Shown piece after piece: positions 1 to 64,000 of a DNA stretch of 64,000 nucleotides; the stretch's first letter is position 1, and each line of letters begins with the position of its first letter. A program made the position numbers and the translations under genes. Source of the stretch: Pelagomonas calceolata (taxonomy: Eukaryota); the NCBI GenBank assembly GCA_918797485.1, contig CAKKNE010000006.1:744001-808000 (forward strand), written 5' to 3'. The notes below the pieces were generated by a model. It worked only from the letters and a program-made list of their open reading frames with translations, was not told where the DNA came from and ran no database searches.

Positions 1-1
1 C

Positions 2-2800
2 GCGCGAGGCTTCGCGCCGCAGGCGCCGCGCGCGCCGGCCGCGCCGCGGGGCCTGGCGCCGCCGGCCACCGCGCCGGCGCGCGGGCCGCCAATGGGCGCG
101 CCGCGGCCGCCGATGGGCGCCGCGCCGGCGAGGGGCCCGCCGATGGGCGCCGCGCCGCCGATGAGCGCGCCGCCGGCCAGAGGACCGCAGGCCGCCTTCC
201 ACCAGGTGCCGGCGCGCGCGGCCCAGCCGCCCACTGCTCAATTCGGCCAGATGCGCGTCGCCGACGGCGCGCCGCCGCCGCCAGGGCCTCCAAGAGGGCC
301 GCCCTCGCGCAGCGGCTCCATGGTGAGCGCGCCGTCGCAGCAGGCCCCGAAGACGTTTCAAGGCTACGCGCCCGCCGCGGAGGGCGGCTACGTGCCGACG
401 GCCCCCGGCGGCGCCGCCGCGCCGCCCGGGGCCGCGCAGCCCAGTCGTAGTCGCGCCGACATTTTGGCCTCGCCGCGGGGCTCCATGTCGCAGCCGGCGC
501 TGCCCGCGGCGCCTATGAGCATGCCCGCGCCCCAGGTGGAAATAGATGAATCATCCCAGTGTGACGGCCGCTACATGCGCTGCTCCGTGAAGACGCTCCC
601 GTCGACGGCGCAAGTCGCGTCCGCGTCGAAGCTCCCGCTCGGAGTGGTGTGCCAGCCCATGGCCCTCGATAGCCAGCAGGACGCGCCTCTGGACGTGGTT
701 AACTTCGGCTCGACCGGTATTGTGAGGTGCAAGAAGTGCCGCGCCTACGTGAACCCCTTCGTGGCCTGGGTGAATAACGGGAGGCAGTGGCGCTGCAACG
801 TCTGCGGCTTTAGCAACGACGTTCCGAATAGCTATTTCTGCCAGTTGGATGAGCGAGGTCGACGTAGAGATCGAGATCAAAGACCGGAACTGTCCAAGGG
901 TAGTGTCGAGTTGGTGGCTCCGGGCGAGTACATGGTGCGACCCCCGCAGCCACCCGTGTACGTGTTCGCTGTGGATGTCTCCGCGCCGTCCGTGGCGTCT
1001 GGGCTGGTCAATGTCGCTGCTAGTACGATCAAGAAGTGTCTTGACAGTTTACCAGGAGCACCTCGCACTCAGGTTGCCGTCGTCACTTATGATAGCAGTG
1101 TGCACTTCTACAACCTGAAGGCGTCGCTGAAGCAGCCGTCCATGTTGACCGTGCCTGATCTTACTGATCTATTTGTACCGTTGCCGGATGATTTGCTGGT
1201 CAACTTGGCCGAAAGTAGAGAATCGATAGATATGCTGCTCGATAGTCTACCGCAGATGCATTCTGGTTCACCGTCACCGGCGTCATGTTTGGGTGCAGCG
1301 TTAACCGCGGCGTACCGCGTCATGGGCCATGTCGGTGGGAAGTTGTGCGTCTTCCAATCCCAGTTGCCGAACTGTGGCGAGGCTGCTCTGAAGAACCGAG
1401 AGAATCCTCGAGCCTATGGCACTGATGGGGAGAGAATGCTTTTACTGGCCGAGCAGAGCAAGGGCAAGAGTCCAGAACAAACTACTGCGTCGTGGTACGA
1501 GACGAGGGCCATCGAGTTTTCGCGGCTCCAGATCGGCGTGGAATTATTTGTGGCTCCTCCTACGAATGCCTACGTCGACCTCGCGACGTTGGCACTCCTC
1601 CCGAAGATCACGGCGGGCCAACTCTATTACTATCCGCAGTTCTCGTCCAAGAAAGATGCTGCTAAACTCGAGGCAGAACTAACGAGAGCTCTGACGCGAC
1701 CGACGGGCTTCGAGGCGGTGATGAGGGTCCGATGTACGCGCGGTCTACGTGTCTCCGCCTTCCGAGGCAACTATTATGTCAGGGGCCACGACTTACTGGC
1801 GCTGCCGAATTGTACTCCGGAAAGCGTTTTTGCCCTTGAAATTGCACATGATGCGGAAGCTCCCTTGACCGCTGGGGCCGCGTCGGTGCAGGCGTCTCTA
1901 CTGTATACGACTTCCTCCGGGGAGAGGAGGATTCGCGTGCACACTTTGGTGCTGCCGACGTCTCCCGACGTTGGTGTGGTCGCGGCGTCGGCGGACGTTG
2001 ATGTGGTCGCTAATCTGTTGGCGAAGGCGTCGGTCGAGGCGACCCTGAAAGCCGGCTTGGACGCGGCTCGCTCGCGTTTACAACAGCGGTGCATCGACGT
2101 CGTGGCCGCCTGTAGGCACGGTCGCTCGTCAGCCTCCGTGGGCGGTTATGGAGCACCAGCAGTGAGAGGGGCTCCCGCGGCACCTCAAACGCCGTCCCAG
2201 CCGCCGAAGCTGCCCGAGTCGCTGCAGCTCTTGCCGTTGTACTGCATGGCGTTGCTGAAATCCGCAGCATTTCGGGGCGGCGCCGACGTCCGCGCCGACG
2301 AGCGGTCGTACACGCTACAAAGGTTGGACGGCATGGCCCCCGAGCAGACGCGCTCCTTCGTCTACCCTCGACTCTTCGCGCTGCACAAATTGCCGCCGTC
2401 CCAGACGCCGTTCGCGTTTCCGCCACCTCTCAACTTGTCAGCAGAAAGCATTTCGAGCGACGGCATCTATTTGTTAGATGACTCCTTGCAGCTCATGGTC
2501 TGGGTCGGCGGCGCCTCTGATCCAAAATTATGCGATTCGTTGTTCCTCCAGGACCCGAGCGATGGCCGAGTGATGATGAAACCGGACCCGGGTGGTGATT
2601 CACCTTTATCTAGGGCGTGCAAGGTCATCGCCGAATTGCGGAAAACGAGACCCGCTTATTTAGCCCTGGAGATCATCCGCGAGGGCGACCCACAGCGGCA
2701 GCCGGTCTTCTTCCGGCACCTCGTCGAGGACCACGCGTCCTTCCCGGGCGGGCAGTACTCGTACCAGGAGTTCATGGCGCACGTCTCGCGGCACGCATAG
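2..2800 (+). CDS. SEC24: COPII coat subunit Sec24 (5' end may lie outside the window)
   Basis: Pro-rich N-terminus, zinc finger (RCKKCRAYVNPF...WRCNVC), trunk/vWA domain (YVFAVDVS), GFEAVMRVRCT beta-sandwich, helical and gelsolin-like domains. The frame is open from position 2; the first ATG in the window is at 92. Confidence 0.95.
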   Translation, partial: ARGFAPQAPRAPAAPRGLAPPATAPARGPPMGAPRPPMGAAPARGPPMGAAPPMSAPPARGPQAAFHQVPARAAQPPTAQFGQMRVADGAPPPPGPPRGPPSRSGSMVSAPSQQAPKTFQGYAPAAEGGYVPTAPGGAAAPPGAAQPSRSRADILASPRGSMSQPALPAAPMSMPAPQVEIDESSQCDGRYMRCSVKTLPSTAQVASASKLPLGVVCQPMALDSQQDAPLDVVNFGSTGIVRCKKCRAYVNPFVAWVNNGRQWRCNVCGFSNDVPNSYFCQLDERGRRRDRDQRPELSKGSVELVAPGEYMVRPPQPPVYVFAVDVSAPSVASGLVNVAASTIKKCLDSLPGAPRTQVAVVTYDSSVHFYNLKASLKQPSMLTVPDLTDLFVPLPDDLLVNLAESRESIDMLLDSLPQMHSGSPSPASCLGAALTAAYRVMGHVGGKLCVFQSQLPNCGEAALKNRENPRAYGTDGERMLLLAEQSKGKSPEQTTASWYETRAIEFSRLQIGVELFVAPPTNAYVDLATLALLPKITAGQLYYYPQFSSKKDAAKLEAELTRALTRPTGFEAVMRVRCTRGLRVSAFRGNYYVRGHDLLALPNCTPESVFALEIAHDAEAPLTAGAASVQASLLYTTSSGERRIRVHTLVLPTSPDVGVVAASADVDVVANLLAKASVEATLKAGLDAARSRLQQRCIDVVAACRHGRSSASVGGYGAPAVRGAPAAPQTPSQPPKLPESLQLLPLYCMALLKSAAFRGGADVRADERSYTLQRLDGMAPEQTRSFVYPRLFALHKLPPSQTPFAFPPPLNLSAESISSDGIYLLDDSLQLMVWVGGASDPKLCDSLFLQDPSDGRVMMKPDPGGDSPLSRACKVIAELRKTRPAYLALEIIREGDPQRQPVFFRHLVEDHASFPGGQYSYQEFMAHVSRHA

Positions 2801-3019
2801 TGGTGGTGTCGCTTCCCCCTTCCCCTTCCCCCTCCCCCAATGGATAATACGTTCATAGACACGTTGTTCAGGGTCAGGCTCAGGTAGTTACGTCCCAGGC
2901 TCAGGCTAGTACGCCATAAGCACTTTATTGCCCGTTGCCATCAGAAGACTGGGCGGCATGAGGAGGCCGCCCGACTTTTTCGCCTTGTATACGCCAAAAG
3001 GAAGGCCCAGAAAAGTACA

Positions 3020-3346
3020 ATGAATGCTTTGTACGCAGGTTTTCACCTGGCTCGCTCGTTGATTGAACTCGGGCGGTACGCTGATGCCAAATCACTCGTG
3101 TTGCGGTTCCTGCGCGGAATCGACCCGGGTGACGACAAGGGCACCTATCTGCGAAGACTCCACGCGGAGACCGTCTACAAGACCGAAGGCGCGTCCCGCG
3201 ACGACGTCTTAAAGGCGGCGACGACCCTCGAGGACGTACTAAGCTTGCTGCGGCGACGCTTGGGCGCGGGCCATCCGGATACACTGGAGACGCTCGCCGA
3301 GCTCGACCGCGCGCGCATGACGCTCGAGGATAAGTTTCAACAGTAA
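3020..3346 (+). pseudogene. Isolated C-terminal fragment of the RING-CH/TPR family
   Basis: The translation (YADAKSL...AETVYK...DDVLKAATTLED...RRRLGAGHPDT) matches the C-terminal helices of the genes at 31145, 32603 and 51720 but lacks their N-terminal domains. Confidence 0.6.
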
Positions 3347-3353
3347 ACATTAG

Positions 3354-4460
3354 TCATTCCTCCCAAGCCGGCGCCCGCGCCGCCGCCCCGTACGCCGTCG
3401 CCGCGGCCTCCTCGAGCACCGCGGGCACCGCGCCGCGCACGCGCTCCAGCGCGTCGGGTTTGAGTGTGAGCACCTGGTCGGCGAACGTCGGAACTTCGTA
3501 CGCATCATCTAGAAACTCGACGCGCCACCGCCGCGCGCGATCGCGCGCCTCCGGGTTCCCGACCTGCTCGCCCAGCCGCAACAGCCCATCTCTATCGCAC
3601 TCGACGTAGCAGCCCCCGCCCCAGTCCGCCGCGAGTAAGGAGATGGGCGTCTCGACGACGTCGCCTTTCCGCTGCCGCAGGTCCATGTCCAGTTGCTGCC
3701 ACGAGCCGAACGAGCTAGAATTGCACGCTATGCCCCCGCCGAAGGTCATGCCGATGTATTTGTCCGACACGCTGTTCATCAGCGACAGCACATGAGGTCT
3801 CACTTCGTAGAGGGCCCACCGACATGTGGCCCTCAGTTCCAAGTCCGGGGACAGGCCCACGTCGGTTCCTCTGCTTCGTAGATAGCGCTTTGTCACTGGA
3901 CACTGTAGCGCGACATGGCCTAGTAATTTGGGTTCATCGGACGCACCGAAAAGTCCAGCCGCCGCGACGCGACCTGCTGCTCTAGTAGTCCTACGAGTAG
4001 ACTCCCAGAGCGACTCGGTCTTGGAGGACAGTCTAGATGATTGGGCGTTCTGGTGGTCGATCACAGCGTTGAGTTGCTTGCCGCAAGCCAGCACGTCGTC
4101 GAGTTGCTGCGATAGATCGGCAACATATTGGTCCTGCTCAACCGTGCCGCCCGACGGGATGGGCGGTTGATGTCTCGACTGGGGAGCGACCTCTGGTCTC
4201 AATGGTGCTGGGGGCGGCTTCGGCACGGCCGGCCCGCTCGTAAATTGGTTCTGGAGCCACCCACCCCAGGTCATGCCTCGGATCTCTCGCGCGCTTCGAT
4301 CCAACAGGTATTTATTGGAATCCGCGACGATTTCCGTCTGGTGGAGCTGCTCGCCCTGTTCTTCGAGGCGCTGGAGCGTCGCGGCGCCGGCCTGCAACGC
4401 TTCGTCGAGGGCGGCGAGGCCGTCTCTATTGGATTTTGGGGCGGCGGTCGTCGACGCCAT
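3354..4460 (-). CDS. SNAP25-like Qbc-SNARE with C-terminal fascin-like beta-trefoil domain
   Basis: Two SNARE-like heptad regions (GAATLQRLEEQGEQL; GKQLNAVIDHQN) followed by repeats such as VALQCPVTKRYL and LSLMNSVSDKYI, typical of beta-trefoils. Confidence 0.65.
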   Translation of the reverse strand: MASTTAAPKSNRDGLAALDEALQAGAATLQRLEEQGEQLHQTEIVADSNKYLLDRSAREIRGMTWGGWLQNQFTSGPAVPKPPPAPLRPEVAPQSRHQPPIPSGGTVEQDQYVADLSQQLDDVLACGKQLNAVIDHQNAQSSRLSSKTESLWESTRRTTRAAGRVAAAGLFGASDEPKLLGHVALQCPVTKRYLRSRGTDVGLSPDLELRATCRWALYEVRPHVLSLMNSVSDKYIGMTFGGGIACNSSSFGSWQQLDMDLRQRKGDVVETPISLLAADWGGGCYVECDRDGLLRLGEQVGNPEARDRARRWRVEFLDDAYEVPTFADQVLTLKPDALERVRGAVPAVLEEAAATAYGAAARAPAWEE

Positions 4461-4702
4461 CACTGCTCGATGGCGTGGATGCTGTGAGGTGCTTCGCGTC
4501 GGTAGCGTGTGATTTCGTTTCGCTGGCGTCGCTTTATGCGGCAGCAGCCAATAGAGCTCTCCGGAGATTCTGCTGCTCTTAGGCTTGATCGATGCGCTAA
4601 GTCACGCTTGTGGTCGAGCAGTGGGACCGAAGAAGCTGTGCAAAAGAGCGCTGTGTCCCACAAGCGCCGGCCGGAGATTTTTCTCCGTAACAAAAATCGA
4701 TG

Positions 4703-4724
4703 GCTAGCGGCATTAAGACACTAG
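4703..4724 (-). promoter_or_regulatory. CTAG-flanked intergenic motif copy (CTAGTGTCTTAATGCCGCTAGC)
   Basis: Matches a motif that recurs upstream of genes; here it lies between divergent genes. Confidence 0.45.
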
Positions 4725-4870
4725 GACAAGTTGTGCTCGGCACTGTTTGCCACGCGAAAGGCGGGCGGAGCGCCACAAATCGTGCGCCGCGCACACGTTC
4801 TAGTACCGCAGCTACAGATAGCACCGCGTAGCGGCAGCCCCAGCATTCATGAGGGCAGCCCCATAGAGCC

Positions 4871-7800
4871 ATGCGCCTCCTACCGCTTCTCGTAGCTGCG
4901 GGCGCCGCACCGACCTGTCAAAAATGCGGTGTGAAGAGAGAGGACGGCCAGATGCCGGACTGGAACTGCTGCTGGGCTGGAGGCTCGTGGCACGGCAAAT
5001 GCTCTGAGAGCGGGCCGTACACGTGGCACGACGGCTGGCATGAGTGCAAGGAGCCGAACGACGCCGAACGTAGGAGAGCGCACGGCGACGCGCAGGGGCA
5101 TTTTGGAAGAGGCATGAGCCGCGTCTGTCCCCACGCGTCTGCCAGAGTTGTGGACGGTCCTCTCGGTACAGGTATTTCGGTCGTGTATGTCGTCTACGGC
5201 GCTTCTGGCGGTGAGGCGTCTTCCATTGAATTCTTCGGGAAGCACGGTCTCGACGAGATGACGAAAATCGACGGCGGGACTTCTGTTCAAGTGTTGAGGC
5301 CTCAGCACCTGGGCGCGGAGGTCGTGGCGTCTCAGTCATCAAAATTGACGAAGGCCATCTCTGATTTAGAGAACGTTTGTAGTCATTGGGCGCGCTGCAC
5401 TACCCATGAATATGCCGGGTCGAAACTACGATGGCTCGCAGTGGCATCAGCGTGGCGGCGGACGCCCGCGTCGTCCTACGTACTTTGTACGAGTCGTGTG
5501 ATGGGGCCCGCCTTGCCGACGTACTACACGGGCGCCGCCTGGCCTCGAGCATTAACCTCATTACTGGACAACACGACGTCGCTGGTCGCCACTGCGTTAC
5601 GCGTGGACGGCTGCGACGTTAGGGTAGACCTCGCGAAAGGCGTCGTGGCCCTGTCGGCGTCTCTCGTAAGGCAACTGCTGGTGGCGGGCCCCGACCGCCT
5701 CGAGTCCGACGTCGTGAGGATGGTGCGGGATGGGCGCGAAGCGCTGAAGACGTTTGAACCAGGTTATGAAAGGGTAGACTGGGACGCGTTTTGGAGTTTA
5801 TGTGCGTTTAAAGGTACACCTCGCCTGCCAAAAGATGCTTCATCAGCCTTCGCGCAGCTGTTCGCTCCGCAAATGACACCTCTCAGCTATGCGCGGGACT
5901 GGCATTCAAATGGGAGAGATATCGTCGCGAAGCGGCGCTGGAAGGGCGACACTCTTGTGGTTTATGCCTATCACGAGACGCCCGACGCCAAGGCAAACAT
6001 GGCCTACTTTCTTCGAAATGGCCTCCGGAACTTGATGGCTCATGTGATCATCGTGGTCAACGGGCCCTCTTCACTGAAATTCCCTCAGGACTCGGACCGG
6101 TTCAAGAACACGCTGCGGATCATACGGAGGGACAACTCGTGTTTTGACTTTGGTTCGTGGGGCGTCGCCCTGGCGGACGCGAGGAAGCGGCTCCGACTGG
6201 TCAACGTCATCCTCATGAACGCGTCGGTGCGGGGACCGTTCCTGCCGGCCTACGCGCATACAACAAACTGGGTCGACGGCTTCCTGGCGCTGCTGCGGGG
6301 CGACGTCGCTTTAGCTGGACTGGCCGTGAACTGCCCAGACGGAAAAGGCCGGAAATGGCCGCACGTCATGTCCATGGCCATGGTGCTCGACGAGCGGGCT
6401 TTGCGGATCGCGGACGACCACGGTATATTTGCGTGTGCGTCTTCTTATGACGAGGCCGTCGAGCGCGAGGGGCGGCTCTCGAAGCTCGTGCTGGATGCTA
6501 AGTTAAACTTGGGCACGATGCAACACAACTATCACTCGACAGACTGGCGTAAAGTGCTGCCGACCGTGGAACACGCGGCGCTCGTGCCCAATAGTGCCAA
6601 CTTTCCCAGCTGTCCTGGCATTGATTTAGATATATTCTACAAGGAAGGATGGCATTCGGGCTCCACCCCACATCCGGTAGAATTCTTGTTCTATAAGACC
6701 AATAGAGGCGTCGGCGCCGACGCGGTGGAGGCGAGATCATCGCCGCGCTCGTCGACAAAACGCGTTTTGCTGGCCTCGCACAACTTCGACGGCGACGGCG
6801 CGCCGCGCTACCTGCTCCACGCCGCGGAAGTGCTGAAGCGGGACCACGAGTTACTGGCATGGTCCTTCGAGCGCGACGGCCCGCTGCGGCGCGAGTTCGA
6901 GCTTCTGGGCGCGGAGATCATCCCGTCGCCGACGGACGAGGAACGGGCGCGACAGCGGCTGAGCTGGAAGGACGTGACCCTACAGAGCGTGCTGAACTTT
7001 GTAAACACCGACGTCGACGTCATCGTCTTCAACACCGTCCTCTGGGCCAACGTCATCGCGAGCGGCGACGGCCGCGTGCGCGGGTCGGGACCGAGGATCA
7101 TGTGGATTTTACACGAGATGGAGATCACGGAGCACAGCGTGCCGAGGCATGAGAAGTTACGACTGCGTGGAAATCAACGCGTCGATGGCGTGGGGCGCCT
7201 GCAATTTTATTTCCACACAGGTTCACGATGGGGACCGGGTTCTGGTACGGGCGCTGGTTCCCCGTGTTGCTGCCGGCCCAAAGGTGCGCGACGCTCGCTC
7301 GTGCGGACGCAATCATATTCGTCGCCGACGCGCAACGAGCTTTGTGGTCGTCGTGCGATCGGGGCACGTTCCACACGGTGCGGGGTCGACCGCACGCTCT
7401 CGCCGAGGATGATGTGGTCACGTTGCTCGACTTCGAGGCTGTCGCGGCCGCCGCGGAGACGGCGCTGCGCGAGAAGCTCGCCCTGGAGGTGAAGGCTCGG
7501 CCGCAAGTGCCGCCGGCCGCGCTCTTCAAGCCCGACGTGAAGCGCGCATCATCGACACCGAAGAAGAAAAAGAAGCGGCTGGGTCACCGCCACGAGCACC
7601 GGAGACTGACGTCGACTGCCGTGCGCGACGAGCTCGCGATACCGCAGGACGCCTTCGTCCTCACCACCATCGGCACGATCTGCCGCCGCAAGCGCCAGAA
7701 GTGGGCGCTCTACGCGCTGCGCTACCTCGTGCAGAAGAAAATAGATGCATATTATGTGCTCGTCGGCGCGCCGTCCGACAAAGGCGGCAAAGGGGACCCT

Positions 7801-9069
7801 GAGTACGTCGTCGAGTTCTTGAACAGTGTGCGGAAGTTCGACCTACAGAGCCGCGTGCGGTTGGTGCCGTTTGGCGTTTCTGTGGCGCCCTACCTGTCGG
7901 CGGCCGATCTACACACGTCGCCGTCGTCCCTGGAAGCATATCCGCTCAACACGCTCGAAGCTATGAGCCTCGGAGTGCCCGTCGTCGCCACCGCGGCCGG
8001 CGGCACGGAGGAGCAGTTTCCCCTCGGCGGTTTACGCGTTCAGTGCAGCTTTTGTCTCGTGCGGAACATTTCTTCCTCCCGGGACTTCCTCGAGGCCAGC
8101 GCGCGGGCCGCTGCTCGCCGGGGCGCGCGGCTGCGCCAAGACGGCCAAGCCATGCGCGACGCCGTCGCTGCGCCCGCCGCCGAGCGATTTGCGACTGCGC
8201 TGCGCGATGCGTTCTCGTTTCGACGACCACGGCCCCTCGTGTCTTTCGTGGTGCGGACCTATTGGGGACAGATGGCCTCCGCGCCCTTTACGCTCAAGAG
8301 GACTTTGCGGGCTCTTCGCAAGCTTAATGATCCGAGGTGGGAGGCCCTCGTCGTCCAAACGGACGCGACGCCGATACCAGGGCTTTACCAGCTTTTGGCT
8401 GAGTTCCTTGACGCGAGGATACGACCCGTTGTCTTTGAGGACGCCCCGGCGACGTCGAGCGGCGGGTACGAGGTTACCGATAGAGCCCTCGCGCTCGCTC
8501 GCGCGTCAAAATGGTTAATTGTTACCAATGGAGACAATATCTACGATGCGAGCTTCCTCGCCTCGCTGAGTAGGAGCTCGTCGGATCTCGTGGCCTTCGA
8601 CTTCTACTCGCGACATGTATCTGCCATGGACACGCGCTACCTGGGCGAAGGGTGCGAGCGCTACTTTTCGGCGCCGCATGGAGCATGTAAAAGGAACCTG
8701 TTGGCGGAATGGCATACCGATCTGGGAGCGAACGCCATGTCGGCGCGTCGCTGGGCGTGCGAAGGGCGGCGGTTCCTCGACGTCGACGCTGGCCCCGGCG
8801 AAGACCGCGACGGCAAAGTCGCGTGGAGCCTCGTGTACTGGGGCTGGGACGTGTCGCACGTGCGAAGCGGCGACGGGGGCTGTCTTTTTGATCACAACCC
8901 GAACGCGCACGCGTGCGTCGCGAGCGGCGAGGACTGGGTCTGGTTTGAAAGGAATAGGGAGTGCCTCAGGCGTGGCGCTCTGGAAGGCGTCAACCCGCCT
9001 CCCATGTTTTACGAGAGCCCTCGCCTGCCGGCGGGGACGGAGGCGCTCCAGGGGAGGTGTGCGGACTAA
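4871..9069 (+). CDS. Secreted multi-domain glycosyltransferase (RgpF-like x2, GT-B/GT4-like, GT-A-like); exons 4871-7155 and 7221-9069
   Basis: Signal peptide; RRDNSCFDFGSWG and ILMNASVRGPFLP motifs; GT4-like PSSLEAYPLNTLEAMSLGVPVVATAAGG; TNGDNIYD. Removing 7156-7220 joins the two ORFs in frame (HEK|FTMG). Confidence 0.8.
7156..7220 (+). mobile_element. Introner (TIR family), 65-nt GT-AG intron
   Basis: Element 7163-7220 starts CTGCGTGGAAATCAA and ends TTTATTTCCACACAG; flanked by GTTACGA and GTTCACGA (degenerate TSD). Confidence 0.8.
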
Positions 9070-9110
9070 TATTAGTTGTGTTAATCAATCGACGCGAGCG
9101 ACACATATCA

Positions 9111-11807
9111 TCAACGAATCATTTCTGCGAGTTCGGCAACGAGCGCGGTCGATGCGGTGCTGTCGCCGGCGGCCTGGGCGCGTTCGACCATCCGCAAAGC
9201 TGCGGAATGTTTAATTGCCTTCAGGAAGCGTCGCCTGTTCGGATCCGCCGCGGCCGTCGCGTCGATGGCCCGCACGAGCAGCTTGGCTAATTGTGGCGCG
9301 TCCGCCGCCTCCCACAAGATGCTTCCGCGAACCCCAGCGTCGACGCCGCCTCGTAACCGAAGACAAAATGGGCGACTCGCACGGATTAACGCCTCGAGAA
9401 GGAAGCCTACAAACTCGCGTGACGCGAGGCACCTCCCGCCTGCGTTGCGCTCCTTAAAGTACGTGGAGGGCTCACGCTCGTCGGCGTCTTCCACCGCGTC
9501 GAGAAGCAGTCCGAACGCCATCTGCAGCACGTTTGGCCGGGTCACGTGAATCTCCCTGGCTGTGCTTGCATGGACGAACGTCGACAGGGCAACTTCCTTG
9601 CTCGCGATCAGCGCGGCGCGCTCGAGAATGGCCCCAAATAGCTCTCCGTTGCGCCTTCGCTCGACGGAGAGGTGTCCGTGGGCTCTCCCACCCGCATCTA
9701 GGCCGTCTATGCCCACCACAAGCTCGCCCGCGCTCCGTCGCCACCGCCGGTACGGCTTCACCAATGCGTTCGCATAGCCGCCGCCACGGAGACGCACCAG
9801 ATAGAAGTAGTCTTCTTCAGCGTCAAACTCGAGGCTCAAGACCCGGACGCGGTGCAGCGGCGCGTCGGAATTTCCCCGCCGCACGCAGACGTCGCGCAGC
9901 ACTGAGGGAGACGCGAGCGGCGCGCCCCTCACAAATTTGTAGTCGTCGTCCTCACCCCGCAGAACTCTCAGGCTCGGCGAGTGGCCCAGTATGGAGTCAA
10001 TACCCACGGCGCACACGCGCGTGCCATGCAATGAGAGCCGCCGCATGGTTTGGTGCCTCGCGAGAGCCAGGGCCCCCACATCCGACACCCTACCACACCC
10101 ACTCAGATTCAGGCACCGTAGCCCGCGGCACGCGTCGGCGAGCGCCACCGGCGCTAAATCAGACAGGCCCTCGCAGCCCGCCAAGCTCAGCCGCTCGAGC
10201 GTCGCGCCGAGCCCGCCCGCGAGCGCTAAAACGGCTTCGTCACCTATTCTCGTGTAGCGCTCGAACGACACCGTGTGGAGGACCCGCCCGTCCGTATTTC
10301 TTCCGGCGACCCGCGCTAGCGCGGCCACGCCGACGTCGCCGACCCTATCTTTGGCAACCGGCAGATTCGCCGAGTCAAGCCTAATTTCCGCCAGCGTCTC
10401 GCGCACGCCGGCCGCTAGAGCGGCTAAACCGGCGTCGCCGACCTTCGTGCCGATGAGGGAGACCTCCTCCAGTCTATCCAAGCCCGCGGCCACGGCCGCG
10501 CAGGAACCGTCGTCAAACCCCCGCACGCCGTCGATCTTCAGCGAGACCACGCTGCGTAACCTAGGAGCCCCAATGCCGAAGACCGCGCTGAGCGGCCGCG
10601 CGCAGGACTGCGCCGGCGTCTGACCAACTAAAGCGAGCTTGCGCGGCTTGCCCCGCGCGACCCACCTTAAAGTAGCCGCGAGGGACGCGTCGCGCGCGCA
10701 GGCGTCAGCTTTTTCCGCCTTCGTGCGCCGCGCTTGCCGCGAGTCCCTCAATAGAATGCCCGACGGCGCCTCGGCCAGCGACGCCGGGCCGTTCGCGCGG
10801 CTGACGTCGCGGAACTGGCGGCAGACCCGTGCGAGTCGACAGTAGGTTTTCACGTCCCCATCGCCCGCCACGACGTCGAAGACCCGTCCTAGAGCGTTGT
10901 CCGAGATGCCCGGCGCCTCAAACGGTACCGGCGTCGCCAGGGCGTGGACCTCTAATAAAGCATCTGCTACACTACTTGTCGACTCCACACCTGACGCGCG
11001 TGCTAATGCTAAAACGAGCTCGTAGTGGGCCGCGCCTAACTCCACTTTACGTTTGAGCTGCCGCGTCTTCGTTAGGCCGCGCCGGGCCTCCGCCGCACAC
11101 GCATAGGCACACGCCCTATATGTCTCGTCCAAATCAACATGGGGATCCTCCAAACGGTCGAGGAACTGCCAGTGCCGCCCGCGCTCCGCGACCGAAGCCA
11201 GCAAATGTTCATTCTCATCTAGATCGGCTAACGTCGCTTCGACGACGTGGACCACCTTGGGCGCGTTGTATTCTGAACGTTTCCGTCGCAGTGTCAGGGC
11301 CGCGTCCAGCAACGCCCTACTAAGAGCCCCGCCCGACGTGTTGCAGGCGGCGCGCGCGAACCAGGTCAAACACGCAGATACTGTTGCCCTCATCTCGCGC
11401 AACGCACCCGTCGCTAGTATAATGGCACCATCATCGTCGACGACGGCCCGTGATGCTCTTGAAGCGACGGCCTGGCACATGCCGACGTGCGTTATCGAGC
11501 GGCGCACGATCGCTGCTGAACCTCGCGCGACGGACTCGCTCAATTGCTTCGCGGCGGGCGTTTGTGCTCCTGCGTCTCTCGACCCCTCGGCCGCGGCGCC
11601 GTGCAGCGCCATGGCTTCGCGCAGCGACCGGCCCTGCGTCTTTAGGCCGTCGAGGACCTCGTCGATGCGCGCTCGTTCCACGGTCTCGTATTTGCGGGCG
11701 GCCTCCTGGAGGAGCTCGAGCTCCGCTGCTGCTCTTAAGTTTGAGAGGTCCTCGAGGGACATTTCATTTGTCGTTTCGTGCAGGGCCGCGAGCTCTTCCT
11801 CGGCCAT
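9111..11807 (-). CDS. F-box/LRR (FBXL-like) protein
   Basis: F-box-like segment (ISDNALGRVF...RLARVCRQFR) followed by cysteine-containing LRRs (LERLSLAGCEGLSD, LRCLNLSGCGRVSDVG). Confidence 0.75.
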   Translation of the reverse strand: MAEEELAALHETTNEMSLEDLSNLRAAAELELLQEAARKYETVERARIDEVLDGLKTQGRSLREAMALHGAAAEGSRDAGAQTPAAKQLSESVARGSAAIVRRSITHVGMCQAVASRASRAVVDDDGAIILATGALREMRATVSACLTWFARAACNTSGGALSRALLDAALTLRRKRSEYNAPKVVHVVEATLADLDENEHLLASVAERGRHWQFLDRLEDPHVDLDETYRACAYACAAEARRGLTKTRQLKRKVELGAAHYELVLALARASGVESTSSVADALLEVHALATPVPFEAPGISDNALGRVFDVVAGDGDVKTYCRLARVCRQFRDVSRANGPASLAEAPSGILLRDSRQARRTKAEKADACARDASLAATLRWVARGKPRKLALVGQTPAQSCARPLSAVFGIGAPRLRSVVSLKIDGVRGFDDGSCAAVAAGLDRLEEVSLIGTKVGDAGLAALAAGVRETLAEIRLDSANLPVAKDRVGDVGVAALARVAGRNTDGRVLHTVSFERYTRIGDEAVLALAGGLGATLERLSLAGCEGLSDLAPVALADACRGLRCLNLSGCGRVSDVGALALARHQTMRRLSLHGTRVCAVGIDSILGHSPSLRVLRGEDDDYKFVRGAPLASPSVLRDVCVRRGNSDAPLHRVRVLSLEFDAEEDYFYLVRLRGGGYANALVKPYRRWRRSAGELVVGIDGLDAGGRAHGHLSVERRRNGELFGAILERAALIASKEVALSTFVHASTAREIHVTRPNVLQMAFGLLLDAVEDADEREPSTYFKERNAGGRCLASREFVGFLLEALIRASRPFCLRLRGGVDAGVRGSILWEAADAPQLAKLLVRAIDATAAADPNRRRFLKAIKHSAALRMVERAQAAGDSTASTALVAELAEMIR

Positions 11808-12292
11808 CCTACCGTTGTAGGGCTCAGGCAGCCCTCACTGCAGCTTGGTCATAGCAGCCCGCAGCACTGGGCGGGGCCCAAAATAAATAGGCAGCGCGCG
11901 CCGATTTAATCGCACCGTTGCGTTCTACGAGTTCTTAGGCTGCCTGCGTTGCGTTGCGTGCGGCAGGTGCCCAATTGTCCAGTGCCTGCAGCTGGCAAAG
12001 CCGGTCTGCGAAATTCCCCGCCCCCTCGATTTCTCGTTGGAAGATGATTGCGATGAGTCCCGCGACGGTGGGCGCCGGACCAGACGGGTACGAAAAAACC
12101 CGTGTGCTACAGCTAAAAACTCAGCAAAAGCAGCCTAAAATCACTGCCTCCGCGCGGCGCCACGCACGCCTGGACGTTTAGAACAGTCGTGGCTTGCACG
12201 CCGTCGCTGCGGAACACCAAAAATCTCGCGCCGAGCACCCGCTGCTGCAAACCACAGCACCACTCCAGAGCCCATTGGAAACAAGAGAGGCG

Positions 12293-14089
12293 ATGATGGC
12301 CACGCCCCGGGCCCACGACGAGGAGCCCGTCGAGCTCGTCGCCAAGGGCACGCTCCATAAAAAAAGAGGCGGTTTAGGGAGGCACACGTACGGCGTAAGG
12401 TCCTCGCCCTACGTCCGGCGGTACTTCGAGCTTACCAGCGACGGCGTTCTCAGTTATTGGGATGAACATGAAAGACGGAAAGGGGGCGACCCGCGGAACA
12501 GCCTCAATCTATTAGCGTCGCGGGCCGTGTTATCTGTTGTAGCAACAACATCGGGCGGCGGCGCGCCGGCCGAAAGGGTTTTGGCCATTGCGCACGAGCA
12601 AGGCGGCGCGAGATGGAAGCTCGCGGCGGATTCTGATGAAGCGAGAGATGCCTGGCGAAGAGCTCTGGAGCCCTACTGTCGGGCCTCGGCGCCGCGGCCC
12701 TCTGCTGACGTGAGAGCAGTGGTACCCGACCTCCCGCCCGACCTCACCGCGACGAGAAGGAAAGCACTTACGAGATCGTCCGTGGCCATGGGCGACCGGG
12801 GTTCGACGATCGTCGCGCTGGCGGCGTTCTCGTTTGTAGTTTCTGTCATTTCGGCAATCGTGTGTAGTGGAGGCGCCTTCTCCGTGTCCGTGCTGGCTCT
12901 CGTGCACGGCTACGCTCTCGTCGTGCTCACAAGGCGAGGCGCTTTGGATCCCCGACCCTGCACATCCGTCGTAAAAGTCGCAGAAGACGATAGCTTACCT
13001 CCCCTGCCAGAGGGCATCGACACGGCGTCGGAGAAGAAGGGCCGGCCCGTCGCTGGCACGACTATAGCTCGCTCTGATTTTGATATCACTGGAGGCGGGC
13101 CGCCCGCGACGTGGAGTAGAGCTCCTGGTTCTACTTTTAGGGTCAGACAGGTCGGCTACAAGCACCACGGCAAGAAGGCCGTTTCTGCCGAAGCTTTTTA
13201 CGAGTGCGTTTCTGTCGACTTATTTGATACTTCTTCGAGGGTCCCGTGCCTCGCCGACAAGGTAGAGTTGCCGGCACCCGAAAGAGTCTCGCCGGACTCG
13301 GACATTCCCTCGCTCTTCATCGTAGTGGCACACATCCCCTCCGAGACGGGGCCCATGTCGGTCGGGCCCGACGCGGACGGTTTCTTTGCTGTGTCCTTTC
13401 TTGAGTCGCCATCGACGCGACGCCTGTCCTTTCGTGACCTCGCATCGACGGCGTCTGCATCGACGCGACACCTGCTCGATCGCGGCGACGGCGTGGAGGC
13501 TCAACGATCGCTCGCGTGGTGACGCCATCGACGCGAGAGCCCGATCGCGCCGACCGACGCTCACCGGCGGGGCGCCCGCGCAGGCCACGGCTACCAGATG
13601 TGCATCGCCTTTCAGCTCACGGAGCGGACGGTCCAAGACCTCGCTTCAATGAAGCAAGGTGGTTCATGTGAGCGGGAAGCGTCCCTCAAGCTCCTCAAGC
13701 GGTGGTGTTCCGTAGCTCCGGAGGAACCGTTCGCGGAACGCAAAGAATTTGGGCGGTTTAAGGTACTGGCGCAAGTCCGGAATATTGATGATGTCTCCAT
13801 CCCGTCCTTCGCGAAGCGCTACAACGGCAAGCCCGCTCTTATCAGAAAGACGGGCATGCTCTACCGATGTGGCCCGTCCGGAAGTTATTTGAACATGGAC
13901 ATCAACGTCCATGCTTTTGGTTATATGGCGCGGAGTGGTTTGCAGTCCATCTTCCGGGACTTCCAGGACTTTATTCTTTCGGTGGGGTTCACTGTTGAAT
14001 CGAGGTCAGACGAGGAGCTCCCAGAATGTATTTTGGGCTGCTTCGATTTGAACCACGTCGACTACAATGCTGCGGTGCCCTGGGAGTAA
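12293..14089 (+). CDS. PH domain + transmembrane hairpin + EDR2 C-terminal-like (DUF1336) protein; exons 12293-13379 and 13584-14089
   Basis: PH motifs (KGTLHKK, RRYFELT, EARDAWRRAL), FRVRQVGY...K motif and C-terminal ESRSDEELPECILGCF. A 204-nt GT-AG intron at 13380-13583 restores the frame (ADG|HGYQMC). Confidence 0.8.
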
Positions 14090-14691
14090 GGACTAGTAAT
14101 GTTAATTGTCGCGGCGATGGCGTTGAGCGGGGAATTGGTCGTCTCGCTCGAACGCGCGGATCTACCCCGCGCTGGTGGCCACCGTCCACTACGTATCCTC
14201 CTGGCGAGGTTCGTGTTGTCTCCAATAGCTATGACGACACCCTTGCCGTTTCCTCTGAGGCATTCAGCACCTAATGGCACAGAGTCGCCGACTTTGAGCG
14301 AGACGGGTGCGTCAACACCATTCAATCGTAGCATTGATACCAGAAAATCATCAGTGCACGACGCGAGGCGCAGATCCGCCGGCGCTAGTTCCCCTTCCTG
14401 CACTAATACGAGGTCGCCTCGTACGACATCGACAGCATCAACATCGTTCCAGGCGCCGTCGCGCCGCACGCACGCGTCCTCCGTGACGCAGCGCGCGTAG
14501 GCCCGCATCGACGGCAGCGACGTCAGACAAGGCAACAGACAACAGACCACGGCGGGACAGTCGCATGGTGGCCTCGGTTTATTTGCACCTTCCCTGGCTA
14601 GTCGGTCCCGCGCGTCGGCCCAGGAGAGGCCCTCCGTCCCGACCTCCATCAGTTCCACGTCCTCGTCGCCGTGGATGGCCGAGCTCGTCAT
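14062..14691 (-). CDS. Stand-alone P-type ATPase N-terminal/actuator-domain protein
   Basis: GLSWADARDRLAREGAN and VRRDG...DVVRGDLVLVQEGELAPADLRL motifs; no DKTGT phosphorylation domain; 3' end uncertain. Confidence 0.7.
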   Translation of the reverse strand: MTSSAIHGDEDVELMEVGTEGLSWADARDRLAREGANKPRPPCDCPAVVCCLLPCLTSLPSMRAYARCVTEDACVRRDGAWNDVDAVDVVRGDLVLVQEGELAPADLRLASCTDDFLVSMLRLNGVDAPVSLKVGDSVPLGAECLRGNGKGVVIAIGDNTNLARRIRSGRWPPARGRSARSSETTNSPLNAIAATINITSPYSQGTAAL

Positions 14692-15264
14692 TTGTGTGAT
14701 TCGTGCGCGCGCTTGCGTGATTCGTGCGCGCGCTACGGCGGCGTGCGGCCACTTGCCCGCTGGCTGTGTGAGGGCACAGGGTCTTTGCGGCTCACAGCGA
14801 TGGCGAATGGCTGCCAGCGTTGTGCAGCTACGATGAGCACAGGTACTGCAACTTAACGATCGTGCACAGACGAGCTGTACGTCGTCTCGCGCGCGCCAGC
14901 AAATTCGGGTTTTGACGGGTTTTCTTGAAATCGCCCCGCCCCGGAACCGTGCTCCTGGCCCTCAAGCCGTGCGGGGCCGAGACATAACGCACCAGCACGA
15001 GCCTCAAACGAAACCGCTGCTCTCCCGCAGACTTTGTTCCCAACGCGCGCCGCATCTCCACGCTGGAAATACGGCGTTCGAGGGCGCCACAAACCGGGGA
15101 AGGCGCACACGACAGCAACCGACCCAGGACCGCCCTACGAGGCAGCCCCGTGCGCGAATCCCGTAAAAACTGGACGCTGAACAGGGCAGCCTCTGAACAG
15201 GCGCCCTGAACAGACAGCGCATCTTACAAAAACAAAGTCGTGACGCCGCCGACGCTCCACGACC

Positions 15265-16458
15265 ATGGGCGCCGGCGCGAGCACGATCGCGGACTACAAG
15301 GAGGCCGCGAGTAAATCGGACGAGTCGAGCTTTCCCGAGGCCTTCGCGCAACTAAAAACCAGTGTCGAGGCTTTCGAGGGCGACGCAGAAGCCGCATTAA
15401 AATATGCGGAGGAGCAGTGCAAGGCTTTGAGTTTGAACGTCACGCTGCAGAGCTCCAACGGCCTGAGTTTGAAGGTGACCGGTGGTTCAGGTGAGGCTCC
15501 AGCAGCTGAAGAACCAGAACAATCGAACGAAGAGCTCGAGAAGATCGCGGACGCTGTAGCGTTAGAGCTCCTCGAAGCGAAGACGCAGTCGATCGTCTGC
15601 CTGACGGATGGCTCGAACAATGCGCACAAGGCCTTCGAAGTGGCCAAAGCGCTGCGCAAGGACGATGATGTGCTCAGTGTCGTCCACATCAAGTCCGACA
15701 AGGACTACCACGACGCCGCGACGAACTTTAAGTCCGACCAGATCCAGCTCAGATACGAGACGGAGTTGACGCCATTGCTACCGTCGAGCAAGTGGCGCTA
15801 CGACATGGTCACCAAGAAAGATAACGTGTCCACCAAACGAGCCGTGGGCTTGTGGGTGTCTGGTCTCAGGGACGTGCCCATCGACGATCCGAAGCGCCTG
15901 CCGATGCCGAACTTCCTGTGCATTGGTTTCTCTGGTAGAAAAAACATGAGTGATGAAGCGCCGTCGGTCCTGGGCCAGGTCGCGGATCTCAGTTTGAGGA
16001 CGGTGCCGTGCCCTTGTGTCGTGGTGAAGTACCCCCCGTCGGACGGCCCGAAGTCGTTCTGTCTGTTGGTGGCCGACCTGCCGCGGTGCTGGATGGCCTT
16101 TGAACTCCTGCTACATTTACCTGCCGAGGGTGATTCATTGAAGCTGATCCACATCCACGAGGATGTTGCTGCCAAGCTCGGCGAGGCCGACGAGCTCAAG
16201 GCCAAATATGAAAAATATTTAGCTGAACACCCGACGAAGTTCAAGGTCGAGTTCGAACTGAAGGGCATGGCACGCGGCACTTCTAAAAATGAAGTGATCC
16301 ACGGCCTGCTCGACGACGCGACGTACGAGTACATCGCGCTCGCGACGCACCCGAAGGACCACATCGGTAGTGTCGCGGACTACCTCATCAAGAACTACAA
16401 GGGCAACATCATCTGCTTCAAGGGTGAAAATGCCGAGCGGAACGTCATGTACGCCTAG
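15265..16458 (+). CDS. Tandem universal stress protein (USP)-domain protein, probably N-myristoylated
   Basis: MGAGAS start; IVCLTDGSNNAHKAF, SVLGQVAD...VPCPCVVVK and a second IGSVADYLI motif. Confidence 0.8.
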   Translation: MGAGASTIADYKEAASKSDESSFPEAFAQLKTSVEAFEGDAEAALKYAEEQCKALSLNVTLQSSNGLSLKVTGGSGEAPAAEEPEQSNEELEKIADAVALELLEAKTQSIVCLTDGSNNAHKAFEVAKALRKDDDVLSVVHIKSDKDYHDAATNFKSDQIQLRYETELTPLLPSSKWRYDMVTKKDNVSTKRAVGLWVSGLRDVPIDDPKRLPMPNFLCIGFSGRKNMSDEAPSVLGQVADLSLRTVPCPCVVVKYPPSDGPKSFCLLVADLPRCWMAFELLLHLPAEGDSLKLIHIHEDVAAKLGEADELKAKYEKYLAEHPTKFKVEFELKGMARGTSKNEVIHGLLDDATYEYIALATHPKDHIGSVADYLIKNYKGNIICFKGENAERNVMYA

Positions 16459-16590
16459 AGATCGGCGTAAGGGCACATCACTACTAGTTACTACCTTCGA
16501 TGACGCCATCGAGCAGACGCACCGCGTACAGTGTCGCGTCGACGGCGTCGCGGCGGCGCGGTCGCACGAAGACGCCGTCGACGCGACTCG

Positions 16591-17508
16591 CTACTCGGGC
16601 GGCCGCTCGCTCTTCGGCAGCTTCGACAAGAACCGCGAGCCCCGCGCGAGCGTGAACAAGGGATTGGCTCGGGTATCGATATTGGAATCCCAGAAGCCCT
16701 CGACCAGGGGCGTCACGTTTCGGGGAATGTCGAACCCCCGCAGCTTTTTTAATTGAAACGCCAACCCGTGCTGGTCCCACACCCGATGCCGGACGAGCTC
16801 GTCGACGGCAGCTCTGATATCGGGGAGCATTGCGCGCGGGATGATCCGCAGCGCGTCGGAAAACCGCGAGCCGTGCTTCGCCCAGGCATGTAGACATCTA
16901 TCTGTCGGTGGTCTCTCATGAAACGCACAAGGCGTGTGATGAATATTCAGGAACACTTCTCGGAACGGTAACCATAATTTATCAATGACCGGTGGCCTCG
17001 TCAGATCCGCGAGGTCGCGCTTGAGGAACAGGTCCGCCCGTAACGAGATTAACACGTCCCACGCTTGAGTCGCGGCCAAGGCGTAGGCCCTCTGTAATAG
17101 TTCATTGGGCCTTACTTTATTCTTCTTGTCCTTCCTTAACTGCGTTTCTATCACCTCTGATGCGGAAGCTTCGACATTTTGCAGCCAGTCGTCTACCACG
17201 TCCGACTGATGCGTGCACGCTATCACAGAAGATATGGTAGCACCGGCTCGTTCCAGAGGCCTCCTGATCTTCGTCAAATGGTTCTCGATGACCGTCGGGT
17301 GGTTCGCGTTCACTCTCACGAACTTGCCGCCGTGCCTTTCACTTTTATAGCTACCGTAGTGCATACCTCTATATAGTAACGCTACGTTGATGCCCTGCCA
17401 GTGGGTCATGTTCTTGCGTCTGGCGTTTCTTAGTTTCCAGGGCTTCGTGGCATTCGTTATGTTTGTGGCTGCCGCGGCGGCGGCCAGCAGCAGTAGGTAA
17501 TTTTTCAT
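16591..17508 (-). CDS. Secreted hypothetical protein, possibly glycosyltransferase-like
   Basis: 305-aa ORF with signal peptide (MKNYLLLLAAAAAA) and a WDVLISLRADL motif. Confidence 0.6.
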   Translation of the reverse strand: MKNYLLLLAAAAAATNITNATKPWKLRNARRKNMTHWQGINVALLYRGMHYGSYKSERHGGKFVRVNANHPTVIENHLTKIRRPLERAGATISSVIACTHQSDVVDDWLQNVEASASEVIETQLRKDKKNKVRPNELLQRAYALAATQAWDVLISLRADLFLKRDLADLTRPPVIDKLWLPFREVFLNIHHTPCAFHERPPTDRCLHAWAKHGSRFSDALRIIPRAMLPDIRAAVDELVRHRVWDQHGLAFQLKKLRGFDIPRNVTPLVEGFWDSNIDTRANPLFTLARGSRFLSKLPKSERPPE

Positions 17509-17653
17509 GCTGCTATTTTTTGGTCTCCTCGCTTTCTGCGAGGCTGCCCGCGGCGATGGCGTGCAACGGGAGCACGCTGTTGGCTGTTACCGACGATTCA
17601 TGCTGCCTCTTGGCAACATTTGATGCGCTTTTTGTCTCGACGGCTCTCACCCC

Positions 17654-17675
17654 CTAGCGTCGCAGAGATACTAGC
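17654..17675 (-). promoter_or_regulatory. Degenerate CTAG-flanked intergenic motif copy
   Basis: Reverse complement reads GCTAGTATCTCTGCGACGCTAG; lies between divergent genes. Confidence 0.3.
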
Positions 17676-18108
17676 CTAGTGCAACATAGACGTCCATGGC
17701 GTCTCCGTCCGTCCACAAGCGCGTGATTGTGCTGCTTGTACCCGTGTTTGGACACCTGGGGACCCCCGACATTTTCATGACCAAAAATCGACAGTCAGCA
17801 TTTGCGCGCTGTGATCTCGCCCGAGCGCAGTGGTTTTGCAACCAAACGAGCTCATAGTTCTTCCAAGGCCCTCTAGACGTCGACGAAGGCCTGACGAGCA
17901 GCGGCGCGCTCTAACTCGCTGTAAAAAGTTGTCTCCGACCGCCGCCCACCAGACGCCGCCGAGGCGAATTATCTACGCCCTCGTTTGTTCATAGCACCCC
18001 TTCGGCAGCGTAACAAGGACGCCAGCGGGTCACGCTGCGACTGGCGAAACGAAACTCGGTCTATAACTGCCGCACGAAAAATTATTCGTTCCGGACCGTT
18101 TCCAGACA

Positions 18109-19690
18109 ATGAAGCAATCGAACAGCTGGCTCTCCGGCTTGTGGAGAGCCGCCGACATGGCGTCGCGAAGCGCATCCCCGGCGAGCGCCGACGACGAGCG
18201 CCACGCCGTCGTGTCCAACCCGCCGAGCCCGACGCAACTCACGGGGCTCGTAGCGGCCGAGGCCAAGTCCCACCGAAGGCAACATAGCGACCAATCCCGC
18301 TTCGCGAGGCCGGCGAAGAAGAACGTGCGGCGGGCTCGAGTGGTGGAGCCCGAGACGGACGAGGAGTACACCGCGTCTGAAGATTGGAGAAGAGACTGCC
18401 GCGCCGTGGCCGTGCTCGGCCAGGGGTCCTTCGGGCGGGTCCACCTCGTGACCTTCCAGGGCGGCAAGTTCGCCCTGAAATCCGTCGCTGTCGCTAGTCT
18501 CACAACACCGAAGAAGCGCGAACACGCGCGGTCGGAACGAGTAGCTCTGGCTTTGCTGCGAGGCCACCCCAACATCCTGCGGATGCACGCGGCCTGGACG
18601 GCGCCGGGAGCTCTACACTTAGCTACGGAATGCGCCTGGGGCGGGGAGTTGTTCAGACACTTGCAGAGAAGGAAGCGCTTTGCTGCCGCGGAGACGAGGT
18701 TCATCATCGCGGAGCTAGCTGCCGCATTAGTACACGCGCATAAACACAAGGTCGCTTACCGCGACGTGAAGCCGGAGAACGTGCTCTTTGGCGGCACGGG
18801 CCACGTGTTATTGGCGGACTTTGGCCTTAGTAAAATCGTCTCCATAGACGACAAGGACTTTCCCACCAAAGGATGCATTTCTTTATGCGGCACGCCGGAG
18901 TACATGGCGCCCGAAGTTTTAGATAGGGCGCCATACGGCGGGAGCGTCGACTGGTGCGTGCTCCGCGTCCTTATGTATACATTTGTATGTACTGCAAGTA
19001 TTTATACGTATTTTTATGTATTCAACGTGGCGCGGCGACGGCGTTCGGCTCATGGCTACGCCCACCTTACGCCATCGACGATGTATGCGTATGTTTACAT
19101 ACATATAAATTTTTTGTATTCACAGGTGGGCGCTCGGGATGCTATCTGCCGAGCTCCTCACGGGCCTGCCGCCCTGGTACACGGAGGACCGCGTCGAGCT
19201 GTTCCGTAGGATCCGGCGGGCGCCGCTCGAACCGAGGCACTTGGTCTGTCGGGATCCTCGCGCGCGCAGAGACCCTCTGCAGCGCGACACGGCGTTACTG
19301 GTTGAAAGGTTGTTGCGACGGGACGCGACGCAGCGCCCCTCCGACGCGGACATCAAAAATGATCGCTACTTCGCCTTCTGTGGTGGCTTGGAGGACCTGC
19401 CGAGCATGGAGCCGCCGTTCAATCCCTCTTCATCAGATGCGGACCCGGGTCCTGCGTTCCACGACCGCGTGTCGAACGAGCGGGCGCCTTCCCGTCGAAG
19501 GTGCGCGCCGCTGTCGGAGGTCGCTGCGGTCGCGCGGAACTTTGAAGCTTCCGATTCTGTCAGCTTGACCGCGGACGCCGTCGCGCTTGATGTGGCTGCT
19601 GCTGCGGCGCCGCCACCTCCTCCTCCCGACGGGGCACCCGGCTCACCCGGCGTGCAGTCGCCGCAGTTCCCGGGATGGGTTTATCCGTAG
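18109..19690 (+). CDS. AGC-family Ser/Thr protein kinase; exons 18109-18953 and 19126-19690
   Basis: GQGSFG, FALK, YRDVKPEN, DFG and CGTPEYMAPE motifs; splicing restores VDWWALG. Confidence 0.92.
18954..19125 (+). mobile_element. Introner (AT-rich family), 172-nt GT-AG intron
   Basis: Alignable end to end with the intron at 29134-29307 in an unrelated gene. Confidence 0.85.
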
Positions 19691-19750
19691 TCGCTCGTCG
19701 TTTTAACTTAGTGGTTTCGTAGTCTTACACAGTTCGCGTCAACAACGCTT

Positions 19751-19775
19751 GCTAGTGTCTTACAGGCCCGCTAGC
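19751..19775 (+). promoter_or_regulatory. CTAG-flanked intergenic motif copy (GCTAGTGTCTTACAGGCCCGCTAGC)
   Basis: About 100 bp upstream of the Myb gene start; matches copies at 27997, 32416, 33859 and 58956. Confidence 0.5.
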
Positions 19776-19873
19776 AACGAGCCTAGCGGCAGAAAGACAC
19801 GCTGGGTGAACTAGAGCACGCTGGGGCCCTAGAGTGATTCAGCAGTAGCAGCAGCGGTGCCCTGTCGTCAGCC

Positions 19874-22800
19874 ATGGCTTCCTCCTTTGTCGATTCGTTG
19901 CACCAGTTTAGTGGGTACCTCCAACGGCATTGGAGCGGTTTGACACAGAGCGAGAAAGAAGAGTCACGGAGAGTCATGGCGCTGTTACGTGAAACCGTCG
20001 ACAACGCGCAGCCCGGGTCGGCTGCCGCGGCGATGGAGACGACGGACGACACTGCGGCCGCGGCCGCGGCCGCAGCCGTCGACGGCGCCGCGCCGGGCGC
20101 CTCCGCTACCGACGCCGCGCCGACCGTCGAGGAAGCGCTGGCGCGGGCCGCGCCGCCGGTCGTCGCGCCGGCACGCGACGACCGCGTCGCTGAGCCGGTC
20201 GCGGCCGCGCCGCCGGCCGAGCCTTCGCCTTCGGTCGGCAGTGCGATGGCGCTCGATGTCGTGCGGCCGGCCGCGCCGTCGGACCTCGCGTCTGACGCCG
20301 ACGAGCAGCCCTTCGCGCCGGCCGAAGACGCGGAGTCCATAGCGGAGGACGGCGCGATGCTATCCGACGACGAGGCCAGCTCTTCTTCTGATGACGACGA
20401 GCGGGCGGCCATCATGGCGGCCATCAGACGAAAACCGACGCCGTGGACGGGCTTCCGAGGCGACTCCGACGAAAGTGCCGCGCCGTGCGCGGCCGACGCC
20501 CGCGGCGGGCGCACGCGCGCCGTGTTCGGCGACATCACGAACGGTGGCGATGGCGCCGTCGCCGCGACGGCCGAGACGCCGCGGCTCCGCGTGGCGCCGA
20601 CGCCCGCGAACGTGCCGCCGACGCCCGACGACCTGCCCGACGACCTGTCGCAACTGCGGGAACTCTGCACGCAGCGGGGTGTCCCCTACAACGCCAAGGA
20701 CAGCATGAAGAGGTTAAAAGTGAGACTCGGAGGCCGGGCGGCAGCAGCTGTGAGCTCAGACAACGAGCCGCGCCCACCCCCGACACCTCCGCTGACGGCG
20801 ACAGAGCGCTGGGGTGAATCCTTGCGGCGGCAGACGCGGCGACGACCCGCCGTTGCTACTCCGTCGTTCTTCTCGAGGGGCGGCTGGACGCCGGAGCTGG
20901 ACGGCGCGTTGAAAAAACTAGTAGAAGAGCACGGTGCGAAGAAGTGGGATGCGATCGCCGCGGCGATGCCGCGACGCTGTGGGAAGACGGGCAAGCAGTG
21001 TCGAGAGCGGTGGGTCAATGAGCTCGACCCTGCGATCTCGAAGGCGCCCTTTACCGTCGACGAAGTGAGGACCATGTTAGTGGAGCACCACAAGCGCGGC
21101 AACCGCTGGGCCGAGATCGCGCGGATGCTGCCCGGCCGCACGGACAACGCCGTCAAGAACCACTGGAACAAACACTTGGAAGCGCATTTCGAGCGCGTCG
21201 TCGGGGAGGAGGTCGGCGCGGCGGCCGTCGCGTCGCGAAAGTTTGACCTGTCGGGCCAGCTCCTAGAAAAAGTGCTCAGCGCGTGCATGTCCTCATATAC
21301 GCCGCCGAAGCCGCGGGCGAAGCCTACGCCGCGGCGGTCCCCGACGCCGTCCGTTCGCCTCCCGGCCGAGAACGTCGACGACGACGAGTCTTCAAGCGAA
21401 GACGAGGCCGCCGTCGAGCCGATTGAAGATTTGTGGGTGCGGTCGCGGTCGCCGGAGTTTTACACGGCGGTCCTACGGAGCTTCGCGGCCGCGGGCGCCG
21501 CGAACACGCCCGTCGCTCCGCTGGAAAGCATGGACGTCTGCGAGTCGCCCGGCGACGTGGCCGACCTGTCGCACGCGCTGGCGCTGTCCTCAGAGATTGA
21601 CGGGTGCGCGGCGCTGCGGGACGCGGCGGCGGCGTGCGTGCCGGCAGGCAGGGGTCGGTACGGTGGCATCCACCTAGCGACGTGTGCGTCGGCGGATTTG
21701 GTCGAGGTGCGGGAGGACCTCGGCTACGTCGTCGCGTTACCGGGCTTTATTGTTCCATGTGATGTAGGAACGAACCGACACCCGTTGAGGGCCACGCTGT
21801 GTCGCGGACCTGTCCGGATAGTGGACGGCAACGTTCGTGCGGCGACCGAGATAGCGTTTGACGTGGCGCGCGTCGTGCTCTCGTTCTACGCGCCCCACGA
21901 AGGGCAACTGAGTCACATTGCCGATCTCCAGGAGAGGGCACGGCTCTTCGCGCTGCGGGACGCGTACGCGAAGCTGCCAGCGCTGCGGTGGAGCCGCGGC
22001 TTTACTAGAAGGATCGCGCCGGGCCTCTCGTTATATCCAGGCGTCGCCGGCGCCCCCAATCGCCTCAGAATTAACGTCAAGGGCTGCAGTAAAGTGATGC
22101 TCGAAGACACGCCCAAGAACCGCGAGAAGGCGTTGCGCGTCATCGCCAAGTGCGACTCGTATAAGCTGAAGCGCAAGGCTTTGATGAAGGAGCGTGAAGC
22201 CGCGCTACGGGACGGCACCAAAACCATCGAGGACCTCGCCATAGAGGACGGCTTCTATTACCTGGCGCCCGACGAACGGGCCCCCATATCGTTGGCCGAA
22301 TTGTTGGAAGAGGACGAGGGCGCCACGGACGAGGGCCCCGCGGACGCGGTCGACACGCCGGCGCCGCCGCGGCGCCACGGCGACGTAGAGACGGCGCCTA
22401 CTTTGGGCGGGGCGGACGCGGACGCCGCGGGCGACGCGCCGGCGCCGTCGCGCCGCGACGCGCGGGTGGCACCGGCACCTATCGCGTCCGACGTGCCGGT
22501 TGCGGACGCCGCGGGCGGCGCTCCGGCGCTCGCGCCTGCTCAGGCGCACCCCCTGCCCGCGCGGCCGCCGAGTCGGGCCGCGTGCCGCCGACTGGTGCGC
22601 GCGGGAAAGCCGGATCCGTGGGTGGCCTGGGTGCGCCGGTCCCAAGAGTCCGAGGTCGAATGTGCCGCGTCGGCGCGACGGCACGGCCTCATGTACGCGA
22701 CGTCGGCGAGAGACCAGGAGAACTACCTAAGAATCTGCGCGACCCTCGACAAAACGGAGTCGACGCCGGCCGAGCGCTTTGAAAGGATGCTACTCGACGA

Positions 22801-23338
22801 AGCGGAGGCGATCCAGCGCTACACTCGAGGCCTCCGCCTGGCCGCGCCGCCGTCCGACTACCCGGTGCCGTGCGGACTAAGCCAGATGGTGGGCATGTCC
22901 CGAGCGACGCGGGACGACGTGCGCCGCGACTTCGAGGAAGCGATGCGCCAGTTCGAGGCTTCGAACCAGGCTTTCGAGACCCTCGCGGCGAAGTACGCCG
23001 CCTTCAAGATAGTACTGAACCGCGTCGCGCGCGCGTCCGGACTACTCCGCGGCCTCGTGGCGGCGCGCCTCGGCGCGCCGCTGAGCGACTTCGCGTGGAG
23101 TCGCCTCGACGGCTGGTTCGTGCTCGACACGTTCCTAGACTGCGGCGCCTTGATACCGGACACTGTCGTGCTGATGCCGGCGACTTTCGCGCGCCGCTGG
23201 AACGGTGGCGCCGACCTCGAGTCGTGGAAGCGCTACTTCCACGCGGGGCGCGTGCAGCGCGGCGCCGCGCCGATTGCGACGGCGACGACCATGATGGTCG
23301 CGAGCGAGCGCGCCGGCGTCGCCGACGACTCGGACTAG
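19874..23338 (+). CDS. Large intronless protein with HeH/SAP-like motif and R2R3 Myb domain
   Basis: GGWTPELD...[13 protein letters not shown]...[24 protein letters not shown]; upstream [20 protein letters not shown] motif; the remainder is not recognised. Confidence 0.8.
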
Positions 23339-23680
23339 TCGCTTGGCGGCGGTGCGGTGGTGCGGATCGCGCAACCGGTCCACTGTAGTAAGAATGTATA
23401 CTCTCTTTACTCAATCCCCGCGCGCGCCGCCGGCCGCGCCAAGGTCAAAACTCGGGCCGCGGTTTTCGCGGCGAGGACGATGCGAGAGGCGTCCCGAGGG
23501 GTGCCATCACGGATCCGGAGCTCGCGTCCGGTGCCTGTGACGATGGCCTCAGGTGTGAAGAGCTTAGCTCTCCCAAAGCGGGCGACGTATTTTGTAGGTC
23601 TGACTTTCGAAATCGAGTTCGCGCGCGGAGCCGCGACCCGCGACTCGATTCGGACGCGGTCGTGACCATGACCCCCCGCA

Positions 23681-23856
23681 GGTGCGCCAACCCGAAGAAC
23701 CTGTTCGTCGACTTCGACACGCCGAACTCGCACTTCAGCGACTACCGCAACATGCTCAACAAGGCCCGCCGCTACACCGCGGGCGTCATGGAGACCGCCG
23801 CGGCCTGGGTCCGCAAGGCGCTCAAGGCCGAGGGCAAGGTCACGGCGTGCATCTAG
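23681..23856 (+). pseudogene. Orphan terminal exon fragment
   Basis: Strong GC3 codon bias after a CCGCAG|G acceptor, ending in TAG; no convincing upstream exon. Confidence 0.4.
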
Positions 23857-24029
23857 GCTCCGTCTGATGCCAAGCCGCGGTCGAATATACTTCGGTCATC
23901 GCATGTTCAGCAACCCCCACGCCATCGACGCGACGGGTGGGTGATAAGATCTTACGAATTAACGTTACGCCAAGGATGCTTCGGCCCCGAGCCAGCCTTC
24001 ATAGGCGCGAGGCGTCCAGCTTTCGCTGG

Positions 24030-24200
24030 ATGCGCCGCACCGCATCTTACCTTGGATTCCGCGTCGCGTGGTTTGTTTATTGGAACCGCGACCCGGCGCC
24101 GTGGGACGCGGAGCGGAAGGGCGTCCACGCGGCCTTCCTCGCGCGCGCGGCGGTCTTCTGGGCGCTGAATTTATTCTGGTTCTGGAAGCTCGGGCGCTCG
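24030..24200 (+). pseudogene. TLC (TRAM/LAG1/CLN8)-like C-terminal membrane-protein fragment
   Basis: SYLGFRVAWF...FWALNLFWFWKLG resembles the last two helices of TLC domains. Confidence 0.4.
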
Positions 24201-24233
24201 GACGAATGGCACCTGCGCGCAGCCCCTCTGCCC

Positions 24234-24472
24234 GCCGTCGCCCGGCGTGGCGGCGGCGTTGGTATCGCGCCAGATGAATTAGGAGGCGGCCCTCGATGCG
24301 CCGTGACCTTGTGGAGGACGGCGCGGCCAGCGACGAGGAGCGCGAGCCGCATGATGATCATGACCTGGAGGGCCCCGTCGCCCCGGCGTGGCGACGGCAT
24401 CGGTAACGCACCAGATCAATTAAGAGGCAACCCTCGATGATGCGCCGTGGCGTTGTAGAGGACGGCGCGGCC
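24234..24472. repeat. Diverged ~95-bp direct repeat (two copies)
   Basis: 24234-24328 and 24375-24472 share ccgtcgccc(c)ggcgtggcg...ccagat.aatta.gaggc..ccctcgatg...gaggacggcgcggcc. Confidence 0.8.
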
Positions 24473-26056
24473 GGTGTCTGACGTCGTCGAGGCCATTTGA
24501 GGTGCGCCGCACGGCGGTACGCACCTCACGACCTCGTGTACCCCGCAGGCCGCGTCCATGAGTACTCTCAATCGCTCGTACGCGCGAAGACCGTCGCCGA
24601 CCGCCTGTCCACGGCGACGCTCTATGCAAGGCCCACGTCTCAAGCACCGCGTGCGCACCCCTCCTGATCTCGCACAACCCTGCGACCGCGTCCTCAATGC
24701 GATCATCGCGCTCTGGTGAAAAGGCGTACCGTCCTTCCTTTCCCATCCTCCTTACAGCTCGTTCCCTCACAGAAGGGACGAGACTTGATCGGTTTCTACA
24801 AACACCATGCACTGAAAACGAAGAGCTTGGCGTGCCCTTAACCTGAGCACTGCGAGCATGTGTGCGGGCCCGCGGAGATGTCCTTTCTCGAGGAGGCGCC
24901 TCGGAGGAGAACGTTTCGGAGCAGACCACCGCACTCAGCCTCGACCCCTTTGCGACGGCCACATGATACACACGGCGGGCGCGCGAACTATGTTGGCAGC
25001 CCGGAATCTAGTTCCAGTGGGTGTGAATCACGGACGGAACACATGTAAAGGGATCGTCGGCGTCGTCGTGCGGTGCCGCCGCCGTTTCGTCTTGCGTGCT
25101 GCGCCCGACCCCGTAGCCGCTCGTCGTCGAGCCGTCACAGTTCTCGTGTCACACTTGCACGTAGATGAGCCGGCGCCCGCAGCTCTGGTTGGCGTCAAGT
25201 TTTTTTTTTCTCTTTGCGGCCGCACTTTCGTGCGGCCTGTGGCGCTACTCTGGCGTCATGTTTTTTTTATTGTCATCTATCTCGTGGCCGCGGCACGCTA
25301 CGCTAGAGCGCATGTCTGCAACACAGCTGTGCTGGCGCAGGAGAGCCGCGGCGGCGCGCTGAGAGCTGGCGCAGCGCAGCGGCGAGAGCAGTCCTCGCTG
25401 GATAGGCTCCCGGAGAACCCCAAAGCTTCGGAGCCGCGCTGTAACGCGTGCTATTTGCCGCATTGAGAGCTGCACCTCTCAGCTCCTCTCAAAGCTCGAC
25501 CGTCGAGGCGTCCTCAATGGTTCTTCGCGAGCAGCCCTTCGACGCAGCGCACCGCTCTGCATAAGAATCGTCCGCGAAAGGAACTTGCTTCGCTGCAGCG
25601 CCAAAACCCGGTTTTTAGCGCCGCCCGCCGCTGAAAAAGTGTCCTTGCTCCGCTCTCGATCACCACAATAGTTAAGGAGAAAAGGAAGCCATAATGCCGG
25701 CCTTGAAGCTGTGCCAAGCCAGCGCCTGACTCATAACTTGCGCGCGGGCGCGCGTCGTGGGGCACTGAATAGAAACGTCTAGCGCGCGCCAACGCGGGGA
25801 GCGAGCTGCGCCCCGTCGGGGACGCGTCGGAAGAGTCGCGAATCGAATGCCAGACACCAATTCTCAACTTCTGAGCAATTGGAAGCTGCGCAGACAGCGA
25901 AACCGCCTCAGACCCACACGTTCTCGCTTCCCGCCATCGCTCCCACAAGGAGTCTCGCCGCGCCGCCGCGCCGTCGACGCGACCGCCGCACTCCCACGCC
26001 CCGCCGCAACTCGCGCACCGCTTCCCGCCGCGCCGTCACCCTCGCACACAACACAG

Positions 26057-26456
26057 GACCAAGATCGACTGGCTCGAGAAGGTCGCGCAGACGTTCTACG
26101 CCGTGTCGCTGCTCGCATTCCCCGAGTGGTGGCTCACGGAGAACTTCGTCGACGGCGCCGCGTTGGCCAATAATGATTCCGTGCTGGCGCTCGCGAGCAT
26201 CATGGGCCTGCTCTGCCTGACGATTATCGTCATCACGTTCATCATCCGCAACGCCAAGAACACGCGCGCGGAGCTGATGAAGAAGATGGACATCGCCACC
26301 GCCGTGACGTGGAGCTTCTTCCTCGTCAACAGCATCCGGCTCCAGCAGGACGGCATTGCCCCGGACGCCGCGTTCAAGCAGAACCTCGGCATCTTCTCGG
26401 TCATCATCGGCGCATACGCGTACCAGTCGACGACGCGCAAGCCCAAGTCCAAGTAG
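26057..26456 (+). CDS. Small multi-pass membrane protein; start uncertain, probably in an upstream exon
   Basis: Strong codon bias and hydrophobic helices from the ACACAG|G acceptor at 26056; no in-frame ATG near the 5' end without splicing. Confidence 0.55.
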
Positions 26457-26544
26457 ACCTCTATTTGCTCCGCGCGCGGTAGCCCGGGGCCTTTTCTCTC
26501 TCGACGTAAAAGCATTACTTCGACTTACTACTAGATCCACACAA

Positions 26545-27732
26545 CTAGCGCGCCGGCCGCACGTCCTCGGCCGCGCAGTCGCTGTCGTAGCGCTTGCCCC
26601 AGCCCAGGAAATGGACGCGGTACGAGTCGCCATCGACAGACAATATCTTGGCGCCGTACCAGCGGTCGCTCCAGCGACAGTAACACGCGCCGCCTACTCG
26701 CAAATCATCGGCTGGGTCCGGACCGTCATACGCCGCGAGCTTCGTCTGCATGTACTCCATGGTCGTCGCGCTGCCCTGGCACAGGATGCCGCGCTTCAAG
26801 CACTGCGCCATAAGGCGCGAGCGCTCGTCGCCCGGGGCGCATGCCGTCTTCGCCGGCGCCTTTTTCGCTTTCTTCTTCGGCGGGGCCGCTGGCGGAGGCG
26901 CCGCGGGCGCGCGCCGCCGCTTGCGCACGTGGCGCAGCGGCAATTGCTCCTCCGTTTCCTCGTCAGAGGTATCATACTCGACGTCGACCGTATCGCCATG
27001 GATAGCGGTGATCGTCGCGGGGTAGAAGTCGCGGCTGTACTGGTTGCGGTGCCCATCCGCACGGACGAAGAACTTTGCCTCGACCTTGTCGCCGACGGCC
27101 CACGGCGCGTCGGGCGCCGCCGCCGCCGCCACCTCGGAATAAAGCTCATCAAAATCATCGTCAGTGTCGTCGCCGGCCGCCAGCGGCGGTCGCGTCGGCG
27201 CCGGCGCCGGCGCCGGCGCCGGGGGCGCGCGGCCGCGGCTTGCGCGGCGCGGCGGCAGGCCCATGGCGAGGCGCCGGGCCAATTCCGCGTCGCCGGCCGT
27301 CGCGTCGGCGGGCTCGGCCGGCGCCTTGGCCTTGACCTTGGCCTTCTTGGCGGGGCGCCGCGCGGGCGTCTCGTCGCGAGTCGCGTCGTCGTCGGACGCG
27401 GAAGCCGTCGTCGGCGCGTTCGACAACGGCGAGGGCGGCAGCGGCGGCGGCGGCGCGACGCGGGTCGGCGCCGCGCGGGACGCGTCCGGCGTCACGCTTG
27501 CGGGGGCCGCGTCCGCCTTCAAGCGGCGCCAGGCCCCGACGAAACGCTTTTGCACCAGTGCGGGCCACGTCGACAGTTCGAGCGCCTCGTCGAGGTCGTC
27601 GTACTCGACGCCCGTCAAATCCTCGAGGCGGTCGGCCACCGCGCGCACCGCGGCCCGGCGCTCTGTGCTCCCGACGTGCTCTTTGAGCCACGCGTCGAGC
27701 GCGCGCGCGGAATCGGCGTCGCTGAGGGGCAT
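26545..27732 (-). CDS. Chromatin-reader-like protein with Tudor/Agenet and chromo-barrel (Tudor-knot) domains
   Basis: WAVGDKVEAKF...FYPATITAIHGDTVDVEYD and WYGAKILSVDGDSYRVHFLGWGKRYD. Confidence 0.75.
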   Translation of the reverse strand: MPLSDADSARALDAWLKEHVGSTERRAAVRAVADRLEDLTGVEYDDLDEALELSTWPALVQKRFVGAWRRLKADAAPASVTPDASRAAPTRVAPPPPLPPSPLSNAPTTASASDDDATRDETPARRPAKKAKVKAKAPAEPADATAGDAELARRLAMGLPPRRASRGRAPPAPAPAPAPTRPPLAAGDDTDDDFDELYSEVAAAAAPDAPWAVGDKVEAKFFVRADGHRNQYSRDFYPATITAIHGDTVDVEYDTSDEETEEQLPLRHVRKRRRAPAAPPPAAPPKKKAKKAPAKTACAPGDERSRLMAQCLKRGILCQGSATTMEYMQTKLAAYDGPDPADDLRVGGACYCRWSDRWYGAKILSVDGDSYRVHFLGWGKRYDSDCAAEDVRPAR

Positions 27733-27996
27733 TTTTGATGAGCTAGCGATGCCGCGCCGATGGCGTGCACGCGCAGCGCAGTCTTTTGCGGGGGTGCGCG
27801 AAGACCTCGGGCACTTCCTACTGCCCCCGGGGCCGGAGAGCAGCTCGGGTCTGTTGAGAGCACCGCAAAAAGTTTGTCGCTTCTCAGCGGCCGAAAACGC
27901 TGTGCGGCGGTCACGACCGATAGATAGGTTCGCCCGCGCGTCGCGCAGAGTGTTCAGGTCCTTGGTGGCCGCGTTTTAGCCAAGGGTCAAGCGCTG

Positions 27997-28020
27997 GCTA
28001 GCGCCTTGTAAGACACTAGC
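27997..28020 (-). promoter_or_regulatory. CTAG-flanked intergenic motif copy (GCTAGTGTCTTACAAGGCGCTAGC)
   Basis: Upstream of the 27732 minus-strand gene; near-consensus copy. Confidence 0.5.
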
Positions 28021-28095
28021 AATCAGAGGACTCGTAAAAACGCGTCAAGAATCGGCGACGCGCGGCGTCCACCGTAACATAAATAGGCTAGAGTG

Positions 28096-30884
28096 TTACT
28101 CCGCCCCCCACGGCGTCGCGCCGAGCACCGCGCCCCGGAATTCGCCCCAGGAGACGCGCTGGTCGCCGTCCTCGTCCAGCGCGTCGATCGCGCGGAACAC
28201 GTCGTCCGTGCCCACGTCGACGCCGAGCACCTCGGCGAACTCCTCGTCGTCGCGCAGCGCCGCGGCGGCCTCGCTGACCGATATGGCGCCGTCTCCACTC
28301 GAATCGACCCGGTCAAAAATGCCCCTCAAATACGCCTCGAGCGCCTCGACGTTCGCGTCCGGCGGCGGCGGCGGCAGCTCGTCGTCGGGCTCGTCGTCGT
28401 CCCACGGCCCGAGCAGAGCCTTCCGGAACTCGTCCCAGGAGATGGAGCAGTCCCCGTCCGTGTCCATCTCCGCGAGACTTTCGATGAGTTGCTCCTTGGT
28501 CCAGCCCTCCCGGATCTTCGTGCGCCCGTCGAAGCCCATCGCCTCCGCGAAGTCGTCGTCGTTCCGACACGCCTTCACCGCCTCCGCGACGGAGATCTCG
28601 CCATCATCACCAGCGACTCTGTCAAACAAATCACGGACGTAGGCCTCCATCTTCTGGCGCTCGAGGGCCTCCATGGCCGCATCTAAAGCCGCATCTCTAA
28701 ATTCCTCCCATTCGATCTCGTCGGACCAGTCCCAATCTAAGGCGTCGAGCATCCGGTCGGCGAATTCTTCTCTGCTCAATCCTGAATTTGCAAAGCCGGA
28801 GCCCTCGGCAAACTCCGGGTCCTCCTTCAGAGCCTTGACGAGCTCGCCGTACGACAAGGAACCACTCCCATCGACATCGACCCTATCAAAGACGACCTTG
28901 AGGTAGGCCGCGTACTCGTCAAGATACTCGTTCACCTCCTCGCGCTCGTTCTCCTCGTCTTCGAGCGGGCCCAGGAAGGCTTCCCGGAACTCCTGCCAGG
29001 ACACCTTGTTGTCTCCATCTTGGTCCAGTGATTGTAACATGTCAGTGAGCTGTTCTCTACTACCGTCGGCCTGCCTTACTTTCGTCCGGGACCCGAAGCC
29101 CATGAGTTCCGCGAAGTCGTCGTCGTTGCGCACCTGTGATAAAAAAAAATTATATATATGTAGACATACGTATACATCGTCGATGGCGTAAGGTGGGCGT
29201 AGACATGAGCCGCACGCCGTCGCCGCGCCACGTTGAATATATATATATATATATGTACATATAAATACATATAAATATATGTATACATAAGGACGCGGAG
29301 CACGCACGGCCTTGATCGCCTCCGCGACACTGATCTCCCCATCACCAGACGTGTCCGCGGCCTCGAAGATCGTCCGCAGGTACATTTCCAGCCCTGGTAA
29401 CTCACAGAGGTCGACGTCGAACGGTGACCTGTGTGGAAATCAACCAGTGAATCAGGTTATCCTGAGAAATATTCGCGTCTCGCTATCTCGGCGCCGCGGC
29501 CCTGGTTTCGGCCCAAACTCGGCCACGATCTCCGAGAGATACACTCGACCGAGTGGAGCGAGCAGCACCTCACGCAAACCGCGAGAGACCCCGAATTGAA
29601 GCACAAGTTGAACTTTGATTTCCTCACAGACGGCGACTTTTCCGGTTCGACGAACGGCGGAAGAGGGTCCTCAAACTCCAGCGCACTCCCGAAATGTTTT
29701 CTAAAAGTCTCCCGGCGGTGCTTCAGGTCCGACTCGTCGCCGCCGTGGAGGTTTACTGCCTTGATCTTGTCGTCTGAACTCACGGCAATGCCGTCCAGGA
29801 CTCTTAATTGTTGCAATCTAAATACGACGCGTCTCCGATAGAAAGGTAAATCGCTACAAGGGTTGCCCTGCAATAATAATGAAGAAAACAACGGCAGTCG
29901 TTCCAGGAACTCCACTTCCCGAACTTTTTCTATACAGTTGTCTCGAGCGTCGAGTTCATCGAGCGCCTGCAGCGGCTCCAAGCCATCCAGCGTCGTGATC
30001 TGGTTTTGTGCAACGCCGAGCCTTCTCAAATTCACGAGGTTCTCGAGGCCATCTCCCATCGTGGTCAGTCGGTTGCCCCCGACGTCGAGCTCAACTAGTG
30101 CTGACAAAGTCTCCAGCCCGGAGACGTATGAAAGGTCGTTGTTCCTCATCGACAATATCTTGAGTCTTGATAGGTTCTGTAGACCAGTGATCTCGTACAT
30201 GCGATTGCCATCAAGCACAAACTTCTCGAGTCTTCTATGTGTAGATTGTTCACCAAGGACCTCTATGTCATTGTCCGATAAATCCACCTCAATCAAGTTC
30301 GAGCCGGCGTGCTTGCGACCGAGGGTCCAGGCCTTTTCGCCAGGCACATTCCGCGGAATCTCGAGATCGAACTGCGACAGTTTGTTGCCAGAGGCGTTGA
30401 GTCGCGTCAAGTACGGCAGATGCTCCAACGGTGATAATGACGTCAAATTATTACAAGAGACGTCGAGCGCCTGAAGGTGCTCGTAGGACTGTAGCACGTC
30501 TATATCTACGAGCTGGAGACCGCTCACCGAACAGCCCAGGTAAGCATGCTTTAAGTCAGCAGTCCGGCCCAACGTATGCAGTCCCTGGGCAATATCATCT
30601 CTCTCAAGACTCCGGGGCCCCCGGTCGACCCGGGCCCGCCTCGTGACTTTCCCGCGATAAATTCTACCGATGCTGGTAGCCGCCTGAGTCTGTTCTCGAC
30701 GTTCGTCGACCTCGCGACACGCGATGCGGCCGCGCTGCCGCGTCTGTAATAACGAAGCGGCCTGCTCCCTTTCTTTTTTGAGGGTCTGCGTGCGCTCGAC
30801 GGCCTGGCGGTCGCGGTGGCCTCTACTAATGGCCTGGAGGCGCGTCGCCGCATCCTCCTCCTCTCTTTGCTCGTCGCTGAGCAT
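28096..30884 (-). CDS. IQ motif + LRR (LRRC23/LRGUK-like) + multiple EF-hand protein; exons 30884-29638, 29428-29308 and 29133-28096
   Basis: Three IQ-like motifs, SDS22-type LRRs with an LRRcap (NPC...YRRRVVFRLQQLRVLDG) and about eight EF-hands. Removing two introns fuses the two long ORFs (PEK|SPFDVD; AIKA|VRND). Confidence 0.85.
29134..29307 (-). mobile_element. Introner (AT-rich family), 174-nt GT-AG intron
   Basis: Copy of 18954-19125 with (TA)n expansion; interrupts an EF-hand helix. Confidence 0.85.
29429..29637 (-). mobile_element. Introner (TIR family), 209-nt GT-AG intron
   Basis: Element 29429-29629 with TIRs CTGTGTGGAAATCAA and TTGATTTCCTCACAG; 8-bp TSD ACGGTGAC (29421-29428) and ACGGCGAC (29630-29637). 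Confidence 0.92.
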
Positions 30885-31144
30885 GCTCGACGGCTGTCCT
30901 GCTGGCCCTTCGCGTCGATGGCGTCTCGGGGGCAGCCCGATTAAGGTGAGCGCTGTCTGCTGGACGCTAGTACGGAGCGTGCGGGGCGCTGCAAAATTTC
31001 TCCGTCAGGGGTCTGCCGCGGGCCCCAGGCCTCGCCGCGGGAGCGCTGGGGGCGGCTTCCTTCGGGGAATTTGCCATTGCCGCGCGGCCGGCCGTCGCGC
31101 GAGTTAGACGCTAGAGTTAGACGCGTGAGTTCTACTACAGATAA

Positions 31145-32344
31145 TTACTTAGCATCCCCCGACATCATCGCTTCCATCGCCTCGCGTAGGGAGCTCACGT
31201 CGCCCGGAGCTGTCTCTTCGCGCCAATATCCATCACGACGGAGCGCTGCTCGCGACGCTTCCACCTCGTGCTCAACACCCATCACGAACGGGTTGGTGCC
31301 ACCGAGCACGCGCCGCGCGGTCCGTTCCAAGTCCTCGAGCCTCGTCACGGCCTCGCGGACATCGTCGAGCGTGGCGGCCGGGTCCTTGCGGAGCGCCCGC
31401 GCGTAATTCCTCCTCATTCCGAGCGTAAGTGCATGACTCTCGCCGAGAACGCGTCGCGCCACGGGCATAGTTTTGTGCAGCAGCGATTTGGCTTGTTCGA
31501 AGTGTTGTAGATCCATGAGCCCTGACGCGTAGTTGCTGGCTGCTATGAGGGTGCTTTTATGCTCTTTTCCAGAGAGCTTCAAATGCCCGAAGTACACGCC
31601 TCCTCGCGTGCGTGTAGCCTGGTCTAGCCGCCCTACCTTTTTATACGCGATCGCAAGATTGCTCTGCGTGGTGAGCATACTCTCTTCGTCTGTAGGGCAA
31701 AGGTGCCGCACCAAAGCCAACTGCGTCTCTCTCACGGACAAAGCGTCCTCGTTGTGATCTGCGGAGGATAAGCCGTTCCCAAGCTGGTTTATCGCATAGA
31801 GCCGAGTCGAGTCTGTCTCCGGCCGCCCCGCATAAGTCTTCCAGCACGCCCACCCGAGCGCGCACCGCACGACGCCGTGGTACTTCTGCTCGCACAGACT
31901 GCACGAGTGCCACCGATTCAATTGCACCTTACGTTTAATGTCCAAATTGTTCTCCTCGGCCTCCTCGACCAAAATCTTCGCCTGCTCCGCCAGACACGAC
32001 ACGTGCGCGAAGCCCGCCGTCCCGCGGCACGCACACATGCGCACGAGGCCCTCCTTCGTCTTCCAATGCACGGCCTGCGTGCAGATGTAGCACGTCTGGC
32101 CCTTGGTGTCCTCCGCGCACGCCTTCGCCGCGACCGCTACGGCCTCCGTATACTTCGTATTTGCGTTGTATTGCTCGGCGCCGCCTGCTTTCTTTATTTT
32201 CTTACAGATATTATCGTGGCCACCCTCTTTCCAGTGCTGCACCTGGCATTCAGGCCCACAGTAGCGCGTGCTGCAGCGGCCGCATTTCTTGCCCAAGGAT
32301 AAGCCAAGCTCGGTGGCGCAGACGGCGCACTGCGTGAGGATCAT
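31145..32344 (-). CDS. MYND zinc finger + RING-CH + TPR protein (copy 1)
   Basis: CAVC...CGRC..RYCGPECQVQHWKEGGH; CYIC...CACRGTAGFAHVSCL...CSLC; kinesin-light-chain-like TPRs (ARRVLGESH). Confidence 0.88.
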   Translation of the reverse strand: MILTQCAVCATELGLSLGKKCGRCSTRYCGPECQVQHWKEGGHDNICKKIKKAGGAEQYNANTKYTEAVAVAAKACAEDTKGQTCYICTQAVHWKTKEGLVRMCACRGTAGFAHVSCLAEQAKILVEEAEENNLDIKRKVQLNRWHSCSLCEQKYHGVVRCALGWACWKTYAGRPETDSTRLYAINQLGNGLSSADHNEDALSVRETQLALVRHLCPTDEESMLTTQSNLAIAYKKVGRLDQATRTRGGVYFGHLKLSGKEHKSTLIAASNYASGLMDLQHFEQAKSLLHKTMPVARRVLGESHALTLGMRRNYARALRKDPAATLDDVREAVTRLEDLERTARRVLGGTNPFVMGVEHEVEASRAALRRDGYWREETAPGDVSSLREAMEAMMSGDAK

Positions 32345-32602
32345 CTTGTATATGGGCAAATCGCTCGGGGGCAGGGATGAGGCAGGCGATGCATAGCCCA
32401 GCTGTGATGCCATTCCTAGTGTCTTACTGGACGCTAGCTGGAGCTTGCGCCAACCACACGCATATCGCCGCGAACCGGGGTCCGTCGCGGGCCCCAGGCC
32501 TCGCCGCGGGAGCACTGGGGCGGCGGCGGGGAATTTGGTATCGCCGCGCGGGACGCCGTCGCGCGAGTTGGAGGCTTGAGTTCTACTACAGATAATCACT
32601 TC

Positions 32603-33787
32603 TTAAGCATCTCCCGGCGTCATCGCTTCGACGGCTCCGCAGATGGAGCTCACATCGCCCGACGCTGCCTCTTCGTGGGCGCGGAGCGCGGCTCGCGCCT
32701 TTTGCAGGCCCTTCTCAATCCCCCCTGTGATCGGGTGCGCGCCACCAAGCACGCGCCGCGCGGTCTGCTCCGTCTCCTCGAGCGTCGACACGGCTTCGCG
32801 GAGCCCGGCGAGCGAGGCGCCGGCGTCCTTGTAGAGCGTTTCCGCGTAATTCCACCTCATCCTGAGCGTGTAATCGTGCGACGCCCCGAGAACGCGCCGC
32901 GCCACGGGCATCATCTTGCGCAGCAAGGCCTTTGCTTCTTCGAAGCGCTTTAGCTTCACGAGGGAGATCGCATAGTTGAGGGCTGCTCGGAGGGTGTCTT
33001 CATGTTCCACGCCCTCGAGCCTCAAATATCCAGAGTATACGTCTCCAATCATGCGGCTGGCCTCTTCAAACCGTCCAAGCCCTTGATACGTGATCGCAAG
33101 ATTGGTCTGCGCGACGAGCATGCGATCTTCCCGTGCGCCAACGCGCCGCAGTATAGACAACTCGGTCTCTTTCACGGATAACGCGGCCTCGTGGTGTTTT
33201 GCAGCGCCTAGACAGTTCCCAAGTTGCCCCATCGCGCTGATATGAGCATTGTGCACCTCCGGTCGCCCAACGTACGTCTTCCAGCACGCCCACCCGAGCG
33301 CGCACGCCACGACGCCGTGGTAATCCTGCTCGCACAAGCTGCACCTGCCCCACCGATCCCACCTCGCCTGCTTCACCTTTACGTGCAAATTGTTCTCCTC
33401 GGCCTCCGCGAACAAAATCTTCGCCTGCTCCGCGAGACACGACACGTGCGCGAACCCCGCCGTCCCGCGGCACGCGCACCCGCGGACGAGACCCTCCTTC
33501 GTTTTCCAATGCACGGCCTGCGTGCAGATGTAGCACGTCTGGCCCTTGGTGTCCTCGGCGCACGCCTCCGCCGCGACCGCTACGGCCTCCGTATACTTCG
33601 TATTTGCGTTGTATTGCTCTGCGCCGCCTGCTTTCTTTATTTTCTTACAGAGATTATCGTGGCCACCCTCTTTCCAGTGCTGCACCTGGCAGGCCGGTCC
33701 GCAGTAGCGGGTGCTGCAGCGGCCGCATTTCTTGCCCAAGGATAAGCCAAGCTCGGTGGCGCAGACGGCGCACTGCGTGAGGATCAT
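32603..33787 (-). CDS. MYND zinc finger + RING-CH + TPR protein (copy 2)
   Basis: Same architecture as copy 1; N-terminal part nearly identical. Confidence 0.88.
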   Translation of the reverse strand: MILTQCAVCATELGLSLGKKCGRCSTRYCGPACQVQHWKEGGHDNLCKKIKKAGGAEQYNANTKYTEAVAVAAEACAEDTKGQTCYICTQAVHWKTKEGLVRGCACRGTAGFAHVSCLAEQAKILFAEAEENNLHVKVKQARWDRWGRCSLCEQDYHGVVACALGWACWKTYVGRPEVHNAHISAMGQLGNCLGAAKHHEAALSVKETELSILRRVGAREDRMLVAQTNLAITYQGLGRFEEASRMIGDVYSGYLRLEGVEHEDTLRAALNYAISLVKLKRFEEAKALLRKMMPVARRVLGASHDYTLRMRWNYAETLYKDAGASLAGLREAVSTLEETEQTARRVLGGAHPITGGIEKGLQKARAALRAHEEAASGDVSSICGAVEAMTPGDA

Positions 33788-34065
33788 ATTTTCTGTGGTC
33801 TGATTGCTCGGGGGCAGCCCTGCGATGCAAATTAATTTTGCTCAAGCCAATACCATTCCAAGTGTCTTACTGGACGCTAGCTGCCAAAGTTCGGGGTCCG
33901 TACAACCTGGGGGTGGGTTCAATAAGTGGCGCTCTCTCTCTCTCGCCAAAAATCAGTTAGCTATCACCCACACGCGGTCTTGAGCGGCAACCAGCCTATA
34001 CGAGTCCGTCTTGATCGAGAGACAGACCCCCACGCCTCCGCCGCGAGATAAAGAACACCTATACG

Positions 34066-36118
34066 TTACAACCCCAGCGCCGCCGCGCAGGCCCGAGCCC
34101 GAGACTTCACCTCCGCGTCGCCGAAATAGTCCAGCGCCGCCCGTCGGTACTCGGCGAGCGTCTCTGAATCGGTCGCGTCGATGGCGTCGTTGTCGACCCT
34201 AGGAGAAAACCGGAAGTACGTGTCCGACGGCGCCAGGTCCAGCAGGGCGTCGTGGATCAGAGTTGTTGATGTAGCACTATCAATTAACTGCGAGACGATG
34301 TTGTCCCAGGAGATGTCCCCATCGACGATGCGCTCGTCCAGAGATGGTGTTCTTTCTCCAGTACCCACACTTACAACAGCGTCGACCTTGATACCTGGGA
34401 ATAAACGAGCCGCTTCATGTAGAGCTACTGCCGCAGGATTATTTGCTTGTATGGCTCCGTCGCAGAAGACCTGGGATCTAATCTTGAGAGGAGTGAAGAG
34501 GGTAGGAGCCGCCGTGGCCGCCCGTAGGGCTTGTCTAAGTGGCAATCGAGCCGCGCCGGGGTAGCGCGACCCGGCCGGTAACTCATAGGATCTGAAGAGC
34601 GCTACTTTCGCCGGCCGCACACTTAGTAGAGTGGATAACAAGGCGACGTCGGGCCCATTCCCACCCGACGCACCCAACAGTTCATCATCTCCGAGCAATT
34701 CGTCAAAAACCCGCTCGATATGGCGCTCGTCGTACCTCGCCCTTCGTGTTAACAATCGAGCTTCGCCAGCCAACTCCTCCTTGACGAAGATCCTATCTAA
34801 TAATAATTCGTACATCTTCTCCGCTGTTTCGAGGGAGCAGTGCTTGGTGCCTAGCAATAAAGCTAGGATCGCACCTGTCGACGTTCCAACAACGAGGTCG
34901 AACACATCAGAAGGTTCTTTCCCGGGAAAGGCTACCTGCTGCAGTTGTTTCAGTAATTGCACTGTTACTACTCCTCTTGATCCTCCACCGTCCAACGCGA
35001 GGATGCGGATACCTCGTTGTTTCGAGGGTCGTCGGTAGCCGAGAGCATGTGCTAATTTGGCACCTAGCATGTGTTCGTCTTCGGCTTGTTTCGACGAGAG
35101 TAGGCCTCTAGTGTCCGTCGCGTTCGTGCCTGGCGGTCCTGCGGATTCATATACAGCACAAGCGGCCTCGGCCCGTGATCGCGCTTCAGCCTTCTTGTCA
35201 TGTTTTCTTTGATACGTTAATCTACGTTGGCAGTAGGCGTCTACTCTAGGTTGTTGTCTGAGAGCCGCTTTGGCCTGCGTGGGATACGTCGGCACGCCGC
35301 CGCCGCGACGCGAAGGGACACCGGACACGTACGGAAGCGGCCCCCGGCGCGCCCGGCGCCGTCGCCGCCAAGGCCAGCCGCGCCGCGGCGACGCGCCGCC
35401 GCGCGCCGCCCCGCAATAAATTCGAGACGGCCTTCGAGAGCTGTTTCGCGTCGACGACGGGCGTCATGCCCTCGTCCGTCAGCGTGCTCGTGCCTCGCAC
35501 CAAATCTCGACCCGTCGCGGTATCATCTAGTGTGATGAGACCGGCCAAGGCCTCCGCCGCCCGCACGGCGCGGTCCGCGCGTTTCTGCCGCCCGGGCAGC
35601 CACCATTGTATTGATTTCGCGGCTTTGAGGAGTGTCGGTGCGAGAGAACCTCTACCTCTTGCCGAGGACACGTCCGCTGAGGATCGAGCGGCAGAAGCGG
35701 CAGCGATGGCCGCGTCGACCGCTAAGCCCGGTCGTAAGGATGAAGCCGCTCTCACAGCTGCGTCGACGGAGAGCTCCGCGTGTTTCGTGTGCTCTTGGAC
35801 GGGTGCCGGTTTGAGGGTCACGGGAGCATCACTCAACGAGTAGGCCTCGACGGACAGCTCCGCGTCGAGGACGGACCGCCGCTCCGATGTGGCGTGTCCG
35901 GTTAACAACTCGTTGTGTTTTGAGTGGTGGAGCACTTCGTCTCTGTTTCGTTGTATGTCGTCGACGTCGTCGACGTCCTCGTGGATGGTCGTTGTTGGGG
36001 CTTTCAGCCAGGAGGCGACGTCGAAGTTGAAGCCTTTCGTGGCTGCGAGGCGCGTGGGCTGGCGCAGCGCCGCGCAGTTTTGCAGCAGTAGCAGTGCCAC
36101 TGCTGCTAATTTTGCCAT
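34066..36118 (-). CDS. Patatin-like phospholipase (PNPLA8/iPLA2-gamma-like), probably plastid-targeted; exons 36118-35333 and 35274-34066
   Basis: DGGGSRG, GTSTG, AAPTLF and DGAIQANNP motifs; signal plus transit-like N-terminus. A 58-nt GT-AG intron at 35275-35332 joins the ORFs. Confidence 0.85.
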
Positions 36119-36356
36119 CTGCGTCGCTAGCGGTCCCGTTTTGCACTGTGATTCGATAGATTTGATTGCAGTCTGTCGATGAACGAGTCCTGTTGTCGCG
36201 TCGATGCTTGCGCGGTCGGTTTCAGGGTCGGTGCGTTTTGGAACACAGCTGAATTTTGAGTCTTTGCGAAGCCTCGCAACGCCACTCAACGTGTCCCAGG
36301 GCGGCTCGAGAGGCGTCCAGAAGGTCGAACACGCGCCGGCACGTCCAGCCTGGATT

Positions 36357-36379
36357 GCTAGTGTGTTCATGCCGCTAGC
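36357..36379 (+). promoter_or_regulatory. CTAG-flanked intergenic motif copy (GCTAGTGTGTTCATGCCGCTAGC)
   Basis: Lies between divergent genes. Confidence 0.45.
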
Positions 36380-36568
36380 TAATCATTTGCCAAAAATCGT
36401 GAAGGCCCTCGATCATTGCATTGCGGTGGCTATCTGGCTGCGTTGTTGCAAGTAGTGTTCACTTCACTGTCACTGCTTCACAGCTGCAGCGACTGCGACC
36501 ATCGCTGCGTGCATTGAGGCCGCCTGTGCGACCCGAAAACAACACACGTGGACCGCAGCACTGCAGAG

Positions 36569-37000
36569 ATGCGTCGCTTTGCAGCATTCGCCGTCCTGGC
36601 CCTCGCGGCGCTGGCGTGCGCAGACGAGGAGGCCGGCGGCGGCAAGCGGCGGCGCCGGAAGCGCCCTGGCGCGGGCGGCGCACCAGGCAAGGCGGCCGCC
36701 CTAGCCGCCAAGCGACGCGCCGGCGGCGCCCCGAGCCCGCCGGCGGCGGCGCGCGGCGGCAAGGGCGGCAAGCGCGCCGGCCGGCCCGACCCCGAGGCCA
36801 TGATCGGTTTGTTAAAAGCCTACAAAGAAGCCAATGGCCACATGAACGTGCCGCTCGACCACACGGCGGAGCTCGAGGGTCGCGAGAAGCCCGTGCGGTT
36901 AGGCAGGTGGCTCGCGGCCGTCCGCAAGAACGCGGCCAAAGTGAAGCCTGAAAGAGTCGCGGCGTTGGACGCCGTCGATCCCAAGTGGCGCGGCGACTAA
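36569..37000 (+). CDS. Small protein with signal peptide and helicase-associated (HA) domain
   Basis: MRRFAAFAVLALAALACA; LKAYKEANGHMNVP...LGRWLAAVRK...ERVAALDAV. Confidence 0.75.
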   Translation: MRRFAAFAVLALAALACADEEAGGGKRRRRKRPGAGGAPGKAAALAAKRRAGGAPSPPAAARGGKGGKRAGRPDPEAMIGLLKAYKEANGHMNVPLDHTAELEGREKPVRLGRWLAAVRKNAAKVKPERVAALDAVDPKWRGD

Positions 37001-37510
37001 GTATTGTGTTTACTCGTTCATATGCGTGCCCGACCAGGCGGCGCTCGGCGAGTCCGTGAGGTCCGACGCCGGCGAGGCCCAGCGCGCCTGCGTGACGGCT
37101 TGAGATACGCTCCGGCGCCGCCGGTGGCGGTCGCCCGGATGCTGGGGCGACGCCTCCCACGAGTCCTCTTCGTCCACGGTTCGCGGCACGCGCTTGCTCG
37201 CGCTCGCCTCGCGGGCATTGCGCGGCTTCGGCGTCGGCTCCACGGTCTCCCAGGCCGACGACGCGTCGCTCGCGCCGCGGGATGGACCGTTGGTGGCGTT
37301 GGCCTGCGACGCCGGCTCACGGTGACGAACCGCGACTCGGCGACGATGGACGAGGCCGAGCAGGCGCTGGGCCTGAAGGCGTCGAAGGACTAGGCGCCGC
37401 TCCGTTCCCTTTCCCCATCCCCTTCCTAACATACGGAGTGTTCATTTCGCTTGTTTGGGGGCGGCGTCGACGGCGCACTGAGGGAGGATAGATACAAACT
37501 TGGAGACTAA

Positions 37511-38365
37511 CTAGTGTGCGCTGAGGGCGATGCCGTCGCCAGGAAGGCGAGCTTTCGCCGGGCGGCGCGGCTCGGCCGTCGCCGCGCCCGAATCATCGTA
37601 GCCGAGGGCTCGCATGCTTTCTCCGCACGTCGCGAGGACGAAGGCGCGCTGGTCCGCCGAGAAATTCGCGAGGCCCGCGCCGACGCGGCCCGAGCGCCTC
37701 GCGCGCGCGAGGGCCGTCGGGCGCATCGCGGCTTTTTGCGGGATCGGAGCGCCGAGTGCCAAACCGAGAGCTGCGACGCGCTCGACGGCGGCGTCACGGG
37801 CCTCGCCAGCCGCAACAATATCCTCGAACCGAACAACGTCCGCACCGGCGGCGAGCCAGTGGTCGTGGAACGCGGCCCAGGACCGCGCATGTCCCCGCAC
37901 GTGCGCGTCCCAGCTGGCAGGCTCGCGTCGGCGGCTCGTCCGCTCGTGGGAGCGCGTCGCGAGAAAGTGCCACATACTCTCGATGGCGTCGAAGGGGTTG
38001 CGCGCCACGACGACGGCCGCGGCAACGCGCAAATGCCGTCCTCGCCTCTCGGGCCAATGCGACTTGATGCACCAGCAGTCGACGCGCCCCTCGCCTCTCA
38101 GTCCGACCGCGCGGAGTCTGAAGACCAAGGGCCAAGCGAGCGAGCCATCCGAGCCCGTGCAGAGGCCCGTGCGTTGTTCAAGTAGGAGGCGCATTAACGT
38201 CGAGCCGGAGCGCGGGAACGACACGAGCCCGACGCGGCCCCGCAGCGCCGCGAACTCCCTTCGCTTTAGTCGCCGCGCCCCGTGTCGGTAGCGCACGAGC
38301 TTGCAGAGCGACACGAGGCGCGAGCCGCAATCGAAACATGCGTGCGGGCCGCAGTATAATGCCAT
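37511..38365 (-). CDS. Sulfotransferase-domain protein
   Basis: 5'-PSB motif LVSFPRSGST, IKSHW, 3'-PB motif ARNPFDAIES, and VRFED. Confidence 0.85.
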   Translation of the reverse strand: MALYCGPHACFDCGSRLVSLCKLVRYRHGARRLKRREFAALRGRVGLVSFPRSGSTLMRLLLEQRTGLCTGSDGSLAWPLVFRLRAVGLRGEGRVDCWCIKSHWPERRGRHLRVAAAVVVARNPFDAIESMWHFLATRSHERTSRRREPASWDAHVRGHARSWAAFHDHWLAAGADVVRFEDIVAAGEARDAAVERVAALGLALGAPIPQKAAMRPTALARARRSGRVGAGLANFSADQRAFVLATCGESMRALGYDDSGAATAEPRRPAKARLPGDGIALSAH

Positions 38366-38607
38366 GGCAGTGCTGCAATTAGCTCATTATTGTCGACAGC
38401 TACGACACATCACCGTGCAGCGACGATTCATGGTAATGCGACACACATGGGCTGCCTTGGGCTGCCCGCGGGCCGTGTGGCTGAGAGCATGACCTAGGTA
38501 GTAACATACTAGATCACAGCGGCCGCATTTGCGCAACAGTGGCAAAACAGAGCAAAGGGCAGCCCATTTCCCTCCATGCATCGTCAGACTTAGTGCCCGG
38601 TCCGTAT

Positions 38608-40278
38608 ATGGACGACGATCCAAGTCTCCTCGACCCTGCGACCAGCACCATGTCTTTGCTCCTAATGGGTGGGGCAGCGCTGGGCCTGGGCGCATTCGTA
38701 CTGCGGCGCTACCGGCGCAAGGCCAAGCGGGAGCCGGCGGCGAGCAGTGTCTGGGACCTAGAGGGCGGCGGCGTGCCGCTGGAGCCGCGACTACACCGCC
38801 GCGTCCACGCGCCGGTCGACGCCTACGCGGCGGCGCCGCGGAGCCCGGCGCGGCACCCGGCGGCGCCGACGGTCGCCGTGGCGCCGCCGCCGCGGCCAGC
38901 ACCGCCACAGCCAACGCCACCGCGCCAGATCGGCCAACTGTCCGCGAAGCGGCTGCCGCCGGCGCGGGGCAAGTTCTCGCCCGAGCCCTACGCGTACACG
39001 CCGCCGGCAGCCGCGCCGCCGGCGCCCAAAGTCTCGGCGCAGCGACTTACCGCTCCTCGCCCGCCGCCGCCGCCTGCGCGGGCGCCGCCGCCGCCGCCTC
39101 CACCCGTACAGGCGCCGCAAATGATGCAGCCGCCGCCGCCGCCCCTGCCGCCACCCGTGCAAGCGCCGCGACCTCAACTCCAAGCGCCGCCGCCGCCGCC
39201 CCCTGCGCCGCAGATACCACCGCCGCCGCCACCACCGCCGGCGCCGCGGCCGCAATTACAAGCGCCGCCGCCGCCACAACCGGTTATGCCAGCGCCGTGG
39301 CCGCAGCATGCGCCGCCACGCCCCACGCCCGCCGCACTCGCCGCGCCGCGCGAGCCGCCGCAGCAGGCGCCGCCGCAACCCGCGCCGCCGCCACGCGATC
39401 CGCCACGTCCGTACGCTCCAGCCGAGCACCGGGACGACGCGGAAATTGCTATGGATGAGCTTGAGATCCTTGAGAGAATAGGCGGCGGCGCCTTCGGGCA
39501 GGTGCACCGCGGGCGGTTTCGCGCTACAGAAGTTGCAGTCAAATTGGTGCCCCGAACGTCCCCGCAAGAACTCAAGCAGTTCCGGGCCGAGGCGGCCATG
39601 CTCGCGCGCCTGCGCCACCCGAACGTGTGCCTGTTCATGGGCGCCTGCTTCGATGAACAGGCACCGCACTGGGCTTTAGTTACCGAGTACATCAGTCAAG
39701 GAAGCTTGTGGGATGCTTTGAGAGACCCCCGCGGCGACCGAGCCTGGCCCCTCGGCCGACGGTATAGGGTAGGCGCGGGCATCGCGCGGGGCCTCGCCTA
39801 CCTCCACGCGCACCGGCCGCCCGTGCTCCATCGCGACGTCAAGAGCCCGAACGTCTTGGTCGACGTGGGGGACGTGGCCAAGCTCTGCGACGTCGGCCTG
39901 GCGCGGAACGCGGGCCTCGGCGACGCGAGTAGAGCGGCGATGACAGCGGGATGTGGCACGCCGCAGTGGATGGCTCCGGAAGTTCTCCAGGCCGAACCCT
40001 ATAATGAGGCTGCCGACGTCTACGCTTTAGGTATTGTGCTCTGGGAGGTGGCGACCAGGAGGTGCCCCTACGACGACGCTCCCGACCTGGCCGGCGTGGC
40101 GCTGGCCATGCGCGTCGTCCGCGACGGGCTGCGGCCGTCCATTCCGGAGGGAAGTGATGGAGGTTTGATGGGTCTCGCGAAGGCGTGCTGGGCGTCAGAT
40201 GCTGCGGCTCGCCCGTCGGCCGCCCAGGCGCTCGAGCATTTGGAGCGGTCGACGCCGCGCGCGCGGCGGATGTTCTAA
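38608..40278 (+). CDS. Membrane-anchored Pro-rich TKL (Raf/CTR1-like) kinase
   Basis: N-terminal TM helix, long polyproline linker, GGGAFG, VAVK, HRDVKSPN, DVG in place of DFG, and GTPQWMAPE. Confidence 0.9.
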   Translation: MDDDPSLLDPATSTMSLLLMGGAALGLGAFVLRRYRRKAKREPAASSVWDLEGGGVPLEPRLHRRVHAPVDAYAAAPRSPARHPAAPTVAVAPPPRPAPPQPTPPRQIGQLSAKRLPPARGKFSPEPYAYTPPAAAPPAPKVSAQRLTAPRPPPPPARAPPPPPPPVQAPQMMQPPPPPLPPPVQAPRPQLQAPPPPPPAPQIPPPPPPPPAPRPQLQAPPPPQPVMPAPWPQHAPPRPTPAALAAPREPPQQAPPQPAPPPRDPPRPYAPAEHRDDAEIAMDELEILERIGGGAFGQVHRGRFRATEVAVKLVPRTSPQELKQFRAEAAMLARLRHPNVCLFMGACFDEQAPHWALVTEYISQGSLWDALRDPRGDRAWPLGRRYRVGAGIARGLAYLHAHRPPVLHRDVKSPNVLVDVGDVAKLCDVGLARNAGLGDASRAAMTAGCGTPQWMAPEVLQAEPYNEAADVYALGIVLWEVATRRCPYDDAPDLAGVALAMRVVRDGLRPSIPEGSDGGLMGLAKACWASDAAARPSAAQALEHLERSTPRARRMF

Positions 40279-40779
40279 GTTGGGGGTATTGTGTGTCTAT
40301 CTCATGTGGTTCATCCGTCGCGTCGATGGCGTCAAGGTGGAACCTCGACGCTCGGTCGGCCCGCGCGCTCAGGCTGCCGCAGCGCGCCCCGGGCCAGGAT
40401 GCGTCGCCTGCGCGTCGTAGGCGTCCGGGGTTGTTCTTTGGTGCGCTCGAAGGCTGGCCCGCGCGGAGATTTCCAACCCGTACGTTAGGGAAGTCTGCTT
40501 GCTTGTGTCTTTATTTGCTTTGTGCTACGCCATTTGTGGTTTTGCCAGCGGTCTGAGTGCATCACAAGCTTTCCAAGTCACCGCTGCGCCAACAAGTGCT
40601 GAACCTTTGTGCAGTAACGTGCGGCACACCTCATTATCAGCATTACCATCCCACTGCTCTATTGAGTGCACTGCATCGCGTGGTCACCGAACGCGTCTAA
40701 AAACCACTTCAGTCGCTGTATATTACGTGTGCAGCAACGGCTTGAAACCATATTAAAATTTGTACCACAACTCGCAACC

Positions 40780-41871
40780 ATGCGCTGCATCCTCATCCTC
40801 GCCACAACGCAAGCGCTGCAGCCGCCCGCGCCCCGCGCGCTCAGGCAACCGCTGCACGCGACGAGCAACGCCAGCGAGGACCCGCTCCAAACGCTCCAAA
40901 CGAACGTCGACGCGATCTGGTCCCTGCCTGGCACCGGGCCCGCGAACGTCCGGTCGCGCATGACGAGAGAACGCAAGGAAGCGACGCACGCGACGCTCTG
41001 GGGCAAAAAGGAGTGGGACCAGCAGATCGCCTATAGACACGGCCCGCACCGGCGCTACGCTAGAGTACTTGCCAGATCGATCTACTCGCCGCTCATGCGT
41101 GGTTTAGCCCCCACAATCGCGCTGCTCTCGGTGTGGTCGGTGTTCGTGTTTCAGAAAAAGCTGACGATCACGGCGAACGGCCTCGGCTTTTTAGCGAGCC
41201 CGATCGGGCTGTTACTCGCGTTTCGCGTGAACTCTTGTGTTTCGCGGTTCCACGCGGCGCGAGAGATGTGGGGCCGAATGACGTTTGCGTGTCGCGACGT
41301 CGCGTCGACGTTGTCCGCTTGTTCTGAAATCGATGCTGCGACGAAGGCGCGGTGCGGCGCGCTATTGGCGGCCTACGCGTGGTGCGCCAAGGCCGCGTCG
41401 ACCTTCGAGGAGGCTCCTTCACAAGTAGTGCGGACTTTACTCAATGAGGAGGATTCAACGACGGTGTTGAAGGCGCGCAAGCCCGCTCTGGCATGTCTGT
41501 CTCTGGTAAGAAAGGCGACGATCGCTTTGCCCTTAGGACACCACGTCGAGAAGGAGCTGTATCATTCGATCTCGGACCTCAACTTATTATACGGCGGCAT
41601 CGAACGACTCATCTCGACGCCCTTGGCGCCGATGTACATGCGCCACTATCAACGGGGCTTACTAGCTTGGTTGTTTTTACTACCGTGCGGTCTCACGAAG
41701 GCCGGCTGCTCGACGGCGCTGAAGTTAGTCTGCGTCGTCGCGTCGGCGGCCTATTTATTTCTGGGCATCGACGAGATCGGGTTACAAATAGAACAGCCGT
41801 TCTTCGTGATGCCAGTGCACGCGCTTGCCGAAGGATTGACTCGTGACGTCGTCGAGGAGTTACAACACTAA
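40780..41871 (+). CDS. Bestrophin-family (UPF0187/VCCN-like) anion channel, probably plastid-targeted
   Basis: GLLLAFRVN...RF..AR..WG, ERLISTPL and GIDEIGLQIEQPF motifs; bipartite-like presequence. Confidence 0.9.
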   Translation: MRCILILATTQALQPPAPRALRQPLHATSNASEDPLQTLQTNVDAIWSLPGTGPANVRSRMTRERKEATHATLWGKKEWDQQIAYRHGPHRRYARVLARSIYSPLMRGLAPTIALLSVWSVFVFQKKLTITANGLGFLASPIGLLLAFRVNSCVSRFHAAREMWGRMTFACRDVASTLSACSEIDAATKARCGALLAAYAWCAKAASTFEEAPSQVVRTLLNEEDSTTVLKARKPALACLSLVRKATIALPLGHHVEKELYHSISDLNLLYGGIERLISTPLAPMYMRHYQRGLLAWLFLLPCGLTKAGCSTALKLVCVVASAAYLFLGIDEIGLQIEQPFFVMPVHALAEGLTRDVVEELQH

Positions 41872-41877
41872 GTTTTA

Positions 41878-43644
41878 TCATCTACCGAAGCAGCCCGGGG
41901 CGCAGCCCACTTTTGGCGGGGGGGTTGGTGGGGGCGGCGGCGTCATTGATGCTTCCAACGCCGCGAGCCGCGCGGCGCGCGCGTCGCCGTCGGCGCGCGC
42001 CGCCGCCAGCGCCGCGACGGCATCTAACCGCTCGGCAGCTAGAGCGTCCCTATCTTGCACCGTCTCGGCGAGCTCGCCTCTGAGAGCGTCTCTGGCCGCA
42101 GACGCGACGCCGAGGTCCGCCGCGAGGGCGCGCCGCGCCGTTTCCGCGTCGTCCTTGGCCCGGGCCGCGGCCGCGAGGTCGGTCTTGGCCGCCGCGAGCT
42201 CCGCTTCGAGGCGCCCCGTCTCCCGCTTCGAGGCCTCCAGGAACTGGGCGGCCTTCTTCGCTGCCTCCTCGAAGCGCTGTCCCATGGCTTGAAGCGCCTC
42301 CGCGCAGCGCGCCGCCTCCTGCTCCGCCGCGTCGCGCGCCGCGCTCGCCGCGTCGCGCTCCGCCACGGCCTCGTCCCAGAGCCGCTTGCCCTCGGCCAGG
42401 CCGTTGGCCGCCGCGTCGCGCTCCCGCTCTGCGGCGTCGCGCGCGCTCGCCGCGGCGTCGCGCTCCAGCTCGGCCCGCTTGCGCGCGTCGCGGAACGCGT
42501 CGCGCTCCTGTCGAACCCGTTCGCTCGCGCTTGCCGCCGCGTCGCGGTCCCGTTCCGCCTGCTCCCTATCACGAATGGCCTGGTCCCGGTAGCGCACCGC
42601 CGTGTCGCGTTCTTGAAAAGCCGCGTCGCGCGCCGATGCCGCCTCTTCCACCAACGCCGCCGCGTCGCGCTCCCGCGCCGCCGCGGCTTCCGCCCGCGAC
42701 CTTGCAGACGCCGCGTTCTCGGCCGCTTTTTCGGCCAGCGCCTTGTACGCATCCGCGGACTGGACCGCCTCGTCGCGCTCGCTCTCGAGGGCCTCGCGCT
42801 CGCGCCGGTACGCCCGTAGAGGGCTGTCCGTCGTCGCCGTCGCCGCGGCGGCGGAGGAGCGCTCGCGCAGCGCCTCGAGCTCGGTCTTGAGCCTCTGTAC
42901 CTCGCCCTGCGCCGCCGCGGCCTCGGCGCGCGTCTTGTCGCCGGCGCCATCGCGCTCCTCGTTAATTTGCTCCGCGTCGGACGCGCGACACGTCGCGTTG
43001 GCGACCTCCAGCTCCAATTCCCTACATCTCAACAAAGCCGCGTCGCGCTGGCCCTCGAGCTCGGCGACTTGTAGCGCCGCCGCGGTGAGTCGAGACGCGT
43101 TCCGCGCTTCCACTTCGTCTTCCTCATCATCGATGGGCGAGGGCGGCAGCGCGCGCGGCGGCGTGCTAAAGGCAGGAGACAGCGGCGGCCTATCACCATC
43201 GTTCTCCCAGCCGTCCTCGGCGCCGACAAACTGCCTGAGAGATTTCGAGGCCGTTTCATCCAGCGAAGAACGCTTCGCGGCCACCTCGCCCAGCCACGCT
43301 CGTAATCCTTCCAAGCGTCTTGTCAAAGCTTTTGACGAGGGCTTGCCCGACAAACCTCCGGTCAGTATGGCCGTGCGAGAAGGAAACGGCGCCTCGACCC
43401 TCAGTTCGCAGCGCCGCACCTCCTTCAGCAGCCTCCGGAACTCCGCGAAGCGTCTGACAGCAACACACCGTCGCGTCACCTCGTACCTTAATTCTACAAC
43501 AAAGAACTGAGGCGCGTTTTCTTTCGTTGATTCGGCAAAGGCCACGTCGACGACCCACTCGTTGACGGGCGGCGGCTGGGTCAGCGTCGTCTGCCAGGCG
43601 CTGGCTAAATTTCTTGTTTGCTTGGGTGTCGTATTGGCGGACAT
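41878..43644 (-). CDS. PX domain + long coiled-coil protein
   Basis: VRRFAEFRRL...PFPSR...RRLEGLRAWL followed by ERDAA heptad repeats. Confidence 0.8.
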   Translation of the reverse strand: MSANTTPKQTRNLASAWQTTLTQPPPVNEWVVDVAFAESTKENAPQFFVVELRYEVTRRCVAVRRFAEFRRLLKEVRRCELRVEAPFPSRTAILTGGLSGKPSSKALTRRLEGLRAWLGEVAAKRSSLDETASKSLRQFVGAEDGWENDGDRPPLSPAFSTPPRALPPSPIDDEEDEVEARNASRLTAAALQVAELEGQRDAALLRCRELELEVANATCRASDAEQINEERDGAGDKTRAEAAAAQGEVQRLKTELEALRERSSAAAATATTDSPLRAYRREREALESERDEAVQSADAYKALAEKAAENAASARSRAEAAAARERDAAALVEEAASARDAAFQERDTAVRYRDQAIRDREQAERDRDAAASASERVRQERDAFRDARKRAELERDAAASARDAAERERDAAANGLAEGKRLWDEAVAERDAASAARDAAEQEAARCAEALQAMGQRFEEAAKKAAQFLEASKRETGRLEAELAAAKTDLAAAARAKDDAETARRALAADLGVASAARDALRGELAETVQDRDALAAERLDAVAALAAARADGDARAARLAALEASMTPPPPPTPPPKVGCAPGCFGR

Positions 43645-44169
43645 TTTTCGGCGCTGCCGCGTTTCGAGCTGGGTCCTCTCCTAGCTTGTGAGGAGCTGTG
43701 TGAGTGTGTGGCGGCCCCAAGCGATGCCAGAAACTTCGCTACGCTGTAGCCGTTGATCCTTTCGATAAATGCGAGCGCAAGTCGTTCGTGAGCGGCCACG
43801 GGCGGCCTGCTGGGGCTGGGGTGTTTGGCAACTCTAGTGTCTGTCACGCTGGCCGAAACGAGCCAGAAAACCGCAATCTAGCTTCACGCCTATCCTGGGC
43901 GCGTGTAGAGCTCTTTGACCGGTCGTTCTCGCACAAAACGACCGGCTTCAAGAAGGGGGGGCTAGATTTGTTGCACACCTGAGAGAGACTGAAAAACGAG
44001 GCAAGCGCAAACCCCAATCGTTCGTGGGGGTCTCGAAAGGGCCCTAATTTCTTGTTCGCAGCAGCGCCAAGGCGTGCGCTGCGTTTTTAGCCCTCCGAAC
44101 GGCGCGCTTGAGCGCTCGAGGAAGTTCTTGTGCCAATCAACAAAGGCGCGCCGCGCGCGACCGCGTACA

Positions 44170-44952
44170 ATGTCCGCGCCGACGACGCAGACAGCTCCCA
44201 CAGCCCCGAACGGCCAGGCGGCCGCGGCGCCGCCCCCGCTCCCCGTGGCGCCCGGCGCGTCCCCGGCCCTAAACGCGAGGAGCCCCTTACTGACCTCGTC
44301 GCCCTACCTGCGGAGCATGGCCCTCCTCGACAACATGGACCTCCAGCAGCTCATGGCCGGCGGCGACCTGAACCAGGAGGAGGCCGCGCGCCGCGCGCAA
44401 GGCCTCGCCAACGGAGGTCCTCAGCGGAGCCCCGAGGACGCTCTAGGCGCCCTGGCCGCCATTACAGCGAGGACAGGCCACACGCCGCCGGGCCAGTACG
44501 ATTCCTTGGCACCGCCGGCCGAGGACACGAACACGATGCGACGTGTCACTAGCCATGACCAACTCACCGCAACAGCTGCTGCAGTAGCTGCTTTATCCTC
44601 CCCGCGCGAGGCGTTCCCGAAGCCGACGCGACGAGCGCCCCCACCAGCTCCCGCCGAGGACTCGGGCCCCGGCGCCGACGCGAGAAGGAGGGATGTTCGG
44701 CGCGAGCGGAACCGCGAGCACGCGCGCATTTCTCGGGAGAGAAAGCGCCAGAAGCTCGAGCACCTCCAGGAGGAGAACGACGCGCTGCGGCGGAAGGAGC
44801 AGGTGTTGGTCGACGAGCGCAACAGATTGCGCATGAGGCTCGACGAGCAGGAGCGCCAGAACGCGGGCCTGCGGGCCTACATCCAGCGCCACCGCCACCT
44901 GCTGGGGGACGTGGCCGCGGCGGTGCTGGCGCCGGCGCCGCCGCCCGCGTGA
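44170..44952 (+). CDS. bZIP transcription factor
   Basis: RRERNREHARISRERKRQKLEHLQEENDAL basic region plus zipper. Confidence 0.9.
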   Translation: MSAPTTQTAPTAPNGQAAAAPPPLPVAPGASPALNARSPLLTSSPYLRSMALLDNMDLQQLMAGGDLNQEEAARRAQGLANGGPQRSPEDALGALAAITARTGHTPPGQYDSLAPPAEDTNTMRRVTSHDQLTATAAAVAALSSPREAFPKPTRRAPPPAPAEDSGPGADARRRDVRRERNREHARISRERKRQKLEHLQEENDALRRKEQVLVDERNRLRMRLDEQERQNAGLRAYIQRHRHLLGDVAAAVLAPAPPPA

Positions 44953-45528
44953 GGCGTCGCTGGGGGTGCCATCGCTGAGCGCGCCCCGGCTAACCAAATA
45001 TATGTCGTAGCTTTCGGCGTTTTTTCGTGGGTCCGTTCCCGGGAAAGCACCTGCCCGGAACGCGTCGCCGGGTGGGCCCCTCCTCCTCGGGTAGTAGGCT
45101 CTCACGGAGCTCCTCACGGGCGGGCCGCGCGCGGTCAGCTCGTGTAGTCGGACAGGTGGTCCCGCCGCGTCGTAGGCGTCCCGCGGCCGCATCCAAGCCC
45201 CCGAAAAGCCGAAGCGCCGCCTCGGCGTTCAAAATCCTAGTGGGCGGCCACTAATTTAGCGCTCCCTTGCACTCGCTACGGTATTCAGTAAAACGCGTAC
45301 CAAAACGCGCTACCTCGCACGTAGGCACCGGCGCCCACTGCCAAAGCAACCTTCGAGGCCCAGACGACCGCGCGGGCACCGCCGCGCCGCGGGCGGACGC
45401 GGTGGGGCAGCCCTTCATCGTAGCGTCAGCCCCGGAACTCCCCGCGCGCCGCCGCACCCTTGCACGCGCAGCTTCATTACGCCGTCGCCCGCGCAGGCAC
45501 CACCCGAAAAACACCCTAGAGAAGCACC

Positions 45529-45999
45529 ATGGGCGCCGGCGGCTCGGTTGCGCTCCCCGAGGGCGACTCCGTCACTTTGGACGAGGCCAAGGCCTACGCC
45601 GGCGAGGGCGGCTGGAACGAGGACGCCCAGAAGGCCTTCGACGCCGCCGCCGCCGACGGCAAGGTGACCAAGGACGCCATCTCGGCCTATGAGGCCGAGC
45701 AGAACAAGGCCGCGACCAAGCTCCAGGCAAGCATCCGGGGGCAGCAGGAGCGAAAGAACCCGACCAAGCCGCCGGAGAAGTCCGGTGACGCGCCCGCCGA
45801 GGGCGGTGATGCTCCGGCCGAGGGCGGTGATGCCCCGGCCGCTGATGCTCCGGCCGAGGGCGGCGACGCCGCGCCCGCCGAGCCCGCCGCGGATGCCGCG
45901 CCCGCCGAAGGCGGCGACGCCGCCCCGGCCGAGCCCGCCGCTGATGCGCCCGCCGAGGGCGGTGACGCGCCGGCCGCGGACGCACCGGCAGCGGAGTAG
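45529..45999 (+). CDS. Small acidic, probably myristoylated IQ-motif protein with PAEGGDA repeats
   Basis: MGAGGS start; AATKLQASIRGQQER IQ motif; repetitive Ala/Pro/Glu/Asp tail. Confidence 0.8.
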   Translation: MGAGGSVALPEGDSVTLDEAKAYAGEGGWNEDAQKAFDAAAADGKVTKDAISAYEAEQNKAATKLQASIRGQQERKNPTKPPEKSGDAPAEGGDAPAEGGDAPAADAPAEGGDAAPAEPAADAAPAEGGDAAPAEPAADAPAEGGDAPAADAPAAE

Positions 46000-46135
46000 A
46001 CTCGACGACGGCGACCTGACCCCCTCCCCCCTTATTTCGTCCCGGCGAGTAAAAAACGTTAAAAGTACAACCGCTCGCGCGCCACCGGCGTAGTAAGCGG
46101 AAGATTCTTACGGGTCAGCAGGACGATGGGGGCTC

Positions 46136-46789
46136 CTACGCAGCCTCGGCGGGGGCGTCGGCGGGGGCGTCGCCATCGGCGGCTGGCGGCGCCAGTGCGG
46201 AGATGTCGCCACCGATGCCGAGGTAGAAGCCGGGCGGGCCATGCGGGTTGCCAGCTTCCTTCGGCATGATCTCGATCTTGACCACCTTGCCGGCGTCGTC
46301 CGCCCAAACCGTGAAGGTCTCCGGGCCGATGCTCACGGCCGTCCCCGTCGTCTCGATGGCTGGGAGCTTGTCGGGCATCGGCGTGAACGCGGCGCCCGAG
46401 TGTGTTCCCGTCACGACGATGTCCGCCGCCCAGGAGCCGTCTTCTTGCTTCGTCGGCGCCACCTTGGTGGCGTTAAACGTGAGGTCTGGGAACGAGCCGA
46501 CCAGGTTGCCCATCGCGCTAGAGAAGCCCGCCTTGTCGAAGAGCGGCAGGGGCAGGGCGTGGGGGCCGACGAACTGGAGCGTGGCGGCGTCGGCCACGTG
46601 CTCGGTCGTCCACGTCTCGGCCTTGCCGGCCATGGGCTCGCCGTCGAAGAAGATGGCAATGCTCTCCGGCGGCGAGGCAACCGGCTCGGCCGGAGGCGCG
46701 GCTGTCGCATCGGTGCCCTCGGCCACGGTAGTGACCTTCGCGCCCTCGTCCGTCAGCTCCTTCGTCGATTCGGCTGCTCCGTCGGCCAT
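46136..46789 (-). CDS. SnoaL/NTF2-like fold protein
   Basis: SFPDLTF...VVTGTHSG...IETTG ester-cyclase-like pattern. Confidence 0.75.
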   Translation of the reverse strand: MADGAAESTKELTDEGAKVTTVAEGTDATAAPPAEPVASPPESIAIFFDGEPMAGKAETWTTEHVADAATLQFVGPHALPLPLFDKAGFSSAMGNLVGSFPDLTFNATKVAPTKQEDGSWAADIVVTGTHSGAAFTPMPDKLPAIETTGTAVSIGPETFTVWADDAGKVVKIEIMPKEAGNPHGPPGFYLGIGGDISALAPPAADGDAPADAPAEAA

Positions 46790-47025
46790 CGTTTCGTTGC
46801 TGCGGTGGGGGTTTGGCGGGGCTGAAGCGTGTTGTGCACAACAGTTCGCCTCTTGTGCAGTGGTGCTGAGGGGGCAGCGATGCGGCTCTTTGGGAGCTCT
46901 TTTACCACTCGGCCAGACTCCGCAGCGCCGGCTCTCAGCCCTAGTGGCGCGCGCGGCACGATCAGGACCGCGCCCACGCCGCCGCCGCAAAAAAGAGCAA
47001 CTATAAAAAGTCTTACTATGTACCA

Positions 47026-48478
47026 CTAGTCGTCCTCCGCCTGCGAACTCCGCTTCTTCTTCCCGCCCTCCATGATCGCCTTCTTCTTCTCGGCGGCTTC
47101 GATGGCGGACGTGATTGAAGGGCGCTTGCTATCAATAACTTGGATGTCGTACTCCTTCGGTCTTTTACAACAGACCACCTTCTGAAACGTCTCTACATAA
47201 GTGAGTGGTGGATCGCGCCCGTGCGTCCGCCGGTGCTCGTTCTTGAAGCGCTGTTTCTGCACCGACTTCATGAGGTCGCGCCACCGCGTTTCACCTAATG
47301 TTTTTTGCTGCATCCTATCTTGTAGTCTAAAAGCAGGAAAAAAAATCATCGGGTATCTAGTTTCAATAACCTTGAACTCCTGGAAGTCGATGAGGCCGTC
47401 GTCATTACTGTCGAAGTTCATCAATGCCGTGCCCATGTTGCCCGGGAACAAGGGTGCGCCATTATTCACTGTACTGAGTAGTGCCATGAACTCATTTTCA
47501 TCAATACTATTGGATTTATCCTTGTCAAAAGTATCAAAGCAGAACCGTAATATGTCGTCCTTCGTGTACATGCAGTAGGTTAAGAGTACCGCAATGAACT
47601 CGTCGAACTCGATGGTGCCACTCCCGTCGAGGTCCATGAGCGCGAACAATTCGTCGGTCAACGGCGTGCGTTCTTCGTCGAGCATGTCGAAGAACTCGAC
47701 GGCGTCCATGGAGCCTGCGTGGCGCGAGCGTGAGCGGCGCGGCGACCGCGTCAACCCCACGCCATCGCCGCGACGGCCCCGACGCGCGTCGAAGGCGTCA
47801 AACGCGGAAACACGAACCGGACTGGTCGACGTCGATCTCGTCGAACTCGCGCTTCAGGTGCCTCAAATCTTTTTGCGTGAGATTGAGAGCGTTGACCGCT
47901 TCCCGCGCCGCGACGGTCTCGAGCTTGATCGTCTCCGGGACGCCTGTGGGTGAATGACTCCGTCGCGAGGCGCGTAGACTCTCTGATGATCATGAAGACG
48001 CAACTTGAACTTCGGAAACGTGCGGCAAAGACGCGGAGTCCGCACCGAACATCTGCCAGAGCTTCTTGAACCTCTTGCTGCGTTTCTCGGCCCTCCTCTT
48101 TTTTTCAGCTTCTTTAAGGCGTTTCTGGCGGTCCTCATACGACTCCTCCGCGGCCATGGCGTACTTGTCCGAGGGGCCGCCCACTGCTGCTAACGAAGCT
48201 TTCACGGCGTCCGCGGCGCCGTTCAATCCTGAAGTCCTCTTCTGAGTAGGTGCCTTGAACTGCTTGCCGCGTTGTGGGGAGGACGTCTCCTCCTTCGTCT
48301 CCTCCTTGGACTTGGACGACTTCTTCTTCTTCTTGCTGTCGCGGCGCTTCCCGCTCTTCGGCGACTTGTCCTCGGCGGCCTCGTCGCCGGGCCAGGCCTT
48401 GCGGTTCCGGCGCTTCGCGGAGCCCTGCTTCACGAGGGCGCCGTCGGCGGGAGCGACCTTGTTCTTGTCCTTGGCCAT
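47026..48478 (-). CDS. EF-hand calcium-binding (calcineurin B-like) protein with basic N-terminus; exons 48478-48046, 47943-47818 and 47714-47026
   Basis: Four EF-hands (DVDQSGSMD after splicing, DLDGSGTIE, DKDKSNSID, DSNDDGLID). GT-AG introns at 47944-48045 and 47715-47817 restore one frame. Confidence 0.85.
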
Positions 48479-49054
48479 CGCAGCCGCGGCGTCGCCCTTG
48501 GGAGGGGGCTAGGTTGGGGTAAGGGGCTGCCTCTTCACGGCCTGATATCGTGCGCCATGGGTGGGGCGGGCAGCACGGAGAGGCTGCCGAGGTCGTACGG
48601 TGGCCGGGGCCGGCTCCTCGGCCCTCTTCCCTAGGGTTTGTCCGGCTATGACGACGGGGGGACGCCGGCAACTTTGTCAAGGTGCGGGTTATTTAAACCA
48701 CGCTTCGCGGGGCTGGCAATCGGCTCCGGCCGGAGGGCTCGGCGGCGGCGGCGACGGCTGCCTTGGCCCCCAAGGAGGCTGGAGCTGTCGAGGCTGTCGA
48801 GGCTGCATGTTGTATGCGCGTCGTACGAGCGCCGTATTGATTTGACGCCGCGGCAGGGCGACGGCATCGATCTATAACAACGCAAGCAGCGAGCAAATTG
48901 CAGCGGCGACGAGCTCTGCACTGAACACTGCACTGGGAGAGCAAGCAGCATCGCTCTCTCACGGGCGCGCGCAGCACCGATACGCATTGCGGTTGACGCC
49001 AGCTGCCGCGACGACAGCAACCAGCACTGCACCCAGCAACGCCATCGAGCCAAC

Positions 49055-49408
49055 ATGGCCCAGGGCCTCCGCGCCAAACCCAAAAAAAAACAAAACCCGA
49101 AGAAGAAGCCCCTCACCAAACGCCAGCGCACCGGCGCCGCCGCGAAGAAGACGGTGAGACGGAAGCACCACGACAGTGCCACGAAAATGATCAACGCCTC
49201 GGTAGAAAAACGCGTCGCCGGCGCGGCCGCGAGAGGCGGCCAGCACTTCGAGCTCGGGACCGTGAGCGACGCGTCGAAGGCCGCCTGCGCGGAACAGCGC
49301 GCCGCGGGCAAGACGTCGAAGAAGGCGCGGCGCCTCGAGAAGGCTGCCGAAAAGGCCAAGGCCGTCGCCGCGCGGCAAGCTTCCGAGCGGGCGTACAGCT
49401 GGATGTGA
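49055..49408 (+). CDS. Small basic UPF0390/DUF2462-like protein
   Basis: MAQG start, Lys-rich, TKMINASVEK motif. Confidence 0.6.
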   Translation: MAQGLRAKPKKKQNPKKKPLTKRQRTGAAAKKTVRRKHHDSATKMINASVEKRVAGAAARGGQHFELGTVSDASKAACAEQRAAGKTSKKARRLEKAAEKAKAVAARQASERAYSWM

Positions 49409-49441
49409 GTGTCTGCCTAAGCTAGGATGTGTGTCAAAAAA

Positions 49442-49858
49442 CTAGGCCTGCTTAGCCATCTGCTCCTCGTACACCTTCTTCGCCTCTTCCGCGGCCTTCG
49501 CCCGCAGCTCCGTCTGTTTCTTCATGATCAACTCGCCGATTTTTTGCTGCTCCTCCTGCTTCGCCTTGACCTGGTCGTCGACCTTCTGGACCTCCTTGGC
49601 GATGAACTCGAGGCGCTTGGCGACGTTCTCCTTGACCTCGTCGTAGTCTTGCTTAAATAAAACGGGACCGACGGTCTTGTACACGCTCGCGCCCTCGTCC
49701 AGGGCTAGTTCGTCTCGTACGGCCTCATTCTCCACGCGTTGCTGGATGAACCTTCCCCTCGATTGGAGTAATTGCTCGACGTGGCCTTGCAAGGTCTTAT
49801 ACGCCTGGAGCTCCTCGCCGGCCTCCTGCTCGAGCTGCGCGTTGAGGTTGGCGGCCAT
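49442..49858 (-). CDS. PFDN6: Prefoldin subunit 6
   Basis: ENEAVRDEL...VYKTVGPVLFKQD..E...NVAKRLEFI. Confidence 0.9.
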   Translation of the reverse strand: MAANLNAQLEQEAGEELQAYKTLQGHVEQLLQSRGRFIQQRVENEAVRDELALDEGASVYKTVGPVLFKQDYDEVKENVAKRLEFIAKEVQKVDDQVKAKQEEQQKIGELIMKKQTELRAKAAEEAKKVYEEQMAKQA

Positions 49859-50617
49859 TTGTTTGTTTGTTGGATTGCTGCGGCGGCTGGCGTGCGTCGT
49901 ACGCTGCGAGTCGTGGACTATTCCGTGCGCGCGGTGGTTTGCTGTGCTATTTTTTTGTCTGGGCTGCCTGAGTGAGGAGCTGGACGCGGCTTAGCGTTGC
50001 CGGGAGCGTTGCTGGGCAAGCGAATGGGTGCGTAGCGACTGCTGTTGTGCACGCCTACAGCGCAGAGGCACAAATGCGGCAGTCTGAGGTCGATTTGTGG
50101 GCCGAGGCCGGCAGCCAAAATCGACGGCTAACCCGCGCGATACGTGCTAGGACTCCTCTCCGCGCGGGGGCGGCCGCCGGAGGGCCCGAATGCTTCGAGG
50201 AGAGCCCTGCGGGATTTGACCTCGACTAGAGAGAGACCGCGCTAGTGAACGATTCGTCAAAGCAAACGAGGCCGCCGCGCGCCCCAGATCACCGCCGCTG
50301 ACCGCTGTAGAAGCGCGAAACTGCGTCAGCAACCAACCTGCAGCGCGGTCGCCTTCCCTCCGCGGCGGCGGCTTGCGAAACCGCTCCGCTGCGCCAAAAA
50401 CAGTCTCGGCGCTGGCGCGGCCGCGCACAGCGCGTACGCGCGGGCGCCGCGCCGCGCCACGCCGTGGCGCGGCAGCGACGGTCCACGCGCTGTCCACACG
50501 CGCTGCGCGCCGCGCGCCGCGCGTTTGACGCGCCCACCGCGCCGCACCGGCACCAGAACGCACGCGCCACCCCACCGCAGGCACACACACACCACACACA
50601 CAACGAAACAAGCAAGG

Positions 50618-51658
50618 ATGGCCGCCGCGACGGAAATGGCCGTCGAACCCACCCAGATGGAGGAGCACGCCGAGGACATGGAGGCCGAGGAGGCCTATTC
50701 CGCGTACTGCCACGTGTCCGAGCTCGAGCAGCACGGCATCAACCGCAAGGACACCGAAAAATTAGCGTCGGCCGGCTTCTGCACGGTCCAGTCCATCGCC
50801 TACGCGACGCTCAAGTCGTTATGTCAAGTGAAGGGCGTCTCGGACGCCAAGGCGCAAAAATTAAGAGAGATCGCTTATAAAATAGTGCCGTCGACCTTCA
50901 CCACCGCAGCGGCGGAACTAGAGCAAAGGCAGAACATGGTCCAGCTGTCGACGGGATCGAAGGAGCTCGACAAGCTCCTCGAAGGTGGCATCGAGACTGG
51001 AAGCTTAACGGAACTCTACGGCGAGTTCCGCACGGGCAAGACGCAGCTGTGTCACACGTTGTGTGTCACGGCGCAGCTCCCGCTCGATCAGGGCGGCGGC
51101 GAGGGCAAGGCCATGTACATCGACACCGAAGGCACGTTCCGGCCGCAGCGATTGGTAGCCATCGCCGAGCGTTACGGCGTCGCGGCCGAGATGGTTTTGG
51201 AGAACGTCGTGTACGCGCGAGCCCACAATTCCGAACAGCAGAAAGAGCTACTCAAGCAGGCCTGTTCGCTCATGAGCGAGGACCGCTTCTCATTACTAGT
51301 TGTCGATTCAGCAACGGCGCTCTACCGGACGGACTACATGGGGAGAGGAGAGTTAAGTGAGCGCCAGATGCAGCTCGCCCAGTTCCTGCGCGCGCTCACA
51401 AGGATGAGTGCCGAGTTCGGCATCGCGGTCGTGTTGACCAATCAAGTGGTTGCGAATCCGGATGGGATGTCCTTCGCCAAGGACGCGACGAAGCCCATCG
51501 GGGGCAACATCATCGCCCACGCGTCGCACACGCGCCTGCAGCTCAAGAAGGCCCGGGGCGAGAACCGCGTGTGCAAGGTCATCGACTCGCCGTCGATTGC
51601 CGAGTCCGAGGCGTCGTTTTCCGTCGGGCCGGCGGGCGTCGAGGACGCCAAGGAATGA
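50618..51658 (+). CDS. RAD51: DNA recombinase RAD51
   Basis: [46 protein letters not shown] and [12 protein letters not shown] (RAD51-type rather than DMC1-type). Confidence 0.95.
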
Positions 51659-51719
51659 GGCGTACCCAAGATCAAGCAAGCTTCCTCCCCCCGTGATAAC
51701 TGATTCTACGTAGTATATC

Positions 51720-52988
51720 CTAGCTCGCCGTCGTAGTTTCCCCCTCGGCGCCCTGGTGCTGCATTTGGGCGAGTTGCGCTTTCAGTGAAGCGCATTTGGG
51801 CACGGGACAGGAACCTCGGGTGCATTGCCGCGCGTGTATCTGCAACAGGGCCCAGATGCGACGGCAAATAGCACAGCCGCCCTGCACTCTCGTCGTACAC
51901 GTCGCGCCGTGGCGCATCAGGTCCTTCATCTTTCGGCAGTTCGCTGACGGACAATTGGCGTCACGGCAGGCCGACGCGTGCTTGAGGAGTCGCATGTGCA
52001 GTCGTATCGATTCAGCCCGGGGGTCTTCGCGGGCGCGGAGGGTGGCTCGCGACTTTCGCAGATCACGCCCAATCTTTATTGTGAGCGGATGCGCGCCACC
52101 AAGTACACGCCGCGCGATTCTTTCCGCGTCCTCGAGCGTCGTCACGGCCTCACGGAGGTCGTCGAGCGTGGCGGCGGGGTCCCTGTAGAGTGCCGCCGCG
52201 TAAGACTTCCTCATCTTGAGCGTAACATCATCATTCTCTCCGAGAACGCGCCGCGCCACGGGCATCGTTTCATGCAGCAATGTTTTGGCTTCTTCAAAGC
52301 GCTGGAGACCATTAAGGGACAGTGCGCAGTTGTTGGCCGCTATGAGGGTTTGTTCATTTTCTTCGCCACTGAGCTCCAAACGTCCGGAGTATACGTCTCG
52401 CTGCATAAGCAGGGCCTCTTCAAGCCGTCCGAGCTCTTGATACGTGGTCGCGAGATTGCTCTGCACGACGAGAATGTTGTGTTCTGAATCGCCAAGGCGC
52501 CGCCGCAGAGACAACTCGGCCTCTCTCACGGACAACGCCTCGTCGTGGCGTTTTGCCTCGGCTAAACCGAGCCCAAGCAGCGTCATCGCGTCTCTCCGAT
52601 CCCAGTCCCCCTCCGGCCGCCCGACGTACGTCTTCCAGCACGCCCACCCGAGCGCGCATTTCACGACGCCGTGGTATACTTGCTCACACAGACCGCACGT
52701 GACCCACCGCGCAAAGCCTGGCCCACCGTGGCGACGGCGGCGCTCGACCGCGGCCTGTGCTCCCTGCGCCAAGCACGACACGTGCGCAAAACCGTCTTCG
52801 CCTCGGCACGCGCACCCGCGCACGAGGCCCTCGTCTTCATCGCCCTCGCCATAACAGATGTAGCACGTCTGGCCCGCCGTGTCCTCAGCGCACGCCGCGA
52901 CTGCGGTGTGAACAGCGCCACTGTATCTCTCCTCGGCTTGCTCGGGCCTCAGCAGTTCCAGTACCGCAGCAGCGACGAGCTCGGCCAT
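51720..52988 (-). CDS. RING-CH + TPR protein with C-terminal TAZ zinc finger
   Basis: Same RING-CH/TPR core as 31145 and 32603, no MYND; C-terminal HASACRDANCPSANCRKMK...HGATC...GGCAICRR...HARQC. Confidence 0.85.
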   Translation of the reverse strand: MAELVAAAVLELLRPEQAEERYSGAVHTAVAACAEDTAGQTCYICYGEGDEDEGLVRGCACRGEDGFAHVSCLAQGAQAAVERRRRHGGPGFARWVTCGLCEQVYHGVVKCALGWACWKTYVGRPEGDWDRRDAMTLLGLGLAEAKRHDEALSVREAELSLRRRLGDSEHNILVVQSNLATTYQELGRLEEALLMQRDVYSGRLELSGEENEQTLIAANNCALSLNGLQRFEEAKTLLHETMPVARRVLGENDDVTLKMRKSYAAALYRDPAATLDDLREAVTTLEDAERIARRVLGGAHPLTIKIGRDLRKSRATLRAREDPRAESIRLHMRLLKHASACRDANCPSANCRKMKDLMRHGATCTTRVQGGCAICRRIWALLQIHARQCTRGSCPVPKCASLKAQLAQMQHQGAEGETTTAS

Positions 52989-53134
52989 GGTCTCGACCAC
53001 CGCTGCAAGAGATGGGCTGCGTGCGAAGGCAGCCGCAGTGCTAAATCCCCCTCAACGCGAGACGCGAGGCGCTCTCAGATCTGAGACCCCGCACGCACGC
53101 GAACACGTCCAACCACGTAGAATAATAATAAATC

Positions 53135-56100
53135 TTAGTCGTCGACGTCGTCCAGCCCGAAGACCGGCAGGTGGTCCGCCAGCGCGTCCTTCAGCGCCCG
53201 CTCCCTCACACCTCTGTCATCAAGCGAGGCCGCCAATTGCTTCAGCGTCTCGGTCCCTTCGTAGAAGGACCAGGCCGGCGCCGCGCCGCTCCGGTCCTCG
53301 ACCCAGATTCGGAGCGGCGACGACGGCCGCGGGCGAGGCACGGCCTCCATCTGTAAAGTATCCCGTCTAGGAAACACCCAATAGGCGTTTTTGTTCCTAT
53401 CATAACCGAGCGGCTCGAGGCGCGGTAGAGCTCGCGCGCGCACGTCCCGCACCTTCGCCCGGCGACGCGCTATCTCTTCAAACTTCGCCTCGGCGTCTCG
53501 GAGAGCCTCGCACGCGTCGGCCACTTCTCGACAGACCCAGCGCTTCGGAGGAATGACAGGCACCTTCGGCACGGGCTCCTCGGAGAAGCAGAAGTCGACT
53601 TGCGGATCGAGCACACGATCACCAATCTGAGCCATGTGAGGCTTGCCTGTGTGGAAATCAATGTCGCGGCGCGTCTCCTCCCACGGCCCAATCATGCCCT
53701 CCACGCCATCGACGCGACGCCTGTCGCACGCGACACACTGGTTGATTCCCACACAGAAGCTTGCCCTCGAAATACCGTCGGACGTCCGGCCGCGACCGCA
53801 ACTGCACGCCGTCCGGGGGGTAGTAGTACACATCCACTTTGTCCGAGGACTTCCTAGGTTCACATTTCCGGAACCAGCCCGGCGCCGGGTCGTCCTGGCC
53901 CTTCGGCGGCGGTGGAGGTGTATCGTCTTCTTCCTCGGGAACTAAGCCTTCGAGCAGCACTTCGTCAGAACGCGCTTGTTCAAGAGCAGTCTTCAACGCT
54001 TGGACGTCGACGCCGTGGTCGCCGGGCTTGCAGGCGTCTCTGAGAGTAACAATGCACTTGCGCCGCGCGTCTCGCAATGTCTCAGTTCGTTGTTGCAACC
54101 CCCACTCGCTCTCCTTCCGCTCCAAGGCAGGAATGGACGCCACGAACTCGATATCGCCGCCGCCACAGGCGTCCACGGCCCGTGCGTGGGCTATTTCAGC
54201 TCTGAACCGATGGCGAGTAGGCGCGGCGACCTGGGCCGGAGGCGACGCTCTAGGTGAAGAATTCTGGGAACTAGGCTGCAGATCCGTCGTCGCTTGAGCC
54301 ACTTCCTCGTCGGGCGACGGCATGGAGCCGTCCACACAAAAGGTAGCGAAATCTGGTATAGGATCATCTTCTCCCATAGCTCTACAAGCCGTATATTGTC
54401 GCGCATGTAGCGGTGTCGTCAGCGACGTATACCCCCGCGCGACGTCGTTGAAGATATCGCCTCGCCGCGCGCCCAGTCGCAGCATCTCCTTGATGGTAGT
54501 AGCGCTTCGATAGCGCTCATATAAAGCGTGGACCCTCGAACCAGGTAATTTTGGATTTCTCTGTTCTACTGAGCATGGAGCATCTATATTGATGAGGTGG
54601 TCCAGCAACGCCGACAAAGGAGGCGGCGCGGCCCCGGGCCGCGGCCGCGGCCGCTTCCCTTCACCGGAAGCTTTCTTCGATTTTTTCCTAGGCTTCTTTT
54701 CGTCGATTTCCGGAGGGACGTCGCAGCCCATCTCGAGCGCGAGCTTTTCTCGTACTTGTGATGCGGTTTCTTTTTCTTTTTCGGCTAGTGTTCGTTTTCT
54801 CTCTCGTTCGTCGGCCTCGGCCTTGGCGTCGCGTAAGGCTCGTAGTTCCGACGCTTCATCTACGAGCGTAGCGCAGCCGTAGGACGAGGCGTAGGCGTCG
54901 CATAAGGCCTTGAGCACGGCTACTCTTTCTCTTGTGCCGAGGCCACCATATGGATAACCCTCGGAGAGCCACTTGCTTGCTCGATGTAACGCTTGCGGCG
55001 CCTCGTCGCGCTGCGCGAGGCGCGCGCCGACGGCGCCGGCGAGGCAAGCCCAGGTCTTCGGTCCTACGGCTTGCTGCGGCGGTCTCGGCAATCTAAGAGG
55101 TGCGGGCGGCGGCGGGGCGGGCGGCGCGTCCTGCGTTGATTAAAGTGAGACGCCATCGCCACGAATGAAGGACGCTGGCACGCACGAGGTTGTCCTCGAA
55201 CGGGTCGAAAACAGGCGGCGGCGGCACGTCCTCGACGAGCGCGCGCTTCTTCGCCGCGGCGCGGTCGTGGGCATCTAACACGAGCGCCTCCTGGACGGCG
55301 TCCCGCGGGAACGGAGCGGCCTTCGAGCCACCGAGCTTCTCCAAAACCTTCTCGCGCTCCTCGCCATATTCCTCCAAAATAGTTTTTTTGGCCTTTCTCC
55401 CTCGCCTGCGTGGCACGGACACTGTCAGACCACGTCAAGTTCAAGGTCACTGGAGACGCCGCGTCGCGGACCGCCGGTCCTTCTTCTTCTCGTCGTCGTC
55501 TTCATTTACTTTCTTCGCGCGCGGGACCGGTGGGAGCTTCATGGGCTGTTCGTCGTCCGTGTCGTCCGATTTGGGTACCAATGACTCAAGTAACTCGGAC
55601 CTGCGTGTGACATGTGTCGAGTCGCGTCGACGGCGTGAAGACGCCGCGAGCGCACAGTTCCAAATCTTCTTCATCACCCTCGAGTTCTCCGGAAGAAAAG
55701 TAGACGTGCCACAGAGCTGCTGGTTTTCCCTCAGAGTCGTTGTAGTCGCTTCTAGAGGCGTCGAGCCACCCTCGGACCGCCCCTTCACTATGAGATATTG
55801 GTTTGCCGGTGGCATCCAAGACGCTTCGTCGCACACTTCTGCCGAGGTACTCGCTCCCTTCGACGCGCCAGCCTTCCGCTCGGGCCCTTCTAGTCTCCTC
55901 TCTGGCTTTGTGGTTGACTTGAGTTGTATCAGCTAAGTGAGAAGCCCAGGTCCGCGCCGCCGACTCGGCGTCGTCTCTTCGTGCTGCGTCTCTGTCCGCG
56001 GCGGGGCCGGTCCAGCACTTCGGCCGCGCGTCGCGAGCGGCACTAGCCAGTGCTAATGCACCTGTCTTACGTTCGTCAGCAGACAAATTTGAGAGGTGTT

Positions 56101-58626
56101 CCAACAAGTTCCGAGCACTTCGCAAAGTAGTAAACCTAGCGGCACACCGCAGCGCGTCTTGCGCGCAGGCCGACGACGCCTGGTCGCACGCGGACACCCA
56201 TCGCCTCGTGTCCGCGTCGGCCTCGTTGCCTCGTTTTAGCTCCGCTACTACTTCTTCCGTCGTCCTCACAACGTCCCAGACCCGTTCTGAGGGTTGTTCG
56301 TCGGGCGGGTCCTCGCTCAACCGCTTCGTAGCGGCACGCGAGAACCGTCGCGCGACGCGCGCCCAGGGGTGCTGCCTCGCCCTTAACTTCGTCGTTTTTG
56401 CTGCTGGATACCGGAAGCCGCCGTCGTCGTCGGAATCGGCCCCAAAATAGCCCGGGTCCTCCTTCACGGCGGGTGGAGACCAATAATCATCAGCTGAGGC
56501 GTCGTCTAGGAGCACCTCGAGGAGGCAGGAGTGGGCCCGTCGCAGCGGTTCCAAGGCTCCCCTCGGTCCTGGTAATGTTTTGAGAGGTGAGGCTAATGCG
56601 GCCGCGAAGGCATGCAAAGGGGGCGGCTGATTTGGCGACTCCTCTAGATCTAAACCGGTCGAGGGTCGGCCTCTTTTGAGACCCTTGGCCGTTCTCCGAG
56701 CCGCCACGGCCTTCAACAAAGCATGAATAGCGAGCACATCCCCGACCTTGTCTGGAGGCAGGCCTCTTAACAATTCCACACAAGGGTCTTGGGTCTGAGG
56801 CCTCTCAGCCAATTCAACAGGAGGCTCTTCAGATAATAACGAATCGTCAATGGGGTACTTCTGCTTGCCGCGTCGTTGAACAGGAGCATCCACAGAAACG
56901 CGCTTTTTGCGCGGCGCCCGCGACCGCTGGAGCGCGTCGCGCTCCTTCGCTTTGCGCTTCGCCTTGCGCTCCTCCTCCTGCTGGGCGCGCTTCTCCGCAG
57001 CTAGTCTCGCTTCCTGGTAGAGCTCCTCGAGCTTGAGCGTGCACTCGCCGAGCCGCTTCGAGACCCTCCCCTCGCGCTCGATATCATTGATACAGCACTG
57101 CCGCCGGTCCCGCGCCGCCTGGTACTGCTCTATGCGATACGCGAGCTGGAGGTCCGTCTCGTGGATGGGCACGGAGCCCGGGGGCTGGTTCTCGGCCTTG
57201 TGGACCGCTGCTAACAATTCGGGAGACGCGTCGGGCAGCGGCGTCTCCTTGAGGTTCTCCGTCGCCTCGGCGAGCCGACCGCGCGCGCCGGCCTCCTTTT
57301 CTCTCGCATCCTCCAGCTTCTCGCGTAACCGTTCGGCTTTCGCGTTGGCCGCGGCTACTGATTTACTACCACGATCATCGGCTTCCGCGTGCTGCTTCTT
57401 CAACACGTCGGGGTTGATGGCCTCCTGTTCATCATCTAGCACGCGACCCAAAGCCGCTCGGAGGTGCTGCGTGCACGCCGCGAAGCGCTTCGCGTGCGCC
57501 GCTCGCCGTCGCCCTTTCTTCGTCCTCCCGAACGTCGACGTCGCCTTCGTCCGGCGCTGCGGCACGGCGAGGAAGAAGGCTCTCGCTACTTCTGCTCGGG
57601 AGCGGTAGCGCTTGCCCGCGGGATCGAAGTAGTACACATCGTAGGTTCCCGCCGTGTCGCCTTCTTTCCTCGTTTCTACCGTGGCCTGCGGGTGATGCGT
57701 GTCGCGGCGACGGCGTGCGGGCGCTCCCTAGCTCTCTGGTGCGTCTATCGCGGCGACGGCGTGAGGATGCCATCACGCGGTGTGCCATGTCGCGTCGATG
57801 CCACGCGGCGACGCCATCGACGCGCCGCGACGCCGTCGATGCCACGCGGCGACGCCGTCGACGCGACGCGACGCCATCGACGCGACGCGCCGACGCTATC
57901 GACGCGACGCGACACGCCATCGACGCGACACGCCGTCGACGCAATTCGAGGACGCTGTTGCGTTACCGTCCAATTCTTCACCAAATCCGCCGACCCGCCG
58001 CAGGCGACGACGTACCTTTCCAGAGCCTCGACACAAGCTTTGTTTCTCTCATCAACACCCATCGACGCGAGATTTTGCCTTGCAATTGGCGCCGCGGAAG
58101 GTTGCCCCACGGCCCCCCACCGGTTCCCACCCAAGGGCGCGCCGGACGACCGCTGGCCCGTCAGAGCACATGCTAAGGGTGCCAATTCGTTGCCGTTCTC
58201 CTGGACCGACGCGCCGTCGATTTTGAGGCGAATCTTGACGTGCCTCGTAGCACTCGCTCGTGGCGAGGAAGGCGGCGTCGCCCCCGTCAGGAAGTCGTCG
58301 TGCTCGTCTTCTTCGTCGTCCTCCTCCTCCTCCGACGAGCTCGATTCCTCCATCGGTTGTTGTGGCGGCATTTGCATCATCGGAGGCACGGCATACAGCA
58401 TGGGCGCGTTCGGCACGAACTGCGGCGCGTAGGGCATGCCCTGTGGCGGGTACTGCTGCAGGGGCACGACCGGTAGAGCTCCCGGTGGGGGATACTGGAC
58501 GTAGGGCGCGCCCGACGCCCACGGCGGCGCGGCCTGGGGTGGTGGCTGGGTCCCTGGGGCCTGGAAGTCGGCGCCGGACGCCCATGGCGGCCTCTCGTTG
58601 GGCTGAGGCGGTCCGTTCTCGCTCAT
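53135..58626 (-). CDS. BAZ2-like chromatin protein (MBD, DDT-like, Tudor-like, WHIM1, second MBD, WSD); six exons
   Basis: Introns at 57686-57966, 55601-55655, 55406-55471, 55131-55185 and 53647-53764 join six ORF pieces in frame. Motifs: DVYYFDPAGKRYRSRAEV, ERVAVLKALCD, DVYYYPPDGVQLRSRPDV and PLGYDRNKNAYW...LDDRGVRERAL. Confidence 0.82.
53647..53764 (-). mobile_element. Introner (TIR family), 118-nt GC-AG intron
   Basis: Element 53647-53756 with TIRs CTGTGTGGAAATCAA and TTGATTCCCACACAG; 8-bp TSD AGGCTTGC (53639-53646) and AAGCTTGC (53757-53764). Confidence 0.92.
57760..57942. repeat. Intronic cluster of GCCRTCGACGCG(AC)-type repeats
   Basis: Roughly seven exact or near copies packed inside the 281-nt intron. 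Confidence 0.85.
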
Positions 58627-58955
58627 AGTGTGTCTATTGCGTTCTATTGCGGTTTCGCCTCCGGACCCGCGCGCTCTGGCGCCGCAGCGTCCGGGGCGCC
58701 CGTTGCACTATCCCTGCCTTGGCTGTCGCGTATCGAAAGATTCCAAGCCTCTGCGCCGCCCCCCAGCGCCGCGCGCTGGTGCAATTGGCATAGAGCGAGT
58801 CCTCAGCCTTTTATTGCGCTTTGGCACCAGAGGCACCAGAGCCCAGCAGGGGGTCGCGTAAGGACGCCTAGCGACGCCCATTTGACGCCTGGGCTACTCC
58901 TCCATGTCTCCGCTTGCGCCGAGCAAGCGTCGGAGCCGTTCCTCGAGGTTAACGT

Positions 58956-58977
58956 CTAGCGTCTTGTAAGGCACTAG
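58956..58977 (-). promoter_or_regulatory. CTAG-flanked intergenic motif copy (CTAGTGCCTTACAAGACGCTAG)
   Basis: Lies between divergent genes. Confidence 0.5.
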
Positions 58978-59163
58978 TCTGGGCGAAGTGTGAGCGCGCT
59001 CCGTAAAGCACAGCTGCTGTTGCAACCTGCAAGCTGTACAGCGCTCAGCAATTCGCACAAATACGTATCACCAGGACTAAGTGAAAAACGCTGTCGCTGC
59101 AGCCCTCGTAGAGCTTGAGCGCTGCACTGCACACGACTGCACTGCAAAAACGCCATCGCAGCG

Positions 59164-59562
59164 ATGCCCCTCGGCGGCAAGGCCCTCAAACGGCGAGAAC
59201 AGGCGAAAGACGCCAAGAACGGAGTTGTGCGCGACGAGCTCGCGCTACGGAAGGCCGCAAACGCGAAGGCCGACGTCCACTGCACGGTCTGTGCGGTAGC
59301 ATTTAAACTAACGAAAAGAAACGTGGACCAGCGGGCGCACGTCGAGAGCAAGCACCCCGGCAAGACGTTCGCGGAGTGCTTTCCCGAGTGCGTCGCCCAT
59401 GAAAAGGCGCTGGCCGAGGGCGGCGGCGCCGCCTCGAACAAAAATCCCAACAAAGGAGGCGTCGGCAAGACCGGCGGGAAGAAGAAGAACAAGGATGAAG
59501 ATTTGTCCGCGCTGCTGAGCGAGGGGCTGAGCGTTGGGGGCAAGAAAAAGGGTAAAAAATGA
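59164..59562 (+). CDS. Small zinc-finger protein (At2g23090/ZNF706-like)
   Basis: HCTVC...HVESKHP..TFAECFP motif and DLSALL tail. Confidence 0.75.
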   Translation: MPLGGKALKRREQAKDAKNGVVRDELALRKAANAKADVHCTVCAVAFKLTKRNVDQRAHVESKHPGKTFAECFPECVAHEKALAEGGGAASNKNPNKGGVGKTGGKKKNKDEDLSALLSEGLSVGGKKKGKK

Positions 59563-59603
59563 ATTCACTACAATACGCCATCGACGCGACGCCTCGAAAG
59601 AAA

Positions 59604-61417
59604 CTATGATTTACCCCTACGTTTCTTCTTCGCCACCTCCACGACTTCCTCGACCGCCGGCGCGACGGCCTCGACGCCCTCGAGCCGCTGCGTCAACCGG
59701 TCCCACCTCTTTCTAAAATAGCGCGGCAGCGACGGCCGCGGCGTGTGGTCCGATAAGAAGGAAGACATCGATCGTCTATATTCATCGACGAGAGCCGCCG
59801 CCGTGGACGTGTTCATCGACAGGGCATGAGATAATAAAGCCACCTCCAGACTTCCGGTCGTGTTATACACGTCCGACTTGAGACCGGACACGATCTCTCT
59901 CAGGTCATCTCTGTCGAACGTTTTGGCCCCATCGGCCGACGGGACGACATAAAGATACACGCAGAACCAGTGCGTCACGGCTCCCGCCATGACAAACAGG
60001 TGCCACACCACATGCCATCCTGGGTGCTTGTCGGCCAGTATGAATGGTATCACACCAATAACATAAAAAGCGCCTCCCAAACCTACTAGAAAGATGGCCT
60101 CCGTCCCCAAAATCTCCTTTATCAGGCCAATACAAGGGAGACACGCGAAGCCCATCACTCCAAAGGTAGCTAACTCCAACCAATTCGTTTCGGTTTTGCT
60201 CATCCCGACCCCGGCCGCGGAGAATAAACAGCCGCCGCCCGCCAGTAACCACTCCAGGGCCACAATAATCGCGATCGGCACGTGGCCGCGACAGCCCACA
60301 CTGATCAAGGCCGTGTAGGATCCAGCTATCAGTAGGTAGATGCCTGCGTGGGACGGGCGCCGTCGCGATACTCTCGCGAGACGCGGAGACTCTCTGACGG
60401 CCACGTCGACGGCGTCGAGGTGAAGCGGTCTCACGAGGACGCCATCGACGCGTCGACGGCGCCGCGGCGGCGTGGTCTCGTGAAGACGCCATCGACGCGA
60501 CTCATTTCAACGCTGACTCCGTACCCATGTGGTCCACGCGCATCCAAAAATGAAACATCTTCGGGTTGCTGAAGTGGCCGTGGTAGAGCGTCGAGCTCCC
60601 GAAGCATACTAACAGCGTGGCCTCGTAGGCGACGCAGCACCTGCGCGCGTATCGTGACGCCATCGCCGCGATCCAGGACGCTGACGCAGCACCAAAACGT
60701 GAACCGGTCCGCCTGATAAGCATCTGTCAATAAAGGGATGCACGCGACCAGTGCCACGACAAATGATAAACCATGGGTCAACGCCGACAGCATCTCCTCG
60801 GTACTAAAATTGCCCACGGACTCGACAGTAACATTTTTTTGTTTCGAGGCCGTGCTGATTTTCGACACGCCCGGGAAGTAGAGCGAGTTGTTCGAGACGT
60901 CGATCCGTTCCAGGGACGGCGCTTGTCGCACGGCCTCGGCGAGGGCCGCGCAGGCGTCATCTCCAAAAGTGTAATTCTCGGTGAGTATGAGAGTCCTGAG
61001 CGACGACTCCCGCAAACCCTGGGCGAGCTCCTCTATGCTGACGTCGTCGAGGCCGCACTGCGATAAGTCAAGCGTTTCCAGTGATTGATTGCGTTTGAGT
61101 ATTTCGGCTAGGGCTCTAGCATCTGCGGCGGGCGACGCGCCCCGCTCGCCGTCCGCTCTGAGTTTCAGCTCTGTTATTGATTTTGATTCAGCTAGAACGT
61201 CTATCAACGGTAGTAAACCGCCCCGCCCGAAACCGAGCGAGGGCGCTAATAACCACCACCCGGTGGCCAGCGTCGTCGACGTCGCGGGATCGGGCGTCAC
61301 GTTGTAGGCCCGGCAGGAGTTGAGGTAGGCCGCGACGTCGGCGTCGGCAGTCTTCGACGTGCGCTTCGTGGAGCGCGGGGCGCCGTTCTGCGGCGTCATG
61401 CAGTGAGTGCACCTCAT
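59604..61417 (-). CDS. RNI-like LRR domain fused to hemolysin III/PAQR membrane domain; exons 61417-60693, 60640-60525 and 60343-59604
   Basis: LETLDLSQCGL LRRs; EEMLSALTHG, SSTLYH, DHMGIYLLIAGSYT (after splicing) and HVVWHLFV. Confidence 0.85.
60641..60692 (-). mobile_element. 52-nt intron with perfect 10-bp boundary duplication (probable introner)
   Basis: GACGCAGCAC at both 60631-60640 (exon) and 60683-60692 (intron 5' end). Confidence 0.7.
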
Positions 61418-62133
61418 ACAGTGGTGTTTTGAGCGGCGTACGCGTTTCGCGCGTCGGTTTCAGTGGTGATGCAGCAAGTGCTACTCTGAGATCTCCGAAG
61501 CAGGCGCTCGGTTTCGAAATTCCTTAAGCACTTGTTATGAGCGATGCGTTGGGGTCCTGTGCCGGGCGCAGCGTCAGTGTTAACGCGTCGTGCACTGAGT
61601 GCGCTGCGATTTACAAAGTGCTGCAGGCAGGATGACAAGCTTGTGCAAATGCCGCTGAAGGCGTCCGAGGGCCGGCGAACCGCAAGAGGGAGCCATCTGC
61701 GGACATTTCCAGGAGTTTCGTCGGATAAGGTTCGGGCAGAGGGTCTGCGGCCGCGGCCACTGGCATTCAGTTTTAGGGCCTCCCTGCGCGCCATAGAGAC
61801 GCGCAGAGACCTTCAAACTTTGCAGCTGACCCGCGGCCTGCCAGCGCTGTCCACTCCGAACTCCGGAGCGCAGGGCATTAGCTTGCGCGCTCAAAAGAGG
61901 GCTCTGCGAGTATTTTGAAATAAGGCCCTTTTAGGCCCCGCGCGCACGCCAATCGACGCGCCCATCACACCGGCGCAACTGCCCAGCACAGCGCTACACG
62001 GACGGCCGGCACCGACCGCCCCCGCCGTCGTGCAATTGCGTGAGCGGTAGCCGCGAACCGAACCGCGCTCTCCCACACCAACATTCGACGACTGCACGAA
62101 GCGGTCGCCGCACAACACTCAAACGACGCAGCC

Positions 62134-64000
62134 ATGGCCTCGGACGCGCCCTGGCGCACGGAAGGATCCGTATTAATCGGCTTGGACTTAGTCCGTTCAG
62201 TGATGGGCGTCGAAGGAGGCATCAAGGAACAGGCCCACGCGAAAGTCGTCGGCTGGTTGTCCGCGGCCGAATCGGACTTCGAGGACACGCGGGGCAACCC
62301 GGCGCCGCTGTACCGCATCAAGTACTTAGATGGCGCGCTCGCGGGCGACGAGGAGGATTTGGAGGAGTACGAGGTGCGCAATTCGGTGCCAGATGCGGAT
62401 CGAAGAGCTCTTGCCGAGCGCGAGGGCGTGCCGTACGTCGAGCCGACCAAGAAACGGAAGGTCGCGCCTCCGAAAAAACCGGCCGCCAAGAAGAAGAAGC
62501 GCGGCGGCGCCATCGCGGCCACGAAGGCCGCGCCGCGGCCCAAGAAGAAGAAGAAGCGCGAGTCGTCGGTGGTCGTGCAGCGAGAGGAAGCTCCAAGACC
62601 TCTCAGAAGGGCCGCGGCGCAAGCCGCGTTAAACAGAGGTTTTGCAGATGGCATGATGGCGTCCGCGCACCGAGGGAGGGACGAGGTCGTGCGCATCGGG
62701 CTGGCGCGGCGCGCGTTGCAGGAGCTCACGGTCGAGACCGGGGCCCCAAAAGTGAACCGGCGCGACGTGACGAAGAAGTGCGCTCGCGGCGTCCTGCGGT
62801 GCTGCGGTGCCTTCACTTCCTTAATTCCAGGGGTGGTTTCATTTTTGATTTTGAGGCGATTCGGACCGCGCAGGTGCCGCGAGCTCGCCGGCAAACTTTC
62901 AAGAGGCGACGTGACGCACGAGACGGCCAAGGACCTGAGCGACGACGACGGCTACTTGCATTCGGACGACGAGGGCATCACGGACCTGCCGCTGGCGTCT
63001 TCTCTCGTGGAACACGCGCTCGATGCGCTCGTCGAGCAGGGCGAGGTGAAGAAGTCCGGTGATGATTATGCGCTGGTCGTCGACGACGACGGGGACTGGC
63101 GCGGGGCGGCGTCCTGTCCGAGGCGCCTTCCGCTCGGCGCCGTCGAGGCGCCGTCGCGTCGATGGCGTCTGGCGCCCCCCGTACGCCGTCGCCGCGGCCG
63201 CGCGAGAGTCTCACGCGCAGGTCCGACGACCCGGACAACCAGCAGCACAAGTCTTTACTGTTCTCGAAGCCGCCCCAGAGCTACGAGAACGCGCTAGCTA
63301 GAACACTGAACGAGCGGCCGTCGGGTGCGCGCGCGTCGTGGCGGTCCGTGCGAAGACACGTTATTGTGCTCCCGCAAGGCCCTGATGAAGACGTCGAAGA
63401 ACCACAAGAGGAGGAGGAGGAGCAGGAGGACCCGGAGATGGCCCAGGCGCTGCGCGACGCGTGCTTCGAGGCCGCGCGCATCGCGGCGAACGACTCGTCG
63501 GAACGTCCCACAAAAACGGCGTTCGCGATCTTCAAGGTGCTGACTCGGCGTTTTCAGTGATCTTGAACTTGTCGGGGTCGCCGCGACGGCGTAGTGTCGC
63601 GACGGCGTCGTTCCCGCGCAGGAGACGTCGATGAAGGCCGCGGTGGCCAAGACGATGGACGGCCATTCCCTGAACGACGACCCCGCCCCGGGCTGGTACC
63701 GCGAGCTCGTCGCGCGGCGGTCCGGAGATAAAGTGGACGCTTATTATTATCCTCCTGACGGGACGCAGCTGCGGTCGCGGCCCGACGTGCGCCGCTACTT
63801 CGAGGCCCATCCCGACGAGGCCAAGGTCGGGGATCGTACGTCTCGGCGTCTTCACGCCATCGACGCGACTCGTGGGTGGTGCTCTGGTCCAAATTTGGGC
63901 CGATTCGGACCGCGTCGATGCTCCGCGCAGGTACGCTGGACCCCCAGAGCGACTTCCAGTTTGCGTATAGCAAAGTTCCCAGTAGTGAAATTGCGAGATG
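62134..64000 (+). CDS. Tudor-like + MBD chromatin protein, 3'-partial; introns 62778-62873, 63099-63220 (GC donor), 63537-63621 and 63836-63930
   Basis: The spliced product contains DDPAPGWYRELVARRSGDKVDAYYYPPDGTQLRSRPDVRRYFE...DFQF (MBD); N-terminal VVGWL...YRIKYLDGALAGDEEDLE. Confidence 0.75.

Follow-up and report, generated by a model that had tools for sequence, protein, structure and literature searches.

A hexamer shared by the introns of a Pelagomonas calceolata locus and by transposon ends, and its possible role as a second donor signal

Why do introns in different genes of one ocean alga carry the same short motif at a set distance behind their donors, and is that motif debris of mobile elements or something that the spliceosome reads? 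The question is raised by a stretch of 64,000 nt from Pelagomonas calceolata (the window, i.e. the whole of the DNA analysed here, whose introns are named by first or donor coordinate and by strand, + or -). Introner elements of Aureococcus anophagefferens were reportedly the subject of Huff et al. in 2016. Introners of that species have an 8-bp target-site duplication (TSD; 10.1101/2020.10.14.339549, PMC9860276), and in the available parts of Guerin et al. 2022 (PMC9481584, Supplementary Note 3; preprint 10.1101/2021.10.25.465678) introners are described for P. calceolata itself, with 956 putative elements and, for 15% of introns, a repeat that takes up more than 90% of the length. Since introners are already known from both Pelagomonas and Aureococcus, the three intact elements in the window are not new; what the available parts of the published text do not state is that every intron, in a family or not, holds a hexamer at a set distance behind its donor.

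The original prediction, drawn by hand from the sequence, described 19 introns, and we rebuilt this unlisted set by matching its counts; we take the two sets to be the same. All 19 rebuilt introns end in CRCAG and are followed by an exonic G (GY in 17 of 19), and CNGYGT lies at +8 to +11 from the donor in 18, the exception being CTGTGA at donor 29637(-), all as predicted; the six introns that had been quoted as examples were each found where they had been placed. RNA-seq bears out the hand-drawn junctions, at least 14 of the 19 being seen, 11 among the best 15 of 76 joints and 3 among the best 15 of 39. The junctions of 60524 and 60692 (low depth) and of 35332 are not among the RNA joints listed, and 7156 and 13380 are backed by frame and stop logic and by Pfam, not by RNA; one run with a small share (X19) spoke neither for nor against any junction. 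RNA-seq also added two introns, 25711-26056(+) and 45321-45496(+), for a total of 21 (Table 1); both have CNGCGC, five of the six letters of CNGYGT, at +10 and +9, respectively. With 16 exact junctions in poly(A) RNA, removal from the mRNA is precise.

All 21 introns (52-346 nt) have CNGYG at +8 to +11. Among the 16 shown by RNA, the full CNGYGT is present in 13 and CNGYG in 16, compared with 1.7% and 9.7%, respectively, as the background at the same offsets behind all GY of the window; 2000 shuffles of these 16 introns gave a mean of 0.2 and a maximum of 4. A T-rich polypyrimidine tract is missing in most introns, as had been claimed (T makes up at most 20% of positions -20 to -6 in 15 of 21), and 1 of 25 introns has an exonic AG directly ahead of its donor. 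A further candidate, 23526-23681 (GTCCGGTGC-CTGTGA), was dropped because it is not among the RNA joints listed (best 15 of 39); it was counted in the first statistics (the 1.7% background and the TIR scoring) and left out of later ones. Base differences inside introns were seen among the RNA reads; we did not take them as alleles, and they are probably other family copies.

Table 1. Introns of the window; offsets are counted from the donor.
Positions	Strand	Gene or context	Motif or TIR	TSD, repeats and kin	Basis and relatives
7156..7220	+	intact introner; glycosyltransferase gene	TIR 13/15 from +8	TSD copy GTTACGA vs 8-bp exon copy GTTCACGA, one base short	frame restored
13380..13583	+	PH/EDR2_C gene	CTGTGT at +10; no long TIR	4 core palindromes	frame/Pfam
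18954..19125	+	kinase gene	CCGCGT at +10		RNA junction; Pfam profile 179 to 181
25711..26056	+	near transcript 5' end	CAGCGC at +10		RNA junction, 147 and 90 reads
29134..29307	-	EF-hand gene	CCGCGT at +10	twin of 18954 intron	RNA junction
29429..29637	-	intact introner	long TIR from +9, starts CTGTGA	TSD 7/8, GTCGCCGT vs GTCACCGT	RNA junction
35275..35332	-	patatin gene	CGGTGT at +10		frame restored; RNA contig stops at 35274 (acceptor)
45321..45496	+	5' leader	CGGCGC at +9	no family link found	RNA, >500 reads per run
47715..47817	-	EF-hand gene, intron B	CCGCGT at +11		RNA junction
47944..48045	-	EF-hand gene, intron A	CCGCGT at +10		RNA junction
53647..53764	-	intact introner; GC donor	TIR 14/15 from +9	TSD 7/8, GCAAGCTT vs GCAAGCCT	RNA junction; absent in L005
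55131..55185	-		CAGCGT at +9		RNA junction; absent in L005
55406..55471	-		CGGCGT at +11	kin to 63537 intron	RNA junction; absent in L005
55601..55655	-		CGGCGT at +10	first 16 nt = those of 62778 intron	RNA; absent in L005
57686..57966	-		CAGCGT at +10	tandem array, 9 core palindromes	RNA junction
60344..60524	-	LRR/HlyIII gene	CAGCGT at +10		frame restored
60641..60692	-	alternative in-frame donor 60698	CAGCGT at +10, motif also at +10 from 60698; no long TIR	perfect 9-nt donor/exon repeat GTGCTGCGT	frame basis
62778..62873	+		CGGCGT at +10	C family, found at other loci in relatives	RNA junction
63099..63220	+	GC donor	CGGCGT at +9		RNA junction
63537..63621	+		CGGCGT at +10		RNA junction
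63836..63930	+		CGGCGT at +9	C family	RNA junction

Comparison with related loci points to recent arrival. All six testable introns are scarlessly missing from collinear sites in the relative L005; they are likely recent gains, loss in L005 being formally possible. Presence is patchy among closer relatives: intron B (47817) has orthologues in L004, L006, L008 and L013 and is missing in L005, intron A (48045) has one only in L004 and is missing in L005, L006, L008 and L013, and distant relatives align straight through both positions in the EF-hand gene. The relatives also have introns of their own, and CNGYG is again at +8 to +11 at all four new positions that a spliced aligner, blind to the motif, placed in close relatives (L005E, C, L008D and L008H). 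The aligner's introns in L008, L006, L013 g49p, the first in L007 g49p, and those in L005 g52m and L030 were set aside as artefacts, with poor conservation or frameshifts. At greater distance, a pelagophyte-like locus (L039) has CCGCGC at +9, an Aureococcus-like locus (L007) has two introns without the motif at +8 to +11 and with CNGCGC at +12 and +6, and the outgroup loci L015 and L040-L044 have, by eye, conventional introns of the GTAAGT/GTGAGT type without the motif.

Three young elements (7156, 29637 and 53764) have the Aureococcus-type build. An 8-bp target duplication that starts GT or GC, found in these 3 of the 21 introns, becomes the donor, and a terminal inverted repeat (TIR) of about 15 bp, with AG at the end of its 3' copy in the same 3 of 21, becomes the CAG acceptor; splicing takes out the element and one duplication without a scar. 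The GT/GC donor, the AG acceptor, the conserved TIR and the supply of one splice site by the element and the other by the TSD are all shared with Pelagomonas and Aureococcus introners. The 29637 element belongs to the same TIR family as the other two, and the terminal repeats of this family have CTGTGTGG ends. As predicted, the motif starts where the TIR starts in these three elements, and the hexamer is close to the reverse complement of the RCRCAG 3' end. Within the window, long TIR ends lie only in introns, and the seven non-intronic core matches lack termini (by eye). A TIR search gave none in viral contigs and one in the prokaryote collection, at the extreme end of a bacterial contig (L084), and a core-motif search of viral contigs gave three single matches; none of these was used.

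The prediction had gone further, holding nearly every intron to be a decayed TSD+TIR insertion. An origin from mobile elements by recent gain is supported: in addition to the empty sites in L005, 19 of the 21 introns fall into one similarity network through shared internal sequence in both orientations (threshold z>=5, 30 shuffles, many links resting on a core of about 14 nt), an internal palindrome core is common to the young elements and other introns, and with the four best cases removed the donor still shows a locus-specific match to the exon at +3 to +5, 30 vs 22.1 expected (p=0.003, n=21 positions; one of five windows tried). A single route for all introns is not supported. The match at +6 to +8, with the same removal, is 15 vs 15.6 expected (p=0.64, n=21); no TIR beyond six bases is found in the other 18 window introns, which keep just its hexamer (those scored have 5-8 of 15 matches); and locus-specific complementarity at motif positions 7-15 is at chance (37 vs 35.7 expected). 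In addition, two families carry their own donor along: the twins 18954 and 29307 (z=48) are identical over their first 29 nt in unrelated genes, and in the C family, which spans L013C, L008H, 62778 and 63836, one donor is carried into unrelated genes (L006C/L013C/L008H). A uniform 8-bp-TSD origin was therefore dropped, the TSD trace being faint and families moving with their own donor. Similar introns at unrelated loci, empty sites and precise removal, which are traits of introners as broadly understood (Gozashti et al. 2022, PMC9860276), are all found here.

The motif has the consensus CVGYGTYY, starting 8-11 bases into the intron, and it departs from the TIR in a consistent way: at positions 7-8 the TIR has GG, but 20 of the 22 non-TIR introns have YY (p about 1e-9), and T stands at position 2 in 1 of 22 (p=0.04 vs the interior T frequency). 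It is also present in the 45321 intron, for which no family link was found. Intron B, compared across five orthologues, keeps the C, G, G and T of the motif unchanged, whereas there is variation at position 2, in 5 of 8 columns of the donor segment and in 23 of 50 columns of the interior. Our preferred reading, to which we give a probability of roughly 0.45, is that the 21 introns are lineage-specific gains from related small mobile elements and that the 5' splice signal includes the motif as a second component, recognised in trans. The motif is likely an extra splicing signal rather than mere transposon debris.

Somewhat unlikely, in our estimate, is that several element families, young and asymmetric, share the motif as nothing more than a conserved left end, without a role in splicing, its placement at +9 to +11 reflecting descent or a need of transposase or repair at the DNA level. 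Such an account draws on the similarity network, on the coincidence of hexamer and TIR start in the intact elements, and on the twins and the C family, which share both ends by descent; because family members do so, the 25 intron positions are not independent. It also draws on conservation, intron interiors being more conserved than fourfold sites (91% vs 53% for L006C/L013C), so that many introns may not be old enough for persistence to count as a sign of selection, and the claim that the motif decays more slowly than its surroundings did not reach significance (1 of 12 columns variable vs 2.9 expected, p=0.15, orthologue sets A, B and C pooled). It accounts poorly for unlinked or distant introns (45321, 25711, L008D) that hold the motif at the same offset, and for intron B, where the fixed letters sit between a variable position 2 and a variable donor segment; neutral decay of a TIR, moreover, should mostly keep T2 and GG, contrary to the counts above.

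Alternatively, the motif could be an older lineage-specific splice signal unrelated to the TIR, which elements ending in CTGYGT fit by chance and thereby survive as introns, a pre-adaptation filter that we regard as improbable. A hexamer near the reverse complement of the universal RCRCAG end and placed right after a TSD-length segment is not expected from such a filter, nor are the residual TSD trace at +3 to +5 and outgroups without the motif, even though the consistent departure from the TIR (V at position 2, YY at 7-8), the CCGCGC of L039 and the 18 of 21 introns without TIR past six bases all suit it. An end-pairing stem between motif and intron 3' end, an option in the original prediction, is very unlikely and was rejected: the hexamer is near the reverse complement of the last six intron bases, and a stem is predicted in the three long-TIR elements and in 55185 and 60524, but these two are the only ones among 18 non-TIR window introns (probability about 0 in the other 16), there is no covariation with the 3' end (motif position 4 vs -4, Fisher p=1), hexamer complementarity is not locus-specific (86 vs 87.3 expected), the base facing the A of AG is T in 1 of 22, and pyrimidines follow the hexamer where the TIR has GG.

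Under the preferred reading of a second donor signal read in trans, the hexamer would have begun as the left end of the TIR and would then have been kept and remodelled, with the loss of T at position 2 and a change of the following GG to pyrimidines. The remodelled hexamer may help donors of the form GTRCG, which have no exonic AG and are matched with acceptors that have no T-tract. The best-placed candidate reader would be the U6 stretch 5' of the ACAGA box; alternatively, the motif may be read by proteins that hold the extended U6/5'ss helix, which, in the available parts of PMC11208138 and PMC11170887, lies downstream of the ACAGA pairing. The variation of the offset from +8 to +11 is a poor fit to one rigid helix register, and an Rfam search for snRNAs gave no matches in the window and eight loci. 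In a bolder version, which we consider rather unlikely, the major spliceosome of the Pelagomonas lineage would have made the TIR a near-obligatory second donor signal, read in trans, element-born introns would have taken the place of essentially all others except in old refuges, and U6 (or a protein associated with it) would have coevolved to read CVGYGTYY at +9 to +11, so that elements with such ends splice wherever they land before GY.

The window introns differ from published introners in holding the hexamer at a set position in every case, including those without a long TIR; the available text of PMC9481584 does not treat it as a splice signal, and the logo in Fig. S3b may show it as 'TIR'. 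Introner-like elements of Symbiodinium (Roy et al., 10.1101/2020.10.14.339549, section 4) likewise combine a TSD donor with an inverted repeat that ends at the acceptor, and in the parts of that source available a TIR relic, CT (or CC) at +5/+6, persists in older introns, with donor dinucleotides converting after insertion; the differences are a 4-nt TSD, a share of 17-28% of recent gains, and the lack in section 4 of a splice-signal claim for the relic. The nonconventional introns of euglenids (Nomura et al. 2025, PMC12501133; PMC11282704) resemble ours in their likely MITE origin, internal motif at a set distance from the intron start, missing polypyrimidine tract and purine at the exon start, but their ends are non-GT-AG, and genetics has shown that their motif pairs with the 3' end, whereas here the introns are GY-AG and pairing is unsupported. 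Transposon-derived introns of Fritillaria borealis and Amoebophrya share mostly lineage-specific positions and TSD/TIR traces, and the spliceosome is thought to have adapted to them; their ends are non-canonical, whereas here the ends are canonical and an intronic motif is added (PMC11282704). A lineage-specific splice signal with a coevolved snRNA is described from Entamoeba (10.1101/2022.06.08.495308).

If the motif is indeed a splice signal, a canonical GT-AG spliceosome would have gained a cis element from a transposon end, which would explain the tolerance of these elements in exons. Coevolution of the spliceosome with an intron invasion would then be testable in a single cultured alga that is abundant in the ocean and has a public genome, and the motif would also sharpen gene prediction in pelagophyte metagenomes.

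The hexamer CNGYGT, which starts 8 to 11 nt behind the donor, is a real feature of the introns in this window and no artefact of selection. All six donors quoted in the original prediction lie where it put them, and a rebuilt set of 19 introns reproduced its counts: CRCAG at 19/19 intron ends, followed by exonic G in 19/19 and by GY in 17/19, with the hexamer in 18/19 and CTGTGA at 29637 as the sole exception. RNA-seq data cover 40 of the 64 kb (16001-36000 and 44001-64000), and at least 14 of the 19 introns are seen among the best 15 joints listed per region; the absence of 35332, 60524 and 60692 from those best 15 does not count against their splicing, and 7156 and 13380 lie outside the 40 kb. 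RNA added two further introns, 25711 (CAGCGC at +10) and 45321 (CGGCGC at +9). Among the 16 introns with listed junctions, CNGYGT occurs in 13 and CNGYG in all 16, the background after any GY in the window being 1.7% and 9.7%, respectively, and the motif rate within introns 2.9% per 4-base window; 2000 shuffles of these introns gave at most 4.

Splicing is precise and the ends are GY-AG. Donors are mostly GTRCG (+4 C in 18/22, +5 G in 17/22), AG ends the upstream exon at 1/25 positions, and TCAC, which may be a candidate branch site, lies within the last 35 nt of 12/25 introns (2.4 expected). The motif itself extends beyond the hexamer, to CVGYGTYY, and departs consistently from the terminal inverted repeat (TIR): the 22 intron positions free of a long TIR include one with T as the second letter (p = 0.04 versus interior T) and 20 with YY as letters 7-8 (p about 1e-9), whereas the TIR itself reads T and GG at these places.

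The proposal that nearly every intron is a decayed insertion with a TIR and a target-site duplication (TSD) is well supported as to element origin, but not as to a uniform 8-bp-TSD route. Three elements (7156, 29637 and 53764) are intact: each has an 8-bp duplication, and 13-14 of 15 TIR positions match; in 53764 the exon copy encodes G-K-P, as does the empty site in the related locus L005, so the changed base lies in the intron copy. Hundreds of poly(A) reads bear other genomic copies of this TIR family unspliced, which indicates many copies in UTRs or retained introns. In the other introns, a permutation over 21 positions, with the four best cases removed, gave a donor/exon match at +3 to +5 of 30 versus 22.1 expected (p = 0.003, for one window out of five) and nothing beyond chance at +6 to +8; 3'-end complementarity past the hexamer is at chance (37 versus 35.7). 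Common interior sequence, in both orientations, joins 19/21 window introns in one network (links from 30 shuffles) held largely by a CG-rich core palindrome, with 27 copies in 2.8 kb of intron versus 25 in the remaining 61 kb (25711 and 29637 omitted from neither side). The first 29 nt of 18954 (kinase gene) and 29307 (EF-hand gene) are identical, and two introns found only in relatives, C and L008H, start alike in different genes; these two families bring their own donor, so a single 8-bp-TSD route is not supported. Whole-intron copying also occurs; possible mechanisms are microhomology-based DNA repair, conversion and an RNA route.

The EF-hand protein has 95-99% matches among marine metagenomes, its closest named relatives being the pelagophytes Aureococcus (62%) and Chrysophaeum (60%). 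One metagenome scan yielded five syntenic loci of close relatives (L004, L005, L006, L008 and L013; about 68-87% nucleotide identity), which were searched with a spliced aligner scoring only GY..AG and protein match and hence blind to the motif. L005 has none of the six window introns in its span and its empty sites are collinear, showing intron gain relative to L005. Of the five loci, L004 alone has intron A (48045), and intron B (47817) is absent only from L005. At four positions relatives alone have introns (L005E, C in L006 and L013, L008D, L008H), each with CNGYGY at +10 or +11.

Features and side observations (window coordinates unless a locus is named)
Feature	Coordinates	Observation
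Cores outside introns	16535-16590, 23920, 30911, 34174, 40319, 59576	gene ends, intergenic, one within patatin reading frame; element ends not recognisable
Unspliced TIR-family reads	16503, 23915-23935, 29426-29450	poly(A) reads, copies from other loci
Transcribed stretch (-)	23969-24932	duplicated internally near 24240-24450; 30 differences in an RNA contig suggest repeat family or divergent allele
Three paralogous genes	31148-33841, 51723-53051	72-94% DNA identity in parts; larger expressed family (also L005); homologues at 70-77% in L032/L034, oddly given EF-hand gene identity of 44-51%
EF-hand gene	47029-47714	aa 224, 277, 337, common to distant L040-L044, empty
Conserved intron interiors	47715-47817, 47944-48045, L006:874-1015, L013:913-1054	orthologous interiors seemingly more conserved than fourfold sites
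Same intron, two donors	L013:913, L006:874	GC in L013, GT in L006; exon start GC in both; likely GC-to-GT upgrade after insertion
Adjoining methyl-CpG-binding-domain genes	53138-58707 (-), 62044-64000 (+)	Pfam MBD, first also WSD; 9/21 introns
Element 53764	53764	interrupts MBD-adjacent site; equivalent site open in other MBD gene

From these sequences we infer, at a probability of roughly 0.45, that the left TIR end gave rise to the hexamer, which would now be read in trans as a putative second donor signal. In B complexes the stretch it occupies forms the extended U6/5'ss helix, as described in the accessible parts of PMC11208138 and PMC11170887, so that U6 or proteins binding its 5'ss helix would be the first candidate readers; given the spread of offsets, the contact would be flexible. 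It is unlikely, if still a serious competitor, that the motif is a functionless end common to related elements. Across five orthologues of intron B the motif letters C1, G3, G5 and T6 never change, while position 2, 5/8 donor columns and 23/50 interior columns vary; pooling the A, B and C sets gives 1/12 variable motif columns versus 2.9 expected, which is not significant (p = 0.15), the test being weak because the interiors are themselves well conserved. The two C introns (L006C/L013C) share 91% identity versus 53% at that gene's fourfold sites, although gapped intron identities are inflated (unrelated pairs reach 64-77%), and fourfold identity among the five lineages is only 28-70% despite near-identical protein; the high interior conservation reflects either constraint, spread between lineages after divergence or unusually fast synonymous turnover. 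Universality and fixed distance suggest selection on the motif.

It is improbable that the motif is an older signal which TIR elements match by coincidence. Credible introns occur in 6 of 19 aligned distant loci (L015, L040-L044); they are of the conventional kind, with GTAAGT/GTGAGT in most and T-rich ends, and inspection by eye did not find the motif in them. They have three positions in common (aa 224, 277, 337), at all of which the window gene is intronless, which fits a loss of old introns that preceded the new gains. Possible matches, in GC-rich DNA, are CNGCGC at +12 and +6 in two introns of the Aureococcus-like L007 and at +9 in one intron of L039. The end-pairing stem that the original prediction had also offered is very improbable: folding at 20 C predicts it in 3/3 long-TIR elements but only 2/18 others, and motif and 3' end do not covary (Fisher p = 1; permutation p 0.4-1.0).

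The window is densely packed with genes, at about 63% GC, and the Pelagomonas calceolata genome is given as 63% in the available text of 10.1101/2021.10.25.465678; the window probably comes from this species or a close relative. As far as the accessible portions of the sources go, PMC9481584 counts 956 putative introner elements, which have GT/GC donors, AG acceptors and a conserved TIR, and gives 15% of introns as more than 90% covered by repeats, and its logo (Fig. S3b) may already display the hexamer; PMC9860276 describes diverse TSD/TIR, with an 8-bp TSD in Aureococcus; and 10.1101/2020.10.14.339549 covers the pattern in Aureococcus and, for older Symbiodinium introns, a relic of CT/CC at +5/+6. 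Huff et al. 2016 (Aureococcus) is known through the last two, and analogous systems appear in PMC11282704, PMC12501133, 10.1101/2022.06.08.495308 and PMC11347168. A literature search, poor in subscription journals and preprint supplements, found no description of a +10 splice motif in pelagophytes. Introners are already known here; what is new is the motif that follows the donor, near-universal and diverged from the TIR, which is likely to have a function, putatively in splicing as a second donor signal.
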